The translations under genes and the position numbers were made by a program. From the IMG/VR virus record IMGVR_UViG_2703719303_000002, positions 1 to 64,000 of that record: 64,000 nucleotides of DNA; one strand, written 5' to 3'. Shown here piece after piece: positions 1 to 64,000 of this stretch (within the stretch, counting starts at the first letter, position 1; every line of letters begins with the position of its first letter). The stretch comes from a virus. Lineage: Duplodnaviria; Caudoviricetes. The notes under the pieces were generated by a model, which was given only the letters and a program-made list of their open reading frames with translations, did no database searches and was not told the origin of the DNA.

Positions 1-12
1 ATTAAGTATAAT

Positions 13-41
13 AAAAAAAGAGAGGTCTTTAAAACCTCTCT
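13..41 (-). terminator. Intrinsic terminator after tRNA-Leu/6S transcript
   Basis: Stem AGAGAGGT(19-26)/ACCTCTCT(34-41) followed by a T-run on the minus strand. Confidence 0.8.
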
Positions 42-53
42 CTACATTCAAAT

Positions 54-242
54 GTAAATCCAAAATACCGTTACCCCAATTTTGACACCTATCTCTACGA
101 TAGGTGGGTGTCCTCACAGATGCATCTATCTCATTCAATACCGTAAAAGGATTCACATGAAGCACATATACTCATCTAAATATTGAACTCCCTTGTTTGA
201 ACTGTAGGTTCAAAATAAGAGCTTCACAAATACTTCAGAAAA
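54..242 (-). ncRNA. ssrS: 6S RNA (boundaries approximate)
   Basis: 5' TCTGAAGTATTTGT pairs with 3' ACGGTATTTTGGA; internal TTGAACC...GGGAG and GGACACCCACCT...GGTGTCAAAA segments typical of clostridial 6S RNAs; ~190 nt; no ORF. Confidence 0.75.
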
Positions 243-252
243 TCATTTATTT

Positions 253-336
253 TGGTGCGAGAGACGGGACTTGAACCCGTACGTCAATGACACACGCCCC
301 TCAAACGTGCCTGTCTGCCGATTCCAGCACTCTCGC
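253..336 (-). tRNA. tRNA-Leu (GAG)
   Basis: GCGAGAG acceptor stem, anticodon arm CACGT-TTGAGGG-GCGTG, long variable arm, GGTTCAAGTCC T-loop, encoded CCA. Confidence 0.97.
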
Positions 337-348
337 AAAACAATATTT

Positions 349-377
349 ATTTTATATTATAATCTGCATTTTGTCAA
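349..377 (-). promoter_or_regulatory. sigmaA promoter of tRNA-Leu, overlapping the last codons of the integrase ORF
   Basis: TTGACA(377-372)-N17-TAAAAT(354-349), 12 nt upstream of the tRNA. Confidence 0.8.
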
Positions 378-2067
378 GATTATATATTTTACAAAACTCA
401 TTTAATATGCTAATCACCGAGTAGTCGCCCTCACAACTGGACTGCTCCTCTATGACAGTAAAAGTAGATTTTAGTTCTGAATGTAATTTGAAAGGAGTGT
501 TTACTCTTATATCTAATTCTAATTCCCCTGTACAAGATTGATGGACTATTATTTTATCTACTAACATTTGTAAATCTGCACTAACTAAGTCCTTTTCTTC
601 GATTATTTTATCTATTATTTCCTTGCTTTTCAATAGTCCTGCTTTTGCATTTTTACTTATTTTCTTTACCTCTTGAAAAGTATCTATTTGATTTTCTAGT
701 ATATCAATTTTTTCTTTTGTTTCTTGTGTCAACTCTTGAAACAATTCTTCATTTATAAGTTGTTTTGCTAATTGCTTTGCGTAAGCCTTAACCTCGGTTT
801 TTAAAGAAAAAATTTCTCTTTGAATCTTATCTATAGATTTATCATAATTTCTTTTTTTACTATTCCACTTTGTTATAAATTTATCTGCTCGATTTAAATT
901 TTCTTCACATGTTTCTTTTAATCTCTCTAAGAATCCACATAAGATATTATCTAATTCTTCTTCCCTTATTCTATGTGGTGTACATACTGTTTTCCCAAAT
1001 CTGTGATATGCATTACAAATATATTCAATGCGTTCTATTCCATTCCATTTTCTTTTTTTAGCAACAAATCCACTACCACAATCCTTACATATAAGAAGTC
1101 CTGCGTACTTATGTATTTTGCTATTACCTGAAGCCCTAACGTGACCTCTTGTTCTATTTTTCTTAATAGCTTTTGTTTTTTCCCAAACTTCTTCATCTAT
1201 TATAGGCGGGTAAAAATTTTCATGTATTATTTGTTCATCCTTAGGTATTAAACCCCTTGTTTTATAAATAACGCTTCTTGTCGTAGTATGACATTTAAGT
1301 GTTCCAATATAAGCTTCATTTGAAAGTATTCTTGCTATTGTTCTATCACTCCAGATATCTTGTCCGATCCACTTCTTTCCTGCGTGATATACTTTTCCAG
1401 ATTTCTGAAACTGATGCCAAGATGGTGTGTGAACTTTTTCTTCTGTTAACTGTTGTGCTATTTTTTTATACCCAAATCCACCTATATATAATGAAAAGAT
1501 TTTTTTGACAACACCTGCGCATTCTTCATCAATCTCTATTTTATTAGTCTGATTATTTTTTTCATATCCAAATGGTGGTACTATAACTAATCCCTCCTTT
1601 TGCTTTTGGTGAAACGCTGCTCTGATTTTTCTACTTATATCTTTAGCATACTGTTCATTAAGTATTTGTTTGAACCCTATTAGTATATCATTATTTTCAT
1701 CCATATTATCAAGATTTTCAGCAATAGATATAACTTTAATCTTTTTAGATCTTAATTCTTCCATAAATAAAGCAGAATAAGCTTTGTGTCTACCTATACG
1801 AGATAAATCCTTTACAAGTAAAATATCTATATTGCCATTTTCAATAACTTCTTTTAATTCATTTAAACCTTCTCTATCAAAGGTCATTCCAGAGACATTG
1901 TCGTCTTCAAATATCTTAACTAATATATACCCATTGTTCTTTGCATATGTTCTAATAATTTGCTTTTGATTTTCTAAGGATGCTTGTTCCTTATCTTCAT
2001 CTCTACTTAATCTTACGTAACCATATACCTTTTTTAAGTTTTCTTTTTTCTCTATTATTTTTTCCAT
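352..2067 (-). CDS. Large serine recombinase (prophage integrase)
   Basis: YVRLS catalytic motif, KDLSRIGR, recombinase domain (PPFGY..ILSNEAYIG), Zn ribbon CKDC..YIC..C, coiled coil. Confidence 0.95.
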   Translation of the reverse strand: MEKIIEKKENLKKVYGYVRLSRDEDKEQASLENQKQIIRTYAKNNGYILVKIFEDDNVSGMTFDREGLNELKEVIENGNIDILLVKDLSRIGRHKAYSALFMEELRSKKIKVISIAENLDNMDENNDILIGFKQILNEQYAKDISRKIRAAFHQKQKEGLVIVPPFGYEKNNQTNKIEIDEECAGVVKKIFSLYIGGFGYKKIAQQLTEEKVHTPSWHQFQKSGKVYHAGKKWIGQDIWSDRTIARILSNEAYIGTLKCHTTTRSVIYKTRGLIPKDEQIIHENFYPPIIDEEVWEKTKAIKKNRTRGHVRASGNSKIHKYAGLLICKDCGSGFVAKKRKWNGIERIEYICNAYHRFGKTVCTPHRIREEELDNILCGFLERLKETCEENLNRADKFITKWNSKKRNYDKSIDKIQREIFSLKTEVKAYAKQLAKQLINEELFQELTQETKEKIDILENQIDTFQEVKKISKNAKAGLLKSKEIIDKIIEEKDLVSADLQMLVDKIIVHQSCTGELELDIRVNTPFKLHSELKSTFTVIEEQSSCEGDYSVISILNEFCKIYNLDKMQIII

Positions 2068-2083
2068 TCTAAATTCTCCCTAT

Positions 2084-2129
2084 TATAAAAAATCATAGAG
2101 TAGTCATATAATCGTATCTACTCTATGAT
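2084..2129 (-). terminator. Perfect 12-bp inverted repeat plus T-tract between candidate RDF and integrase
   Basis: ATCATAGAGTAG(2092-2103)/CTACTCTATGAT(2118-2129) then TTTTT on the minus strand. Confidence 0.65.
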
Positions 2130-2153
2130 AAAATTGTAGTACCTTTTTTTTTA

Positions 2154-2339
2154 TTAGTCAATTAGATTATTCCTTCTTAAATATCCTAATGCTAAAGCTT
2201 TAAAAAAATCATCAGTTTTCTGCTCCTCTCCTCCTATATGAGTAAATTGAACCTTAGATATATTACTAGCTGAATTGTTTATCTTGAAAATCTCCTGTTG
2301 CTTTTCTTCATTTACTTCAATTAATTTCATCTTAAGCAT
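2154..2339 (-). CDS. Small protein, candidate recombination directionality factor
   Basis: 61 aa, overlaps sigma stop, immediately upstream of integrase; function inferred from position only. Confidence 0.45.
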   Translation of the reverse strand: MLKMKLIEVNEEKQQEIFKINNSASNISKVQFTHIGGEEQKTDDFFKALALGYLRRNNLID

Positions 2340-3015
2340 ATTCTAGTTCTCTTTTCATTTTGTTTATTATCCTTTTAACAGATTGTTGGACTGCTTGTCT
2401 TGTTATGTTATACTTTTTACCTATATCTGTAAAAGACATATCTTTTAATCTTTCTCGAATTAAATTTTGCTGGTTTTTAGGAAGATTTTCTATTAAGCTT
2501 CTTATTAATATATTATCTACAATTTCTTTTTCAAAACTTTTTCCATATTTATATTCGTAATCATCTATGGGAATATACTTATCCTTATTTAAAAAGCAAA
2601 TTAAATTTATTGCTTTTTCTTTTTCAATTCCTAATTCAGCAGAAATTTCAGTTATATCTATATCTTTGTTTTCCAATTGTTTCTCATCAAATAATTTTTT
2701 AATTCTTCTCAGATCTTTCCTTTGATATTCTGAGAGATGTATAAGTTCATTCTTTTTACAATAATTCTTCATACCTCCTTCAACACAATGCCTAGCATAT
2801 GTGGAGAACTTTACGCCTTTATTATAATCAAAGTTTTCCACAGCATTAATCATACTAATTGCACCACTTTGAACCATATCCTCTAACTCTAGAGTTCCAG
2901 AACGGTTTATATATTTTCTAGCGATACTCTTTACCAATGTCATGTATTTTTCTACTACTTTATTTCTCTCATTTATATTCAAATTTATCATCTCCGTTTT
3001 ACTCATTGAATACAT
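2332..3015 (-). CDS. Phage sigma-70 family factor (SigB/F/G-like)
   Basis: Region 2 LVKSIARKY..EDMVQSG..AVENFDYNKGVKFSTYA; region 4 HTH FTDIGKKYNITRQAV. Confidence 0.9.
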   Translation of the reverse strand: MYSMSKTEMINLNINERNKVVEKYMTLVKSIARKYINRSGTLELEDMVQSGAISMINAVENFDYNKGVKFSTYARHCVEGGMKNYCKKNELIHLSEYQRKDLRRIKKLFDEKQLENKDIDITEISAELGIEKEKAINLICFLNKDKYIPIDDYEYKYGKSFEKEIVDNILIRSLIENLPKNQQNLIRERLKDMSFTDIGKKYNITRQAVQQSVKRIINKMKRELEYA

Positions 3016-3038
3016 TTTATCATACTAAACGCTATAAG

Positions 3039-3299
3039 TCATTTTATTTTTTCTTCACATATTTTGAACCCATCCCATAATCCTGTTCTTCTTTCGCCAT
3101 CCTGCATACCGATATATTTACATGCATATATCTCTTTTATACATTTTGTAGTATCGGAAGACCAACATTTATTTTTACATATACTTGATAAATTACAGTT
3201 AGATTTATTGGCTCTTGATTTAATTAGTCTTTTATAAGGGCATCCTAAGCAAAATCGTCCTTTGGGAATATATTTTTTAAAACTCCTTTTTTTCATCAA
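3039..3299 (-). CDS. Cys-rich hypothetical phage protein
   Basis: ORF with RBS GGAG; IPKG-x-C/CPY motifs. Confidence 0.6.
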   Translation of the reverse strand: MMKKRSFKKYIPKGRFCLGCPYKRLIKSRANKSNCNLSSICKNKCWSSDTTKCIKEIYACKYIGMQDGERRTGLWDGFKICEEKIK

Positions 3300-3436
3300 T
3301 TCACTCCTTTTCTAATTGTTCTAGCTTCAAATAATTTGAATTGCGTACTATCCCATATTTTTTTACTTAACTTAACATTTATTTATTAATTCTTCCACTA
3401 CCTTATCGTTAACTATTTTTTTCTTAAAATGTTTTG

Positions 3437-4042
3437 TTAATCAAACATAGGCGATAGATCATATTTCCATCTAGTCTTCTTTTTTTCTTGATTCAAGAGA
3501 ATTCCATGTAAATTTAGCCATTCCATGGATAAGCTTTTTTTATTTTCATCTATAGCTTGCTTGACTTCTCTACAATCTACGCAATAAGTTCTATCTTTTT
3601 CAGATAAATTGAAAATAAATATTCCATTTACATTCTCTTTTTTATGATATTTTATTAGATCATTAATTTGATTAGGTTTAATAACACCATAATTGCTAAC
3701 CTTTTTAGGAATATACTTCTCTATATTTAAAAATTTAAAACTATGCATTACTTGCGCTATTTTGTACCATTGCTTTCTATTTATTTTAATTTTCTTCATT
3801 CGTTTCTTTTCCTTATATTTAGGTGCTATAGGAAAACTAGCACCTTTATGACTTTTTAGTTCAACTAAATGTAACCATTTGTTGGCAAATACAATATAAT
3901 CACATGGATTATTTATGGTGAACCTAGAACTTGTACCACCATTCCATGATGAAGCACTATCTTTTAATCTAATAACACAATATTTTTCTGGAATAGATTT
4001 TTTGAAATCTTCTTCAAATCTTTTACCTGTATTTATAGCCAC
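3437..4042 (-). CDS. recU: RecU-like Holliday junction resolvase
   Basis: GKRFEEDF, NPCDY, ELKS PD-(D/E)xK motif, IKPNQI. Confidence 0.8.
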   Translation of the reverse strand: MAINTGKRFEEDFKKSIPEKYCVIRLKDSASSWNGGTSSRFTINNPCDYIVFANKWLHLVELKSHKGASFPIAPKYKEKKRMKKIKINRKQWYKIAQVMHSFKFLNIEKYIPKKVSNYGVIKPNQINDLIKYHKKENVNGIFIFNLSEKDRTYCVDCREVKQAIDENKKSLSMEWLNLHGILLNQEKKKTRWKYDLSPMFD

Positions 4043-4147
4043 AAAATACCCTCTTTCTGTTGTATTTTTATAAAATACTTTTTTAATATATTAAGAAGTA
4101 TTCATTCAAAATATTGTTTTTACTATCTTTTTGTTAGAAGTAGTCTT

Positions 4148-4303
4148 TTAAATTTCATAATCACCTCCAACAATTTCATCTTTAATAAAGATAGGAATAA
4201 CCCAAAACAAATAGTACGTAGTTCTTTTAATTTTTTGTCTGTCTGCGTAAGAAACTCTTTTATTTATATGCCTTATAAAGTATCTTTCCTTTTTTCTAAT
4301 TAT
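4148..4303 (-). CDS. 51-aa hypothetical protein with ATA start
   Basis: Open frame IIRKKERYF...YLFWVIPIFIKDEIVGGDYEI after AAAGGAAG; overlaps dnaE stop. Confidence 0.5.
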   Translation of the reverse strand: MIRKKERYFIRHINKRVSYADRQKIKRTTYYLFWVIPIFIKDEIVGGDYEI

Positions 4304-7300
4304 TGTACACACTTCCTTTTAGTTCTTTTTTCCATTCATCTAGTAACTTTATTTCATCTATACTAAACAGCGTGTCTTTTTTCTTTCCTAAACACATAAT
4401 TTTTGTTCCTGATTTTATAAATTCCTGATAACGAGAATAAATACTACTCCATGTTACAGCTTCTATAATCTTACTTTCTTGATTTATAAGTGATACAAAA
4501 GCATATTTATTATTTTTTTTATCTACTTTATTTTCTATTGCAAAAATAGTTCCAGCTATTAAACCAATACCTTCTCCCATATCATCAAATGGTTTTAGTA
4601 TCTTCCTAAGTTCTTTAAATGGATCAACTGTTAAATACATAGACAAAGTTTCAAATTGCCAATCTTCTATACTACCTTGCATATATTTTTCTTCAAATTC
4701 TTTATAACATTTCTCATATCTTTCTTTTTCTTTTTTAATATACTTGTTCTTGTTGTATGCATTTAACCTAGCAAGGCATAAATCTTTATCTTTCCAAGTA
4801 ATTTCATCTTCAACTAAACCTAACTCAAACATTTGTTTTTTTGTTTTAAGGTTTTTTACAGGTTTATATACTGTTGGTGTATATGCTGATTTACAATATT
4901 CGTATAAAAGAGTGCTTTTATCTTTATTAAACTCATTAAAAGCTCCTGATTTTATTAATGCTATAGTAGCTCGTTTACCTATATTGCAGCGTGTTATGAA
5001 GTCATTAAATGACTGGTATGGTCTGTTATTTATAATATCTGGAATAACAGAATCTCCAACATTTTTAATCATATTTATTCCGAATAATATAGAACTTTTA
5101 CTTATTGAGAAAAAATCTATAGATTTATTTATATCTGGTTCTATAACTTTTACATTCATTTTCTTGCATTCAATTATATACTTCGCAATTTTTTCATAAT
5201 CACCTATTTCTGAATTCAATAGCGCTGTCATAAATTCAGTAGGATAATAAGTCTTTAACCATGCTGTAATATAAGAAAGTAATCCATAAGCAGTAGAGTG
5301 TCCTTTGTTGAATGAATAAGTAGCTTGTTTCAATAAAAGTTTCCATATGTCTTCTATTTGTTTATCTGCCCATCCTCTTTGCTTCAGTCCATAATGCCAT
5401 AGAATATGACCATCTTCATCTTTTACTACTTTATCTCTCAATTTTTCTTCAAGCGATTTCATGATTTCCATATCTTTTTTCCCAATGGCTCTACGTGCTA
5501 AATCCACCTCTGAATCAGGAAAATTCGCTAATCGGAATATAGATAAAGATTGCTCCTGATATAACAATACTCCATATGTGCTTTGCAATATAGATCTTAA
5601 ATCTTCATGAATTAATTTCATATTTTCTGGATGTTGTTTGTTTTCTACAAAATCAGGAAACATAGCTTTACATGCAGGTCTATTAAGAGCATTAAGTGCA
5701 ATTACATCTTCTATATTATCTGTCTGAGCATCAATATTCATTTGACGAGCTTCTGCACTTTCCATTTGGAAAACGCCTATTGTGTTGCCCTTCTTATAGA
5801 TATTTTTATAAACTTTTGGATCATTTAAATTTATTTTATTTATATCTATATCATCATAAGTTAATTTTGCTAATTTCAAAGCATCATCTATAACATCAAG
5901 AGTTTTTAAACCTAAAAAGTCCATTTTTACTAAATGTAAATCGTCTAAAACATTATGCATTTCTAGTTGAATCATTGGCTGTTTATCTTTGTTTAAGCAC
6001 AATGGAGCATAATCTATAATTGGTTTAGGGGATATGACAACTCCTGATGCATGACATCCTAAAGATTTTGGTAACCCTTCTAACTTTATAATGTATTTAA
6101 ACCATAATGGATATTTTTTAGCATAAGTTTGTAATTTTTCATTAGAATCTATTATACTTTTTAATTGCTGGTCTTCTTCTATAGCTTCTCCTGTTTCTTC
6201 ATCATATCTTGTAACTTTTGGAATCATTTTTGCAACAATGTCCCTAACTTGATATGTTAAATCAGGATAAGTATTATTTACCTGAAGAGCTTTTCCTATA
6301 TCTCTACAGGCAACTTTCGTTGAAAATGAATTGAATGTACATATCGGAGCTACTTGTGTATGAAGAATATCTTCATATTTATTAAATAATTCTTTTGAAA
6401 TGTCTATAATTTCTTTCCTTCTACGTTTTGACATATCCATATCATAATCTGCTAATGAAGTTCTACCTTTACTTGCAAATCTTGAAAAATCTAAGTTATA
6501 TCTTAAGCTATTTATTCCTGTAACCCCCATGTCAAACAATGTCAAACAATTTCCTCCTGAACCACGACTAAATCCAAGAGGTATATTTCTTTTTTTTGCT
6601 GCCTTGGTTAGCATATATAACATTACAAAATAATCTATATAATGAACATAATCTAAAACTTCATATTCTGATTTAATTCTTTCAATATGTTTTTTCAATT
6701 CATTCTTAGGAAGTTTATTTAATTTTTTTTCCTTAAATCCTTTATTAATTAAATACATATAATATTGATTAATATTTTTAAATTCTTTTGGTATGGGTAT
6801 TTCTGGCATTTGATTAGGAAGTGATAAATCTATTTTTACATTACATTCTTTTGCTATTTTTTCAGTATTACTTATAGCAAGTTCTATATCATCTTTGTCT
6901 ATTTGTTTCATCATTATTTCTTTTATTTCTTTTTCTGATTTCAAATAACAACCATCATATATTTCTCCAACCTCTCTTTTTTCATTTGTTTGAATAAATA
7001 TAGAATGGGCTTTTTGATCTTCTTTATTAATATAATGAGAATCGCTAGTCATTATATATGGTGTACCTGTTTCTTTTCCTAATCTTACAATTAATTTGTT
7101 CAGATTGGCTTGTTCTATTACATCATGATGCTGCATTTCTAAATAGAAGTTGGGAAATACTTTTTTATATTTATAAATCCATTCTTTAGCTTCATTATAT
7201 TTATCTGCTAATAATAGCCTATCTATTCTTCCAGCCATGCAAGCACTAGATATAATTAGGTCTTTTGCATAAGGCTCAATTTCTTTTATATCTAACCTAG

Positions 7301-7634
7301 GTTTTTTATAAAAGCCTTCTAAATAAGAAATGGAGGATAGTTCATAAAGTGCTTTCAACCCTTCGTTATTTTTTGCTAGAAGAATTAAATGGTATCTTGT
7401 ATCGTCTTTTATCCTTAAATTGTCTGCTTCATAAGCTTCTATTCCTAAAATAGTTTTTACTCCCTGTTTCTCTCCTTCTTTTTGAAAATTAACCATTGAG
7501 AACATATTGCCATGATTAGTTATAGCAATAGCTGAATATCCATATTCTTTTGCCTTGCTTATAATCTCTTCTGGTTTAGATATAGCATCTAATAAACTAT
7601 AGCAGTCATGGCAATGCAACTCTGCGTAAGACAT
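4296..7634 (-). CDS. dnaE: DNA polymerase III alpha subunit
   Basis: PHP domain (LHCHDCYSLLDA, AITNHG), RGSG, DYDMD, HASGVVI, KMDFLGL, YSFNKGH, C-terminal OB fold. Confidence 0.97.
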   Translation of the reverse strand: MSYAELHCHDCYSLLDAISKPEEIISKAKEYGYSAIAITNHGNMFSMVNFQKEGEKQGVKTILGIEAYEADNLRIKDDTRYHLILLAKNNEGLKALYELSSISYLEGFYKKPRLDIKEIEPYAKDLIISSACMAGRIDRLLLADKYNEAKEWIYKYKKVFPNFYLEMQHHDVIEQANLNKLIVRLGKETGTPYIMTSDSHYINKEDQKAHSIFIQTNEKREVGEIYDGCYLKSEKEIKEIMMKQIDKDDIELAISNTEKIAKECNVKIDLSLPNQMPEIPIPKEFKNINQYYMYLINKGFKEKKLNKLPKNELKKHIERIKSEYEVLDYVHYIDYFVMLYMLTKAAKKRNIPLGFSRGSGGNCLTLFDMGVTGINSLRYNLDFSRFASKGRTSLADYDMDMSKRRRKEIIDISKELFNKYEDILHTQVAPICTFNSFSTKVACRDIGKALQVNNTYPDLTYQVRDIVAKMIPKVTRYDEETGEAIEEDQQLKSIIDSNEKLQTYAKKYPLWFKYIIKLEGLPKSLGCHASGVVISPKPIIDYAPLCLNKDKQPMIQLEMHNVLDDLHLVKMDFLGLKTLDVIDDALKLAKLTYDDIDINKINLNDPKVYKNIYKKGNTIGVFQMESAEARQMNIDAQTDNIEDVIALNALNRPACKAMFPDFVENKQHPENMKLIHEDLRSILQSTYGVLLYQEQSLSIFRLANFPDSEVDLARRAIGKKDMEIMKSLEEKLRDKVVKDEDGHILWHYGLKQRGWADKQIEDIWKLLLKQATYSFNKGHSTAYGLLSYITAWLKTYYPTEFMTALLNSEIGDYEKIAKYIIECKKMNVKVIEPDINKSIDFFSISKSSILFGINMIKNVGDSVIPDIINNRPYQSFNDFITRCNIGKRATIALIKSGAFNEFNKDKSTLLYEYCKSAYTPTVYKPVKNLKTKKQMFELGLVEDEITWKDKDLCLARLNAYNKNKYIKKEKERYEKCYKEFEEKYMQGSIEDWQFETLSMYLTVDPFKELRKILKPFDDMGEGIGLIAGTIFAIENKVDKKNNKYAFVSLINQESKIIEAVTWSSIYSRYQEFIKSGTKIMCLGKKKDTLFSIDEIKLLDEWKKELKGSVYNN

Positions 7635-7931
7635 AAATTTATCATCTTCCTTTCAATATACTAAATGTCACAAGTCCTAATCATTTTTAGTGCAACATGT
7701 TTTATTCTTTAGTCTAATCTTCTTTTCATCAACAGTTATAAAATTTACTATCTGTTATAGTAAAATAACAAATTCCATCAAAATAAGTATGCTTTTCTTT
7801 TATTGTATCTACTATCTGACAATCACTCATTGACACACCACTCCTTGATTTAAAATCTATCTATCCTTTTATATACATTCTCATCTTCTGTATAAAGTAG
7901 ATATCGAGGGTACTCTTTCTTAGTTCCTTTT

Positions 7932-8876
7932 TTACACAGCTATTTGTTTATTATTCCATTCCTCTAAAACCTGTTTGAAAATACTTTCTAGTATCGTTAC
8001 TGGAATACTATTTCCTGCCTGCTTATATAAATCTCTTCGACTATTCACTTTTGCGGCTGCTTCAAAATCTTCTTCTGAAAAGCCTTGTAATAACCAACAC
8101 TCCTTTTCGGTTAGAAAACGATATTTTCCATTTCCTAGACTGATAACTTGAGCAGGACACCTATCTTGTCGAGTTGTTATTGTATAGCAATAATCTTTTA
8201 TTATTGTGGCTCTACTGACACCTTTTTTACCTATGGCTCTCAGAATACTAGGTTGGGTAACAGTATAGTACTCATCAACATTAGTTTGTAAAAAAGATGA
8301 TAAAGGTCTTAGTTTCCTATGCTCCAATTTATCAAAATCAAATTTTTTACCATCTAAACAGCTAATCGTAAAAACTCTTTCCCTACGCTGAGGCAGTCCA
8401 AAATCCATAGCATTTAGTATTTCATAGTTATTGGTATATCCCATTTTTTTCATTTCTTCTAAATACTTATCAAAGTTATGTTTCATGTGCTTTGATAGCA
8501 CATTTTTTACATTTTCCCATACTACAACTCGAGGTTTCCAAATACCCATTTGTTTAATTATGCTGATAGTCTCCCACATAAGACTTGACCTTGTCTCACT
8601 ACCTTGCTCTGCTCCCTTTTGATACCCTGCTATTGAAAAATCTTGGCAAGGACTTCCATGTATCAAAACATCTGGTTTGAGATTATATCCAATGACATTT
8701 TGCGTTTTATACATTAAATCCTTTTTAAACATTTCATTATAAGTTTTTACTGGCTTTGGATCTATCTCTACGTAATCAATAGCCTTTATGTCTATTCCAA
8801 TATTTTTAAATGCTTTTCTTGGTGCGCCTATTCCTCCGAATAGCTCTAACGTTTTTATTATAATATTTTCCTCCAA
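7932..8876 (-). CDS. Orphan DNA (cytosine-5) methyltransferase
   Basis: Motifs LFGGIG, GSPCQ, ENV, QRRERVF, QAGNS. Confidence 0.95.
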   Translation of the reverse strand: MEENIIIKTLELFGGIGAPRKAFKNIGIDIKAIDYVEIDPKPVKTYNEMFKKDLMYKTQNVIGYNLKPDVLIHGSPCQDFSIAGYQKGAEQGSETRSSLMWETISIIKQMGIWKPRVVVWENVKNVLSKHMKHNFDKYLEEMKKMGYTNNYEILNAMDFGLPQRRERVFTISCLDGKKFDFDKLEHRKLRPLSSFLQTNVDEYYTVTQPSILRAIGKKGVSRATIIKDYCYTITTRQDRCPAQVISLGNGKYRFLTEKECWLLQGFSEEDFEAAAKVNSRRDLYKQAGNSIPVTILESIFKQVLEEWNNKQIAV

Positions 8877-8985
8877 TCTTCATGTAAATTCTATTTTTTA
8901 TCTTTAATCCCATATTGACAAGATGGATCAGATGGTGGTCTTGATGCTTTTTCCTTCTCTATTGTAATTTTCTCTTTAACTTCCT

Positions 8986-9204
8986 CTATGGTTTTACAGC
9001 AATCATTACAACAATAAGTGAAAAAATATCTTTGTATTTATCAGATATACTTCTATATAAACTCCTCTGCACTTTACATAAATCCTCTATCTCAAAGCCT
9101 TGTTCTTTTTTAAATTCTTTATGACAAAATCTACATTCTTTCCAGAAGAAAGGTTTAATTATTTTAATATTAGGATATGTTGTTACTTTTTTATCTCGTT
9201 TCAT
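8986..9204 (-). CDS. Hypothetical protein (CxxC)
   Basis: ORF coupled to upstream gene; ECRFC. Confidence 0.5.
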   Translation of the reverse strand: MKRDKKVTTYPNIKIIKPFFWKECRFCHKEFKKEQGFEIEDLCKVQRSLYRSISDKYKDIFSLIVVMIAVKP

Positions 9205-9464
9205 TTCAATCTTCCTTCAAACTCTAGCGATATACTACAATAGTTTTCATTTGATAAATACTTATTTTTTATATCTATAAATTTATCCCATATTTCAGCC
9301 TCAATTGTTATATAACCATTATCATTAATGTGTTCTGTTGCTTTAGTAATTACTCCAATTGGATAATCTTTAGTTCCTTTTTTGATAATTGGTTTACCTA
9401 TATAATTTTCTAATTTTACCTTATGTTCCTTTTTTGTAATAAATTTAATATGCAAAATTTTCAC
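9201..9464 (-). CDS. Hypothetical protein
   Basis: ORF in operon orientation. Confidence 0.6.
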   Translation of the reverse strand: MKILHIKFITKKEHKVKLENYIGKPIIKKGTKDYPIGVITKATEHINDNGYITIEAEIWDKFIDIKNKYLSNENYCSISLEFEGRLK

Positions 9465-9486
9465 CTCACATTTTAAATTAGATTGA

Positions 9487-9903
9487 CTAACAACTCATAT
9501 CATAAACAAGCGTATTGTTTTGAATATCAAATTCTAATAAAGGTTTTATTTGTTCTATTGTCTTTTTTATCTCTTTTTGAATCAAATCTATATTTTCTAT
9601 AACATCTCCATTTCTCATACAATAGAAATCGTCTTTGTTTATATTGTATTTTTCATATCCCTTATTTAATAATTCATTACAAAAATTATAAAAATTATAG
9701 ATATCTTCTTTTATTAAAAGAAATTCATCCCTAAAAGAAAATTTTGCATTTTTCTTAAACCAATCATTTATCCAATAATGTTTTCTCCAATAGCATAACT
9801 CTTCTTCCTTAGAGCATCCTTCTTTATTAATATAATCTTGATATTCTTCATTTGTTTTTAATTTTATATTTTTAAATTTATATATACTGATATCCATTCC
9901 CAT
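9487..9903 (-). CDS. Conserved-type phage hypothetical protein
   Basis: MGMD..EELCYWRKHYWINDWF pattern common in phage proteins. Confidence 0.7.
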   Translation of the reverse strand: MGMDISIYKFKNIKLKTNEEYQDYINKEGCSKEEELCYWRKHYWINDWFKKNAKFSFRDEFLLIKEDIYNFYNFCNELLNKGYEKYNINKDDFYCMRNGDVIENIDLIQKEIKKTIEQIKPLLEFDIQNNTLVYDMSC

Positions 9904-9981
9904 AAAATTCGACCTTTCATTGATTTTATTTTACAATTATTTATAAAATCTTAGTTTTATATACTAAATGTCATAAGTTGT

Positions 9982-10524
9982 TTACAAGAAATCTTTTAAT
10001 GACTCACATAAAGCTTTTGCTTCATACCAATCTCTAGCCCTCACAAACCTGTTTTCGCTTTTGTTATGGTGTGCATCAAACAAGATTTTATTTCCCTTAA
10101 AGTTTTCTAAATTTAGTGGGTTATCATCAATTAAAATATCTAAGTGTACTAAGCCTTTATTATGACAAAATATAATATTTTGATAAGATATAAAAGGGAA
10201 CTTCTCTTTAATCCAATTTCCTTTATCTTCACATACTTTATAATGTGTTGCTGATACAATATAAATATTAAAAATTGATGTTAATTCCTCTAGGGCTGTT
10301 TCAGCAAATGGTTGCACACCTAAATTTCTAAAGAAATGAGGTTCTTTCAGGATATCATAGATTTTTTTACCACATTCAGGCTTTACATAATTTTCTATAT
10401 CCCAGCCCTTTATATCTGATGGCAATAATTTATCCTTATATATTTCATTATATCGTTTTACCCATTCTCTATCTAACGTGTTTAGAGTTGTATCTAAATC
10501 TATTCCTAATGTTGGTTTATTCAT
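9982..10524 (-). CDS. 5'(3')-deoxyribonucleotidase (HAD, NT5C)
   Basis: IDLDTTL DxD motif, LIDDNP, DAHHN. Confidence 0.9.
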   Translation of the reverse strand: MNKPTLGIDLDTTLNTLDREWVKRYNEIYKDKLLPSDIKGWDIENYVKPECGKKIYDILKEPHFFRNLGVQPFAETALEELTSIFNIYIVSATHYKVCEDKGNWIKEKFPFISYQNIIFCHNKGLVHLDILIDDNPLNLENFKGNKILFDAHHNKSENRFVRARDWYEAKALCESLKDFL

Positions 10525-11104
10525 TTATAACACCCCACTTAGCTAACATTCCTTTAACTTTTAAAAAATTTTCCAAAGATGTTTTTCCATATACCTTTTC
10601 GATATCAGGATCTAATTCTACTTTTTGAAATGCAGTTAAATCATCTAACATCCTTCTGTAAAATTCAAGAAAAAAATCCTTACGGTTACTTTTAACCTTT
10701 TCCTTTTCTCGTTCTAAAAATCTTTTAATTTTTGTCTTTTCAGGACATTGTAGAAAAATACCCTTTACATTTTGTTTTCCAAATTTATTTATTAAAGTAT
10801 AGTATCCACCTTGATCAACAATAATAAATTGGTTTACTTTTGGGTTTACTGCAATTTTGGGTAATCCATAGTACCATATTCCTTCTTTTGTTTTATATTT
10901 CCGATACTCTACATATTGATCTAAAGATAAACCATGCAAAAATTCTTTTTCAGTTATAAAATTATACTCTTTACCTTGCTGCTCACCCTCTCGAATAGTT
11001 CTAGTTGTATTTGAAATGCAAATACGAATACCTGTGGCAGCATAAAGCATTTTTAATACTGTATCTTTACCAACACATGATCCACCCATAAGAGCAATTA
11101 ACAC
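10517..11104 (-). CDS. gmk: Guanylate kinase-like protein
   Basis: P-loop GGSCVGKDT, TTRTIREGE..GKEYNF, WYYG. Confidence 0.88.
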   Translation of the reverse strand: MLIALMGGSCVGKDTVLKMLYAATGIRICISNTTRTIREGEQQGKEYNFITEKEFLHGLSLDQYVEYRKYKTKEGIWYYGLPKIAVNPKVNQFIIVDQGGYYTLINKFGKQNVKGIFLQCPEKTKIKRFLEREKEKVKSNRKDFFLEFYRRMLDDLTAFQKVELDPDIEKVYGKTSLENFLKVKGMLAKWGVINE

Positions 11105-12252
11105 TAACGCTCACTCCTTTCAATTTCTTCTTCAAGTAGTATTAACACTAATTTTTTTATTACCCTATTGATTGAGAAATTACCTCTATTTATATCTTGA
11201 AAAAGACACTTTCGTGATACATTTCCCATCTTAATAATAATTACGTTCTTTTTTCTATCTACAGATATTTTCAAGTCTTTTATGTTAAATAAATTATTTA
11301 AAGATGTTTTTATTTTTTCTTCTTTTCTTTCTTCTTTTTTATAGTTTTCATTTAACTCTTCAATAGCCACATTTATATTTTTTATTACTTCTTTAGCATG
11401 TTCAATAGTTTCTGCATCATATGAAAAAAACATTTTATCACCCTTATCGTCTGTTCCCTTTAAATACAAATTATGCTCTGACATATAAGGAGAATCTATA
11501 CTTTTTAAATTAATACCATTGGTGGCTTTGAATCTAAAACTTCCTCTTTTAATAATCTCCTCATCTTGGTAAAGTATCCTTCCAATAATTAAATTACTCA
11601 TTTGTCTTAACTCTACTTTTAAAACAACACTTTGTTTAGCTTGAGAATTATTAAAAAGTTTTGCTTCTACAAAACCATACTTTTCTCCTTGAGCGATATC
11701 AGAAAAAGATTTAAACTTCTCTTTATATCCTAAATACAAATTGTTAAATTTACCATTTAGACTTGATCCTTTAAACCCATTTATAAAAGCTTCATTTTTA
11801 ATATTTTTTATAATAAAATTCTTCCCACATATGATATCTATTACATCTCCCACTCTAAATATTTCTCCTTGATTTTTAAATGCGTAATCCCCAATATATC
11901 CATAAAAGCTTTCATCTTTTTTATATTTAAGTTCTCCTCGAAAAAGAAACACTTGAATACAATTATCAAAATAAATATCTCCATCTTTTAAATCTTTATA
12001 ACTTTTAACAATTTTCCAATTATTAAAGTTTTCCTCAAGAATATCTTCTATTGTAGATGCTTCCCTCCCCATAATAAATGGATAACTACAAACACTCTTA
12101 TTCTCAACAAATATAGATATTCTATTCCCAATTTTTATTACATCTCCAATATGAAAAACTCCTTTAGGTGTTTTTATTTCTTTCCCTATCTCTCCAAAGC
12201 AACTACCACTTCTATAATATAACTTTCCTAACATAATACATTTCTCCTTCAT
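11104..12252 (-). CDS. Hypothetical protein with internal repeat (true start may be the second Met)
   Basis: 382 aa; duplicated G..IG....G..F.(I/V)GDVI unit; AAGGAG lies inside the first codons. Confidence 0.7.
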   Translation of the reverse strand: MKEKCIMLGKLYYRSGSCFGEIGKEIKTPKGVFHIGDVIKIGNRISIFVENKSVCSYPFIMGREASTIEDILEENFNNWKIVKSYKDLKDGDIYFDNCIQVFLFRGELKYKKDESFYGYIGDYAFKNQGEIFRVGDVIDIICGKNFIIKNIKNEAFINGFKGSSLNGKFNNLYLGYKEKFKSFSDIAQGEKYGFVEAKLFNNSQAKQSVVLKVELRQMSNLIIGRILYQDEEIIKRGSFRFKATNGINLKSIDSPYMSEHNLYLKGTDDKGDKMFFSYDAETIEHAKEVIKNINVAIEELNENYKKEERKEEKIKTSLNNLFNIKDLKISVDRKKNVIIIKMGNVSRKCLFQDINRGNFSINRVIKKLVLILLEEEIERSER

Positions 12253-12340
12253 ATACTAATTGTTATTAGTATATTGAATTTTTTTATTCTTTTAACATTT
12301 AGCTATCCTAATATAATAAGGACTACTCTCTATTTACACC

Positions 12341-12508
12341 TCACTTTCTTTTGAAGAACTCCACTTCTTTATAAGAGTATCCACAAAGCAACCAGAGAAA
12401 TCCTACTCCAAACCTGTTTGGGTGCCATATTCCTAAAAAAGATAATATAGCCATTAAGCAACAAATTATTACTCCAACAATATCTAATTTTTTAATACTA
12501 ATCACCAC
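12341..12508 (-). CDS. 55-aa membrane protein, first gene after the operator-containing promoter at 12526-12554
   Basis: GTG start after GAGGTG; two hydrophobic segments (IVGVIICCLMAILSFLGIW; FGVGFLWLLCGY). Confidence 0.55.
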   Translation of the reverse strand: MVISIKKLDIVGVIICCLMAILSFLGIWHPNRFGVGFLWLLCGYSYKEVEFFKRK

Positions 12509-12525
12509 CTTTTCACCTCACAGTT

Positions 12526-12554
12526 ATATTACCATACTAATTGTCATAAGTCAA
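12526..12554 (-). promoter_or_regulatory. Promoter with 18-bp operator in spacer
   Basis: TTGACT-N17-TAATAT with ACTTATGACAATTAGTAT spanning the -35 and spacer. Confidence 0.75.
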
Positions 12555-12660
12555 TATAGTATCAATAATAAAGATAAATGAGATATCTACTTTGTATTTC
12601 TTATAAGATAAAAACAGCATAAACTTATACATACAAGCTATACTTTCCCCATTAGATATT

Positions 12661-12716
12661 AAAATAGTGTTGAAATTAAGAGAGCTTATAAGTCTTCTTA
12701 ATTCCAACACTATTTT
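12661..12716. terminator. Long hairpin after RRNPP peptide gene
   Basis: AAAATAGTGTTGaAATTAAGA / TCTTAATTcCAACACTATTTT. Confidence 0.8.
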
Positions 12717-12736
12717 ACCTTATTACTTTATATCTC

Positions 12737-12862
12737 TTACCATGGTGCATCAGGAAACATTGATAATATTGATATTCCACCTTTAGTTGTTACCAAAACA
12801 CCTATTACTAATGTTAAAACTAGCATTGATAAAAACTTTTTGTGCTTTTTTAAAAAGAACAT
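12737..12862 (-). CDS. RRNPP signalling pre-peptide (41 aa)
   Basis: MFFLKKHKKFLSMLVLTLVIGVLVTTKGGISILSMFPDAPW: basic N-terminus, hydrophobic core, Pro/Trp C-terminal tail; RBS GGGGAG; 11 nt after receptor stop. Confidence 0.88.
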   Translation of the reverse strand: MFFLKKHKKFLSMLVLTLVIGVLVTTKGGISILSMFPDAPW

Positions 12863-12873
12863 ATCTACTCCCC

Positions 12874-14178
12874 CTATGAAATTCTTTTATTAAAATTATA
12901 TAATTCTTTAAGCGTTTGTATGTCTTCTGCTTCTAAATAAAATTCTATCAGTTTACATTCGAGATTTCTAGATATTTTTTTCTCCCTTCCACAGATTACA
13001 AAAAACTCATCCTTCATTTTTGATATACTTTTTTCATCATTTAGTGAAATATATATATCTATTAAATCTGAAAGTATATCTTTTATCAAAGAGTTACGAT
13101 TGAATTTTTTAGCATAATTTAAAGCTATATAATAAAATTTTTCTGCCTTTTTTGTTTCATTCAGTTTTGAATGCATTCTTCCTACTTCACAATAAGTATT
13201 TGGTAAATACTTATTGTTTTGGTTCAAATTATTTATGTATTCATCTACAATATTTAAAACTTCTTTTGCCTTTTCCTTATTGTTAAGTTCCATATGAATA
13301 TAAATTGAATTAATTAAAGCCACTAAATAGCTTTGACAGTTATCCTTATTTATATTATTGATTATTCTTTCATTTAAATCTAGACTTTCAGCATACCTCT
13401 CAAGTTCTCCAAAACAAACAACTTTTTGATTCATGACAGCATAATACCTATCCATACCTATTCTCTGAACTTTTTTTTCAATCTTTTCTAATCTTTTTAA
13501 GGCTTTATCATATTCTTTAAGCTTAATGTAACATAACGCACTATTATACATGAAAATACAATAATATTCTTCATTTATGTTTTTAAAGTTATTTATTGCA
13601 AAGTCACAGCACTTTATGTTCTCATCATATTTGTCCATATAAAAATACACCATGGACAATTTTCGTAAAATAGATATAAGATTATCACTATAAATAGTAT
13701 TATCCATCAATGCTTTGGCTTTTTCGTAATACATACAACTATTATGTAAGTCATTCGTATTAAAAAAGTAATCTCCAGCTAATTCAAAAATAATAATTTT
13801 TTTATCAATTATATTCCAATTTACGGTGAAGTTTTCGACTTCATCTAATTTATTTTGAAACATTCCATCCTTATAAACACTTAAATCCTTAAGTTCTGTT
13901 ATATATCTATCAAGTATTTTATTAGCTTGTGATTCCTCATCCTCTAATAAATACTCTATATCCTCATCAGTCTCTATATCCCGATTGTTACATATTCCCT
14001 GTAAATTTTTAAACATAATTTCAGCTGCATGTCTAGTTAGTCTTGCCTTTCCATGTTCTATCTGGCTTATAAGGTTTCTTGTTATTTCATTTCCCGCTAG
14101 ATCATCTTGATTTAATTTATATTTCTCTCTTAGTTTTTTTAACTTCACACCTGTAGGTAATATCTCATAGACACACAT
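12874..14178 (-). CDS. RRNPP-family peptide receptor (XRE HTH + TPRs)
   Basis: N-terminal LKKLREKYKLNQDDLAG..ISQIEHG HTH; TPR-like helical repeats; adjacent pre-peptide. Confidence 0.9.
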   Translation of the reverse strand: MCVYEILPTGVKLKKLREKYKLNQDDLAGNEITRNLISQIEHGKARLTRHAAEIMFKNLQGICNNRDIETDEDIEYLLEDEESQANKILDRYITELKDLSVYKDGMFQNKLDEVENFTVNWNIIDKKIIIFELAGDYFFNTNDLHNSCMYYEKAKALMDNTIYSDNLISILRKLSMVYFYMDKYDENIKCCDFAINNFKNINEEYYCIFMYNSALCYIKLKEYDKALKRLEKIEKKVQRIGMDRYYAVMNQKVVCFGELERYAESLDLNERIINNINKDNCQSYLVALINSIYIHMELNNKEKAKEVLNIVDEYINNLNQNNKYLPNTYCEVGRMHSKLNETKKAEKFYYIALNYAKKFNRNSLIKDILSDLIDIYISLNDEKSISKMKDEFFVICGREKKISRNLECKLIEFYLEAEDIQTLKELYNFNKRIS

Positions 14179-14219
14179 ATGACAAAACTCTCCTTACAGT
14201 AATAAATTTTATTTACTAT

Positions 14220-14248
14220 ATAATAGCATCATATGGAATTAATGTCAA
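14220..14248 (-). promoter_or_regulatory. sigmaA promoter of RRNPP cassette (no phage operator)
   Basis: TTGACA-N17-TATTAT with extended TG. Confidence 0.75.
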
Positions 14249-14251
14249 ACT

Positions 14252-14298
14252 AAAAAAAATAGCTCACTATTTCTTCTATATGGTAGTGAGCTATTTTT
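14252..14298 (-). terminator. Terminator insulating RRNPP cassette
   Basis: AAAAATAGCTCACTA / TAGTGAGCTATTTTT. Confidence 0.8.
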
Positions 14299-14507
14299 CT
14301 AACATTTTTACTATTTTAATTTATTTATATTGTTCATCTCTATTGAGATTCTCCTGATACTTTATATCTAATTTACTTCTTTTTAAGTATATACCTTCAC
14401 TATAGAAGTTTCTGAAACTTTAACATTTGAAAATATTATACTAACCTTTATCCTCAGAAAATACATGTTTATTTTTTATATTTATAATCAATCTTCTATA
14501 TATTTAT

Positions 14508-14873
14508 CTATTTTATTAACATGCTACTTAAAAATATAATATAGAACATATATCCATAATAAACAATATCTAATATTGTAAAGGTAATATTCACCAAGCT
14601 TAATTTTGAATATTTATCTATTTTTATCTTAAGCTTTGCTCTATCTTCCAAGTTATTGAGGTCTATTTTTCTTTTGTTTTTAGTAGATTTTATTATAGTA
14701 AATGAAATTGTAATAATAAATATACATATCATTATAAGTGTTAGATATTTGTATCTGTCATAATTTAATTCATTGATATAATATCCGATTTCAACAATTA
14801 TATCTATTGTGACAAGAATAAGTCCCAACAGTCCTATAAGAGAACCTTTTATTAAATTCTCTTTTTCTATCAT
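14508..14873 (-). CDS. Membrane protein (about 3 TM)
   Basis: Three hydrophobic segments. Confidence 0.6.
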   Translation of the reverse strand: MIEKENLIKGSLIGLLGLILVTIDIIVEIGYYINELNYDRYKYLTLIMICIFIITISFTIIKSTKNKRKIDLNNLEDRAKLKIKIDKYSKLSLVNITFTILDIVYYGYMFYIIFLSSMLIK

Positions 14874-15154
14874 TCTTGATCTTTTTCGTAAGTATTTAAA
14901 ATCTTGTTTCTAGATAGAAAAAACAAATATTCAACTAAACTTCCTTTGAATAAATGAATTAAAGACAGTACTAAGAAAATATTGTTAATAATTTCAACAT
15001 AAATTTACCTCATTTGCATTATTTTATTTTCTGTAAAAATCTCCTTATTGCTATGACAAAGTTCTAAATCCATATTGCTTGTCCTATTATCTTTTTTACA
15101 AAGATATTCATATATTAGATCGTTAAAATATTTCTTGAAAATATATCCTTTTCC

Positions 15155-15760
15155 CTATTTAATTACTACTTTTTCTTGTGATTTCTGAATTTCTATTTTA
15201 CCTGTTACATCTTCACCAGTTTCTTTGTTATAAACTCTGCCATCAATTATTTCTAACTTAGTTTTTAAGTTTTTCCAATTTAAAGTTTTTACTGTCTGTT
15301 CTTCAATAAATGAGGGAAATGTTTTAAGCAAATCTTCATTAAGATCAGGTTTTATAAGTGTTTCCTGTGGTATTTTTATTTGCACTGTACCTGATAAAAA
15401 TTTCAAGCTATATTGAGTTTTTGTTTTCTTCTTATTTTTATCTGACATTACTGCTTGTTTTAGATTAAAAGCAATCCATTTCTTTTGTTTCTCTAGTTTA
15501 GAAATCTGGCTATTTAATTTTAAATCTAAATTATCTTTTTTCTCTTTATAAATAGACTTAAACCTTTCTTGCTGCTCTTCTAACTCTTTATATTTTTCAA
15601 TAGCATCATCTATGCTACCATCAGAATAAAATGCTAGTTTTTTAACTTCTTCAGCATCTTTTTTCTCCTCATCTGTAATAAATAGAGAATTAAAAAAATC
15701 CTCTATACTATTTTTATTGTTTTTATCTATCATTTGGTTTTTTTCTTTATTTTCTGACAT
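15155..15760 (-). CDS. Mu Gam-like host-nuclease inhibitor
   Basis: Coiled-coil N-terminus then KKKTKTQYSLKFLSGTVQIK..LNWKNLK. Confidence 0.7.
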   Translation of the reverse strand: MSENKEKNQMIDKNNKNSIEDFFNSLFITDEEKKDAEEVKKLAFYSDGSIDDAIEKYKELEEQQERFKSIYKEKKDNLDLKLNSQISKLEKQKKWIAFNLKQAVMSDKNKKKTKTQYSLKFLSGTVQIKIPQETLIKPDLNEDLLKTFPSFIEEQTVKTLNWKNLKTKLEIIDGRVYNKETGEDVTGKIEIQKSQEKVVIK

Positions 15761-15798
15761 AATATATCTCTCCTCTTAATTGTTTTAACTTTTATAAC

Positions 15799-16011
15799 TT
15801 AAAGTTCCCAACAACCATAAGCATAATGCCCTAATTGTCTACCACATTCTTTACATTTAACTATATATTCTACCATCCAATGTTCTTCATAGTACTCATT
15901 GATATTTCCCAAATTAGTACACCCACAAAAACATTTTAATGGAGTACCATCTTTTGCTATTAATCCATCTTCTATCTTCTTATCAATATATTTTTTATAT
16001 TCATCTTCCAA
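15799..16011 (-). CDS. Zn-ribbon hypothetical protein
   Basis: CFCGC..CKECG. Confidence 0.6.
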   Translation of the reverse strand: MEDEYKKYIDKKIEDGLIAKDGTPLKCFCGCTNLGNINEYYEEHWMVEYIVKCKECGRQLGHYAYGCWEL

Positions 16012-16065
16012 TATCTATTCAGTCCTTTTCAACAGCATTTAATCATACTAACCGTTATAAGTTCA

Positions 16066-16539
16066 TTACTCTATTCCAGTAGAACCAAAACCCTTATTTG
16101 CTCTTTTTGTATTACTTAAATTATCAATTATATTTAATTTGTATCTTCTGAATTTGGCAAAAACTAATTGTCCCAACCTGTCACCTTCATGTATGACAAA
16201 TGGTTCATTGCTTGTGTTTAATAAAATTATACCTATATCGCCCCTATAATCATTATCAATTGTACCAAGTATAGCGGTAATACCATGCTCTAAAGCAAGA
16301 CCACTCCTAGGTCTTAATTGGGCTTCTATATTAGGAGGTAACTCAATATGAACTCCCGTTTTTATTAAAATCCTTTTATGAGGGTTTAAATAAAAATCAC
16401 CTGAAAATTTATGCATTTCTTTACTTTTGGGTAAAATATATCTCCACGCTCTTAAGTCTAGTCCTACTGATCCCTCCGTTTTATACTGAGGTAAAAATCT
16501 CATATCTTCAAAATCCACTTTACACTTTATTTTTTTCAT
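16066..16539 (-). CDS. dut: dUTPase
   Basis: GLDL, RPRSGLA, GTIDNDYRG, GDRLGQL, RANKGFGSTG. Confidence 0.96.
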   Translation of the reverse strand: MKKIKCKVDFEDMRFLPQYKTEGSVGLDLRAWRYILPKSKEMHKFSGDFYLNPHKRILIKTGVHIELPPNIEAQLRPRSGLALEHGITAILGTIDNDYRGDIGIILLNTSNEPFVIHEGDRLGQLVFAKFRRYKLNIIDNLSNTKRANKGFGSTGIE

Positions 16540-16548
16540 AACTTATTT

Positions 16549-18648
16549 TTATTCCTCTCTATATATATGTTTTTCCGTTACTTGTGATATTCTATCAGCT
16601 CTTTCTGCTGCTTTTCCAGCACCAAATCTTTCATCTAAACTTAAATATCCTGTAACTCTTGATATTCCCTGAATATCGTGGCTTCCGCACTTATTGCACT
16701 TCATATCTGATGCATCCAAATACTTTCCACAGTCCTTGCAATATCTTATATGAAAATTCATTCCAATATAACTTATATTAGTGTTTTCATAAGCATATTT
16801 AACTATATTCATTACAGTTTCTTCATTTGGATAACCATCAAGTTCTATATATGATATATGTCCACCATTACATAATTTGTGATAAGGTGCTTCAATACTT
16901 ATTTTTTTCTTTATAGATATACCAAAACTAACTGGTATATGATAACTATTAGTATAGTAATCCTTGTCTGTAACGCCTTTTATGTTTCCAAAACGAATCT
17001 TATCTTTAGCTATAAACTTTCCAGACAAGCCCTCTGCTGGTGTAGCATAACAGCTCCAATTTAGATTAATTTCTTTTGTCATTTTATCCGTATAATCTCT
17101 TATATATGAAATTATCTTAAATCCAAGTTCTTTTGCTTCTTCTGTTTCTCCATGATGATGTCCTGTAAGTGCCACAAGTGTTTCTGCAAGTCCAATAAAT
17201 CCAATAGCCCAAGTTCCTTGTCTTAAAACTGGTTCTATTGAGTCATTTGATTTTAAATTTTCAGAACCTTTCATAAGGCTTTGTCCCATAACAAATGGTA
17301 AATCTTTAACTTTTAACTTTTTAAGCACACTATATCTGTGAAGCAAGCTTTCTTTTGCGATTTCAAGTCTTGAATGTAAAAGTTCAAAGAATTTATCTAC
17401 ATCACCTTTTGCAAGTATACCTAGTCTTGGTAAGTTAATAGTTGTAGGTGCTATATTTCCTCGTCCTATTGAACCTTCTTCACCATTAATATTAGAACAT
17501 ACATAGGTTCTACATCCCATAGTTGCTGGTATTATACCTTTATCATAATACTCTTTATTAAAATCAGCATCTATATTCATAAATGTAGGGTTCATTCTTT
17601 TAGCTGTGACTCTACAAGCTAGTTTAAATAAATAATAGTATGGATCATTTTCGTTTCTATTCACGCCACTTTTAACTCTAAAAATTATATTAGGAAAAAT
17701 TGGCTGTTCACCATTTCCAAGTCCTTTTTCATATTCCTCTAGAAATATTCTACATACAAGTGCAGCATCCTTAGATCTTGGTATTCCAATATTTATAGAC
17801 GAAAATGGCACTTGTGAACCAGCTCTACTATGCATTGTATTTAAATTATATATTACACCTTGCATAGCCTGATGTATTCTATGTTTTAATTCTTCTTCTA
17901 TTCTTGTATTATCTATTCTCCCAATTGCACTAAGATTTTTTCTTATTTCCTGTCTAGTTGGCTCAACAAACTCAGCCATATCGTTATCAAAATCAGGATG
18001 TGACTGACCTCCAAACATATCATTTTGCGTTGATTGTAGAAGTATGCATGAAAGTTCCGAAGCTGATTCTATCCTCTTTGGTGGTTTTATATATCCATAA
18101 CCTGTATTAAATCCACTTTGTAGAACTTCTTTTGTCGGAATATGAAGGCAGTTTGTAGTTAAATTATAGCTATCTAAATCATGAATATAAATGTCTCCAT
18201 TCTCATGCGCTTGAGCTATTTTCCTTGGCATTTTTAATAAGTTATGAACTTTATTAGATTCACTCGCTATTCTAAGAAGCTTTGAACTAAAATTATTCCC
18301 AACATTAGCGTTATCTCTATCGGTTTCTACCCCTATCTTGTCTATAATCTTCATAAGATTAGACTTATCTTGTCTTATTTTTGTCCTTTCTTTTCTGTAA
18401 TCTGAATAAGCCTTTGCAACATTTTTATTATATTTATTTAGGACATCTATTACTATATCTTGAACTTTTTCAATTTCAATTTTTTTCAAGTTTGTTTCAT
18501 CTATTTTCATCAAAATGTCACATAAAGCATCATCATCCCAACATTCGTTTACTTCGATAGATTTTTCTGCTTTTTTTATTGCATGTTCTATTCTTAATAT
18601 ATCAAAATCCTTTTCTCTACCATCACGTTTTATAACTTTTTTTATCAT
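16549..18648 (-). CDS. nrdD: Anaerobic ribonucleoside-triphosphate reductase (class III)
   Basis: N-terminal ATP cone VIKRDG, IYIHDLD, MGCR, ATPAEG, YYTNS, CxxC..CxxC, glycyl-radical RVTGYL. Confidence 0.96.
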   Translation of the reverse strand: MIKKVIKRDGREKDFDILRIEHAIKKAEKSIEVNECWDDDALCDILMKIDETNLKKIEIEKVQDIVIDVLNKYNKNVAKAYSDYRKERTKIRQDKSNLMKIIDKIGVETDRDNANVGNNFSSKLLRIASESNKVHNLLKMPRKIAQAHENGDIYIHDLDSYNLTTNCLHIPTKEVLQSGFNTGYGYIKPPKRIESASELSCILLQSTQNDMFGGQSHPDFDNDMAEFVEPTRQEIRKNLSAIGRIDNTRIEEELKHRIHQAMQGVIYNLNTMHSRAGSQVPFSSINIGIPRSKDAALVCRIFLEEYEKGLGNGEQPIFPNIIFRVKSGVNRNENDPYYYLFKLACRVTAKRMNPTFMNIDADFNKEYYDKGIIPATMGCRTYVCSNINGEEGSIGRGNIAPTTINLPRLGILAKGDVDKFFELLHSRLEIAKESLLHRYSVLKKLKVKDLPFVMGQSLMKGSENLKSNDSIEPVLRQGTWAIGFIGLAETLVALTGHHHGETEEAKELGFKIISYIRDYTDKMTKEINLNWSCYATPAEGLSGKFIAKDKIRFGNIKGVTDKDYYTNSYHIPVSFGISIKKKISIEAPYHKLCNGGHISYIELDGYPNEETVMNIVKYAYENTNISYIGMNFHIRYCKDCGKYLDASDMKCNKCGSHDIQGISRVTGYLSLDERFGAGKAAERADRISQVTEKHIYREE

Positions 18649-18678
18649 TAAACTAACTCCTCCTTACATTTTTAAAAA

Positions 18679-19200
18679 CTATATCGTATGGTCAACATAG
18701 ATATTTTGCATATTCCAACTAGCTACAACACTTGTACCAAATTGATTTTCCAATTCAGATATAGACATAAACCTATATTCTTGTTCAATTTCTGGATATT
18801 TGCAATGATCTACTTTAGATATAAACATTTTAAAAGGTCTTACGTATACTTTTTTTTCTCCATACATAGCCTGATACACTACCACCTTTTCCTTATCTTC
18901 ACTATTTTCAGCTATATAAAGTACTTTATAGTAATTTCCTTTAAAATGCCTATAATATGATCCTTTTTTTATAAGCCTTTCTGCTTTTTCTACTTGAATA
19001 GACATATCAGCACTTTTTGAAACAAAAGTAAGTTTATTTACGTTTCCTAGTTTATCTTTTATTTTAAATATAATAAGACCGTTATTCTTCTTATTATGGC
19101 TTCCATTAAAGATATTTTCTATTTGGAGTATTTCCCCATCCATTAAAATATCTTTCCATTTAGAATTATTTTTATTTGATTCCATATATCCAATCACCAT
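18679..19200 (-). CDS. DUF1653-like domain protein
   Basis: YRHFKGNYYKV..VVYQAMYG..YVRPFKMF. Confidence 0.75.
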   Translation of the reverse strand: MVIGYMESNKNNSKWKDILMDGEILQIENIFNGSHNKKNNGLIIFKIKDKLGNVNKLTFVSKSADMSIQVEKAERLIKKGSYYRHFKGNYYKVLYIAENSEDKEKVVVYQAMYGEKKVYVRPFKMFISKVDHCKYPEIEQEYRFMSISELENQFGTSVVASWNMQNIYVDHTI

Positions 19201-19250
19201 CTTTCCTTTATAATGTATTAAGTGTTAATAATTAATTACATTATAAAAAA

Positions 19251-19541
19251 TCATTTTATTTTTTTATTCTTGTTGGGCTTAAATAAATCTTTGAATTCAC
19301 TTAAATCATTTGCTACACTAATTGCTACAATCTTAATTCCTTTAGCAAATTTATGGTTTAAATTATCATCATAAGTTTTATCATAATACTCCTGTTTCTT
19401 ATCAAAATTTTCTTGATAATTTACTATAATCTCTGGCACAGGAAAGCCCTCTATTTTTATTACTACAGCAACATAACTATAAGCTTGATTTTTTGCCTTT
19501 ATGAAACATTTATCTAATTCTTGCTTTCTTGTTTTTTTCAT
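19251..19541 (-). CDS. Phage hypothetical protein
   Basis: ORF with RBS; PEIIVN..KQEYY..YDDNL. Confidence 0.65.
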   Translation of the reverse strand: MKKTRKQELDKCFIKAKNQAYSYVAVVIKIEGFPVPEIIVNYQENFDKKQEYYDKTYDDNLNHKFAKGIKIVAISVANDLSEFKDLFKPNKNKKIK

Positions 19542-19609
19542 ATTATTTACACTTCCTTGTTAGATTTTTACTCTTACTATTACTAAAACAAAGTATTTTA
19601 TTTCAGACT

Positions 19610-20212
19610 TTATTTTCTTTTCTTTTTAATAAAAATTATAATAGCAGCTACAATTATAAAAATTATTATAAATGTAATTACATCAAACATAACCGATTTC
19701 ACACCAACATATGACCTATAGCTATAATATCCATTGTTATAAATAGGTTGAGAACTATGAGTTATAGCTCTATATAAAAAATAATTACTCCAAAAATTTC
19801 CTTTATACCCACCATAAGAATTATAACTATAGTGACTATGGTTATGATTGTAATAGTGATTATGAACCACAGTAGTGTGATAAACATTTATATTTTTCCT
19901 AACTATAACATGTTTTTTAATAGTAGGTATTTTAGCTTTTTTACTTTTCTTTGATGCTATTTTAGTTTTTGGTGCTTTACTAAAGTTTCCTGTTTTAAAT
20001 CCATTTCTTAAAGTAGAATGTTTTATACCTGATGAATGAGTAATACTTTTACTACTAAATGAATGTGTAGATATATGACTTGATGAAGAATGAAAAGAAC
20101 TATGAAAACTTCCAGAATGAAACCCACCATGAACTCCCCTTGCGCTAATGCTAACTGCTATAAGTGAAGCAAAAAATAATGAAATAACTAGTAAACTAAA
20201 TTTTTTTATCAT
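19610..20212 (-). CDS. Secreted/membrane-anchored His/Ser-rich protein
   Basis: Signal peptide, low-complexity HGGFHSGSFHSS region, C-terminal TM plus KKKRK. Confidence 0.75.
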   Translation of the reverse strand: MIKKFSLLVISLFFASLIAVSISARGVHGGFHSGSFHSSFHSSSSHISTHSFSSKSITHSSGIKHSTLRNGFKTGNFSKAPKTKIASKKSKKAKIPTIKKHVIVRKNINVYHTTVVHNHYYNHNHSHYSYNSYGGYKGNFWSNYFLYRAITHSSQPIYNNGYYSYRSYVGVKSVMFDVITFIIIFIIVAAIIIFIKKKRK

Positions 20213-20246
20213 TCAACTTATTCCCCTCTTTTATAATATTTCATCT

Positions 20247-20465
20247 CTAAATTAAAACATTTTTTCTTTTTTTATTTTTTCTATAATTAATAACATTTTC
20301 AGCATATTTATATTGTCTTTTTATATAATCATCTTTTAATGTTCCTCCTGAATAAATCCAATCCCTGACTCTTTGGTAAATGTCATTGAATATATATGGT
20401 TTTAGTAAACCAGAACAATATATTAAATCAGATAACCTATTTATACTTATATTTCTCTTTATCAT
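20247..20465 (-). CDS. Hypothetical protein
   Basis: ORF with RBS AGGAG; RVRDW..SGG..DDYIKRQ. Confidence 0.65.
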   Translation of the reverse strand: MIKRNISINRLSDLIYCSGLLKPYIFNDIYQRVRDWIYSGGTLKDDYIKRQYKYAENVINYRKNKKRKNVLI

Positions 20466-20865
20466 CTATTATCTCCTTTCTAACAGCATTATCTTCCCAT
20501 TCAAGTAATTTATTTATTCTTGCTTCTAACTTAGGTAATATCTTTTGTTTTTGAATTTCTAGGTTATATCCTTTAATAACTAGATTCTTAAGATAAGTTT
20601 TATAGCTAATTATCTTTCCCATTCCCATTACCTCCTTTATACCTTAAATCATTTTCCATCTTATATAGTGAATCAGAAATTTTTTCCAACTTATAATTTA
20701 AATTGTCACTATATAACTTTGTGAGGTTTTCTATTTGCTTTATTTTTCCACTCAATGCATTCCAGTTATCAATGGTTGATTGATTTATAAACGCTTTGTT
20801 ATCTATTGTTTGTCACTTCCCTTCTTATAAAATTCGTATTTTATACGCTTTTAGTGTCTACTACG

Positions 20866-21203
<338 letters not shown>

Positions 21204-21293
21204 ATAAAAAGTGTACTCCCCTATTTGACTCTACTTCCAAAAATATTTTTACAGTTAGTTCTTCATGTGACATAAATCATCTCCACGAATTAG

Positions 21294-21851
21294 CTATTTT
21301 GTACGTTTTATAAAGTGAAAATGCATTGGTAAATCTTTATAGCTTATTTTTTTATAACAGTTTAAATCTTTTATAAAACATTTAAAAAACCCTTTATTGT
21401 TCACTCCTGATTTTGATTCTGCTATATAATTTACATTATTAATTTCTAACACAAAAAACTTTTTAGTTTTAATATCTTGCTTAAACGTATTTAATCGAAA
21501 ATAATCCCAATCAAATTTACCTCCTATTATCCTACCTAATTCACTATACTTACTACTTTTCTTCATATAATAATCTTTATCTGTTCCACCCATAGCTGAC
21601 TTAACAAATCCACTGCAATTGCAATCAACAACATTATCACATTGACGAATCAAAGAACATCCACCACAACATCTATCATCTTTAAATGTAGGACATTGTG
21701 GTTTACCATATGGGATTTTATATTTATTGTTTTTATTTCTATTTCTTGCTTCGAAATTATTACAAATATAAAGTTGTTTCGAATTTTTCACCAAAGTATA
21801 ATTTTTATTATACTTAAAAATCCTTTTAATAAACTTTATTGTTCTCTTCAC
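21294..21851 (-). CDS. Cys-cluster hypothetical protein
   Basis: DDRCCGGC..C..CNC. Confidence 0.6.
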   Translation of the reverse strand: MKRTIKFIKRIFKYNKNYTLVKNSKQLYICNNFEARNRNKNNKYKIPYGKPQCPTFKDDRCCGGCSLIRQCDNVVDCNCSGFVKSAMGGTDKDYYMKKSSKYSELGRIIGGKFDWDYFRLNTFKQDIKTKKFFVLEINNVNYIAESKSGVNNKGFFKCFIKDLNCYKKISYKDLPMHFHFIKRTK

Positions 21852-21869
21852 CCTTTTCTCCTTTCATTT

Positions 21870-23243
21870 CTAAAATAGGCTGCACTTATCTTTTCTATAC
21901 TTAAAAACTTTATTCTTAAATGTTTTTTTATCAATATTATACTTATCGCAATAGCATTTCTTACATAAATAATCTTCATCAGCAACATTACTGAATCCCT
22001 TTTCTTGTCCTGCAACTTTTAACGACATTCCAATCTCTTCTGGATTTAGTTTTTTACCACAGCAAAAACATTCTTTTTTAAAGTATTTTTTAGCAAGTTC
22101 TTCTGATATACCAAGTAATTTCATAACTTTTTGGATTCTTTCTTTTGTCATTTTGAGCTTTGTAATTTCATAAATCTGGCTTTTACCTTGTTTCCATCTT
22201 CCTTCTAACCATTCTTTTAAACTCCATTTTAAATTACTTCCTACACTACATACTTCGTAATTCTTCTCAACTATTTTCATCCATCTACTCCATTGAAAAG
22301 GATAAAAATATTGAGTTAATAAATCTATATAATCACTTTGAAAAGGACATATAAGACATCCACAGCGATTATATCCTAGCTTGTACATATGATTTACTTT
22401 TATATTATTCATAAGAATATAAAGCCAAATATCTATATCTGTCCATTCAAGAATAGGTAAAAACCTTTTCCAATTCTCAGGAACATTATTTTTCTCTCCC
22501 ATTGATTTATTTAAATCATAATCATATTTTGATCTATCTGGAGACTCATCTCTTCGCATCCCCAAAATAAGCAAATACTTTTTGTCCTTATCCAAGTAGT
22601 CTTTCATCCTACCTTCTTTGTAATTACTGCAACAATTTCTATTTGTAACGCATGGAAGAAAATAATTTTTATCTTCGGTTATCCATTCAATAATTCCTTT
22701 TTGGGGATTGTGAATGTTTAACTTATCATTGGGTAGTTCTTTTATGTGTAAATAAGTTTGTGCTGTATCATTTGTCGTATTATTAAAATCAATTTTATAA
22801 TCTTTGTTTTTAAGCAATGGTAAAATTTTATTTACAAAAATATAGAATAAGACATCACTATCTTTTCCACCTGAATGAGCTAACCTTTTTTCGTGATACC
22901 TATATTTCTTTATAAATTTTAAACTTTTACTTACTGACCTATTCTCTAAAAAAATCAACCTATTTTTATTAAGTGATATTTCTTCTTCTAATGTATAATT
23001 GTGAAGTACTTTTACTTGCTTTTTATCTCTTACAGCAACTATATTTTTTTCAAATTTGTATATGTTGTTTTTAACAATTTTTATAATATTATCTTCTATT
23101 TTAAATCTTATTAGTAATTCTTTGTTGCTTGAATTTAGATATATTTTTGTTCCATTTCTCCAACAATTGTTGGGTATCTTTATTCCTGTTTTTTTCTCAA
23201 AGAATAACTTTTCTTCTTCAAAAATTGGTTTCATTTTCTCCAC
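21870..23243 (-). CDS. PAPS reductase-family (PP-loop, Fe-S) protein
   Basis: HSGGKDS, RNCC..K, GMRRDES, RCGCLICP; C-terminal Zn-finger-like Cys pairs. Confidence 0.88.
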   Translation of the reverse strand: MEKMKPIFEEEKLFFEKKTGIKIPNNCWRNGTKIYLNSSNKELLIRFKIEDNIIKIVKNNIYKFEKNIVAVRDKKQVKVLHNYTLEEEISLNKNRLIFLENRSVSKSLKFIKKYRYHEKRLAHSGGKDSDVLFYIFVNKILPLLKNKDYKIDFNNTTNDTAQTYLHIKELPNDKLNIHNPQKGIIEWITEDKNYFLPCVTNRNCCSNYKEGRMKDYLDKDKKYLLILGMRRDESPDRSKYDYDLNKSMGEKNNVPENWKRFLPILEWTDIDIWLYILMNNIKVNHMYKLGYNRCGCLICPFQSDYIDLLTQYFYPFQWSRWMKIVEKNYEVCSVGSNLKWSLKEWLEGRWKQGKSQIYEITKLKMTKERIQKVMKLLGISEELAKKYFKKECFCCGKKLNPEEIGMSLKVAGQEKGFSNVADEDYLCKKCYCDKYNIDKKTFKNKVFKYRKDKCSLF

Positions 23244-23489
23244 CTTATTTAATTCAAATTGTCTGAACTAAATAAGGATTAAAACATACTTACCTTTAAT
23301 CTGGTTTCATGATCTTTTGCATTTTCTATGCTCATCACTCTTACCGCCTTAAAGTAAAAATAATGAATATTCTTAGGCGTGTTTTTTACGTTTTAGCCTG
23401 TTTTTTTTGCAAAATAATAAGTGACTAAATTACTATTTTGCTATACAACCTCTTTGTGAGGAACTTGAGAATAAAACCAAAATTGTAAC

Positions 23490-23873
23490 TCAAAGAGTTA
23501 CTAATCCTTTACAACAACTATCAAGAATTTGAACGTTTGATAATTGTCTATTAGGAAATTTTTTATTGAAATCATTTATATATTTATCCAAATATTTTTG
23601 CATATCTTCCTCTGGAGAATATGTTTTTATTAAAAAATACATCTCCTTTTCTCTCCTGTTTCCTCGAAAAGTTGTATATCTGAATTTAACCTTATATATG
23701 CTTATAGGAATCTCTTCAAGAAAACTTATAACTTGTCTAGGGTGTATTTTCTTTTTAAAAGTACTTTGAATTTTCTCTTTTGAAAAATCATCTTTGTCTG
23801 GTAAAAAAGTAATACCATCTATAAGCTTCAACATAGCGTTTATATTAGACATCTTAAAAACAGATCCTTTCAT
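23490..23873 (-). CDS. Hypothetical protein
   Basis: ORF track; YTTFRGNRRE. Confidence 0.6.
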   Translation of the reverse strand: MKGSVFKMSNINAMLKLIDGITFLPDKDDFSKEKIQSTFKKKIHPRQVISFLEEIPISIYKVKFRYTTFRGNRREKEMYFLIKTYSPEEDMQKYLDKYINDFNKKFPNRQLSNVQILDSCCKGLVTL

Positions 23874-24150
23874 ACTAATTGCTATAAGCTATATGACTTT
23901 TACTTGTGCGAATTTATTTTTTTCTCCCTTCTTCCACACATAATGGGCGTATACAATAGAGTTGATCTTAGCATCATTAGTAAAACTCATTCTCTATCCC
24001 TCCACATTAATTAATAAATAAAAGCAACATAAGCAAATATATAAAAATAAATATTATAAATATCATGTTCTGCAAATGAATTAAAGCAGAAAAAAATGAT
24101 ATAATCGTCATTGTTCCGACTACGAACAGTTTCTTACTCATTATTTTCAT

Positions 24151-25797
24151 TTATAATATATCTCCTGTTGTATATCCTTTTAAAAATTCGAAGTTATCTT
24201 TAACATCTTTATAATCTTGTATCATAATTTGCTTTTTCTCTCTTCCTCTAAAATATGAGACTTGAGGTATTCCCATAACACTAAGACTTCTATACAAACC
24301 GCTACAAGTAGTCTTAAAGTCTTGTATTTTATCAATAGAATTCCAATATACAAACTCTATATCTCTAAAATTAAATTTTATATGCTTCTTTATCATTATG
24401 GTAAAGTCTACTGGCACAACATTCTCCAAAACCACATTTATTGGTTGAAAATTTTTACCTGTTAACCTATTTATTTTCTCTATTTGCTTAATCAAATTTA
24501 ATGTTAAAAATTCTGCTTTTATTAACAAGTCAAACTTATCTACCTTTTTAAACTCCTTATTTTTTAATTTTTGTTCTAATGTATCAAGCAATTTTTCTAA
24601 ATTTTCTTTTTTTATTTCTATTCCTGCTGCTCTTTCATGCCCTTGTGATTTTGCTAATTTTGTATTATTTACAATAGTTTTAAAATCTATATTAGACCTT
24701 AAACTTCCTATATATTTATCAAAATCTTTTGCTGGATTTGGGTAACTTAAAACTATTGCTGGCTTATCAAATTTACTACAAACTTTTGTAGCAATAACTC
24801 CAGCTATGCCTTTATTCTCAACAAATCCAAAAGATACTTTTTTGTTTTCGGAGTTATTTTGCTTCATTTGAAATTCCAAATTGATCATAGATATATCAAC
24901 CAACTTATTCTGCTTTTCCTTTATTTCTTTTAATTTTTTAAGTAATTTTTTTGACTGTTTTTTTTCTTCTTCAAATAAAAAATCAATTGCTATTTTATTT
25001 TCTCTCATCCTTATAGCTGCATTTACCAGCGGTGCCACAGAAAATAATATGGATGTACTATTAAAATCATACGTTCCTATAGCAGTCTTTAATCCAACAT
25101 TAACAAGGTGCTTAAACCCCATAGTTATAATTAACCTGTTCTCCATATATGATTCACCAACATCCATTACATCCGCTAAGATTCCTGCTGCTGCTAAATC
25201 AACATAATTCAAAGCATATTTTGTTTTCATTAGGCTATCTATAGCAAGACAGCCTTTCCATACTACTCCTGCTCCACTTAATTGTTTATTTGGGTAATCT
25301 TCAAACTGACTATTAACAATACAAACATTCTGATTGTTAGGCTCATCATGATGATCATATATTATAACTTCAACCCCATTTTGTTTTAAATAATCTTGCT
25401 CCTTGTGGTTGCCTGTACTAGAGTCTACAGCAATTAAAATATCTGTATTTTGGATAATATTATCTAAATTAATACTGCTTAAACCATGTTCTTTTCCAAT
25501 ACTATAAGCAATATCAACATTAGGTGTAAAGTTCAACAAATATTTTCTCATAATTGTTCCTGCGGCAGTACCATCTAAGTCACAATCATAGAAGATTGTA
25601 AATTTCTTATTTTCTTTTATTCCTTTTATTATTATTTCTGCTGCTTCAAATATTCTTTTTAATTTACTTAATGGAATGAAATCAGAAGGTAATGGATTAA
25701 GAAAATGTTTTAAATTTTTTATCCCTCTATTTCTCAAAATATTTTCTATTGATAAATCTGTAGGTTTTTTGTTTAAATTTACCCATTGTTTTTCCAC
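24151..25797 (-). CDS. recJ: RecJ-like DHH ssDNA exonuclease
   Basis: DCDLDG, DHH, LSGAGV, ILADVM, GSLRS, GHERAAG. Confidence 0.92.
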   Translation of the reverse strand: MEKQWVNLNKKPTDLSIENILRNRGIKNLKHFLNPLPSDFIPLSKLKRIFEAAEIIIKGIKENKKFTIFYDCDLDGTAAGTIMRKYLLNFTPNVDIAYSIGKEHGLSSINLDNIIQNTDILIAVDSSTGNHKEQDYLKQNGVEVIIYDHHDEPNNQNVCIVNSQFEDYPNKQLSGAGVVWKGCLAIDSLMKTKYALNYVDLAAAGILADVMDVGESYMENRLIITMGFKHLVNVGLKTAIGTYDFNSTSILFSVAPLVNAAIRMRENKIAIDFLFEEEKKQSKKLLKKLKEIKEKQNKLVDISMINLEFQMKQNNSENKKVSFGFVENKGIAGVIATKVCSKFDKPAIVLSYPNPAKDFDKYIGSLRSNIDFKTIVNNTKLAKSQGHERAAGIEIKKENLEKLLDTLEQKLKNKEFKKVDKFDLLIKAEFLTLNLIKQIEKINRLTGKNFQPINVVLENVVPVDFTIMIKKHIKFNFRDIEFVYWNSIDKIQDFKTTCSGLYRSLSVMGIPQVSYFRGREKKQIMIQDYKDVKDNFEFLKGYTTGDIL

Positions 25798-26825
25798 TCG
25801 ATAACAGGCACTTCCTTTCTATAAACGCTATATAAGATTCTCCAAGTATCTACATTGTCACAAGGAGATTCTTTTTCTTTTTTCATTAAATTCGCTTCAT
25901 CCTTGATTATAAAGATATTTACAGTCTTTACTGGATACATTAGTTTCTTAATGTTCTCATAAACTTCTTCCTCAGTTACATCTTTATCTAAAGCTAAAGT
26001 TATTGTCACATTCATTCGCAACAACTTTTCTGCCTGTACTTCTGAAATGCACTTTCCTCCTATTGCTACTACATTCTTAATTCCTATCCCCCAGAGCTTT
26101 ATAACAGATTTTTCGCTTTCTACAACTATAACTTCACTTTTTTCTTTTATATATTTTTCATTCTGCCAAGCTCCAAAAAGTATTTTTCCTTTAGGGTAAA
26201 CATATATTGGAAAATATTTATTTTTATCAATTAACTCATCATCTAATAATCTTCCTTTTACTCCTACTATTTCTCCTGCCGACTCTTCTCTGATAGGAAA
26301 TATTATTCTTTGACTTATTACATCTAAAAAACATTCCCAATATTTTTGAGTTTTTTCTGAAATCCCTTCATCTAACCATTTTCTATTGGGTATCTTTACA
26401 AATTGATTTAAAATGTTTTCTGGGAAAGACTTAAGAATATCTTCTTCTGTTTCCTTTTTACCTGTTTCAACAAAATCTAAAAACTTCAAAAAGCTTGGTT
26501 TTTGTTGTTTAGGTTCATAGAAGTATGATAAACCAAGAATATTAGTTATCTTTCTCATAGCCTTTGAAAAAGATAACTTACATAAGAATTCAACTAAAGC
26601 TATAATATCTCTACATCTTCTCTGCTGAAAAATTGCACGAGTAAAATCTTCGCAATTCAAATTATCGTTATCAATATAGCAGCAAATAGCAGTTGGATTA
26701 TTACCATCTGGGTTTGCCGCTTTAATTGTATTGCCATCTTTTCTTACATTATGGCAACCCACTTCTTCTAAAATTTTAATAATCTTTTCAGGAGTTAATA
26801 ATTCTTTTAATTCCTTTGCTGTCAT
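25779..26825 (-). CDS. Phage DNA primase (TOPRIM)
   Basis: RIIFPIR..GVKGR, VVESEKS, ALDKD. Confidence 0.85.
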   Translation of the reverse strand: MTAKELKELLTPEKIIKILEEVGCHNVRKDGNTIKAANPDGNNPTAICCYIDNDNLNCEDFTRAIFQQRRCRDIIALVEFLCKLSFSKAMRKITNILGLSYFYEPKQQKPSFLKFLDFVETGKKETEEDILKSFPENILNQFVKIPNRKWLDEGISEKTQKYWECFLDVISQRIIFPIREESAGEIVGVKGRLLDDELIDKNKYFPIYVYPKGKILFGAWQNEKYIKEKSEVIVVESEKSVIKLWGIGIKNVVAIGGKCISEVQAEKLLRMNVTITLALDKDVTEEEVYENIKKLMYPVKTVNIFIIKDEANLMKKEKESPCDNVDTWRILYSVYRKEVPVIEWKNNG

Positions 26826-27084
26826 TTTATCACTCCATATAAAGTAGATTTTACTTTTTTCTCTCTTTCACTTTAAAAAATATTTCATCTAATAAACCGC
26901 TATATCCTATTTTAGATATATAATAATCCGTATTTTCTTCATCATAAATCTTAAAATCATTTTTGTTTAAAATATAAATTATTATGTTTAAAATTTCTAT
27001 CAAAATATTAAAAGATTTACTTTTCATATATTCCCTCCTTCTACAATTACTGTACCATACTAAGTGTTGTAAGTCAAATAAAAC

Positions 27085-29173
<2,089 letters not shown>

Positions 29174-29196
29174 TTGATTTCTTATAAAGTCAGCTT

Positions 29197-29613
29197 TTAT
29201 AATGTATCACTTCCTATTTTTTCATCTAAGTTATCTTCAATGTAAAACTCTTCAATTGGATTTCTAACTCTATTTTCACTATTAGAACAGATCATTGTAT
29301 ACAGAATTGTTAATATATCCTTACTACATTTCTCATAATATATTTTATGGAATTTTTGCCCTCTTACTACATTAGAATTAAATTTTAATAATTTATAGCT
29401 TGTTGTTTTAGTACAAATTTCACCACATTCTTTATATAACCTAGTACTAATTATCAATTCATCAATTTCATTTTTAACAAAATCATACTGTTTTTTCATA
29501 TTTATATCATCATTAAAAAACACTATACCAACTCTTAGTATTTGTTTTTTACTGTTTAATTCATTTATTAATTTTCTTAATCCTTCATCTTTTTCTATCT
29601 TTTCTTTTATCAT
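29197..29613 (-). CDS. Hypothetical protein
   Basis: ORF in operon. Confidence 0.6.
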   Translation of the reverse strand: MIKEKIEKDEGLRKLINELNSKKQILRVGIVFFNDDINMKKQYDFVKNEIDELIISTRLYKECGEICTKTTSYKLLKFNSNVVRGQKFHKIYYEKCSKDILTILYTMICSNSENRVRNPIEEFYIEDNLDEKIGSDTL

Positions 29614-29899
29614 CCCTAAACACCCTTCTTCTACACTCTTTATTCAAGTAATATGGACATAGATAACAACTAAACTTTAGTGTAAAATATTCTTTATTAA
29701 AAGTTAATAATTGTTTATTTCTACTAAGATATTTCTTATGATAACACTCAATTGTGTTATAAACACTGAATATGCTTGCAATATTTTGTGAAAGCCATCC
29801 CTGATAAAATTCTTCTTTGTTTCTCAATCCATTTATGAACCCATCTAACAAAACCCTTTTTATCTCCTCATACTCATTCGGGGAGCACTCTTTTATCAA
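29585..29899 (-). CDS. Hypothetical protein
   Basis: RBS GGAGG, TTG start. Confidence 0.6.
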   Translation of the reverse strand: MIKECSPNEYEEIKRVLLDGFINGLRNKEEFYQGWLSQNIASIFSVYNTIECYHKKYLSRNKQLLTFNKEYFTLKFSCYLCPYYLNKECRRRVFRDDKRKDRKR

Positions 29900-29935
29900 T
29901 ATCGTAAACCTCCTCTCGCCAATATATTAATGCTA

Positions 29936-31447
29936 TTAATTCTTGCTCTTTTTATCTTTTCCCATAATCTTTTTTAAACCAAAATAGGCAAACCCTAATT
30001 CTTTAAACATTATCTTCCCTTTATCAACTTCATAAATGATAAAATCTTTATCTTTTCCTCCTCTGTTTTTTTCAACTTTTGTCATATAATAAGTTTTATC
30101 TACACTTAATATTTCAACTTGTCCATTATCTGGGTTATTAGGTTGTTGAATTTTCACACCTATGTTTTCTTTATCTTTATAATCTAATATTCTTGACATT
30201 TTCATCATATCTAAATTATGCTTCATCTGTTTTCCTGAAGCTGTGGCTGTGTTATCTAAAACTTTATTTACTACTGCTTCATCTAATAATTGAAACGTTA
30301 GCCATAAAGCCATGTCTAGTCCACGTTTCTTAGGTGATCCAACTATCTTTTTAAACAATTCACTTGTTGCAACAAATTGCTCCCAACTCGCCATATTACT
30401 TTTGGAAAATCTAAAAACCTTATATGTGTCATAAAAGACATGACTTATTCCTTTTAGCTTAACTTTTTTTAGGTTTATTTTGAGATTATCATAAGAATAA
30501 TCTTCAAGTTCCAGAAAATTAATATTGTGATTCTTTTCTATAAATTCCGCTGCCATCTGCACAGCTTCGTCTTCTTCTTCATTGCAAGTACCAGTAACAA
30601 TTTTTTCTTGATCTACATAAACACCTGTTTTGGGTGCAATTATATTATTAGTAACTGTAGTAAGTAACATTTCTTTCCACTCTTTTTCATCCTGCTCGTT
30701 TACAAAAATCGCTAAAGGTGTATTCTTAAAATATGCTAAATACATTGCTATAAAACATACTTCTCTACTCTTTCCTAATCCTGAACCCATTCCACTACCA
30801 TATACACATCTCGTTCTCCATCCTCTTGTAAATGTGTTTAGAATAGGAAATGGTAATGCAACCCCTATATCTGGCTTCTTCTTTAAATTAGTATAGAATT
30901 CTTTCATTCCTTTTCCTAAATCTACTGAATCATTTAAATTTTTTATATATGAACCTACTTTTGCTAATTGCAAGTCATAAGCTTTTAGTATTTCATCAGT
31001 TTTCCTTTTTTTTAACTGATCTAAATTATTTCTTACTGGAAAACCTCGTCTATCTAACTCCCTAATTAAATTCCACGTTTTTAATTGCTGATAAATTGTA
31101 TCAAAATTTTCATAGTTTGCAGCAACTTTAACTAATCTATTTATTGCATTATTACCACCAAAATTTTTAAATGTTTTTTGTGTTTCTTCATCCATTTTAG
31201 ATACTTGTATACTAACAGTTGTCTCATTTATTTTTTGAACCTGTTTATATGTTAGAGTAAGTACTAAATACAACAATCTTAAATTATCATCTATAAAGTC
31301 ATATTTAGCTGAAATTAATTCCTCATATTCTACAAGAGTATCAGGTACTCTATATAAATATCCTATTGCTAAAGATTCTGTTGTTATATCTTGTAAAACT
31401 TCCATTTTATCGCCTGCCTTTAATGTTAATTTTCTAAACCCATTCAT
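29936..31447 (-). CDS. DnaB-like (SF4) replicative helicase
   Basis: Walker A GSGLGKS, NEQ, FYDTYK, TFQL, KNRGG. Confidence 0.85.
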   Translation of the reverse strand: MNGFRKLTLKAGDKMEVLQDITTESLAIGYLYRVPDTLVEYEELISAKYDFIDDNLRLLYLVLTLTYKQVQKINETTVSIQVSKMDEETQKTFKNFGGNNAINRLVKVAANYENFDTIYQQLKTWNLIRELDRRGFPVRNNLDQLKKRKTDEILKAYDLQLAKVGSYIKNLNDSVDLGKGMKEFYTNLKKKPDIGVALPFPILNTFTRGWRTRCVYGSGMGSGLGKSREVCFIAMYLAYFKNTPLAIFVNEQDEKEWKEMLLTTVTNNIIAPKTGVYVDQEKIVTGTCNEEEDEAVQMAAEFIEKNHNINFLELEDYSYDNLKINLKKVKLKGISHVFYDTYKVFRFSKSNMASWEQFVATSELFKKIVGSPKKRGLDMALWLTFQLLDEAVVNKVLDNTATASGKQMKHNLDMMKMSRILDYKDKENIGVKIQQPNNPDNGQVEILSVDKTYYMTKVEKNRGGKDKDFIIYEVDKGKIMFKELGFAYFGLKKIMGKDKKSKN

Positions 31448-31456
31448 TTTTAATTC

Positions 31457-32008
31457 TTATTTGTTCTCTCCACATACAAACAACTTCGTTTTATCTATCT
31501 TTATTGTCAAAGCCCTTGATTCGTCTTTTTCTAAAGATGTTATATCAAACCCTAATCCTTTTAGATACTCAGCTGCTTTTACTCCATTGGGGTTTCTTTT
31601 TACTACAATCCTTACTTTGTCGTAATTATCTTTTACCGCTTCAATTTCCTTCTTTTCCTCATTCTCGATTAATTCAACAGATCCTCCATGAAAAGAGCAA
31701 TTCTCTATAGTTCTTCTAACTATTCCTTCTGATGTAAAATGACTTCCTTCATACTCGAAGTTATAGTATCGTCCAGTGCCATAATCAACTGCTTTATTTT
31801 CATTCATTTCCAAAGCTAGATTGTTGAACTCGTCAAATATCAAATTAAAGTTCTTCTGAATTTTTTTAAGCCTTTTCATATATCCTGTTTCCTTAAGTAT
31901 CTTTATCTTTTCGTTTTTTATTTTTTTTAAATATCTTTCCTCAACACTATTTATTGCTTTTTTTTCAACCTTATCTATAAATTCTAGACATTCTCTTTTT
32001 TTAATCAT
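31457..32008 (-). CDS. Hypothetical protein
   Basis: ORF with RBS GGAGG. Confidence 0.7.
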   Translation of the reverse strand: MIKKRECLEFIDKVEKKAINSVEERYLKKIKNEKIKILKETGYMKRLKKIQKNFNLIFDEFNNLALEMNENKAVDYGTGRYYNFEYEGSHFTSEGIVRRTIENCSFHGGSVELIENEEKKEIEAVKDNYDKVRIVVKRNPNGVKAAEYLKGLGFDITSLEKDESRALTIKIDKTKLFVCGENK

Positions 32009-32028
32009 TTTGATTTCCTCCCTTGATA

Positions 32029-33042
32029 TTAATTAATTTTATATTTACATTTTGGCAAACTTCCACTTAATATTACATTTCCACAAGTTATTCTTCCTAA
32101 GTCCTCATCATAACTTGGTACAAACACTAAAACATCAAATCCCATTTTCTTCAAATCATTCTCTATATCTTTATATGGAGTATACGACACATAACCTTTT
32201 GTTGTTTTTATATCATTTTCAATAGAAGATACTGTCTTATGCAATGGTGTTATCTTAACCATAAATTTACTTGGATCAAACAATTTCTTCAGCACTTTTG
32301 CATCTACTTCATACTCATCTGCTAATGCAAAATTCAAGCAGTATTTCCTTCCCTTTGGCATAGGTAAATCATTTCCTATTGAAGATATCTCATTTAAAGT
32401 TAGAGCATTTCCTCTAAACATATCTCTTCTTTGATTTTCATTTGTCGAATTTATACTTAATTGGAGTCCTGCATCACCTTGAAAAAGATTATTTTTTATA
32501 TCTACCCATTCATTTATTCTATGAGCCAAAAATTTATTTTTATTAGGACACATGGTTGTAAATACTGGATGTATCAAACTTTCTCCAATATAAGGCTTTA
32601 CTATATTTTTTAAATTTCTTGTAAAATCCAAAACATCATTATTCCATGATGGTTCTCCCATTCTTGCATAGTGTATATTCAATCTTTCTGTACGATCTAT
32701 TTCTGGATGAAGATTTAAAGCCTGTTCTAACTGTGTTTTTAAATCATTGTAAGTTACATTAACGCCTTTCCCAACTTTAGGCACATCACAAAATTTACAC
32801 CCTGAATCACAGCCATATTGTGTACTCATGGTTACAACCCATTTTTTAGTTAAAGGTTGTACTTTGCCATTTGGAACTCCTTCTAAATCTCTAGTAATTC
32901 CTAAAAAATCAGCTTTAACGTTTACTTCTTTGCCATAGTCACCTAATGATAGAAATTCTAACTTACCTTTATCTCCTTTTATAACACATATATTTCCTGT
33001 TGGAACTTCTAAATTTTTCAAGATTATACTTTCTTTTATCAT
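32029..33042 (-). CDS. RlmN/Cfr-like radical SAM protein
   Basis: STQYGCDSGCKFC (CxxxCxxC), RMGEP, LQLSINS, C-terminal TCG. Confidence 0.85.
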   Translation of the reverse strand: MIKESIILKNLEVPTGNICVIKGDKGKLEFLSLGDYGKEVNVKADFLGITRDLEGVPNGKVQPLTKKWVVTMSTQYGCDSGCKFCDVPKVGKGVNVTYNDLKTQLEQALNLHPEIDRTERLNIHYARMGEPSWNNDVLDFTRNLKNIVKPYIGESLIHPVFTTMCPNKNKFLAHRINEWVDIKNNLFQGDAGLQLSINSTNENQRRDMFRGNALTLNEISSIGNDLPMPKGRKYCLNFALADEYEVDAKVLKKLFDPSKFMVKITPLHKTVSSIENDIKTTKGYVSYTPYKDIENDLKKMGFDVLVFVPSYDEDLGRITCGNVILSGSLPKCKYKIN

Positions 33043-33083
33043 TTTTAAAATCTCCTTTTTGTATACTAACCGCTATAAGTTGT

Positions 33084-33698
33084 CTATTTTAAGAAATCAA
33101 AATCACCTTTATTATCTTCTTGCTTCTCTATATTTTCTGCCTTTATAAATTCAAAACTATTTGTATTAATTTCTGATATTTTTTGCTGATTCTCTTTTCC
33201 TTGAAAGCTATCTATTTTATTTTCAATAATAGTCATTATATAATTGGCTTTTTGGTTTTTAGAGTTAAATTCTTTTCCTCCGATAGCCTGTTCAACTTCT
33301 TCTTCATAATTTCTGAAACATTCCAAAATTAAATTATATTCATATCCAGCTTTTGAATCTATAATTTTTCCTAATCTTGAAGTGCCATTTCTAAGATCCT
33401 GTAATCTTACAACCATATTTGATGGTAAGTTTACATCAAACCATTTTTCTTTTATCCATTCATATAGCTCACACCAACTCTCACGCTCATATTTTGCTCT
33501 ATCTTCACATTCTTTATGAGCATAATATACATCTGGAATCTTATTTCCTTCTTTATCTACTCTAAATTCCCTCGTTTTTTCTTCATCTTTTAATACTATT
33601 TTTTCTTTCCATTTTAAGTTACCTTTTCTATCATGTTTTTGATATGAAGGCAGAATTCCTTTTAGTCCACAATACTTACACTTATGTTCCTTTATCAA
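33084..33698 (-). CDS. Phage replication-associated protein (Zn-binding N-terminus; possible helicase loader)
   Basis: CKYC..HKEC; located between AAA and helicase genes as in SPbeta-like modules. Confidence 0.55.
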   Translation of the reverse strand: MIKEHKCKYCGLKGILPSYQKHDRKGNLKWKEKIVLKDEEKTREFRVDKEGNKIPDVYYAHKECEDRAKYERESWCELYEWIKEKWFDVNLPSNMVVRLQDLRNGTSRLGKIIDSKAGYEYNLILECFRNYEEEVEQAIGGKEFNSKNQKANYIMTIIENKIDSFQGKENQQKISEINTNSFEFIKAENIEKQEDNKGDFDFLK

Positions 33699-33711
33699 AG
33701 CATCTATCTCC

Positions 33712-34230
33712 TTACATTAAAAATTTAATGACCAAACTCTTTTTATATCCCACTATTTCTCCATATTCACCCTTTCTCTTGGAATTATTAATCCATTTAC
33801 ACTCAATATTTTTAGGATACTTTTCAAGTTTATTTTTAAACATTTCTGTAAAATGTGTTAGTTTAGTTATATTATTGTTAGAATTTATATCTATGTTATG
33901 ATAATACCAAATTTTAATTTTTTTATCTGTACAAAATCTCATCTCATCAAAAATCGTATGCCATCCAAAATCCTCATTACACCAACTACATATGACAAAT
34001 TCTCTTTCTCCTTTAATATGATTGTAAACAATATTTCTTTTAATCCACAATTCAGTAAATCTCTTTATTACATATTCATCTGACCACTTAAATATTTTTT
34101 TATATTCAGATTTCTTTTTAATATAACATATTTTATTAATTAACCAAGCTAAAGGATATATAATTTTGCACCAGTAATCTAATAATTTCTTTTTTAATTT
34201 ATATAACTGTTGCTGCTTTTTAATATTCAT
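33712..34230 (-). CDS. Hypothetical protein
   Basis: ORF track. Confidence 0.6.
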   Translation of the reverse strand: MNIKKQQQLYKLKKKLLDYWCKIIYPLAWLINKICYIKKKSEYKKIFKWSDEYVIKRFTELWIKRNIVYNHIKGEREFVICSWCNEDFGWHTIFDEMRFCTDKKIKIWYYHNIDINSNNNITKLTHFTEMFKNKLEKYPKNIECKWINNSKRKGEYGEIVGYKKSLVIKFLM

Positions 34231-34479
34231 ATTTTCCTTATTTCCTTTTGATTATATTTTACTTTTTTTATTTAACTATTTAAAATTGTAACTTATTTAA
34301 TTTAGAAAATAATATATATGTTATACCTGTATTGATATCGACTCCACCAATTATAAGTCCTTCTTCATTTTCTATTATTTCCATCAATAATGTTTTGTTC
34401 TGTAAGTTTTCATACTTAAAAGTTGGAATATTATCTTTGACAGAAAACCTATCAATATAATCCTCCTATTTATATCAAA

Positions 34480-34836
34480 CTATTTTTCTAAAAATCCATC
34501 ATTAGTTAAATCAAATACTGTTTCCTCTATGATATCTAAATCCCGACCTCCTATATGATAAGTTCCTGAAGGTGTGCACTCTATATACATATCATTAGGA
34601 AAACTATCTCCTATTCTTATTGATATCTGCACTACAGGTTGATCATATTCTTCATTAGCATATAAAATTTTATCAGGATTTTCTTCATCCATAAGAAACT
34701 TGTGATACCAATTATGTTGGTATTCATATCCACTCCCTTCTAAACACCTCTCACCTTTATCAGCCCATTCTTTTCCTGTTTTAAATCCATATCTTCTTAA
34801 CTGATCTACACTAATACCTTTTTTCAATTTTAACAC
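34480..34836 (-). CDS. Hypothetical protein
   Basis: ORF track; coupled to upstream gene. Confidence 0.65.
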   Translation of the reverse strand: MLKLKKGISVDQLRRYGFKTGKEWADKGERCLEGSGYEYQHNWYHKFLMDEENPDKILYANEEYDQPVVQISIRIGDSFPNDMYIECTPSGTYHIGGRDLDIIEETVFDLTNDGFLEK

Positions 34837-35108
34837 TATTTACATTCTCCTTTTTCTTTATAAGATTTTCCACAAAATGGGCAATATCTAACTTGCATAT
34901 TGACGATTTCGTGTTTATTTTGAATTGTCCCTTTTTTTGTTTTACTTTCATACTCAACCTTCAAGGGCATGTATGGTTTTACAACCCAATGATCTTCTGT
35001 ATCAAAATATAAATTTTGCAATTTAGCTTCTTTAGTATTTGACTCTGGATGCCTTTTTGAAAAATTATTTTTAATTTTATTTTGTATTTGCTCTATGCAA
35101 TCACACAC
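34836..35108 (-). CDS. Zn-binding hypothetical protein
   Basis: MCDC...YCPFCG. Confidence 0.7.
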   Translation of the reverse strand: MCDCIEQIQNKIKNNFSKRHPESNTKEAKLQNLYFDTEDHWVVKPYMPLKVEYESKTKKGTIQNKHEIVNMQVRYCPFCGKSYKEKGECK

Positions 35109-35237
35109 AAAAACTCATTCCTTCCTCTCTTTAAGTATTTATGCAGATATACATATATCTGCATAAGCCTTCAACTTTGCTAAACAACAATTATTCTAAC
35201 TACATATATATTAAATAGCATCAATAAAAATAAAACT

Positions 35238-36734
35238 CTAGCTAAATTGCTCTCGTTTATCTAATAATTTCTTAATTTCAATACAACTTTTTTTTGCTTG
35301 ATTAGAACCTGGGAGGACACTTATAAACTCATTACACATTTGCCTTAGTAATTTATTAAGATTTTCATTATCATGCTCAGATAACGTTTTTAAAAGATAC
35401 TCCCAGAAATTATCATCATAAAACGTCTTTCTTAATTTTAATCCTTCTTCATATATGTTTAAATTTCTTCTTTTATCTTCATAATAAATTTCATATGTTC
35501 TAAGGATTGGTTCGTATTTTTCTATATTTTTTATAATTGAATATATACTAAATTTTCCTTTCCCAATAACATTAGAATGTTGACAATCAATTAAAGAATC
35601 TAAAATATAGTAGTAATTTTCTTCTGAATAGTCTTTTGCCTTTGAGTATTCCTTTATTTGGAATATTAAAAAATATACATTATTAAAAGGCAACGAATCC
35701 CTTTGCATAAGTTTAATAATTGAATACATATCAAGCAGTATATCATAAGCCCTATGCTCTATTTGTTTATCATTCATGATTCCATTATGTGCTACCTCAT
35801 TTCGATATATTGGAACTTCAAACGCAAAATATGGATAATACATAAGCTTTTGAATTTCATTATCTTCAAAAACTTTATCAAGTTTGTTGATAATAGTACC
35901 TTCCTCAACGTTCCTTTCCCCCCCTTTAATTGCAGAACAAAAATCATAAAAAAGCCCTTCAACTTGTATGGCTCCTAAACTTACAAATGTTTGGTATGCC
36001 GATTTCTGAAATAATGCTAATAATATTACAAATACTTCTTTTTTAATTTTTAAAATATAATTATTTTTTACATTAGATAAAATATAGTTACTAACCTTTT
36101 TATGCGAAATAAAATCTTTAACATATTCGTAGTACTTATCCTCATTAGTTTTCTTTAATTTAATAAGTTCTGCTACCTTATCCTTGTGGAAATGAAAAGC
36201 GTCAAAAAATTTCACTGAAACGCTAAAATCATATTCTGGATCATAATATTCTTTATACCAGCTATAATTATCATCCTTTTCAAACATACCAACTTTTTCT
36301 AACCCATTCTGTTGAAGTTTCATTCTTTTTTTTAGCTCTGACAATAATTTATTTAAAATATAATTTTCTTTGCTTAATTTAGCTTTTTTGTTTATTTCTA
36401 TAAAATAACTATGTTTTTTTGATTCATAATTATCTTTATCCTTATTTTTCATAGCATTTATGCTTCTTTCGATATTTTTATCAATTGATTTTAAATCCCT
36501 AAAGGCATCAGCTACTAATCTAATAAAATTATTAATAAATTTACAAGCCTGCTCACTAATATCCTCATTTTTTACAAAATTATAATTTTCTACATAAAAC
36601 TCCTCTATTAAATTTTCAGCAACTTCTTGATTATCAATATTTTTTGCAAAATTCATCAAAATACTTTTTATTGTTTTATCTGTATGTTTATCATCTTTTA
36701 TGCTTGACAAATTGATTAATGATTTATATTCCAA
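35238..36734 (-). CDS. Accessory protein with HEPN-like Rx4H motif (putative defence/Abi)
   Basis: QVEGLF helix followed by YRNEVAH; TTG start with RBS GGGGAGAGG; own AT-rich upstream region. Confidence 0.55.
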   Translation of the reverse strand: MEYKSLINLSSIKDDKHTDKTIKSILMNFAKNIDNQEVAENLIEEFYVENYNFVKNEDISEQACKFINNFIRLVADAFRDLKSIDKNIERSINAMKNKDKDNYESKKHSYFIEINKKAKLSKENYILNKLLSELKKRMKLQQNGLEKVGMFEKDDNYSWYKEYYDPEYDFSVSVKFFDAFHFHKDKVAELIKLKKTNEDKYYEYVKDFISHKKVSNYILSNVKNNYILKIKKEVFVILLALFQKSAYQTFVSLGAIQVEGLFYDFCSAIKGGERNVEEGTIINKLDKVFEDNEIQKLMYYPYFAFEVPIYRNEVAHNGIMNDKQIEHRAYDILLDMYSIIKLMQRDSLPFNNVYFLIFQIKEYSKAKDYSEENYYYILDSLIDCQHSNVIGKGKFSIYSIIKNIEKYEPILRTYEIYYEDKRRNLNIYEEGLKLRKTFYDDNFWEYLLKTLSEHDNENLNKLLRQMCNEFISVLPGSNQAKKSCIEIKKLLDKREQFS

Positions 36735-37283
36735 GATAAATCCTCTCCCCTAACAAGTAAATAATTAATTATGATAAAATTATAAACTTTTTAAAAATGA
36801 CATACAATAGTAATCAATAGTACCTTTAGAAATTTACCATTCTTAAGTCTCTATTAAATTTCAATATTCTACATTGCCTATACCACGTATTTACATACAT
36901 AACAAAATTCCACCTCGTCTACACAATACACTGATTTTTTATTTTGCATATAAAAATTTTTTTAATAGTTTTCCTCTATAGTATTGTTAACTTTATTTAA
37001 TAACCCCTTAAAATCAATATAGTTACCACTAAAACAATTCTCTATAGTTTTTAATTCATAATAAAAAGATTTTTTATTTTTGATAGGTTTTATAATTGAA
37101 TCTTCAAAAATTATTGTTTTCTTAAGTATTAATACATTCTCATGATTATAAGATATTCTATAAATATCTTGATACTTATTTCTTGAACTATCTGATAATT
37201 GAAATTTATAATTAATACCTTCCTTTTCTCTCGTATTTTTTATTTAAGCCTCTCTTATATGTACAAACAGGGATAAAATTATT

Positions 37284-37868
37284 TTACTTAATTACCCCTG
37301 TTGTTTTCACTATACCCTTACTGTTAAGAAATTCCTCTGAGGCTCCTAAAACAAAAACATCCAATTTCATAATTTTATTTCCATCTTGATCATATTTATA
37401 ATGTATTGCTCTACCCCTATCAACAACAATTAAATCACCAAATCCTTTAATTGATATAATTGTCCCAAATGGAATATCTGGAGGTGCTGCACAATACACA
37501 TAAGATTCATCAAGTTTCTTTCCACTTTTAGAAATTGCATCATTTTTTCCACAATCAATGCAATTATTTGTATAAAAGCTCAATTCAATTTTTATAGTTT
37601 TTAATTCTTTTTGCCTTTTTAATTCAACTTGCTGCTCACATGTTTTTTGCTGTAATATTCTTTGCTTCTCTTTTTCTTCTAAACACAATTTATATTGAAC
37701 TTTTTGAAACTCTTTATCCCCATCAAATTCAAACTTATCTACCATTTCTGATTTTGGTGGCAAACAAGCCGTTATAGGCTTATTTATTTTTATTGTAGTG
37801 TTATTGTTTAAACATAATGTACTTATTACACACAATCCAAATAAGCCTACTCTAGCTCTTTTTGTCAA
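37284..37868 (-). CDS. 3D-domain (MltA-like) cell-wall-associated protein
   Basis: N-terminal hydrophobic segment; AAPPDIPFGT..VVDRGRAI..LDVF. Confidence 0.8.
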   Translation of the reverse strand: MTKRARVGLFGLCVISTLCLNNNTTIKINKPITACLPPKSEMVDKFEFDGDKEFQKVQYKLCLEEKEKQRILQQKTCEQQVELKRQKELKTIKIELSFYTNNCIDCGKNDAISKSGKKLDESYVYCAAPPDIPFGTIISIKGFGDLIVVDRGRAIHYKYDQDGNKIMKLDVFVLGASEEFLNSKGIVKTTGVIK

Positions 37869-37909
37869 TTACATCACATCCTATTTAAGCATCTTTTATA
37901 TACAATTGT

Positions 37910-38971
37910 TTAATTTAAATCTTGTAATTCTTTTAATATTTTCTTAGCAAGATCTACTTCCGAGATAAGATGTGGATCTGTTATACCATTATCAGTTAAA
38001 ATAGGCATTATTACAGATGGCGCTTTGCCTTCCTTAGTTAGAGTTCCTATTTCTGAAAGAATTTGTTTTATTACTTGTGATAACTCAATCTCATTTTTTT
38101 TCCCTGATAGACTCTTTGTTATCTCTTTATTCTTTTCTTCTTGCTGTTCTTTTGATAAAACATCTAAATCCTTTTCTATCCCTGCATTTATAAGTGTTTT
38201 TCTTATCGAATCTTTAAAAGCATTTTGAAACTTTTCCATTGCTTCTTCTTCTGTATCAAAAACAATATTGTGATCAAGTCTAACTCTTGATCCAGCAGTA
38301 ACCATTTCGTCACTCTTAGTCAGTAATACACGTTTTGGAATCTTATTTCCATTTCCATCATCTGCTAATGTCCTTTCACCATAAATAATATATGAAACCA
38401 AAGGGTTTATAATTTTTTGTAACCTTTCTGGCATAGTACTAGTGTATATATCATAAGGCTCTCCTTTCTTAGGTGTTACTGTTTTTTTCTCTAAATGACT
38501 TATGAATAAAGGCATAAATCCTAGATTTTCAATTCTTCTAATTTGCTCCATAAAATCTTTATCTTTTTCTGAATAAAATTGTCCATGTGGAACTTCTCTT
38601 GCTGCCATATAGTTTTTACCATCTAAAATACTTAATCTTTGTAACGTATATCTGTCTACCATACTATACGCTTCATTTACTGTATCAAAAACAAGTACCT
38701 TAATTGTATCTCCAATTTCTTCTCTTTTTTCTTCTAACTTATCTATAAATTCTATAAAATCATCCCATGAAAACAATCTCTTAAAGATATTTGCTACATT
38801 TCCTTTATAGCCTTTTTCGAAAGGTAATATAATTGCATTAGGGTACAGACTTGATAAAGTTGTTTTCCCCCATTTTGGTTCAGCAACTATCAAACCTGAA
38901 TACTCTGTAAAATTAACCTTTGGTATATTTTTTTCTACTCCTAATTCACTTAAATCAAAACTCATAATCAT
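37910..38971 (-). CDS. AAA_24/Sak4-like ATPase
   Basis: AEPKWGKTT, FEKG, VFDT, FISH. Confidence 0.8.
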   Translation of the reverse strand: MIMSFDLSELGVEKNIPKVNFTEYSGLIVAEPKWGKTTLSSLYPNAIILPFEKGYKGNVANIFKRLFSWDDFIEFIDKLEEKREEIGDTIKVLVFDTVNEAYSMVDRYTLQRLSILDGKNYMAAREVPHGQFYSEKDKDFMEQIRRIENLGFMPLFISHLEKKTVTPKKGEPYDIYTSTMPERLQKIINPLVSYIIYGERTLADDGNGNKIPKRVLLTKSDEMVTAGSRVRLDHNIVFDTEEEAMEKFQNAFKDSIRKTLINAGIEKDLDVLSKEQQEEKNKEITKSLSGKKNEIELSQVIKQILSEIGTLTKEGKAPSVIMPILTDNGITDPHLISEVDLAKKILKELQDLN

Positions 38972-39033
38972 TTCTCCTTTTCGTGCTAATTGTTATAAGT
39001 GGGAGAAATAAAATTCTCCTCTTTGTAACTAAT

Positions 39034-40050
39034 CTATAATTGGAATGGGAAAACTTCATTATTATTACTATTTTCCATATTTTCTTCAGATGTTCCCCAT
39101 CCATTATCATCTTCTTGACTTAAATTATCTTGAGATGCGTTTCCATTAAAAATATCTTCTGCTTGTTGTTTTTGTGTTTTCACAAAATCTGTATTTTTAT
39201 ATTTTTTCTTTATATAGCTTTTAGGATCAGCACCTGTTACCAGTAAGCATTTATCAAAATTACTTCCAACTTGTGTTCCCCAATCTGTATTTTGAACCAC
39301 AACCCTATTTTCTATAATTCCATTAACCTTAACTACATCTCCAAATTTAAATCCTTTTACAACTTTTGCAAACATAGGATTTGTTTCTATATTAACTCTA
39401 AACGTAGCTGGCTCAAAACGTCCTGCATATCCAATTATATATGCATATATATATAATCTTTGCTCTTTTTTATCTTCTCTTACTTCTCTTATTGTAATTT
39501 CCTGAGTAAAATTATTTTCTTCCTTAAATTTTTCATCACTAAAGTTTATAGGATTAGTACATTGTTGTACTTTCGAAATATTTAATGTATATTGTTCTTT
39601 AGTTACACCATCTTTGTTTTGATAAGTACTATATGATGGTTTTCCTATAATTACCACATCCATACCATCTTTAAAATCATCATTAATCCTTTTTGCTAAA
39701 TCATAATCCGTTTCAATAATCTCATATCCTTTAGGTAATGGATTATTTCTCTTATTCCAATCAACAGCCAACGCCTTTTCCTTTTCTTTGTTATAAGCAT
39801 ATGCATTATCTTGCGTGCATCCAAAAACCTCAACAACTGGACTATTACTATCTGATGTTTGTAAGATAAATCGTATTTTTCTGTAAGCTCTCTTGTCTGC
39901 TTTTTCTGGAACATCTTCAAATCCCAATGATTTTCTAGGTTCTGTAAGTCCTTGAATTCTTCCTCTTAATCTAAATGATCCTTTCTGTTCTTGTAAAATT
40001 CCTTTATACTCTTGTTTTGCCATTGAAACATTCCTCCTAAAATTTATCAT
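39034..40050 (-). CDS. Putative phage single-stranded DNA-binding protein
   Basis: OB-like beta segments, acidic tail ending FPFQL, adjacent to Sak4-like ATPase. Confidence 0.6.
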   Translation of the reverse strand: MINFRRNVSMAKQEYKGILQEQKGSFRLRGRIQGLTEPRKSLGFEDVPEKADKRAYRKIRFILQTSDSNSPVVEVFGCTQDNAYAYNKEKEKALAVDWNKRNNPLPKGYEIIETDYDLAKRINDDFKDGMDVVIIGKPSYSTYQNKDGVTKEQYTLNISKVQQCTNPINFSDEKFKEENNFTQEITIREVREDKKEQRLYIYAYIIGYAGRFEPATFRVNIETNPMFAKVVKGFKFGDVVKVNGIIENRVVVQNTDWGTQVGSNFDKCLLVTGADPKSYIKKKYKNTDFVKTQKQQAEDIFNGNASQDNLSQEDDNGWGTSEENMENSNNNEVFPFQL

Positions 40051-40057
40051 TATATTT

Positions 40058-40086
40058 ATAATACAATACTAAGTGTTATAAGTCAA
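40058..40086 (-). promoter_or_regulatory. Promoter with 18-bp operator in spacer (replication operon)
   Basis: TTGACT-N17-TATTAT containing ACTTATAACACTTAGTAT. Confidence 0.75.
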
Positions 40087-41391
40087 GTGAAACTAATAGC
40101 TCCAAAAAATTTCAGCACCCAACCACATACTGCAATAGGTATAGTTATTTCTCCTGTAAATAATCCTATTATTAAATTACCTATCGTAGGTATAGCAATA
40201 TGAAACCATGAAAGGATCTCTTGTACCGACCAAGCTCCTATACTTATATTAAGAATTACTAAAAAAATCGGAACAAAACACCCTAAGCATCCTGATTTCT
40301 TCATATAAACACACCACCTTATTTTATTTGTTATTTCTTAGATTAAAAATTTTCAGACTACTAGATATTGCTTCTTCTAGTGTGTTGCCATATCCATGAC
40401 AAAAATGTTTATTATTTAACGGATCACTGACAGGTTCTATGTTCATTATCCTATCAGCTAAATTGCAATGCCACTTATCTTCTAATCTATTTATTAATGG
40501 ATGGTACTTCTCGTACTTTTTTAAAAATTCTGCTACACAAATTTTCATATTAAAACTCATTCTCCTTTATTTTTTTTATATTGTAAGACTCTATATAATC
40601 TGCTTTGGTTTTTAAGCGAATATACCTATTTTCTAGGACTACCAACCCCATATTCTTTCCTTGTAATGCTGCAACAATATCTTTTTTCTTTTTTAATGGT
40701 GGATTTAGTCCACTATTATCTGCATATACAGCACAATCACAAGCAGTACCTTTTCCAGATATAAACACCACATCAACAACGTAAACTTCTTTGTTCTCTG
40801 CCGTTTGATTCGTTTCTAATGTATCAATTTTCAAAACATAACACCTCTTTATTCTTCTAATATAGAATATGATTCAATCATACTTGTACAAGATATATTC
40901 CCTTGAAAATATTTTGTACAAATCCAAATTAAGTGATTATTGCTTTCTAAAATTCCTTTAATTTCTTCCTTTGTAGAACAAAAAAATGCAATATCGCCTT
41001 TATTACATACTTTATTCTTTGCTATTCTAGCTTTATGAATGAGTGTTCCATCCCTTAGTAGAATATTCACATATATTTCTTTCACTTATATCTCCTCTCT
41101 CTTCTTATAAAAGCTAGTTTTTATAAGAGTTGCACTACCATCTTTGATTTCATATATAGTCTCCACACTATAATCTTTACCACTCCATAAGTCTATTGCT
41201 AGAAATATTTTTTCATAAACCTTTTTCAGTAACTTAAATGGCTTATACTTTTTGCTATAACAGGCTTTATTAATATTCCTATACAATATTGTCTTATCGT
41301 TTCTTTTACTACACATAGTTAAATGTGCGTTAAAAAAACGAATACGCTTATTGATATTCTTACTTATCTTTTTAACTTGTCTTCTATTCAT
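40083..41391 (-). other. Run of five small hypothetical CDSs (40083-40304, 40324-40560, 40550-40834, 40849-41085, 41086-41391)
   Basis: Tightly packed co-oriented ORFs with RBSs; first is hydrophobic. Confidence 0.65.
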
Positions 41392-41650
41392 ACAATTACC
41401 TCTAATAACTCAGGATTTTCGTAGATGTTGCCAATCACTTCCACCCTGTTTCCATTCCTCACACAATTAAATAAATCTTGATTTGAACGTTTTTTACACA
41501 TATACAGCAAAGGTACTTTTTCATTCGCACCAAGATACTTCTCCCACTCTTTCCTTTAATCCATTTTTTTGTTGCATATAGCGATTTTGGTAAATCAAAA
41601 GTATATTTGATAACATCACACCCATATAATTTTATTTTTAATTCTTATCT
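41388..41650 (-). pseudogene. Degraded YopX-family gene
   Basis: Fragments KLYGCDVIKY, ERVGEVSWCE* and VEVIGNIYENPELL in different frames with stops. Confidence 0.7.
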
Positions 41651-41671
41651 ATATCTCTTCCTATATCGCCT

Positions 41672-42055
41672 TTACTCCTCCTTGATCATAAAATTAATTG
41701 CTTCTAATTGCCCTACAGATAAGTTTACCCCTTGTAAATCACTAATTGAAATTTGATGAACATCTATTTCATTTTCAATATCTAACAACTCCTCAAAATC
41801 TTTGTTCCACTGCTCTTGGTTGTCACTTTTAGGTAACCCTTTTTTATCTTTTAATGGATTTCCATTTTCATCTCTTTTCACATATTTATCTGTTAATTTT
41901 TTTGATATTTCATCAAAATTCTTTAATACACTATTAACTTTATTTTTGTTTTTCATTAGTGCATACGAAGCCCTTATTGGTAGCTCTTTTTTCATTAGCT
42001 GTTGCATTCCACTTATCCCATTTATCATTTCCCTGTTTGTTATTTTTTTTATCAT
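41672..42055 (-). CDS. Phage hypothetical protein (DUF1617-like)
   Basis: ELPIRASYALMKN..YVKRDENG..ELLDIENEI. Confidence 0.65.
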   Translation of the reverse strand: MIKKITNREMINGISGMQQLMKKELPIRASYALMKNKNKVNSVLKNFDEISKKLTDKYVKRDENGNPLKDKKGLPKSDNQEQWNKDFEELLDIENEIDVHQISISDLQGVNLSVGQLEAINFMIKEE

Positions 42056-42365
42056 TTCTAACTCCTCCTAAATATTATTTATATTTAATAAGATATAATT
42101 GTAATTGTTTATATAACCTTTTTACACTCTTATATCTTAATTTATAACCTTCTAACAGCTATTGTTTATTCTTATAGTTTGGCTATATTCTACTTCCAAT
42201 TTGCTTTCACTTTCTATGTTAAATAAAGCTTTTCTCATTTGCTTTTTGTGTGTTTCCTTTTCTTCTTCGTTTTGATATTCGTATTTCCATAGTTTCATTT
42301 GACAAATTTCTTTATGAACTTTTCTTAACCTCATTTTTTACTCCTTGTCCTTGCTTTTTTAATGC

Positions 42366-42413
42366 ATTTTATAAAAATAAAATTCATTTAACATAAATTT
42401 TATTTTTATAAAA
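42366..42413. repeat. AT-rich inverted repeat downstream of the repressor operon
   Basis: ATTTTATAAAAATAAAATT / AATTTTATTTTTATAAAAT. Confidence 0.6.
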
Positions 42414-42440
42414 TTGTAAAATACTAATCGCCATAAGTGA

Positions 42441-42917
42441 TTAAAATAAAGCGGATACCTCTCTATTCGTTGTAAATGTATATAAATAACACTTATTTAT
42501 TATCTCTTTATTAGGGATAATACCCATTTCTATTTTTCTTTCATAATAATCATATCTCTTTTTTTCATCTTCTGTAAAAACAGCCATTTTTGCTAATTCC
42601 AAAATTTCTTCTATTGCACTTTTACAAAATTCAATGTCTTTTGAATCTTGTAAATTAACATTTATGGGATTGCTTATCTTTTCATTCTGCTTTTCCCCAT
42701 ACTGATATATTCCTACTTGCCAATCCCATTCGTTTATATAAAGAACAACATACCCATAAGAGATAGGTATCATATAAAACCTATCTCCATCTATATTCTC
42801 TCCTTTAGATAAGATATACTCTTTAACCTTTTTAAATAAGTCTAATTTTGCCTTTGCTTTAGTTTCATTTTTCATTTTATTATCCCCCTCTATAACTACT
42901 TTAATTTTGTTAACCAT
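42441..42917 (-). CDS. Hypothetical protein
   Basis: ORF; likely start at internal Met after GAGGGGG. Confidence 0.65.
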   Translation of the reverse strand: MVNKIKVVIEGDNKMKNETKAKAKLDLFKKVKEYILSKGENIDGDRFYMIPISYGYVVLYINEWDWQVGIYQYGEKQNEKISNPINVNLQDSKDIEFCKSAIEEILELAKMAVFTEDEKKRYDYYERKIEMGIIPNKEIINKCYLYTFTTNREVSALF

Positions 42918-43765
42918 TTAATAGAGTCTGCTGTTGCATAGCCATAAGCAGCAGCAACAACTTCAATAGATACTCCCTTTTTTAGTAGAAATAACATCTT
43001 TGACATTCTAACAATTCTTAAATCTACTTTCTCTAAGTTTATGTTTATTTTCCTAAATTCGTCTTTATATTCCTGCTTAGTTTTAGAAAAAATATTTCTT
43101 ATTCCTTTCACTTTACCATCAGTACGACATCCTATTAATAGTGCCTTTATAACATAAGGACATTCTTTATAATCTATTGTATATACTCTCCCATCCTTCC
43201 CCATCTTCTCCTTTCCCTTTTCATTCTCTATATTATGAAGATCTTTTATAATATCTTTATCTTCTATAATATATTCTTTATTTTTTGTTTTTAATAAAGC
43301 TTTTTTATTCAAAAAAGAAATATCTTGCATTTTTAAATTTTGTATTTCATCAGGTTTCAATCCCTCCCAAGATAATTCAATAACTAATCTATCCCTTATA
43401 CATTGCACAACACCACACATATCTTTATATTGTTTATATGAAATTAAAGTTTCCTTAACTTCATCCTTTTTTACATATCTTGATAAATCTGTAACAGGAA
43501 AATTTCCTATAGTTATATTTTCTTCGTATGCAACATAAGCAGCAAACTGTCTGAGAACTAATAAAACTGAATTAACTCCTCTAGGTGTTGATGGTCTTAC
43601 AATATCCATTAACATTCCTACTTCTTTTCCATTCTTTTGTTCCCACTCCATCAAACCTTTTCCCGTTTTTTCTTCTACTTCTATAATAGTCTTTAGAATT
43701 CTTTTGGAAGCTTTTGGGTAAAATTGCGTAAATAAATTATAATAGTATTTACTCGTGTTCTTCAT
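42896..43765 (-). CDS. Degenerate tyrosine-recombinase-fold protein, MrpR(YopR)-like master repressor candidate
   Basis: RDRLVIELSWEGLKPDEIQNL resembles box I with R->K; LRIVRMS replaces HxxR; no LLGH...Y box. Confidence 0.65.
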   Translation of the reverse strand: MKNTSKYYYNLFTQFYPKASKRILKTIIEVEEKTGKGLMEWEQKNGKEVGMLMDIVRPSTPRGVNSVLLVLRQFAAYVAYEENITIGNFPVTDLSRYVKKDEVKETLISYKQYKDMCGVVQCIRDRLVIELSWEGLKPDEIQNLKMQDISFLNKKALLKTKNKEYIIEDKDIIKDLHNIENEKGKEKMGKDGRVYTIDYKECPYVIKALLIGCRTDGKVKGIRNIFSKTKQEYKDEFRKININLEKVDLRIVRMSKMLFLLKKGVSIEVVAAAYGYATADSIKWLTKLK

Positions 43766-44306
43766 CTTTACTTACTCCTTTCTTAATGATGTAAAAGGAC
43801 TTAGGAATAATACCCAATTCCTCTATAACAATAGCCTTTTTGTACTTTTTAACAGCTCCTGATGATGTCATATAGCGCACAAAAAGTTCATCAATTTCCT
43901 CATCTTCAACTACCACTAACTCTTTATTAACTGTAATAGAAAGAAGCCCTTTTAATCTATTGTTATCTTCAGCAGCCTTTTGTAATGCATTCTTTAAGCT
44001 TTGTATATCTTCATCCTTTTTTTGATTTGATCTTTTAAGTTTACTTAATTCTATCTTTAAAACATCCGCATTTGTATCGTTATCAACCTTATTTTTATTT
44101 TTTAAATCCTCTTTAAATAAAATATTCTTAAATTCTTCTTGATCCTTTTCTGTTTCAAGAATACTATAGTCTCCCTCTAGCATTTTTTCTATCTCTTTTG
44201 AAATAGATATGGGAGATAATAAAAATCTCTTCTTTAGAAATGCGGAAATTTCTAGTTCTTTACCTTTCAAAATTTGATTATCTATATTTAAATTCATTTT
44301 TTTCAC
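43749..44306 (-). CDS. Coiled-coil hypothetical protein, first gene of repressor operon
   Basis: ORF; central heptad repeats. Confidence 0.65.
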   Translation of the reverse strand: MKKMNLNIDNQILKGKELEISAFLKKRFLLSPISISKEIEKMLEGDYSILETEKDQEEFKNILFKEDLKNKNKVDNDTNADVLKIELSKLKRSNQKKDEDIQSLKNALQKAAEDNNRLKGLLSITVNKELVVVEDEEIDELFVRYMTSSGAVKKYKKAIVIEELGIIPKSFYIIKKGVSKDEEHE

Positions 44307-44317
44307 CTCACAAAATC

Positions 44318-44366
44318 AATTATAGCAATTCGTATGAAAAAAGTCAATATACTAATTGCTATAAAT
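44318..44366 (-). promoter_or_regulatory. Repressor-operon promoter flanked by two inverted operator copies
   Basis: TTGACT(44347-44342)-N17-TATAAT(44324-44319) with extended TG; copies at 44349-44366 and 44318-44335 in opposite orientations. Confidence 0.75.
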
Positions 44367-44373
44367 TAAAAAT

Positions 44374-45273
44374 TCAAAATATCTTATTAAGAGGATTGGC
44401 TTCTACTGCATTTTTTAATTGCTCTTTAGAAACATCTGTGTATATTCTGGTTGTAGAAACATCTTCGTGTCCTAATAATTCTTGTAACTGAAATAAATCT
44501 ACTTCTCCACTTTGATATAATAGAGTTGCAAACGTATGTCTTAATATATGTACTAAAACATCATTGTCACCTTTAATTCCTGCATTGTACATGGCATTTC
44601 TGATAGCATTTTGAACAGTTCCTCGTGCTATTCTACCATTTCTTTCTGATAAAAATAGAGCTTTTGTCTTTAAATTTTTTGGTCTTTGTTTAATATATAA
44701 TTTAACAATCTTTTTTGCCTGATCTGTTAAATAAACTACTCTTTCTTTATTTTCTTTACCTATAATTCTTATTTCTTCTTCTAATATATTATCTACATTT
44801 AGGGATATGAGTTCTGATAATCTCATACCTGTTGATAAAAATATTATTATAATACACTTATCTCGAATAGTATTTCTGCTATTAACACTATTTATCAACC
44901 TTTTGCATTCTTCTATACTTAATGATTTTGGCAATCTTTTAGGAATCTTAGGTAAATCTCTTTTGTCTATCTTATCAAAAGGGTTATCTAATACAATTTT
45001 TTCTTGATCTAAATATTGAAAGAATAACTTTAAACTAATAATTTTTCTTCTAATTGTTGTTGCTGCTCTCCCATTTTTTATTAAGTAGTTAATGAATTTT
45101 TTTATCTCCCTATAATCTATATTAACAAAATCCTCATCTTTTGTTATCTGCCTTTTTTTGTTTTTCATATATCTAAACCATACTTTTAAATCATTTAAAT
45201 ATTGTTTTCTAGTTCCTTCAGACTTAACTAAAAGATTTTTTTCATACATTTCAAGTCTTTCTTCTACCTTCAT
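44374..45273 (-). CDS. Tyrosine recombinase (XerC/D-like, intact active site)
   Basis: TGMRLSEL, GKENKER, HILRHTFAT, LLGH..TTRIY. Confidence 0.93.
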   Translation of the reverse strand: MKVEERLEMYEKNLLVKSEGTRKQYLNDLKVWFRYMKNKKRQITKDEDFVNIDYREIKKFINYLIKNGRAATTIRRKIISLKLFFQYLDQEKIVLDNPFDKIDKRDLPKIPKRLPKSLSIEECKRLINSVNSRNTIRDKCIIIIFLSTGMRLSELISLNVDNILEEEIRIIGKENKERVVYLTDQAKKIVKLYIKQRPKNLKTKALFLSERNGRIARGTVQNAIRNAMYNAGIKGDNDVLVHILRHTFATLLYQSGEVDLFQLQELLGHEDVSTTRIYTDVSKEQLKNAVEANPLNKIF

Positions 45274-45422
45274 TTTCTTTTTCGCACCTCCAACTCTTTA
45301 TTTAAATTATTCTTTTCTTTAATCCATACTATAGAAGAAAAAACGTCTCTTAAAAATCTTATTACCTCTATTACAATCTCTAGTAGTATTTTTATTATTC
45401 CGAAAAACAAAAATACTCCCAT

Positions 45423-45710
45423 TTAAGCACACCTTACTTTCAGTGGAAGAAAGAATCTGTTATCATGCGATTCGATTTCTTTAAATAAGAACTTCAAATT
45501 TTTATGTTTACCATGGTGATGCATACCCACCCCTTGGCGTGTATTTTCATGATATAATACAATTCCTTCCTTCATCACCTGATTTCTTTTAATATACCAC
45601 GTATCTAATTTACTTTTTATCCTAATAAAATTCCCTATAAAATCATATTTAAAATTATATATTCTACATAAATTTTCTATTTCCTTTTCTTTATTATTCA
45701 ATACTGTCAC
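45423..45710 (-). CDS. Hypothetical protein
   Basis: ORF; LYHEN..H..IESHD. Confidence 0.65.
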   Translation of the reverse strand: MTVLNNKEKEIENLCRIYNFKYDFIGNFIRIKSKLDTWYIKRNQVMKEGIVLYHENTRQGVGMHHHGKHKNLKFLFKEIESHDNRFFLPLKVRCA

Positions 45711-46752
45711 CTTCTTTAAAAATCTCTTCTATTTTTTTGTTGATTTCTTCATCTTGATTAGAAAAATACTCGTTATAGTCTTTTTTAAGTTCCTCTAATC
45801 TAATCTTGATAGATTCTGATCTTGCCGAACCTGAACCAGCAGCAGAATTATATTTTTCACTTATAGAAGCTCTTCTTTTTCCACTGTAAAATTTTAATAA
45901 CCAACTTGCTAGTTCTTCTATAGTTTTATCTGATTTAATTACTATAGGTATTATTGTAAGTAAATGCGTTCTTGTAAGAATTCTTTTAGCTATCTTTTTA
46001 TGTTCTTTATCTTCTGTATTTATTGCTTTCCATATATCTAATATTTTACTATATGCTTTTTTTATCTCTTCTTTTTGTTGTTCTGTAAATTCTACATCTT
46101 GCATAAGCGGTCTTATTTTTTTAGTTTCAAAACTAGGGTTTTCTGTATATAACATTGCATACGTCTTTATTACAATATCTTCATTTGTATATTTATTTAC
46201 CTGCTTTAATGTTAGAGCATTTTTAAATATTTCATGATTACCTAATTCCCTTATTGCATCAAAACTTTTGGCTTTAACTCTTGTTAATTCTATTGCTGAT
46301 AAAGCTTTTCCATTGTTTAATCTATAAAACATTTCACTTACTTGATCATCTGATAAATCCAAAAAGAAATATACTGTTAAAGAGTAATCTTTTACTCTAT
46401 CTTGTAATTCCTCTGGTAATTCCTCAAAACTCATTCCATTTACATCAATTGATTCTCCATCTTCTAACTCAACTTCTTCTATTCCATCAAGTTTAAACTT
46501 TCCTTCTATAAATTCCTTAATTGCATGACAACGCTGTTTTCCATCCAACATATCATATGTTTTATCTTCATTTCTTGCTGCATAAAAAGCTGGAATAGGA
46601 TAATTCTGAAACATTGAATCTATAAGCAATATCTTTTTATCAGTTTTCCAACATAAACCACGTTGTACTGAATTGTCAAATCCAAGAGTACCCTTGTCCA
46701 TCATTTTTGCAATCTGTTTAGCAGTCCATTGTATATTTGATTTTTTTAACAT
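45694..46752 (-). CDS. DUF262 (ParB/GmrS-like DGQQR) protein
   Basis: QRGLCW, LIDS..YPIP, LDGKQR, FYRLNNG. Confidence 0.85.
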   Translation of the reverse strand: MLKKSNIQWTAKQIAKMMDKGTLGFDNSVQRGLCWKTDKKILLIDSMFQNYPIPAFYAARNEDKTYDMLDGKQRCHAIKEFIEGKFKLDGIEEVELEDGESIDVNGMSFEELPEELQDRVKDYSLTVYFFLDLSDDQVSEMFYRLNNGKALSAIELTRVKAKSFDAIRELGNHEIFKNALTLKQVNKYTNEDIVIKTYAMLYTENPSFETKKIRPLMQDVEFTEQQKEEIKKAYSKILDIWKAINTEDKEHKKIAKRILTRTHLLTIIPIVIKSDKTIEELASWLLKFYSGKRRASISEKYNSAAGSGSARSESIKIRLEELKKDYNEYFSNQDEEINKKIEEIFKEGDSIE

Positions 46753-47033
46753 TATTAGAACCCCATTTCTTTTATTATATTTTTGTATATGAAAAAGCTA
46801 GTAATTGATTCCACTAACTCTTGCTTAAAGATAAAATTTTTCTATACTTTTTACTTCAATTTAAAGTAAACCTTCTATTTAGTAATCTAATGGCTTTATA
46901 GCTATTTCCAATTTGTTCTCTACTGGTTGGATTGATAAAATTGTCCTTTCAAGGTATTCACACTCTTTATCATTCACTTTCATTTTTACCTTAAATTATC
47001 CACTTAAAACTCTCATTGATGAACCATGTACTT

Positions 47034-48863
47034 TTAATGATTTATTAATGAGAGTTCTTTTTCTAATTCATTTTGTCTTTTTTCTAAATTAGAAATTTTC
47101 TTTTTCATTTCTGATTCTATTCTCTTTGATAATCTTCTTTCTATTTCAACCTTCACTTCGTTCCAATTTTCTATAGCATAAATTACATATTTCATATAAT
47201 TCCTATAAAGAAGATCTGTCTTAAATGGTTCTTGTTTCTTAATAGTAAAAAAATATGTTTCTGTTCTTGGTTCAATACGTTTACCATCACAATTAATATG
47301 CTTCCAAGAAATCACACAAATATATTCATCTCTAATTTCAAAACCTAGCGTTTCATCTCCACATTTATACAATGAAATTCCTGTATCAATAAAACATGAA
47401 TATTTTTTCAAGGAATATAAATCATCAAACATCTTATTCCAACCTATATTTCTTTTTTCTGTAATCTCATTTTTTAATTGTACTTGCTCTAATTCTATTT
47501 TTCTTAATGTTTTATCAAGTTCTTTTCTTATTTCATATAATCTTTCTAATTTATTCATTTTCACACAACTCCCTATAATTTATTTTTCAATTTTTTCTTT
47601 AACAATCTCATTTAATTTGTAATGTTCTTTTAATTTTCTTATATTCATTGTTTGTTTTGAAAGCTATACGTGGAGTTTTCCCCGTATAATAATCTATTTC
47701 CACTACACTACTTATTAAATAGCCTTTACTTTCTTGTTTCGCTAAATATTCAAATAGCTCTTTTTTGATTTCTGCTTCTACAATTTCCACCCTTGTATAA
47801 TATTGTATCCTATATAATTTATTCTCTATTTTTCTCAACCTTTCAACATCTCCATTCAATAGACTATAAAGTAATTTCATTAAAGTTATTAACTAATGAT
47901 AATTCATCAATTAATATATTACATGAATCATTATGACATAATCTAATTAGTCTATAGTGTCCATTTCTATTACTTTTTTGTTAGTTAAGTATATTGCTTT
48001 TTCATCTTGCTTATCTTGATATAAAAAATAAATTTTATCTTTCAAAAATTCTTTTGCTATTTTTTTAAGTTTTACATTATATTTATTATCCTTTGTTATC
48101 GCTTTAAATCTACCGTTTCTCAATGGGCAATCACCACAATTTTTATCATAATTCATTATACATACAGTATCTAGTAATATTTTCAATTCATTCATCCTTA
48201 ACAACTCTCTTTCATAATCTTATTTTTTATTTAAATAACTTTGATGAGTCAAAATATACTTCTTCGCTATTATTATTTCTTACTGCTGACCAATAAAAAG
48301 CACTTCTACAAATTCCGCTTAAATATGTTTTTCTTCCTAATACTTCTAAAGCTTTCTTTGTGAGATTTTTTATCATCCATTTTATATACTGTCTTTGATG
48401 TTGCTTCTTCAATTTGTATCAAGTCTTCTTCTTTATACCCCATCCTGTTATTGTTTTTTTATCTTCACTTGTTAATTTCATTTTCTACCTCCTAAAATAC
48501 CTATAAAAGGGTGATTTTATAATTTTCCAATATCCATTTTTTAACTTCATCTAAAGAACCTAAAAGTTTTCTTTTAGAAAAAGTTTCTTGTTCTGAAAGA
48601 ATTTCTGCTATAATTTGATTGCTACTTTCTTTATATTCTGCATACAAGTCCTCTAAACTTTTGTAATAAGTATTTACAGCGTTTTCAAGTTCCTCTTTCG
48701 TATAATTATTTAAGTCTATTGAATGATAGCTAATAGCATATATTTCATTTATTTCAGCTATATTTATTATTTTAAAAATACCTTTAGACACTTCCTTCAC
48801 AAACTGAAAATCATCAGTTTGTATCCATTCTTTTCTAGCATCTTCTATTTCTTCAATCATCAA
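47034..48863 (-). other. Run of small hypothetical CDSs (47034-47564, 47608-47880, 47947-48204, 48227-48412, 48501-48863)
   Basis: Co-oriented ORFs, no recognisable motifs. Confidence 0.6.
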
Positions 48864-48880
48864 ATAACCTCCTTTCTGTA

Positions 48881-49201
48881 CTATATAAACCCTTTAAGTT
48901 GATTTAATTCATTTTTACGTCTTTTATCATCTTTATGCACCTTATTAGTATTAACTGGTTCAATTATTTTTTTCTTTTTCGTATCCATATCACACCTATT
49001 ATCATCTTGTTGCACCTCAACGGTACTGCTTTTAATTTGACTTATATTATCGTTCTGCACCGAAAGGCAACCATTTATAGCTAAACGATATAATATTTCT
49101 TTAATGGTATCTTGCGCTCTATAAGATTGAGAAAGATAATCTAAAATTTTTTTATCTTTTTCCTTATCTTCATTTAATGTAATATATATTCTCTTACTCA
49201 T
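48881..49201 (-). CDS. ParR-like adaptor / DNA-binding protein
   Basis: RHH-like N-terminus KRIYITLN..DKKILDYL..IKEILY; flexible C-tail; coupled to actin gene. Confidence 0.6.
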   Translation of the reverse strand: MSKRIYITLNEDKEKDKKILDYLSQSYRAQDTIKEILYRLAINGCLSVQNDNISQIKSSTVEVQQDDNRCDMDTKKKKIIEPVNTNKVHKDDKRRKNELNQLKGFI

Positions 49202-50070
49202 TCTTCTTCACTCTGCCATATTATTTCTGCTGCTCCTGCTGCACCATTCGTATTACTATTTAATGGATCATTGTGTAATTTTGAATTATTTAATGGTAAC
49301 TTTTCTATTTGTTCTTTTAACATTAAAGCAGTTCCTCCTGTCCAAATCACTTTATATGTTTTTAAGTTAACATAAGCCTTTACTTCATTAAGCACTTCTG
49401 TTAAAAAATCCTCGTATTCAATATCACTTATTTCTATTGTCCCATTCTCAACCAGCCTTGGAATGTCCTCTTCTGTGTAGTCTTCACCTTTTGAATTTTC
49501 TCTAGTCTTAACCTTTGTATAAAAATCAAAGCTACCCAATTTAATTGTATGCAATAGTTGAATAGCCCCATCTTGTAATACACATATGTTTATTGTTCTG
49601 CTGCCTAAGTCTATTATGCAAAGACTACTTTCTTTATCCTCTTCTGATAAGCTAAAATAAGTAGCATAACCCTCTGGGAGAACTATTGTATCATTAATAA
49701 GAACTTTTCTCTTTTCTCCGTTGAACTGAAAATTGAACTCTTTTTCTTTTAAATTTTCAATCATCTTTTCCTTATTTTTCATTTGAACTATTGGTAAAAG
49801 AGTTACTAAATTAGTTTCTATATTGTCATAATTATTTGCCCTACAAATCGCATAAAGCAATTGTGGCAAATAATTTCTTGCCACCTTGTTAAATTCTTTA
49901 TTTAATTCGCCAACACCTAGATATGTAATCTTACTTTCTCCTTGCATTTGTATTCTTTCAAACCCTTCTGGGTATGGTTGATAATCGGTAATTTTACTAC
50001 TAAAATTACCCTGATTGCTTCCTGATTTATATTTGATATTAAAGTTTCCTAAATCAACTACAGTTATCAC
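49198..50070 (-). CDS. ParM/StbA-family actin-like ATPase
   Basis: VDLGNFNIK, LPEG, IDLGSRT, TGGTA actin-fold motifs. Confidence 0.88.
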   Translation of the reverse strand: MITVVDLGNFNIKYKSGSNQGNFSSKITDYQPYPEGFERIQMQGESKITYLGVGELNKEFNKVARNYLPQLLYAICRANNYDNIETNLVTLLPIVQMKNKEKMIENLKEKEFNFQFNGEKRKVLINDTIVLPEGYATYFSLSEEDKESSLCIIDLGSRTINICVLQDGAIQLLHTIKLGSFDFYTKVKTRENSKGEDYTEEDIPRLVENGTIEISDIEYEDFLTEVLNEVKAYVNLKTYKVIWTGGTALMLKEQIEKLPLNNSKLHNDPLNSNTNGAAGAAEIIWQSEEE

Positions 50071-50095
50071 TTTACATTACCTCTTTCTTTATGTT

Positions 50096-50129
50096 TAACG
50101 TATTATACGTTACTTAATTTTTTTGTAAA
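50096..50129 (-). promoter_or_regulatory. parM promoter with palindrome over -10
   Basis: TTTACA-N16-TATAAT; TAACGTA-TTA-TACGTTA at 50096-50112. Confidence 0.55.
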
Positions 50130-50155
50130 AAAATAAGAGACTATATAATAATCTC

Positions 50156-53100
50156 TTATCGTTTATTCCAATTTTCAAGCATCAATTCCAATTTTGCCTT
50201 ATGCAGCTTTTCTTCAAAACTCATATTTTTTTCTTTTTCTTTGTCCTCTTCTTCCCTAATCTCACATACTCCTTCTAAGCAGCTTAACCTTGCTGCAACT
50301 TCTATTGGCGATTTTTTTAAAAAATCCAACTTTTTAATAAGGTCTCTAAAGTCTTTACTAAAAGTCATTTGCTGTTCAATACCATACAATGTTTCTCCTA
50401 AGTCGCTTAATAATTTCTTTTGTTCATGAATTAAATGTTTTTTCATTTCTTCATCAAATTTATTTATATGATCTTTCATAGTATACACTCCCCATACAAA
50501 ATACTATTTAATAACATTATAATACACTTAGAAACATATATAAATATATTTATCTTGCTTTTGAAAGAATTAAGTTTTCTATATTTATAAAATATTTTTT
50601 CTTACCATATTGAAGATAGTCTAAATCTTCAAGTTCTTTATCTTGTCTTAATCTAGGATTAAAATCATAAAAATCATTTATAGTAAATCTCTTACTTGAA
50701 AAATCCAATATTCCTCTCAATGAAACATTATAATTTGATTTATACTCAACTTTACCTATATCTTTTAAATATATCTTTATTGATTTTTTTCCTCGCAACC
50801 ATTTGCCTAATTCTAATAATTCTACAAATGTTTTATTACCTTTTCCATGCTTTACTTGTTCTAAAGCTAATAAAATCAATAATTCTATCTTACTATAAAA
50901 AACATACTTCCAATCATCTTCTGTAGATAATTCTTTTGTTAAAACATTAAATTCTATAGTCTTATTATTAAATTGAAATTTAATAATACCATCAATTATA
51001 TTACCAAAATCCCAATTGTTTACACAATGTTTTTCCTCTTCAAAGTTATATGTGAATCTATAAAAATTTCGAAAAAAATACTCATCATAAAAATTAATTT
51101 TGTTTATATTATTGTCAAGAAAAACTTTTAATACTTGTTTCTTTTTTTCTTCTAGCTTAGTAGCTATAATTTTTGATATATCTACTAAGTCCCTTTCTCT
51201 ATAATCATCTGATTTACACGAACTTACATAATCCATATAAATTTTATTTGGCTGAGATTTGATAATAAAACCAAATAAAGAATAGTCTTTTCTATTATGA
51301 CTACAACTATTCTCTAACAACAAAACTATTTCTTTTCCTTCTACTTTTAAAAGCTTTTTATCCATAATTTTATCCTTCTTTCTATTTAAATACTAACTGT
51401 TAATAGTAGACTTCTAATCTTCTAAATTAATTTCACATATACTTTCTACCCACTTAACAATGGTATCACCAAAGCCGATAAGACCATTCCACGCAGTAAC
51501 TTCATTTAGGACTCTTGACTTACTCCATTCCATAATGATATTGTCTTTTGAGGTATCATTCTTTTCTAAACCTAATCTTTGCCTGCAATCTTCCATTATA
51601 TCTTGTGAATACTTTTCCATTTATAATAACCCCTTTCTTATCTCCATGGTATCTTCAAGTTGTGATAACCTACTTAATGACTCCCTGAGTTTCTTTAATA
51701 AACTATCTTTTTTATCTTTTGATATTTTACCCTGCTTAAATGCGGCATTAACGACTATAAAATTTTTATTTATATATCCTTCTACCTCTAATTTTTCCTT
51801 TTTAATATCCTGTAACATAATTATTCTTCCTCCTTAAGCTCATCTGCAAATGCTTGAATCTCAACACCATTTGATAACCTAACATTATACATTTTTCCTA
51901 CCTCTTTTTTATCATATAAACTTTTATTAAGTTCATTTAATATTTTACACCCCGCCCATTATATTCTATTAAATCCGTCTGAGTTGTGTTAAACCTAATT
52001 TTATAATTTTCTTCTCTTGTCATTTTATCTTCTCTCCTTATTATAAAAAATTACTTTTATTTGCTTTTTTATAATAATTGTTTTAATCCCAATCCTCAAA
52101 AATTTCTTCTTTACTCAATAACCCATTTAGATACAATCCACCTAAACATAATTCCATGTCTTGCTCATTACAATCACAAGTTCTGTTGTTATGTTTATCA
52201 ATATATTCCTGTAATAATTGTTCTTTTTCAACCTCACTCATTTTTAACACTCTCCTATTTTTGTTTTCCCTATCTTCTAGCAGCACTTTAAACAGAATAT
52301 GATCATAAATAATCCCTAAACCCATAAGCGCCACGAATAACATTATTAGCCCTCCTGTTCTTTTAACTCATCAACTTTATATAAAGGCGATAAGCCATAA
52401 GAATTAATACTATTATTTATCTGTTTCTTTATTTCTTCTAAATGACTTTTTAAATTTTTTAGTTCCCCTTTTAACTTTTTTCTTGTTTTTTCACTGCCAA
52501 TTAAAAGCACACCTGTTTTACCTTCCGTAATAGAATAAACACCTCCACACTTTTCTATAAATAAATCTAAGCCTTGCCATTTTAAATATTCACCTTTAGA
52601 AAGCTTAAAGCTTGTCTTATTAATATCTTGCTTATCTCTCACAAGCTTATAATAAGAGCGCATATCTTTGTTATGCTGCTGTCTCTTTTTATATTCTTGT
52701 ATGCCTTTGTAGTCTTTACTGCTTACGTTATTTAAAATCGTATACGTGCCTTTATCTGTTAGCGGTAACTTAATGCCAGTAAGACAATAAAAAACCTTTT
52801 TACTTGTTTTATTACCATTCCATAAAACACGTTTTAAAGCTTCTTTACATTTTGGGTTATCTATATTAAGCGTTAATATTATTAGCTTTTTAAGATAGCT
52901 TTCATTGTAGCTGTTCGACTCATTTAAAAACATATCCTTTGCAAGTTCTAATTTCCCATTATCTTTAAAATTTAAAATTTGATTATCCAACCAACTTTTA
53001 AACTGATTTTCTTTATTTTTATTCTTTTCTAATACTTGCTGTTCTTTCAGTTTCTTCTCCTTTTCTTCTTGCTGTTCTTTTATCTTCTCTTCCTGTTCCT

Positions 53101-56100
53101 GCTTTAAATAAATTTTAATATCTTCTATAGTTTTAAAGTTTTTCTTAAGATATAAGGCAAATTTATATAACGTCTTTGTGGTTTTTATATAGCCCTCATT
53201 ATTTCCAATACCATAAATATTTTTAGGCTTTGTAAGTGTTCCATCCCTCTTATAATGTTGTTCATTTTCGTTGATATAAGTAGCGTAACCACATTGAAAC
53301 ATACGATAAATGATAAAATCTTTGCCCTTCAAGATATAACTATTGTCTTTTATGTGCATACGATATAATGTGTTTAAAGCACTTTCAACCTTACATTTTT
53401 GAAAAGGCTTTAAGCTTTTAGTAAACCCTAAGTTACTATTGTTTAACTCTAAAAAATCCATTATTACTCCTCTTTTCTATTGTTTATTAAACTCCATTGT
53501 TGTTACATCTAATATTCTTCATTGTCTTCTATGTAATTTGGTGCATAATTAGTATATAAAACTACATCAAAAAGGTTGTCGTATACTTGAACATCTGCAA
53601 CCTCTTCTCTTGAGCATAATATGTTTTCAATTTCTTCTATACTCTTCTTATCTAATTTACAATTAAACTTTTCCTCTAATTGTTGATTTTCAATTGTATA
53701 TTGAAAACCACTCATACTGGAATCGCTTTCTTCTTGAACACATTCTATTATATATTTCGAAATTTTTTCATTAAGTGTTCTAGGAAGCCATGCTTCAACA
53801 ACACTTATAATTTCATCATTTACTAAATGACTATTTATTCTTTGTTTCCATGCATAAAGTTGTAGTCCATTTAAAACATCTTTATTCCTATTTTCACTAT
53901 CTTTGTATTTATATATAACTGTATACAATTTATTTAGTACCATTTTGTTATTCCCTCTTTTCTTTATACTAATTGTTATAAGCTATTTATTTTATCTTTC
54001 TTATACCTATCTAAATCAAATCCTTTAAAATTAAACGAAAACCCGCAAAATATTTCTTTATAGGAATAGTTTATATAATGCCTCTTGAAAAATTTAATTA
54101 ATCGTGTTGGATCAAGTATAGTAATATCTTGACCTTTTAAAAAATCATATACACTTTTTTTAAAATTATAAGAATACATATCTAAACCATAACGTATTTC
54201 ATTTTCAACCTCATTTTCTAATAGCAATATATTCACCTCTAATTTGCATATATTATGTTTACTTTGAAACTTCAATTATATTTTCATATAAGTTCTTCTA
54301 TTGCTTTTAATTGAGTTTTATAAAATTGTTTTTCTTGTTTATCCAGTTCTTCTTCAAGTGATATTCTATGTATAATTAATTTTAAGACTTCTATAGCTTC
54401 ATCTATGTTATTATCAAGTTCATATAACAACGTATCTAAAGAACTATTACTATCATTTTTCATCATCATATCAATAACATTTTTATACACTATATTTTTT
54501 ATTATATATTTATTCATTTCATTACTCCTATCTTTTATTTATCTCTTTAGTCTTCCAAATTAAAGCTACTTCTTAATATATTTAGCGCATTTATAGTAAT
54601 TAATCTATCTTGTTTAAAACTGGATTTCTTATAGTCTTGGCTTATCTTATTTTTATATCCTTTACCTAGGTTATTTAATAAATCACAACAACTATAATCT
54701 TTTCTTACGCCTATAGCCTTATATTCACTTCCATTAATTTTTTTATACTCTTCTATAGCTTCCTTAATATTTAAATTTTCTACTACTTTGTTTGCAGTAA
54801 ATACATAAAATTTATACATAACAATACTTCCTTTCTTATAAACTCTATAAGACACATACACTTAATTATGTGCCTTAACAATTTATAAAATCGTTCTTTT
54901 ATTCTAATGTGTAGATAAGTATACTAAAAAGCTTCTTCTTCTATCTTTTAACCATTTTATGAGTTTTTCACAAGTACCTTTCTTTACTAAATAATAAGTT
55001 TTTGTATCATGCTCATATTTGTATTCCTTTATTTTGCCGTTTTTATAATTCACCCTTATTAAAGCATTATGTATATATATTTCTTCCACTTTATCATAAT
55101 CGAGCACTTCATCAAGTTTAAAAGTATACTCGAATTCCTCTCTTTTAAATTCCCAATACTCCGAATCTATTACTACCCATATAATTAAATCATCTTTCAT
55201 TTTTATATTCTCCTTTACTAAAGAATTTTCTATATATTGTATTTTTCTATTGGATACTTAAGGGTATATACGTAACCATCTTTTTATTTTTATCGTCATA
55301 CACCCTTTTACATTCTCTTAATCCATATTTTAAATTCCCATTACAATACAACGTATCTTTTATACCTTCAATTTTTTCGTACTCTTCTTTAGTTTCACAA
55401 TAAACTTTTTCACTTTTATAAATCCACACTGTAAAACATTTATCATTAAACTTACTCTTTTCTATGTTTCCTTTATATGCTTGAATCCATGCTGAAAAGA
55501 TTTCATCATTCTTCCAAGCTCCATATCTACTAGTATATTTGTAATCATCTTCTGGATTAATTGTTATATAAATTTTGTCATAATATTCTGTTGTGTATTT
55601 TAAATTTGGAATTTCTTCATATTTCCATACGTTTACTATTGCTTTAAAAGTTATGGCACCATTTCCGCAGCCGCCACAATGTCCCCAATCACGAAAAGAT
55701 TTTTCCCGTTCACCTATTAATTTTAATTTTGTTGGGATATAAGCCCAAGCGCCACCACTTGTTGAGGTGTTTATCTCATTAAAAGCAGAACAAAGAAATG
55801 GTACATATGGTTCTTCACATATGTATATTTTTTTATCTTTGACATATATATTTTCAATATGTGCATTTTTATAGTAGTCTCCATTTTTTGTTGTGTACTC
55901 CACTATATCACCAACTTGTGGAAAATTTTTATTTCTACTTCCTTCAATCTTCTTTACCCAACTGTTAGCTTTTTCCACGTCAGATTCATTTAATGTATGT
56001 TCATAATCATATGACTTATTTAGCTCCCTTAATTTTTCTAAAGTATACATTTTTATTCCTTCTTCCTTTTTTAAGATTTTATTAGTAACTTTCAACATGA

Positions 56101-57430
56101 GTAAATGACTTATTTATTACTTCTTCAATTTCTTGCTTATGATGAAAAACATACTCATTAACAATTTTCATATTTTTACTTGTTACCATACTTTCAGGGT
56201 CAAAAGATTCACAAGCTATATAAAAAGTACTTTCATCTTTACATTGATTTATAAATGCCATTTTTAAGGCTTTAGGAGCTTTGCTATTTTCTTTTATAAA
56301 TGTTTCGTATTCCCACAAACTCATGTTCATTGGTGTTAATTCATTTCTTATAATGTCCAATTCAAATATTTCTAAAGGTTGTTTTATTAAGCATTCCAGT
56401 GTATATTCTTCTCTTAAATAACTTGGTAAGCATGAATTTATAAAGATTTTTTCTATTTCTGGAATGTCTTTTAAATTATCGCTTTCAAATTCCCATATGC
56501 TAAATAATATTTTTACACCCTTTTTCTCTATTTTAAAATATCTTCTATTACCTTCTTTAGCTAACTTTTTTATCATAATTTTATCCTTCTTTCTATTCAA
56601 ATACTAACTGATATAAGACGTTTAATTTGATTCGTCCTATTCCATTATTTTTTTTATTGCTAAATCTAAAGCATTTAATAACCTTTTATCATTTTGTACT
56701 TCTTCATATGTCAAACTTAAACTATCTAGCGTGTCTCCTAATTCATATGTGATACTATATTCATGATTTCCTAATTCATAATAGAACATATCAAAAATAA
56801 AGGTATCATTTTTCATAGCTTCCTTTATTTCCTTATCATGACGATTAAGCATTTTTTTAAGTTTGGCTGAATCCGTTCTCTTATAAAAACCCCCAGTATT
56901 TCCAAACTTATAAATTTTGTTTGTTTCTGATGGTTCAAGTCCTAATTTTTTCATACCTTCTTTGAATTGTTCTTTAGAAAAGGCAAAGAACATTGGAAAA
57001 TTATTAACCTCTTTTTGATGTTTTCTTTTCATTTCTATGTATTTATTATTCATTTTTAAAACTCCTTTATTATATTTTATTTTTAATGCTAATTGTCATA
57101 AGTGGACTATTCTAATACTCTAAACTCTAATTCTATTTTTCCATCATAAACATAAGCTTTATATGTTGCCATACTAAAAGTTATTTTTAAATAATCTTCT
57201 GTACCCATTCCATTGTTAAAATATTTAACCTTGAACCCAAATTTATCACGTCTTAATATTTTAACTTCTGTAATGCTTTTTGTTAATACATCTTCCATTA
57301 TTCTTTTAATTTCTTTTTTAATAAATTCTCTTTGTTCTTTTTTTGTCATCTTATTATTATCTTCCGCCTTATCATATGTCTTTACAAAATTAAATAATTC
57401 TTTAAAAGTATTCATAATAATAACCTCCAT
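50156..57430 (-). other. Early-region cluster of ~16 hypothetical CDSs (incl. 50550-51365, 52346-53461, 53509-53943, 56082-56600, 56637-57053, 57107-57430)
   Basis: Co-oriented ORFs with strong RBSs, punctuated by operator copies. Confidence 0.7.
55247..56098 (-). CDS. DUF4121-like protein
   Basis: PQVGD..ICEEPYVPF..STSGGAW..F.DWGHCG.CGNGAITF.A.V..W.Y. Confidence 0.65.
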   Translation of the reverse strand: MLKVTNKILKKEEGIKMYTLEKLRELNKSYDYEHTLNESDVEKANSWVKKIEGSRNKNFPQVGDIVEYTTKNGDYYKNAHIENIYVKDKKIYICEEPYVPFLCSAFNEINTSTSGGAWAYIPTKLKLIGEREKSFRDWGHCGGCGNGAITFKAIVNVWKYEEIPNLKYTTEYYDKIYITINPEDDYKYTSRYGAWKNDEIFSAWIQAYKGNIEKSKFNDKCFTVWIYKSEKVYCETKEEYEKIEGIKDTLYCNGNLKYGLRECKRVYDDKNKKMVTYIPLSIQ

Positions 57431-57485
57431 TTTTATTTTAATAATATATGTATATATTTATACCCCTTAAGATCATCTTTTTTAC

Positions 57486-57529
57486 AAAAAAGCAATTGCG
57501 GAATACGGGGGATTTTGTATCCCACAATT
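57486..57529 (-). terminator. Terminator-like hairpin in early leader
   Basis: AATTGTGGGATAC/GTATTCCGCAATT followed by GCTTTTTT. Confidence 0.6.
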
Positions 57530-57702
57530 TAAGTTGTTTTAATTTTGAGTTTTTATAAACTCTATGAAGTATATAAAATTAATTATATACTTCAATACAA
57601 TTTATAAACGTTCTTCTCTATCTCATTATTTTTGCTGATTTTAGATACTATATAAAAATACCCAAAATAAAAAGAATAGATTTTAAATCTATTCTTAAGA
57701 AT

Positions 57703-57858
57703 TTATAAAGCTTTTAACTTATTAAATTTACTCTCATGTTCGTTTACTTTTTCATCAATAGCATCTAATTTCTTATCAATATTATCTAGCTTCTCTACAA
57801 TATTTTCATACATACCTTGTAGTAAACTTAGAAGTTTGTTATATTGTTCATTTTCCAT
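57703..57858 (-). CDS. 51-aa coiled-coil protein
   Basis: MENEQYNKLLSLLQGMYENIVEKLDNIDKKLDAIDEKVNEHESKFNKLKAL; RBS AGAGGG; followed by palindrome 57672-57696. Confidence 0.65.
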   Translation of the reverse strand: MENEQYNKLLSLLQGMYENIVEKLDNIDKKLDAIDEKVNEHESKFNKLKAL

Positions 57859-58644
57859 TTTTAACACCCTCTTTACTTATGTATTATATCATAAAATATA
57901 AATATCTTTTATATTCTAATTTAAAAATACACCTGTTAATATATTCTTAAATTAGAATATAAGACTATAAAAATGCACACACTTACAGCATGATTTTACA
58001 AATATAATATCAATTACTTTAAACTTATTTTTATTTACACAATAAAATATAAGGTAATATATAATTATTTAGATGTCATTTTTATAATCTTATAATAGTG
58101 TATTAGTTTAATTTTAAAAATATTTTTCATTCTAGTAATTAAAGAACATGGATATATAAGGACTATATATATTCTTTTATGAATTGTTTTGTCATAGTTT
58201 TTTAAAATTAAAAATATAGAAAATAACATTTTAACAATTGAAAATTTACAAACAACGATAGAATAAGTAATTGAACCAATAGAGTTATAAAACGGTCGTT
58301 GTAATAAATCGTGCATTCCTTTCACCCTTCCAACCTATTTTCCAAGGTGTTTTCTTATGCTAGTGTTATACACTTTTAAATATCTATGACCATTATCAAA
58401 TAATAATCGCCACGATATAGCATAGTATAAGTAGCCTATATGAAGCATAGTAATATACTTATTTTTCAAAGTGCGTTATGACCTGATGAAATAATCGAGC
58501 CTTACAATTTAATTAGTCCGTAATTTGATGTAAATAATTGTATGCTACCATTGTATTACTGTATAGAATTAACTATTATTTTATGTTATTGTTATATGCT
58601 TACTGTTGTAAGTCGTTTAAGTTGTTTCCCTCAAGCACATGTAT

Positions 58645-58673
58645 ATAATACAATATATATTTATTTAATTCAA
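58645..58673 (-). promoter_or_regulatory. Leftward early promoter bracketed by operator copies (58596-58613, 58700-58717)
   Basis: TTGAAT-N17-TATTAT. Confidence 0.6.
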
Positions 58674-59543
58674 TGTGTATTTTAGGTCGAATACTTATTG
58701 TGCTAACTGTTATAAGTCATTAATTTAAATTAGCTATGTATACCTGCCTTTTTCGTTTGTTTACTAAGTCGCCTATAAAAGCTATTTATAAATTATAAGT
58801 AATACTGCTATATACTCATATAAGGCTATTTAACACGTGTTTATATTTGATATAGAATTGTACTACTATAGTATTAAAAATCAATTATAGACGTTTTAAG
58901 CTGAATATATAGTCATAATCTATTTATATATCAATAGTATATTAACCTATAGTATATATTATAGTGTATATCATTAGATATAAGATTATCATTAAATTTA
59001 AGAACCTATACAATATATAGTACTAATATGTATGTATTATTCAGCCATAAAAAATACTATAGTTTTTTTATTCCACTATTAATAAAAACAAGTAAACATT
59101 ATTTTTTTGAAAAAGTAATCAAACAAAAAAATATATTAACTAATAACAAATATTAGTTCATAAAGATTCAACTATAGCTATTTTCTGACTACAACACCCT
59201 TTTTTTACAAGAAATTACTTTACATTAGATTAAATATGTATTTAATTCAATGTTTTTCACTCAAACCCTCTACGCTAAGAATATCAATGTGTTTTAAGAA
59301 TTATTTATTGTCATGATCGTAGGAAAATAAAGCTATTTGCTGCAAGAATTACTACATAGGGGGGTACTTTACGTTTCAACGGGTTTCGGGTTTTCAAAAT
59401 TTCCCCACCCCTAGTCTCTTCTCTTACTCAGTTAAAATTTAATATTATATACAGTAATTAAAACGGGAAAAAACTCTAAATCCTTTTACATACTTAATTT
59501 TTTATATACTTTTCTAACTTTTTTGTTTTTTTAATACCCTTTC

Positions 59544-59727
59544 ACCGTAAATTCTAATCCCTCATACCGTAATTTTCCACCGTAATATTTTTGCTAATTT
59601 ATTTGCTTAATCCAAAAAATCACGCTTTAACCCTTGATACTATTTTGTTTCACCGTAATTTAATTTTAATATATTCATTGAAAAAACATTTCCTAATAGC
59701 TTGCTATATCTAACTTCCTCCGTAATT
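59544..59727 (+). repeat. Five direct copies of (A)CCGTAA(T)
   Basis: Copies at 59544, 59566, 59579, 59652, 59720. Confidence 0.75.
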
Positions 59728-59778
59728 CAAATTAATGATATTAATTTTGATATCTTAAATCTTTTAAATTGTATTTAT

Positions 59779-59807
59779 TTGACTTGTAACACTTAGTATG
59801 ATAACAT
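59779..59807 (+). promoter_or_regulatory. Rightward promoter with 18-bp operator in spacer
   Basis: TTGACT-N17-TAACAT containing ACTTGTAACACTTAGTAT. Confidence 0.75.
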
Positions 59808-59834
59808 GATAGAAAAAATAAAGGAGATGATTAT

Positions 59835-60821
59835 ACGAATATATCTAATTTATATGAAGGTCAACAACTAAAATCTTATAAAGCCCTTTGTAATACTATA
59901 GATGAAAAAATAAAGAGTGGTTGTAGTAAAAAAGCTCAATTGAAGCAATTAGAATCTCTATGTTCTTATCATAAAGATGGGAACTCTTTTATTATTGATA
60001 AAATTTATTGTCATAAAAAAAGTCTATCTGATAATAGACACAATGGTAATAATTCTGTTTATAATGATAAACTACAATTGTTAATAACTTGTTTACTTGC
60101 TGGAACTGATGATGGAACTTTGCTGATTCCTATTAGTAAGCTGTTACAACAACTTAAAATGATAAATAAAGATTATATATATTTTAAAAATGCAAAAAAA
60201 GAATTATCAAAAGAAATGAAAATAAATCAAGCATATATCGAAGATTTTTATAAATATAGTTATCAAATGCTAAAAAATGCTTTAAATAAATCTTTAGAAT
60301 CTTTAGAAAAACGTAAACTTATCTTCTACTCTAAAGAAATACTTATATGTTATCTTGATGAAAACAATACATGTAAATATAGGTTAGCAACTGATATTGA
60401 AATTAAAGAAATATTAAGTGCAGAAAAAAACACTTTAGAAGAAATGAATTGTAAATCTGTTTTAGATGTATTCTTAAAAAAACAAATAGGAATATTTAAT
60501 TTAAAAGTAATAAATAAGCTAAAATTCGATCTTGAAAATACAGAATACTATTTTTCTATATACAAAATAATTAGTAATAAACATCATATAATACAAGCCT
60601 TAGAAGAAGATAAACGAGAAGAAGTTGAGAAAAGTCTAAATTTAATAATTCAAGAAAGAATAGAAAAAAACACTAAGGTTAGACGTAACAAGATTTTAAA
60701 ACAGAGAAATAATGAATGGGGAACTCAAATTTTGCCCATCTACCAAGAAATAAAAGAATCTGAAGAGTATATTGAAAATACTATAAAGTTAATACAAAAG
60801 CTTATAAAGCTTAATAAATAA
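59835..60821 (+). CDS. Putative replication initiator/DNA-binding protein; probable ACG start (ORF track start 59940)
   Basis: Frame open upstream of 59940 to ACG 8 nt after AAGGAG, giving (M)NISNLYEGQQLKSYKALC..KKAQLKQL; function inferred from context. Confidence 0.55.
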   Translation, partial: TNISNLYEGQQLKSYKALCNTIDEKIKSGCSKKAQLKQLESLCSYHKDGNSFIIDKIYCHKKSLSDNRHNGNNSVYNDKLQLLITCLLAGTDDGTLLIPISKLLQQLKMINKDYIYFKNAKKELSKEMKINQAYIEDFYKYSYQMLKNALNKSLESLEKRKLIFYSKEILICYLDENNTCKYRLATDIEIKEILSAEKNTLEEMNCKSVLDVFLKKQIGIFNLKVINKLKFDLENTEYYFSIYKIISNKHHIIQALEEDKREEVEKSLNLIIQERIEKNTKVRRNKILKQRNNEWGTQILPIYQEIKESEEYIENTIKLIQKLIKLNK

Positions 60822-60982
60822 TAAAGAATATGAATTTTATTAATTATCTTAAATAATTAACTTTTATTCTTTTTTCTTTGAACCATCTCTTTGTATTTCC
60901 AGCAAAGCTGATAAATCCAAAGACCTTCGCCAAAGAAAAAGAACCAAAAAAGAAAGCTCCTTATATTGTTTTCTTTTATATT

Positions 60983-61104
60983 AAATAAAAGTTGGCTATT
61001 TAAAGATACCTATAATAAATAAATATATATTATATAAATATAGATATTTTTAAATAGCCAACTTTTATTTTTTAGAATACTATTAGCTGATTTTAAATAG
61101 CCAA
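60983..61104. repeat. 22-bp perfect inverted repeat around an AT-rich core plus a third partial copy (candidate origin)
   Basis: AAATAAAAGTTGGCTATTTAAA(60983-61004)/TTTAAATAGCCAACTTTTATTT(61049-61070); TTTTAAATAGCCAA at 61091-61104. Confidence 0.8.
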
Positions 61105-61120
61105 GAAAGGATATGATATT

Positions 61121-63301
61121 TTGAATAATGATAAGCAGCATTATACTTTTACGATAATACCTATTAGGAAATTATTCTACAATGATGCAAACAATTTTGG
61201 TATATATACATGTACCATAGAAGACAAACAGGATGTTTTTAATCCTAAAAATACCGTTATAAGCGGTACTATGCCATCTTTAGAATTAGGCAAAGCTTAT
61301 AAAGTTATGGGGTTTGAATTTATTCATAAAAAATATGGACAGCAATTACAGATAGAAAATGTTGAAATTAAAAAATTAAACTCTTCAGCAGATGAAAGGA
61401 ATTTTTTAAAGAATATAGTTACTCTAAATCAATATCAAGAGATTATAAAAATTTATAAGTCTCCTATAACTGCTATAACTTCTGGAACTTTTAATATAAG
61501 TAAAGTGAAAGGTATTAAAGAAAAATATTTTGAAGTTTTAAAGAAAAAAATAATAAAAAATTTAGAATACATGAATTTTTATTCTGAATTTACAAAAATA
61601 GGTTTTAATTTTAATCAAATGAAAAAAATTATAGATTTTTATAAGGGCGGAGAATTATCTTTACAAATAATTAATAAGAATCCTTACAAGTTGTATATGG
61701 ATATAAAAGGCTTTGGATTTAAAACTGTAGATAGTATAGCTTTAAGTATGGGTATTGAACCTGATAGTAATTTTCGAACTAAAGCAGCTATATTATATTG
61801 TTTAGAACAGAAAGAGCAGAATGGCGACACTTATGCTTTTATAGAAGATATTCATCAGCAAGTTGAAAAGCTACTTAATATTAAAATAAATGATATAAAA
61901 AACTATTTGGATAAAGAATATTATTATTTTGATGTTTTAAGATTAGCAAAAAGAACAACTTGGGAAACAGAAAAGGACATTTCAGTAAGATTAAAAGAAA
62001 AAATAAATAATTCGCAAAAACTTTTTACGAATAATGTTATACATTTGATTCCTGAAATAGAACGAATTTTAAGAATAAAGTATGATGATAAGCAAAAAGA
62101 ACTTTTTTATAAAATAAATGAAAATAATATATTAGTATTAACTGGGTTTGCTGGTACAGGAAAATCTAGTGTATTAAATGGATTACTAAATTTATTTGAT
62201 AAAAAAAATATAACATATAAGCTAATGAGTCCAACTGCAAAGGCAGCAAAAAGAATGGAAGAATGCACAGGTAAAAAAGCTAGTACAATTCATAGAGCAT
62301 TAGGTTTAGCAGAAGGAAAATTTTTAGTAAATGAAAAAAATCCCTTTGCCGAAGATGTGATTATAATAGATGAGACAAGTATGGTTGACATATATTTATT
62401 CTTAGCGGTTTTAAAAGGTATAAAGAATACAACAAAACTTTTATGTTTAGGCGATTATGGACAATTAGAAAGCATATCAGCAGGAAATGTATTATTTGAC
62501 ATGATTCAAGGAGGAATTCCATGTGTAAAATTAGAAAAAATTTTTAGACAAAAGGAGGATAGTTCTTTATTAAATGTAATTACAAATATAAGGAATGGAG
62601 ATAATCCTTTAAAAAATACTCACAAAACTTATTTAGAATTAGGACGAGACTGTAAATTTTGGTTGGGTAAAAAAGAACAAACTTTATCAAGAGTTTTACT
62701 TTGCTATAAAGAATGTTTAAAACATTTTTCAAGGGAGGATATAATGGTTTTATGTCCAATGAAAAAAGGAAATTCAGGTGTAAATAAATTAAATCAAGAA
62801 CTACAAAAAATAGCAAATTCTCAAAATACTGAGGAACTAAAATTAAAAGATTGTGCATACAAAAAAGAAGACTTGGTTATGCATATAAAAAATGATTATA
62901 ATGCAAATATATTTAGTGAAGATTGCAAAGATACAATAGCTAAAGGTATTTTTAATGGGGATGCTGGTAAAATAGAAAAAATAGATTTAGAAAACCAAAA
63001 ATTATACGTGTCTTATGATTCAGGTATTGTAGAATATGATAATTCTAATCTAAATGAATTAATGTTATCTTACGCATTGACTATTCACAAAGTACAAGGA
63101 TCTCAATCTAAAGTTGTAATAGTAGCCTTAGATATGTCTCATTATAAAATGTTAAAAAGAAGTCTATTATATACCGCTGCTTCAAGATGTGTAGAATTAT
63201 TAATTTTTATATGTGATCCAAAAGCATTTAGTATTGCACTAAATAATAATCAAGTTACACACAAAAACACTTTTTTAGGAGAACTTTTGAAAATAAGTTG
63301 A
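61121..63301 (+). CDS. recD2: RecD2-like SF1B helicase
   Basis: HKKYGQQ N-domain, GFAGTGKS, SPTAKAA, DETSMVD, GDYGQL, YALTIHKVQGSQ. Confidence 0.95.
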   Translation: MNNDKQHYTFTIIPIRKLFYNDANNFGIYTCTIEDKQDVFNPKNTVISGTMPSLELGKAYKVMGFEFIHKKYGQQLQIENVEIKKLNSSADERNFLKNIVTLNQYQEIIKIYKSPITAITSGTFNISKVKGIKEKYFEVLKKKIIKNLEYMNFYSEFTKIGFNFNQMKKIIDFYKGGELSLQIINKNPYKLYMDIKGFGFKTVDSIALSMGIEPDSNFRTKAAILYCLEQKEQNGDTYAFIEDIHQQVEKLLNIKINDIKNYLDKEYYYFDVLRLAKRTTWETEKDISVRLKEKINNSQKLFTNNVIHLIPEIERILRIKYDDKQKELFYKINENNILVLTGFAGTGKSSVLNGLLNLFDKKNITYKLMSPTAKAAKRMEECTGKKASTIHRALGLAEGKFLVNEKNPFAEDVIIIDETSMVDIYLFLAVLKGIKNTTKLLCLGDYGQLESISAGNVLFDMIQGGIPCVKLEKIFRQKEDSSLLNVITNIRNGDNPLKNTHKTYLELGRDCKFWLGKKEQTLSRVLLCYKECLKHFSREDIMVLCPMKKGNSGVNKLNQELQKIANSQNTEELKLKDCAYKKEDLVMHIKNDYNANIFSEDCKDTIAKGIFNGDAGKIEKIDLENQKLYVSYDSGIVEYDNSNLNELMLSYALTIHKVQGSQSKVVIVALDMSHYKMLKRSLLYTAASRCVELLIFICDPKAFSIALNNNQVTHKNTFLGELLKIS

Positions 63302-63304
63302 TTA

Positions 63305-63333
63305 TTGACTTATTGCAGTTAGTATGTTATTAT
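63305..63333 (+). promoter_or_regulatory. Promoter with 18-bp operator in spacer
   Basis: TTGACT-N17-TATTAT containing ACTTATTGCAGTTAGTAT. Confidence 0.7.
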
Positions 63334-63363
63334 ATATATAATATTAGAAAGAAAGGATTAAAG

Positions 63364-64000
63364 ATGGAGATAAATAAGCAGCAAAAAGAAGTTATAAACC
63401 TTAACGAAGGTATTTATTGTGTTAGCGCTGGCGCTGGAAGTGGAAAAACTTTTTCGTTAGTTCAACATATAATTCATTTAGTAAATGATTTGAATATTCC
63501 ACAAAGTGATATTCTGCTAATTTCTTTTACAAGAGCAGCAGTTAATAATCTAAAAAAAAAGTTAGAAGAAAATTTTATTTATGACGTTTCCGTTCATACT
63601 TTTCACAGCCTATCAGCTAAGATACTTAGCGAATATGGGTTGAATGTTTCAAAAACATTACCAGTTTGGAAGATTCAAAAAGAATTTGAGAAAATAAATT
63701 CTAATGTTGAGACAGAAAAAATTTTATCGTGGATTGGTTTTCAAAAAAATCATGGAAAAACCCCAAAAGATAAATTTTATCCGATAGAAACAGATTATAC
63801 AGAAACTGAGCTTAGAGCTATGTTTAAACTTTATGAAAATTTAAAAGAAAAAGAAAACTGTTATGACTTTGAAGATTGGATTATTTTAGCTTTAGAAAAG
63901 TTAAAAAAGCATCCCCGTAAATGGAAATATGTAATGGCTGACGAAGTTCAAGATAGTAATGATTTAAATATAGAGATGATCAAACTAATTTCCAAGAATC
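63364..64000 (+). CDS. UvrD/PcrA-family helicase (truncated by window end)
   Basis: MEINKQQKEVI..AGAGSGKT, ISFTRAA, TFHSL, ADEVQD; RBS AAAGGA. Confidence 0.9.
   Translation, partial: MEINKQQKEVINLNEGIYCVSAGAGSGKTFSLVQHIIHLVNDLNIPQSDILLISFTRAAVNNLKKKLEENFIYDVSVHTFHSLSAKILSEYGLNVSKTLPVWKIQKEFEKINSNVETEKILSWIGFQKNHGKTPKDKFYPIETDYTETELRAMFKLYENLKEKENCYDFEDWIILALEKLKKHPRKWKYVMADEVQDSNDLNIEMIKLISKN

Follow-up and report, generated by a model that had tools for sequence, protein, structure and literature searches.

A dispersed 18-bp word, co-oriented with the genes, as the predicted operator of an integrase-fold repressor candidate in an SPbeta-like prophage of Clostridium acetobutylicum

Phage P1 encodes C1, a monomeric repressor whose asymmetric 17-bp operators, more than a dozen in number, are dispersed and lie at promoters. 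Mycobacteriophage L5 reportedly uses gp71, a small helix-turn-helix protein, together with 13 bp stoperators, for which a polar block to elongation is said to have been demonstrated. The closest characterised system with the layout described here is that of SPbeta, where the repressor MrpR was bound at 10 SPBRE ChAP-seq peaks (PMC10516654) and the RNA polymerase YonO initiates transcription of the late operon from a single site (PMC5467207). SroF of phage phi3T is a monomer that reads 24 bp of an asymmetric box (bioRxiv 10.1101/2025.11.27.690993). When SPBRE was re-derived, we obtained 11-13 copies in 134 kb, all co-oriented with the genes; some are embedded in promoters (-35/spacer/-10) and some abut the Shine-Dalgarno sequence (SD), as at yonX, yopM and yopV. 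In our own scan, no SPBRE was found in the SPbeta YonO start region.

The stretch of DNA analysed here (the window) makes up the first 64 kb of a record of 103,353 bp, and the phage is an SPbeta-like prophage of ~102 kb from Clostridium acetobutylicum. Read in gene orientation, its repeated 18-bp word is ACTTATRRCRNTTAGTAT, which matches the window 25 times with at most two mismatches, where 1.00 match was expected and the largest number in a shuffle was 4. Scanned with a weight matrix, the full 103-kb record gave 28 strong sites, each of at least 18 bits, with 0.6 sites expected from the background at 14 bits or more, and three weak extra sites (94979, 73446 and an inverted one at 44318). A previous sequence-only reading of the window had listed an array of ~23 sites; all 23 coordinates were recovered, and two unlisted sites, 20148 and 24292, were added. 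The array is not prophage-wide, as that reading had called it, because the real sites end at 76.7 kb and the weight-matrix scan found none in the tape-measure region (77-103 kb). SPBRE and the word here are both asymmetric (15-18 bp across the two), dispersed over the early region and co-oriented with the genes, but the sequence and the Clostridium host are different. The 28 sites in 77 kb, and still more the numbers in the relatives below, far exceed the 10 ChAP-seq peaks in the 134 kb of SPbeta, a point against the operator reading given at the end.

The word is confined to the prophage. In the 4.1-Mb genome of the lysogen (G033), 21 of the 22 matches fall within C1:1,296,317-1,369,546 and one lies elsewhere, which bears out the expected enrichment over host DNA; 400 other Clostridiaceae genomes have 0-6 matches each, and other viral and genome contigs carry the word as single copies only. 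Distant relatives of the phage have private words in the same architecture, with 59 and 85 copies per genome and a density of one per 1.5-2 kb. The earlier proposal of SPBRE-like operators that have a sequence code of their own is supported.

All 28 strong sites share the direction of local transcription (two-sided P about 7e-9): 22 are on the minus strand at 3-58.7 kb and six on the plus strand at 59.8-76.7 kb, in each case the strand of the genes there, and the sole counter-oriented copy is the degenerate one at 44318. The claimed orientation bias was thus confirmed by a systematic scan of the whole record. In the relatives, sites share the strand of the genes in every fetched stretch, one inverted copy excepted, and a strand flip coincides with the flip of gene direction at the switch point of G402 (one of two flips confirmed). 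The word had further been described as having a pseudo-palindromic core. This holds for position pairs 2-15, 3-14 and 5-12, which are complementary in 24-27 of the 28 sites, but not for pairs 4-13 and 7-10, complementary in just 3 and 1 of them; the palindrome is partial and the site is therefore asymmetric overall. A pseudo-palindrome would also be unnecessary, because SroF-type repressors bind asymmetric boxes as monomers, and such binding to one long asymmetric box would account for the directionality of the word.

Even when the longest possible ORFs are assumed, 24 of the 28 sites fall outside them (coding fraction 0.865; P = 1.6e-17). Three of the four ORF-internal sites become junction sites with realistic start codons; the added site at 20148-20165 (minus strand, 26.4 bits) lies within the longest ORF and is followed 13 nt downstream by an SD and an ATG. 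The only truly intragenic copy is the other addition, 24292-24309 (minus strand), the weakest strong site with 18.2 bits, in the 3' part of a RecJ-like gene. A location at gene junctions or in intergenic DNA, asserted before for every site, is therefore correct for nearly all of them, with 24292 as the exception.

Six sites sit in exact and fixed register within TTGACT-N17-(-10) promoters, as the sequence-only reading had stated. On the minus strand these are 12534-12551 (-10 TAATAT, 26.1 bits), 21183-21200 (TAACAT, 23.9 bits), 27057-27074 (TACAGT, 24.0 bits) and 40066-40083 (TATTAT, TG-extended, 25.5 bits), and on the plus strand 59782-59799 (TAACAT, 23.4 bits), which is the first rightward site, and 63308-63325 (TATTAT, 23.2 bits). 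The site at 3022-3039 (minus strand, 24.2 bits), 5' of a phage sigma-factor gene, has ATGACT as its -35, in ATGACT-N17-TAAAAT, again as described. Beyond the exact six, three sites are near matches. Weak hexamers flank the minus-strand sites at 16045-16062 (TGAACT / TTAAAT, 26.0 bits) and 42421-42438 (ATCACT / TACAAT, 25.8 bits). Two more minus-strand sites, 58596-58613 (20.3 bits) and 58700-58717 (with ATGACT, 23.9 bits), lie in a divergent control region.

Since the phage encodes both a YonO-like single-chain RNA polymerase with DxDxD kept (65772-68207 of the record) and a SigF/G-like sigma factor (2332-3015), the word could instead be a promoter, or part of one, for either of them, with starts at or inside its 3' end. 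Like T7-type promoters, it is co-oriented with genes, 5' of them and private to each phage; its 3' end, TAGTAT, looks like a -10 element, and the density in the relatives would fit per-gene promoters. Nevertheless, the start region of the late operon that YonO transcribes in SPbeta (PMC5467207) is devoid of SPBRE, and SPBRE is bound by a repressor (PMC10516654). The six copies in exact register belong to promoters of the host type, 18 contiguous conserved bases are unlike a two-box sigma promoter, and the tape-measure region has no site. At several sites, moreover, the SD starts 3 nt past the end of the word, which leaves no room for a leader unless transcription started inside it. We therefore consider a phage promoter unlikely.

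About two thirds of the sites (~18 of 28) are without promoter hexamers, a difference from SPbeta and also from P1, whose operators are found at promoters and not at most gene junctions. Most of the sites outside the promoter class lie 11-33 nt 5' of a start codon, directly before the SD, and placement in the relatives is likewise before ribosome-binding sites. On the minus strand, the site at 7658-7675 (22.6 bits) is 23 nt ahead of the start of a Pol III alpha gene, lacks hexamers and is followed by an SD, and that at 38983-39000 (23.3 bits) is 11 nt ahead of the start of a Sak4-like gene. The SD begins 3 nt past the word at 12253-12270 (22.6 bits), which is locally near-palindromic, and at 23872-23889 (25.0 bits), and 6 nt past it at 33063-33080 (26.4 bits). 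The same junction class, also on the minus strand, includes 9961-9978 (24.6 bits), 51390-51407 (19.2 bits), 53966-53983 (24.7 bits), 56601-56618 (19.8 bits) and 57086-57103 (25.5 bits).

This proximity to ribosome-binding sites, down to 3 nt from the SD and repeated in the relatives, and the orientation fixed to transcription would also suit a function of the word at the RNA level, be it as translational operator, enhancer or processing signal. We hold this to be very improbable. The sites gave no hairpin signal (mean MFE -2.1 kcal/mol, mean z -0.23), no RNA-binding candidate was identified, and the two opposed copies at the promoter of the repressor operon, described below, make sense only on DNA. 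In the promoter-class copies the whole word is conserved, even though transcription is predicted to start downstream of it; this speaks for a role at the DNA level. Even so, placement so close to ribosome-binding sites goes beyond what a simple operator model needs, and the word might have another function there.

The candidate for the protein that reads the word as an operator is a 289-aa protein (42896-43765, minus strand), the second gene of a leftward operon. The first gene (43749-44306, minus strand) encodes a 185-aa protein of no known family that is a conserved partner in relatives, and the third (42441-42917, minus strand) a 158-aa protein, also of no known family. From its sequence, the operon is predicted to have a sigma-A-type promoter at 44319-44347 on the minus strand, TTGACT (44347-44342)-N17-TATAAT (44324-44319). 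Upstream lies a gene for an intact tyrosine recombinase (44374-45273, minus strand; Pfam Phage_integrase 9e-39), in the position of SPbeta YopP. The order of recombinase, ~185-aa protein and SroF-like protein is common to the relatives L167 and L168 and mirrors yopP-yopQ-yopR of SPbeta. The AlphaFold model of the 289-aa protein (pLDDT 94) has the two-domain (CB + CAT) fold of tyrosine recombinases, and its top Foldseek matches are MrpR (8a0a), phi3T SroF-DNA (9rd5), YopR (8bj6/8bpz) and SroF-Sar (9rgl). The best TM, 0.62, was to 9rd5, with an identity of only about 15%. Xer, Cre and Tn1549 Int follow the repressors, and the E-values of the catalytic recombinases are just ~10-fold worse. By sequence, phmmer and profile (hmmsearch) searches of the PDB returned nothing and the likeness to MrpR is marginal, but the family profile aligned with SPbeta YopR over 182 columns (hhalign probability 91%, E = 1e-6).

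In a low-confidence hhalign alignment with the adjoining intact recombinase, GMR is changed to GLK, HxxRH to RxxRM, GH to GY and the tyrosine to leucine, so that Arg-I, both histidines and the nucleophile are replaced; the C-terminus contains no later tyrosine. Judged by this alignment, the protein seems no longer to have the catalytic residues. Fold, Foldseek matches, residue replacements and profile match support a reading of the 42896-43765 protein, which the sequence-only reading had named for binding tests, as a probably non-catalytic, integrase-fold homologue of MrpR/SroF, and as in SPbeta, the gene of a repressor candidate apparently without catalytic residues lies beside that of an intact recombinase.

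The operon promoter carries a double site: a copy at 44349-44366 (minus strand, 20.7 bits) stops 1 nt before the -35, and the degenerate inverted copy at 44318-44335 (plus strand, 12.6 bits) covers the spacer and the -10. An inverted double site at the repressor operon distinguishes this phage from SPbeta. RNA contigs from three studies over this operon end at 44229-44292, just inside the predicted promoter, which is a weak hint, and have the highest k-mer depth of the neighbourhood, although contigs cannot show starts, ends or levels. Another phage protein might use the word in a role other than repression: an anti-termination or processivity factor could be loaded there in an ops-like manner, or a ParB-like DUF262 protein could serve in genome organisation or partition. 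Strict polarity and dispersed spacing do resemble those of polar signals, a GmrSD_N/DUF262 protein is encoded in the sro-like cluster, and the tie between the word and the 289-aa protein is not direct. We nonetheless find this improbable, given the special double site that marks the SroF-like operon's promoter, a placement at junctions and in fixed promoter register that is not random, and the repressor-operator nature of the set with the same layout in SPbeta (PMC10516654). The 289-aa protein most likely binds the word.

Other SPbeta-like genes encode a large serine recombinase, Pol III alpha, RecJ, a DnaB-like protein (weak match), Sak4 and the YonO homologue. Both here and in SPbeta, the gene of the YonO-type polymerase lies downstream of a site. 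For a possible peptide-signalling input of the arbitrium (AimR-AimP) kind, the phage encodes an HTH-TPR receptor and a 41-aa secreted-type pre-peptide, and the receptor has no significant sequence similarity to AimR. The LexA box GAAC-N4-GTTC is absent from the record, and its one-mismatch matches were all within coding sequence where checked. A LexA-controlled antirepressor arm, reported for all analysed Bacillus SPbeta-like phages, was thus not found by the LexA-box search, and, unlike in phi3T, no Sar-like, LexA-controlled gene was recognised; the phage may have a Sar homologue without a LexA box. In the relative L168, a perfect LexA box precedes a 73-aa gene.

Taken together, we think it probable that the word is the operator of a master repressor, the 289-aa protein, and the clostridial counterpart of SPBRE in silencing the prophage. 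The repressor would clamp as a monomer round one long asymmetric box, like SroF and MrpR, although the phi3T SroF box has 26 bp and the conserved core here 18 bp. At six sites, or nine with the near matches, the box takes in the 3' half of a sigma-A -35 (TTG|ACT) and runs on across the promoter's spacer, the geometry foreseen for promoter occlusion, and a repressor bound there would exclude RNA polymerase. At its own operon, the pair of boxes, one immediately before the -35 and the other, inverted and degenerate, over the -10, would let the lysogen express the repressor under negative feedback. Most of the remaining sites, inside operons and near ribosome-binding sites, could add redundant and possibly polar blocks to read-through transcription.

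A role of the promoter-less majority as roadblocks or stoperators is something we infer from co-orientation, from the absence of terminators before these sites and from one weak RNA-contig hint. The site at 42421 lies 2 nt past the last stop of the repressor operon (42441-42443); no terminator was found in the sequence ahead of it, and in one run the X18 contig depth shifts at 42466-42481, 28-43 nt upstream of it. Like P1 C1, the candidate would recognise, as a monomer, an asymmetric word repeated over a dozen times through a large phage genome, although the folds are unrelated. With the stoperators of L5 and cluster A the array shares ~two to three dozen asymmetric sites that are oriented with transcription and mostly fill short gaps between genes, a density of roughly one per 2-3 kb, and one operator at an early promoter. 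An elongation block, demonstrated for L5, is only a putative role of the clostridial sites. Since the candidate has an integrase fold and not the helix-turn-helix of gp71, the array is an analogue of cluster A stoperators and not a member.

In clostridial SPbeta-like phages, the monomeric integrase-fold repressor may even act mainly as a polar roadblock at the promoter-less sites before ribosome-binding sites, about 18 here and probably dozens in the relatives, and less by promoter occlusion, an idea that we put forward tentatively and with some doubt. If true, mycobacteriophage stoperators would have been convergently reinvented on a different protein scaffold, and the roadblock role would extend to those SPBRE copies that adjoin an SD in SPbeta.

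The sequence-only reading had described an oriented array of an 18-bp candidate operator in this prophage. When the window was scanned for its pattern with up to two mismatches, 25 matches were obtained, compared with 1.00 expected and a maximum of 4 in shuffled sequences. All the coordinates listed in that reading were recovered, and two further sites, 20148 and 24292, were added. Read along the genes, the consensus is ACTTATRRCRNTTAGTAT, with C2, T3, C9, T12, A14, G15 and A17 invariant. A weight-matrix scan of the whole record cleanly separated 28 sites at 18-26 bits, with 0.6 sites expected by chance at 14 bits or more; three weak sites followed (94979, 73446 and the inverted 44318), and lower scores were noise. 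The orientation bias held in this systematic scan, with 28/28 strong sites pointing the same way as the genes around them, 22 leftward between 3 and 58.7 kb and 6 rightward between 59.8 and 76.7 kb, the genes themselves being read leftward to ~59 kb and rightward beyond. The placement at gene junctions and in intergenic DNA was likewise confirmed: 24 of the 28 sites lie outside even the longest ORFs, non-coding DNA making up 13.5% (P = 1.6e-17), and, when realistic start codons are applied, 24292 is the sole intragenic site. As for the proposed pseudo-palindromic core, the partial dyad ACT.A...T.AGT is real, yet it is broken at pairs 4-13 and 7-10. The array does not extend over the entire prophage as had been claimed, because no real site was found by the weight matrix at 77-103 kb, where a 2052-aa tape-measure-like ORF is located.

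The virus record is a single one of 103,353 bp, and the window, its first 64 kb, has ~27% G+C. The same element is present in the Clostridiaceae lysogen genome G033, at about 1,270,330-1,372,141 of a 3,940,880-bp chromosome; this region of C. acetobutylicum ATCC 824 is reported to harbour a large 'cryptic' prophage. Both record ends are joined in the Logan contig L043, with a crossover at about positions 426-436, and therefore the element also occurs excised or circular. The record itself also runs across this junction; the crossover (window 1-436 plus the record end; L043, L185, L186) falls within the 3' end of the serine-recombinase gene, and in the lysogen chromosome the host flank past the recombinase end has a 97.7% copy of record bases 1-304. 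The gene set is SPbeta-like, with a large serine recombinase, Pol III alpha, RecJ, Sak4, a YonO homologue and, as a weak match, a DnaB-like protein; nucleotide searches of plasmids and phages gave no relatives of the element. The enrichment in prophage versus host, which had been regarded as the decisive test, was clear: at up to one mismatch G033 has 22 matches, 21 of them in one 73-kb stretch corresponding to the prophage and 1 elsewhere in the 4.1-Mb genome, while 400 sampled Clostridiaceae genomes besides the lysogen have 0-6 matches each. Motif scans of IMG/VR and of the species-genome collection returned only scattered single copies of the exact word, attributable to chance.

Two classes of site could be distinguished. 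In six of them (12534, 21183, 27057, 40066, 59782 and 63308), a TTG directly 5' of the word gives a -35 hexamer TTGACT, and a -10-like hexamer follows exactly 17 bp later; near matches to this TTGACT-N17-(-10) arrangement are those at 3022, 68524 and 42421, so that the promoter geometry was found exactly as first proposed. The word in these sites spans the -35 through the spacer and is fully conserved although it lies 5' of the predicted start site, which argues for a function at the DNA level. Most other sites lack the hexamers and are located 11-33 nt ahead of an SD-bearing start codon, and in several of these junction-class sites the SD starts 3 nt past the word. When the flanks were inspected by eye, most of these sites were not preceded by any clear terminator hairpin plus T-run, and they thus appear to sit inside operons. 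There was no signal at positions -10 to -5 for a -35 element that would make TAGTAT a -10. If the word acted at the RNA level instead, the promoter-class copies would be left unexplained; this reading receives no support from folding, by which no RNA hairpin was found at the sites.

No other intergenic region resembles that at 44.3 kb, which has a near-consensus promoter, TTGACT-N17-TATAAT, with one good site just upstream of the -35 and a degenerate inverted copy over the -10, the latter (44318) being the only counter-oriented copy of the genome. This predicted promoter would drive an operon of 185-aa, 289-aa and 158-aa proteins. The 289-aa protein (42896-43765, minus strand) is the candidate repressor; a different DNA-binding protein may bind the word instead, with lower probability. 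Its Phage_integrase score is below threshold, and it has ~70 distant homologues. A model built with the homologue alignment (pLDDT 94) had as best solved-structure matches MrpR (8a0a), phi3T SroF with DNA (9rd5, TM 0.62), YopR (8bj6/8bpz) and SroF-Sar (9rgl), and catalytic recombinases ranked after these SPbeta-family repressors. The family profile matched SPbeta YopR with an hhalign probability of 91%. In a low-confidence alignment with the adjacent intact recombinase (44374-45273), the protein has Lys at the catalytic Arg-I, lacks both His and has Leu at the position of the Tyr nucleophile. No recombinase or MrpR match was obtained in PDB sequence and profile searches with this protein, nor any match by tblastn against the phage collection or in single-protein searches of viral and genome contigs, and a word-index protein search retrieved nothing besides its query. 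The order recombinase, ~185-aa protein and SroF-like protein recurs in distant relatives and parallels yopP-yopQ-yopR of SPbeta. Upstream of both the SroF-like operon and the intact recombinase, and belonging to one co-directional cluster with them, is the gene of a GmrSD_N/DUF262 (ParB-like) protein (45694-46752, minus strand).

Repressors of the SroF/MrpR type were characterised only in 2023-2025, and in the literature consulted they are discussed for the Bacillus phages SPbeta and phi3T alone, where about ten sites are called promoter sites. MrpR of SPbeta occupies ten SPBRE peaks and acts as a repressor of PaimR and PyosX (PMC10516654). SroF of phi3T binds as a monomer that encircles DNA, and of its asymmetric 26-bp box it reads 24 bp; it is displaced by Sar, a LexA-controlled DNA-mimic antirepressor; the same study makes no mention of Clostridium, site orientation or roadblocks (bioRxiv 10.1101/2025.11.27.690993). 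Binding of an asymmetric box by a monomer would explain the direction of the sites, and the partial dyad would be unneeded. When SPBRE was re-derived from the ten bound regions, it was obtained as ACAAAWAATATGTATAT, with 11-13 copies that are all co-oriented with the gene downstream; several are embedded in TAGACA-N17-TATAAT and three directly abut an SD (yonX, yopM, yopV). The architecture seen here is therefore that of SPbeta, but it is built on another word, present in about three times the number of copies. These data support the main line of the earlier proposal, namely a putative SPBRE-type immunity regulon of a clostridial phage with its own sequence code and promoter occlusion. Such a regulon would combine a SroF/MrpR-type candidate repressor with a stoperator-like distribution of sites, in Clostridium.

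The main rival explanation is that the word is a promoter for a phage polymerase or a phage sigma factor, since the phage encodes a homologue of YonO as well as a SigF/G-like sigma factor. The former (811 aa; plus strand, record 65772-68207, or L001:1772-4207 in the part beyond the window) matches SPbeta YonO by BLASTP (2e-11) and keeps the metal-binding DxDxD motif, as DQDSD versus DNDGD in YonO. It is located downstream of sites 63308 and 65179, much as yonO is downstream of an SPBRE in SPbeta. The sigma-70-family factor (2332-3015, minus strand) is closest to SigF/SigG/SigB models and lies directly downstream of site 3022. However, SPbeta YonO transcribes the late operon from a single start (PMC5467207), and SPBRE is missing from the surrounding region. 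Moreover, the exact register of the word within host-type promoters, the short distance at which an SD can follow it and the absence of sites from the last 26 kb speak against such a promoter.

Nine loci from relatives were fetched with the family alignment from large viral contigs (up to 141 kb), and in several of them a word private to the relative is repeated with this same layout. In whole records, ACAATTAAAYAATAAT at up to two mismatches has 59 copies in G402, a complete 126-kb provirus, and 85 in G403, compared to 1 and 6, respectively, for the reversed-pattern control, and strand usage flips once per record. In every fetched stretch (spanning the flip in G402; on either side of the switch region in G403) the sites share the gene strand, except for one copy in an inverted pair shortly after the SroF-like gene. 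In the relative L174 (11420-11490), where a single copy of its private word is counter-oriented, this copy belongs to an inverted pair that surrounds a TTGACA-N17-TAGAAT promoter shortly after the SroF-like gene, an arrangement that recalls the 44318/44349 pair. A minority of the relatives' sites are TTGACA-N17-TAnnnT promoters, and in many others an SD is only a few nt away. An immunity determinant would be expected to pair each divergent repressor with a private word, whereas a signal read by conserved host machinery would not. Loci L167-L169 were left out of motif discovery because they are too short, and L172, L173, L176 and L177 had no clear repeated word at the threshold used. In L178:11430-15764, nine co-oriented copies of AGRCACAYACAGCAAA occur among tRNA-like sequences; this word was rejected as an operator because it sits in a tRNA cluster, and its copies may instead serve a tRNA array as promoters or as processing signals.

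The 40-48 kb stretch is present in at least 20 public RNA libraries of 8 studies, which were read as assembled contigs. The contigs of the SroF-like operon (42.4-44.3 kb) had, in three runs, each from a different study, the highest k-mer depth of the neighbourhood, and their end at 44229-44292 falls a short way inside the predicted promoter. In a single run, depth changed from 173 to 13 at 42466-42481, 28-43 nt upstream of the site directly after this operon, and no terminator is present there. As contig depth is a poor measure, the pattern is only a weak hint. The region 50.7-57.3 kb had almost no contig cover in libraries X18 and X20, missing cover not being evidence of silence. High contig depth (22-70, three studies) was seen at 58092-58638, just downstream of sites 58596/58700, where a small RNA or small gene may be expressed in the lysogen. 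Contigs at 50089-50496 cover a 110-aa ORF (50156-50488) of no known family and without a following site, with a depth of 108 in X18 and a bin of 124 in library X16, both far above their neighbours; this ORF is a candidate lysogeny-expressed gene.

An HTH-TPR receptor of 434 aa is directly followed by a 41-aa ORF (12737-14178, minus strand) that has the features of a secreted-type pre-peptide, namely a hydrophobic helix and a basic N-terminus, and that ends in ...SMFPDAPW. The two are predicted to form an RRNPP/arbitrium-type peptide-signalling pair; similarity of the receptor to SPbeta AimR was not significant. The phage of the window differs from the Bacillus systems in that a search for a LexA box found none and the receptor is not an AimR homologue by sequence. 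In the relative L168 (1-164), a gene for 73 aa lies a few genes ahead of that for the SroF-like protein, and a perfect LexA box (CGAACACACGTTCG) separates it from a sigma-A-type promoter. The 73-aa product is a candidate antirepressor of the Sar type, for which the phage of the window showed no equivalent.

The range of SroF/MrpR-type systems would thereby be extended to Clostridium, with operator sets that can reach 28-85 strictly oriented copies per genome. The private word of each phage would provide a simple sequence marker for immunity groups, and, C. acetobutylicum being an industrial model organism with public RNA libraries, the predictions can be quickly checked. The most interesting reading is that of a roadblock: with most sites outside promoters, a block to elongation may be the main way in which this class of repressor silences a 100-kb prophage, as in L5.

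Follow-up and report, generated by a model that had tools for sequence, protein, structure and literature searches.

Does a peptide-signaling cassette that is embedded among phage genes act for the phage that carries it, for the bacterial host of that phage, or for neither? The locus considered here lies in a window of 64,000 nucleotides (the whole stretch of DNA that was analysed), which forms part of a 103-kb record classed as a provirus by IMG/VR. The original prediction for this locus was a communication cassette serving either as a lysis-lysogeny signal or as a phage handle on host sporulation and solvent formation. Here we document the anatomy of the cassette, its identity with a published locus, its family membership and its prophage context. 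We consider it very probable that QssD, as the locus is called, is an RRNPP-type Qsr/Qsp unit carried as an insulated, self-promoted and moron-like passenger by a prophage of about 100 kb, in its early-gene arm. Neither side of the predicted either/or choice of function is established: a qsrD knockout is near wild-type, and no connection was found between the cassette and the lysogeny cluster of the prophage.

Anatomy of the cassette

The locus had been described as a self-contained unit of terminator, sigmaA promoter, HTH-TPR receptor, 41-aa pre-peptide and long hairpin, and all five parts were found at the place indicated, on the minus strand (Table 1). The upstream hairpin folds better as RNA than any of 200 shuffled sequences (z -6.62), and as an intrinsic terminator it is predicted to insulate the cassette from the phage gene upstream at 14508-14873. 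The promoter is the top-scoring promoter-like site within 12200-15200, promoter-like sites as a class not being enriched in the AT-rich DNA here (23 found versus 24.7 expected), and two homologous cassettes, L002 and L032, preserve its -35, TG and -10 positions. These cassettes also retain the long hairpin at the other end of the unit; its outer stem has undergone compensatory changes, and its core, GAATTAAG...CTTAATTC, is conserved. Because of these compensatory changes and the T-runs behind it, this hairpin is read as a terminator, and the alternative of a protein-binding palindrome was dropped on the same grounds.

The promoter was also said to be free of phage operators, which is true for the 16-bp box of this prophage, ACTAAYYGYYATAAGT, present in 24 copies versus 0.89 expected. 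No copy lies at 14179-14300, the boxes nearest to the cassette being at 12255, 12536 and 16047, and the promoter next downstream of the cassette carries the general phage operator. Since the cassette has a sigmaA promoter of its own that is free of phage operators, it should be on in the lysogen.

Table 1. Features of the QssD cassette and of the recombinase-like cluster, in window coordinates
Feature	Position	Strand	Basis or remark
Intrinsic terminator, upstream	14253..14300	-	17-bp stem and U-run, -18.8 kcal/mol
sigmaA-type promoter of qsrD-qspD	14220..14248	-	TTGACA-17-TATTAT with TG extension, 11/12 matches
Candidate Qsr operator GTAA-N10-TTAC	14199..14216		Predicted from sequence; begins 4 nt past the -10
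RBS TAAGGAGAG of qsrD	14188..14196	-	Sequence; conserved in all paralogue leaders
qsrD (CA_C1214), 434-aa HTH-TPR receptor/regulator, cytoplasmic	12874..14178	-	Pfam HTH_19 and TPR
RBS AGGGGGAG of qspD	12868..12875	-	Overlaps qsrD stop codon; 5 nt to ATG
qspD, 41-aa pre-peptide, predicted to be exported, MFFLKKHKKFLSMLVLTLVIGVLVTTKGGISILSMFPDAPW	12737..12862	-	ORF 11 nt past qsrD stop
Long terminator hairpin closing the cassette	12660..12717	-	~22-bp stem, -28.7 kcal/mol, z -7.12
Weak integrase-like protein	42896-43765
Intact tyrosine recombinase	44374-45273
DUF262/GmrSD_N protein	45694-46752

Identity with QssD of Clostridium acetobutylicum

Over 4.3 kb, window positions 11380-15678 are 100% identical to part of a 3,940,880-bp chromosome (G003:C1:1356890-1361188), and the DNA of qsrD is likewise 100% identical to G003:C1:1358390-1359694. 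The Qsr paralogues on this chromosome are exactly the eight known from C. acetobutylicum ATCC 824, placed as CA_C0186, 0324, 1043, 1214, 2490, the split 3694/5, CA_P0040 and CA_P0149, and the window copy occupies the fourth of the eight positions. The split CA_C3694/5 gene is present in G003, the ORF behind its QsrB ends in TRSLLGAEPTWGWNISKLLF, matching published QspB, and proteins labelled C. acetobutylicum match its QsrB and QsrE copies at 100% identity. Sequence comparison thus identifies the cassette as QssD (qsrD = CA_C1214, and qspD) of Clostridium acetobutylicum ATCC 824, the locus tag being assigned from gene order.

The cassette is not new, having been published as QssD, one of the systems QssA-H (Kotte et al. 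2020, PMC7376267), and because it is a published quorum-sensing system of a model solvent producer it adds nothing new in kind. The caveat that a C. acetobutylicum host locus might already be catalogued without its phage context was well placed: the locus is QssD (CA_C1214), and in that study the word 'phage' is absent, the prophage location of QssD goes unmentioned and no target is given for it (Kotte et al. 2020, PMC7376267).

QssB is the only member of the group that has been dissected experimentally; its regulator, QsrB, influences both sporulation and the formation of solvents and is counteracted by AEPTWGW, a heptapeptide derived from QspB (Kotte et al. 2020, PMC7376267). Inactivation of qsrG brought heat-resistant spore counts down threefold, and a qsrD ClosTron mutant had wild-type butanol both early and late and no noticeable change in endospores, showing slower growth only (Kotte et al. 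2020, PMC7376267).

Receptor and pre-peptide

Residues 12-71 of QsrD match Pfam HTH_19 (score 30.5 bits, cut-off 30.2), and the protein has TPR domains, with Pfam TPR_12 at 1.1e-11 and TPR_8 over its cut-off. Its AF2 model (pLDDT 91.9) shows an array of repeats that is helical throughout, and the helices of the HTH region span residues 9-19, 24-28 and 34-41. The best structural match of the model is NprR (5dbk, Z 23.0, 316 residues aligned at ~12% identity), and the top matches, at Z 22-23, include NprR, RapI and RapJ with AimR ranked below NprR and Rap, but LGN, MalT and APC subunits score close to these in structure searches, Foldseek included, and such matches, which are generic for TPR superhelices, support the fold class and do not reliably rank RRNPP subfamilies. 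A profile search with QsrD also finds the TPR domains of NprR and Rap. No AimR family was among the QsrD hits in Pfam, NCBIfam and PHROG, and neither tblastn of the cassette protein nor blastn of the cassette DNA gave a match in 50,697 phage records that include SPbeta-like phages and from which the record of this provirus was possibly excluded.

The sequence relatives of QsrD are instead all Qsr proteins. It has 92 homologues, almost all from the C. acetobutylicum/felsineum group, and is nested within their tree. To QsrB, represented by protein P0045 (which shares 100% identity with the copy that G003 has at the QsrB position), it shows 40% identity over 98% of its length. Its recognition helix, T33-E41, does not vary among 22 members of the family.

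In QspD, an N-region with KKHKK is combined with a hydrophobic core of 17 residues and a tail ending in LSMFPDAPW. The published Qsp signature is a length of 39-50 aa with a conserved Leu, a Pro at -5 and a C-terminal Trp at -1 (Kotte et al. 2020, PMC7376267); QspD carries it, with L at -9, P at -5, W at -1 and one acidic residue. A signal-peptide-like ORF occupies the equivalent position behind every close homologue examined (11/11), and L33, P37 and W41 are the sole invariant columns in an alignment of 11 Qsp sequences, which argues that qspD is not a chance frame. By analogy, the signal is expected within the C-terminal 7-9 residues. That the peptide gene has no entry in the ORF track, as had been pointed out, agrees with the published annotation of ATCC 824, where qspF (CA_C3693) is the only annotated qsp gene (Kotte et al. 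2020, PMC7376267).

With a TPR receptor, an N-terminal HTH and an adjacent pre-peptide gene with an export signal, QsrD-QspD belongs among RRNPP(A) systems. The HTH_19 and TPR domains, the Qsp signature and the Qsr relatives together confirm the clostridial Qss-type receptor and pre-peptide pair that was originally predicted.

A candidate operator

The predicted transcription start of qsrD is covered by an inverted-repeat box, GTAA-N10-TTAC, that recurs at the equivalent place before qsrF, qsrG and the homologues L002, L003 and L032, and also upstream of five more distant homologues. The spacer is 10 nucleotides in 11/11 hits, the search having permitted 8-12. Within the 64-kb window the copy at qsrD is the only exact one, and the whole provirus contains one in addition, within a late gene. 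We regard the box as a candidate operator of the Qsr family and a putative site of autoregulation, although its conservation may derive in part from shared promoter ancestry.

The box is missing from the leaders of qsrA, qsrB, qsrC, qsrE and qsrH, and inspection by eye revealed no motif shared by the full set of eight qsr leaders. Genome-wide, copies with an all-A/T spacer number 7 versus 4 in the control and are not clearly enriched, and a long-form leader repeat occurs 15 times versus 19 in a reversed-pattern control, its two best copies being the qsrD and qsrF leaders; with such counts no claim to a genome-wide Qsr regulon is possible. No DNA target site of a Qsr protein is given in Kotte et al. 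(2020) or in the accessible parts of Bernard et al. (2021, 2023), and the candidate shared operator would offer a concrete DNA site for probing the whole Qsr family.

Prophage context and mobility

The claimed prophage setting is sound, with phage replication and nucleotide genes as well as phage operator boxes on either side of the cassette. Genes for a DnaE-like polymerase, a methyltransferase and a guanylate kinase lie downstream, and those for Gam, a dUTPase and NrdD lie upstream. A serine integrase adjoins tRNA-Leu, and a sigma factor, structural genes and lysis genes are also found in the provirus. QssD is located inside a large prophage (~100 kb), a point little noted before. The 2001 genome paper of Noelling et al. 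is said to have delimited this prophage as CAC1113-CAC1197. A distance of ~29 kb from the cassette to the repressor cluster had been claimed and is consistent with our finding of a recombinase-like cluster that starts at 42896 (Table 1). No spo0E, abrB or rap gene lies next to the cassette, whose neighbours have no Pfam family.

Homologues of the cassette are not confined to prophages, a point that had been proposed for checking: the nearest have type III-A CRISPR/ICE genes as neighbours or occupy a small plasmid-like contig, and a further Qsr homologue, in a Qss-type pair, sits in another, unrelated provirus. Homology to the cassette of another strain (73% at the nucleotide level) spans only the segment that begins at the -10 region and ends ~60 nt beyond the hairpin. 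No relatives of the flanking 382-aa protein were found in IMG/VR, and a search for the phage polymerase in six genomes of the genus gave a match only in the host genome itself.

Possible functions

By analogy with the QsrB/QspB experiments and the structures of NprR, Rap and PlcR, a bicistronic mRNA would give a cytoplasmic HTH-TPR protein, QsrD, and the 41-aa QspD, which would be exported by Sec and trimmed to its C-terminal ~7-9 residues, (L)SMFPDAPW. The peptide would then re-enter the cell via an oligopeptide permease and bind in the TPR groove of QsrD, altering its binding to DNA; the example of QsrB makes relief of repression the most likely effect. QsrD itself probably binds GTAA-N10-TTAC over its own transcription start and would in this way repress its own synthesis. 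Because the recognition helix is invariant and the box occurs at other qsr promoters, QsrD most likely shares its DNA targets with the seven other Qsr regulators of the host, rather than having a private phage target.

If so, QsrD made in the lysogen might act on chromosomal Qsr operators, and the prophage would tune sporulation, solvents or other Qsr traits according to lysogen density. We hold this to be possible but doubtful. The invariant helix, the boxes at the qsrF and qsrG promoters and a sigmaA promoter without phage operator are what such an arrangement would look like, the action of QsrB on solvents and sporulation and the threefold spore reduction on qsrG inactivation show traits on which it could work, and hijacking of this kind has been proposed for prophage-borne Qss-type systems in the accessible part of Bernard et al. 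The qsrD knockout, however, made wild-type butanol and had endospores without noticeable change, the box through which QsrD would act is hypothetical, and the cassette is not accompanied by spo0E, abrB or rap.

QssD could, alternatively, be an analogue of arbitrium that gauges the density of phage-carrying or recently infected cells and steers lysis-lysogeny or induction in an SPbeta-like prophage, which we think improbable. The location of the cassette within a prophage agrees with this reading, as does an SPbeta-like control layout with its repeated operator and its cluster of a DUF262 protein, an intact tyrosine recombinase and a weak integrase-like protein; nevertheless, the cassette has terminators on both sides, lies ~29 kb from that cluster and has no aimX-like target behind it, and its candidate operator occurs in the window only at its own promoter, with one more copy inside a late gene of the provirus. 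Since the 103-kb record is without an AimR-type gene, qsrD is its only HTH-TPR gene, and a Qss-type pair recurs in a second, unrelated provirus; but QsrD is no relative of AimR, neither by tblastn against the phage records nor by structural rank, the tail FPDAPW is unlike AimP, and the closest relatives of QssD are outside phages. A mutant that grows more slowly with no solvent or spore phenotype is conceivable if the target is the phage, although in ATCC 824 excision has been reported solely for the other prophage, CA_C1867-1957. We also give little credence to the more specific form in which QssD is a counterpart of arbitrium with a host-type NprR/Rap-like Qsr receptor, governing the induction or lysogeny of the prophage that runs from CA_C1113 to tRNA-Leu; if true, it would explain the absent solvent and spore phenotype of the qsrD knockout.

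It is also unlikely that QssD, though intact, does nothing of consequence in this strain, being a mobile module captured recently by a prophage that is perhaps inactive itself. The knockout phenotype is minimal, excision of the QssD prophage has not been reported, and the module is clearly mobile: homology to the copy of another strain stops shortly beyond its two terminators, and it has relatives in another provirus, on a plasmid-like contig and beside CRISPR/ICE genes. Yet both ORFs, both RBSs, promoter, signature residues and terminators are all intact, and the retention of seven paralogous systems in the genome argues for selection.

In laboratory culture QssD could be redundant or idle. 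What is useful in these findings is the phage setting. Work on QssD as a system of the host brought hardly any host phenotype to light. Its prophage location and a promoter predicted to be active in the lysogen point to other read-outs for the qsrD and qspD mutants already available and for synthetic peptides, namely prophage transcription, excision and cross-talk with the seven other Qsr systems.

Comparison with known systems

Between QssD of ATCC 824 and the window cassette there is no sequence difference, the receptor having 434 aa and the Qsp 41 aa. QssB has the same gene order, and the P and W of the active region are conserved in both systems. QspB, however, has a 7-residue C-terminal extension, so that its active peptide AEPTWGW is internal, whereas QspD ends at W, and the chromosomal QsrB has effects on solvents and spores that were not seen in the qsrD mutant.

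The arbitrium system AimR-AimP-AimX of SPbeta/phi3T in Bacillus resembles QssD in being a phage-borne receptor and secreted pre-peptide encoded in the order receptor then peptide, and the QssD prophage shares with SPbeta the trait of a repeated operator together with a recombinase-like lysogeny cluster. QsrD, in contrast, has no sequence kinship with AimR and is of another TPR subtype (NprR/Rap-like), and the tail FPDAPW of QspD differs from the arbitrium hexapeptide, which ends in G-G/A. Behind qspD there is no counterpart of aimX; a strong terminator stands there, and the recombinase-like cluster is ~29 kb off.

NprR-NprX of the Bacillus cereus group is like QsrD in its HTH followed by a long TPR array, and NprR binds a re-imported peptide. 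NprR is also a Rap-like phosphatase partner, a role that Qsr proteins are not known to have.

In the accessible parts of Bernard et al. (2021 preprint, 2023 MBE; RRNPP_detector), QsrG of ATCC 824 and Qss5 of C. saccharoperbutylacetonicum are discussed; QssD was not found in the accessible text or in the supplementary tables, which are possibly incomplete. The examples described there adjoin spo0E- or abrB-like genes, unlike QssD, which has no such neighbour. These prophage-borne Qsr/QssR systems nonetheless belong to the same family as QssD, and are likewise host-type RRNPP systems carried by prophages.

Identity of the cassette

The minus-strand unit carries all the parts named in the original prediction (a terminator, a sigmaA promoter, an HTH-TPR receptor, a 41-aa pre-peptide and a long hairpin), and its assignment to the RRNPP receptor/pre-peptide pairs of the clostridial Qss type is borne out, the locus being the published QssD. 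Window positions 11380-15678 are 100% identical to G003:C1:1356890-1361188, on the chromosome of an ATCC 824-type genome in which the phage polymerase of the window also has a 100% identical location. This genome contains exactly eight Qsr-type genes, six chromosomal (one split by a stop) and two on a second contig, a pattern that matches the set described for Clostridium acetobutylicum ATCC 824 by Kotte et al. (2020, PMC7376267): CA_C0186, 0324, 1043, 1214, 2490, the frameshifted 3694/5, CA_P0040 and CA_P0149. Two of the copies have 100% identical database entries under the name C. acetobutylicum, and downstream of the second copy lies an ORF whose end, TRSLLGAEPTWGWNISKLLF, is the published QspB sequence. 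By this sequence correspondence, the cassette is the fourth locus, QssD, composed of qsrD (CA_C1214) and qspD.

QssD is already known and named, and the suspicion that it had been catalogued as a host quorum-sensing locus without its phage context was correct, the words phage and prophage never being used by Kotte et al. (PMC7376267). We found no explicit statement in the literature placing QssD in a prophage, with supplementary tables perhaps incompletely covered; in Bernard et al. (2021, 2023), prophage-borne members of the Qsr family are reported in general, and QsrG of ATCC 824 is discussed in that light.

Features of the QssD cassette and its provirus setting, in window coordinates
Feature	Position	Strand	Details
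Whole unit	12660-14300	minus	Terminator, promoter, receptor, pre-peptide gene, hairpin
Upstream terminator hairpin	14253-14300	minus	Closes upstream phage gene; 17-bp stem leading to U-run; z -6.6
Promoter	14248-14220	minus	TTGACA-17-TATTAT, TG extension; 11/12 positions match; top promoter-like site of region
Candidate operator	14199-14216		GTAA-N10-TTAC inverted repeat, beginning 4 nt past the qsrD -10
RBS TAAGGAGAG		minus	Ahead of 434-aa receptor ORF
qsrD	12874-14178	minus	434 aa; Pfam HTH_19 at residues 12-71, several TPR families
RBS AGGGGGAG of qspD		minus	Overlapped by qsrD stop codon
qspD	12737-12862	minus	41 codons; KKHKK N-region, 17-residue hydrophobic core, tail ...LSMFPDAPW
Closing hairpin	12660-12717	minus	Stem ~22 bp; z -7.1
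tRNA-Leu (GAG) and adjoining large serine recombinase	253-2067		571-aa recombinase; at record's edge
Lysogeny-like cluster	42896-46752		Weak integrase-like 289-aa protein (Pfam E 0.001), intact tyrosine recombinase, DUF262/GmrSD_N protein
Structural genes, tyrosine integrase, endolysin	beyond 60 kb	opposite

Pre-peptide and receptor

Every close homologue examined (the seven other host paralogues, three loci of other strains or species and one second provirus) has a signal-peptide-like ORF behind its receptor gene, and L33, P37 and W41 (window peptide numbering) are the sole invariant columns among 11 aligned peptides; distant homologues (35-44% identity) likewise have an exported small ORF downstream, with differing tails. 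Comparison of the family thus marks the 41-codon ORF as real and not a chance frame. The peptide agrees with both statements of Kotte et al. (PMC7376267), that Leu, Pro at -5 and Trp at -1 are common to all Qsp, and that negative charge occurs only in QspB, QspD and QspE. Its absence from the ORF track, as first remarked, is explained by the annotation of the ATCC 824 genome, in which qspF is the only qsp entered (Kotte et al., PMC7376267).

The AF2 model of QsrD is confident (pLDDT 91.9), with an HTH and, behind it, an extended array of helical repeats. Among structural matches, apo NprR ranks first (Z 23.0, 316 residues), RapI and RapJ come next, and AimR scores 18.2; because large TPR proteins all score about alike against the model, the match supports the fold class only. 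By family membership, QsrD would be a cytoplasmic transcription factor that senses a peptide, with QspD as the exported pre-peptide. The pair would work as in QssB, where a seven-residue peptide that covers the conserved P and W relieves QsrB-mediated repression (Kotte et al., PMC7376267), with the active QspD peptide ending ...FPDAPW. Taken jointly, the QssD identity and this generic RRNPP mechanism are probable.

A candidate Qsr operator

The inverted repeat GTAA-N10-TTAC is found at the same promoter place before qsrF and qsrG and in the closest foreign cassettes, those of a second C. acetobutylicum strain (L002), a Clostridium genome (L003) and C. felsineum (L032), as well as further upstream in five distant homologues; with qsrD, six Qsr-family promoters carry it directly past the -10. 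The spacer is exactly 10 in all 11 repeat matches in a search that allowed 8-12, and the recognition helix (T33-E41) is invariant across 22 family members. These patterns suggest a common Qsr operator, through which qsrD may repress itself and Qsr paralogues may cross-talk on DNA while the peptides confer specificity. Five paralogue leaders, however, do not have the exact repeat, and across the genome its counts do not clearly exceed the control, which leaves the operator a candidate inferred from sequence comparison. The repeat at the qsr promoters is a new detail of this analysis. A single copy of the box lies in the window (1.55 expected) and two lie in the whole provirus, and therefore no second phage target is seen.

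Seven box copies in the genome have an all-A/T spacer. One of them (L038 1501-1518, G003:C1:3456452-3456469) is placed downstream of a TATAAT and ahead of the RBS of a gene for a 356-aa secreted protein, in the layout of the qsr promoters, and that gene may belong to a Qsr regulon.

Prophage setting and mobility

The IMG/VR provirus record spans 103,353 bp, the window being its first 64 kb, and its tRNA-Leu/serine recombinase end is likely the prophage attachment end. The genes downstream of the cassette encode, in order, a 382-aa protein that belongs to no known family, then guanylate kinase and DNA methyltransferase, a DnaE-like polymerase assigned to PHROG 405 (E 2e-272) and, further on, a resolvase, a sigma factor and a large serine integrase; a Mu Gam-like protein, dUTPase and NrdD are encoded upstream. 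Excision in ATCC 824 has been reported for another prophage, CA_C1867-1957.

An oriented 16-bp box, ACTAAYYGYYATAAGT, occurs in 24 copies against 0.89 expected (window 3024-63323), mostly at gene starts, and looks like the operator of a prophage master repressor. Copies flank the cassette on both sides (nearest at 12255, 12536 and 16047; others include 42423 and 44351), and the scan of the window placed none at the cassette promoter, as the original prediction of a promoter free of phage operators had it.

The Qsr family has ~90 detectable members, nearly all in the C. acetobutylicum/felsineum group with a few in related Clostridium species, and QsrD is nested deep within it (FastTree phylogeny). 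The possibility that homologues are confined to prophages does not hold. Pairs 62-64% identical to QssD (L002 4436-11390; L003 1-3656) adjoin type III-A (Csm) CRISPR-Cas operons, the latter also beside ICE genes (TraG-like coupling protein, topoisomerase, integrase), and the L032 pair, among the closest, lies on a 13.8-kb plasmid-like C. felsineum contig with Rep3 and integrase. Immediately behind the pair there (L032 1188-6092) come a sigma70-like gene, a BhlA holin and a lysin-like PG_binding/glycosyl-hydrolase protein of 797 aa, an arrangement resembling a lysis or bacteriocin module under peptide control. One relative is in a second IMG/VR provirus (L006 9977-11430; 55 kb, CheckV 99%), whose Qsr-type receptor is 34% identical and whose 43-aa peptide ends in TLAFYPGRPW; this pair is oriented opposite to the flanking phage genes and sits between terminase/portal genes and a dNMP kinase. 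Nucleotide homology (73%) to another strain's cassette is limited to window 12602-14228, from the -10 region to ~60 nt past the hairpin. Given this confinement and the varied settings of its relatives, the promoter-to-terminator unit behaves, by its sequence boundaries, as a portable module acquired by this phage.

Just past the cassette hairpin, on the minus strand, is a 31-codon ORF (MYKFML..., 12537-12632) with an RBS. The homology of its leader and opening codons to the beginning of a membrane ORF (54 aa) located behind the L002 cassette extends to ~12602, and the 31-codon ORF is probably the remnant of a third gene that moved with the cassette.

What QssD may control

The readings of QssD output overlap with one another and with the mechanism proposed for the pair, and their probabilities should not be expected to add up to one. 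That QssD acts mainly on the host Qsr network is possible but less likely than not. The qsrD mutant of Kotte et al. (PMC7376267) grew more slowly; its early and late butanol was wild-type and its spores showed no noticeable change. This speaks against QssD being strongly involved in solvent production or sporulation in the conditions used; redundancy among the eight systems could mask such a role. We consider it unlikely that QssD has no consequential output.

Service in the phage decision, as in arbitrium, is possible but unsupported, and equally improbable. The table's lysogeny-like cluster resembles the yopM-R lysogeny operon of SPbeta and is consistent with an SPbeta-like lysogeny cluster, in keeping with the ~29 kb originally proposed between cassette and repressor cluster; the cassette itself is insulated and lies well away from it. 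Unlike arbitrium, moreover, QssD has neither an AimR-like receptor nor an effector gene following downstream.
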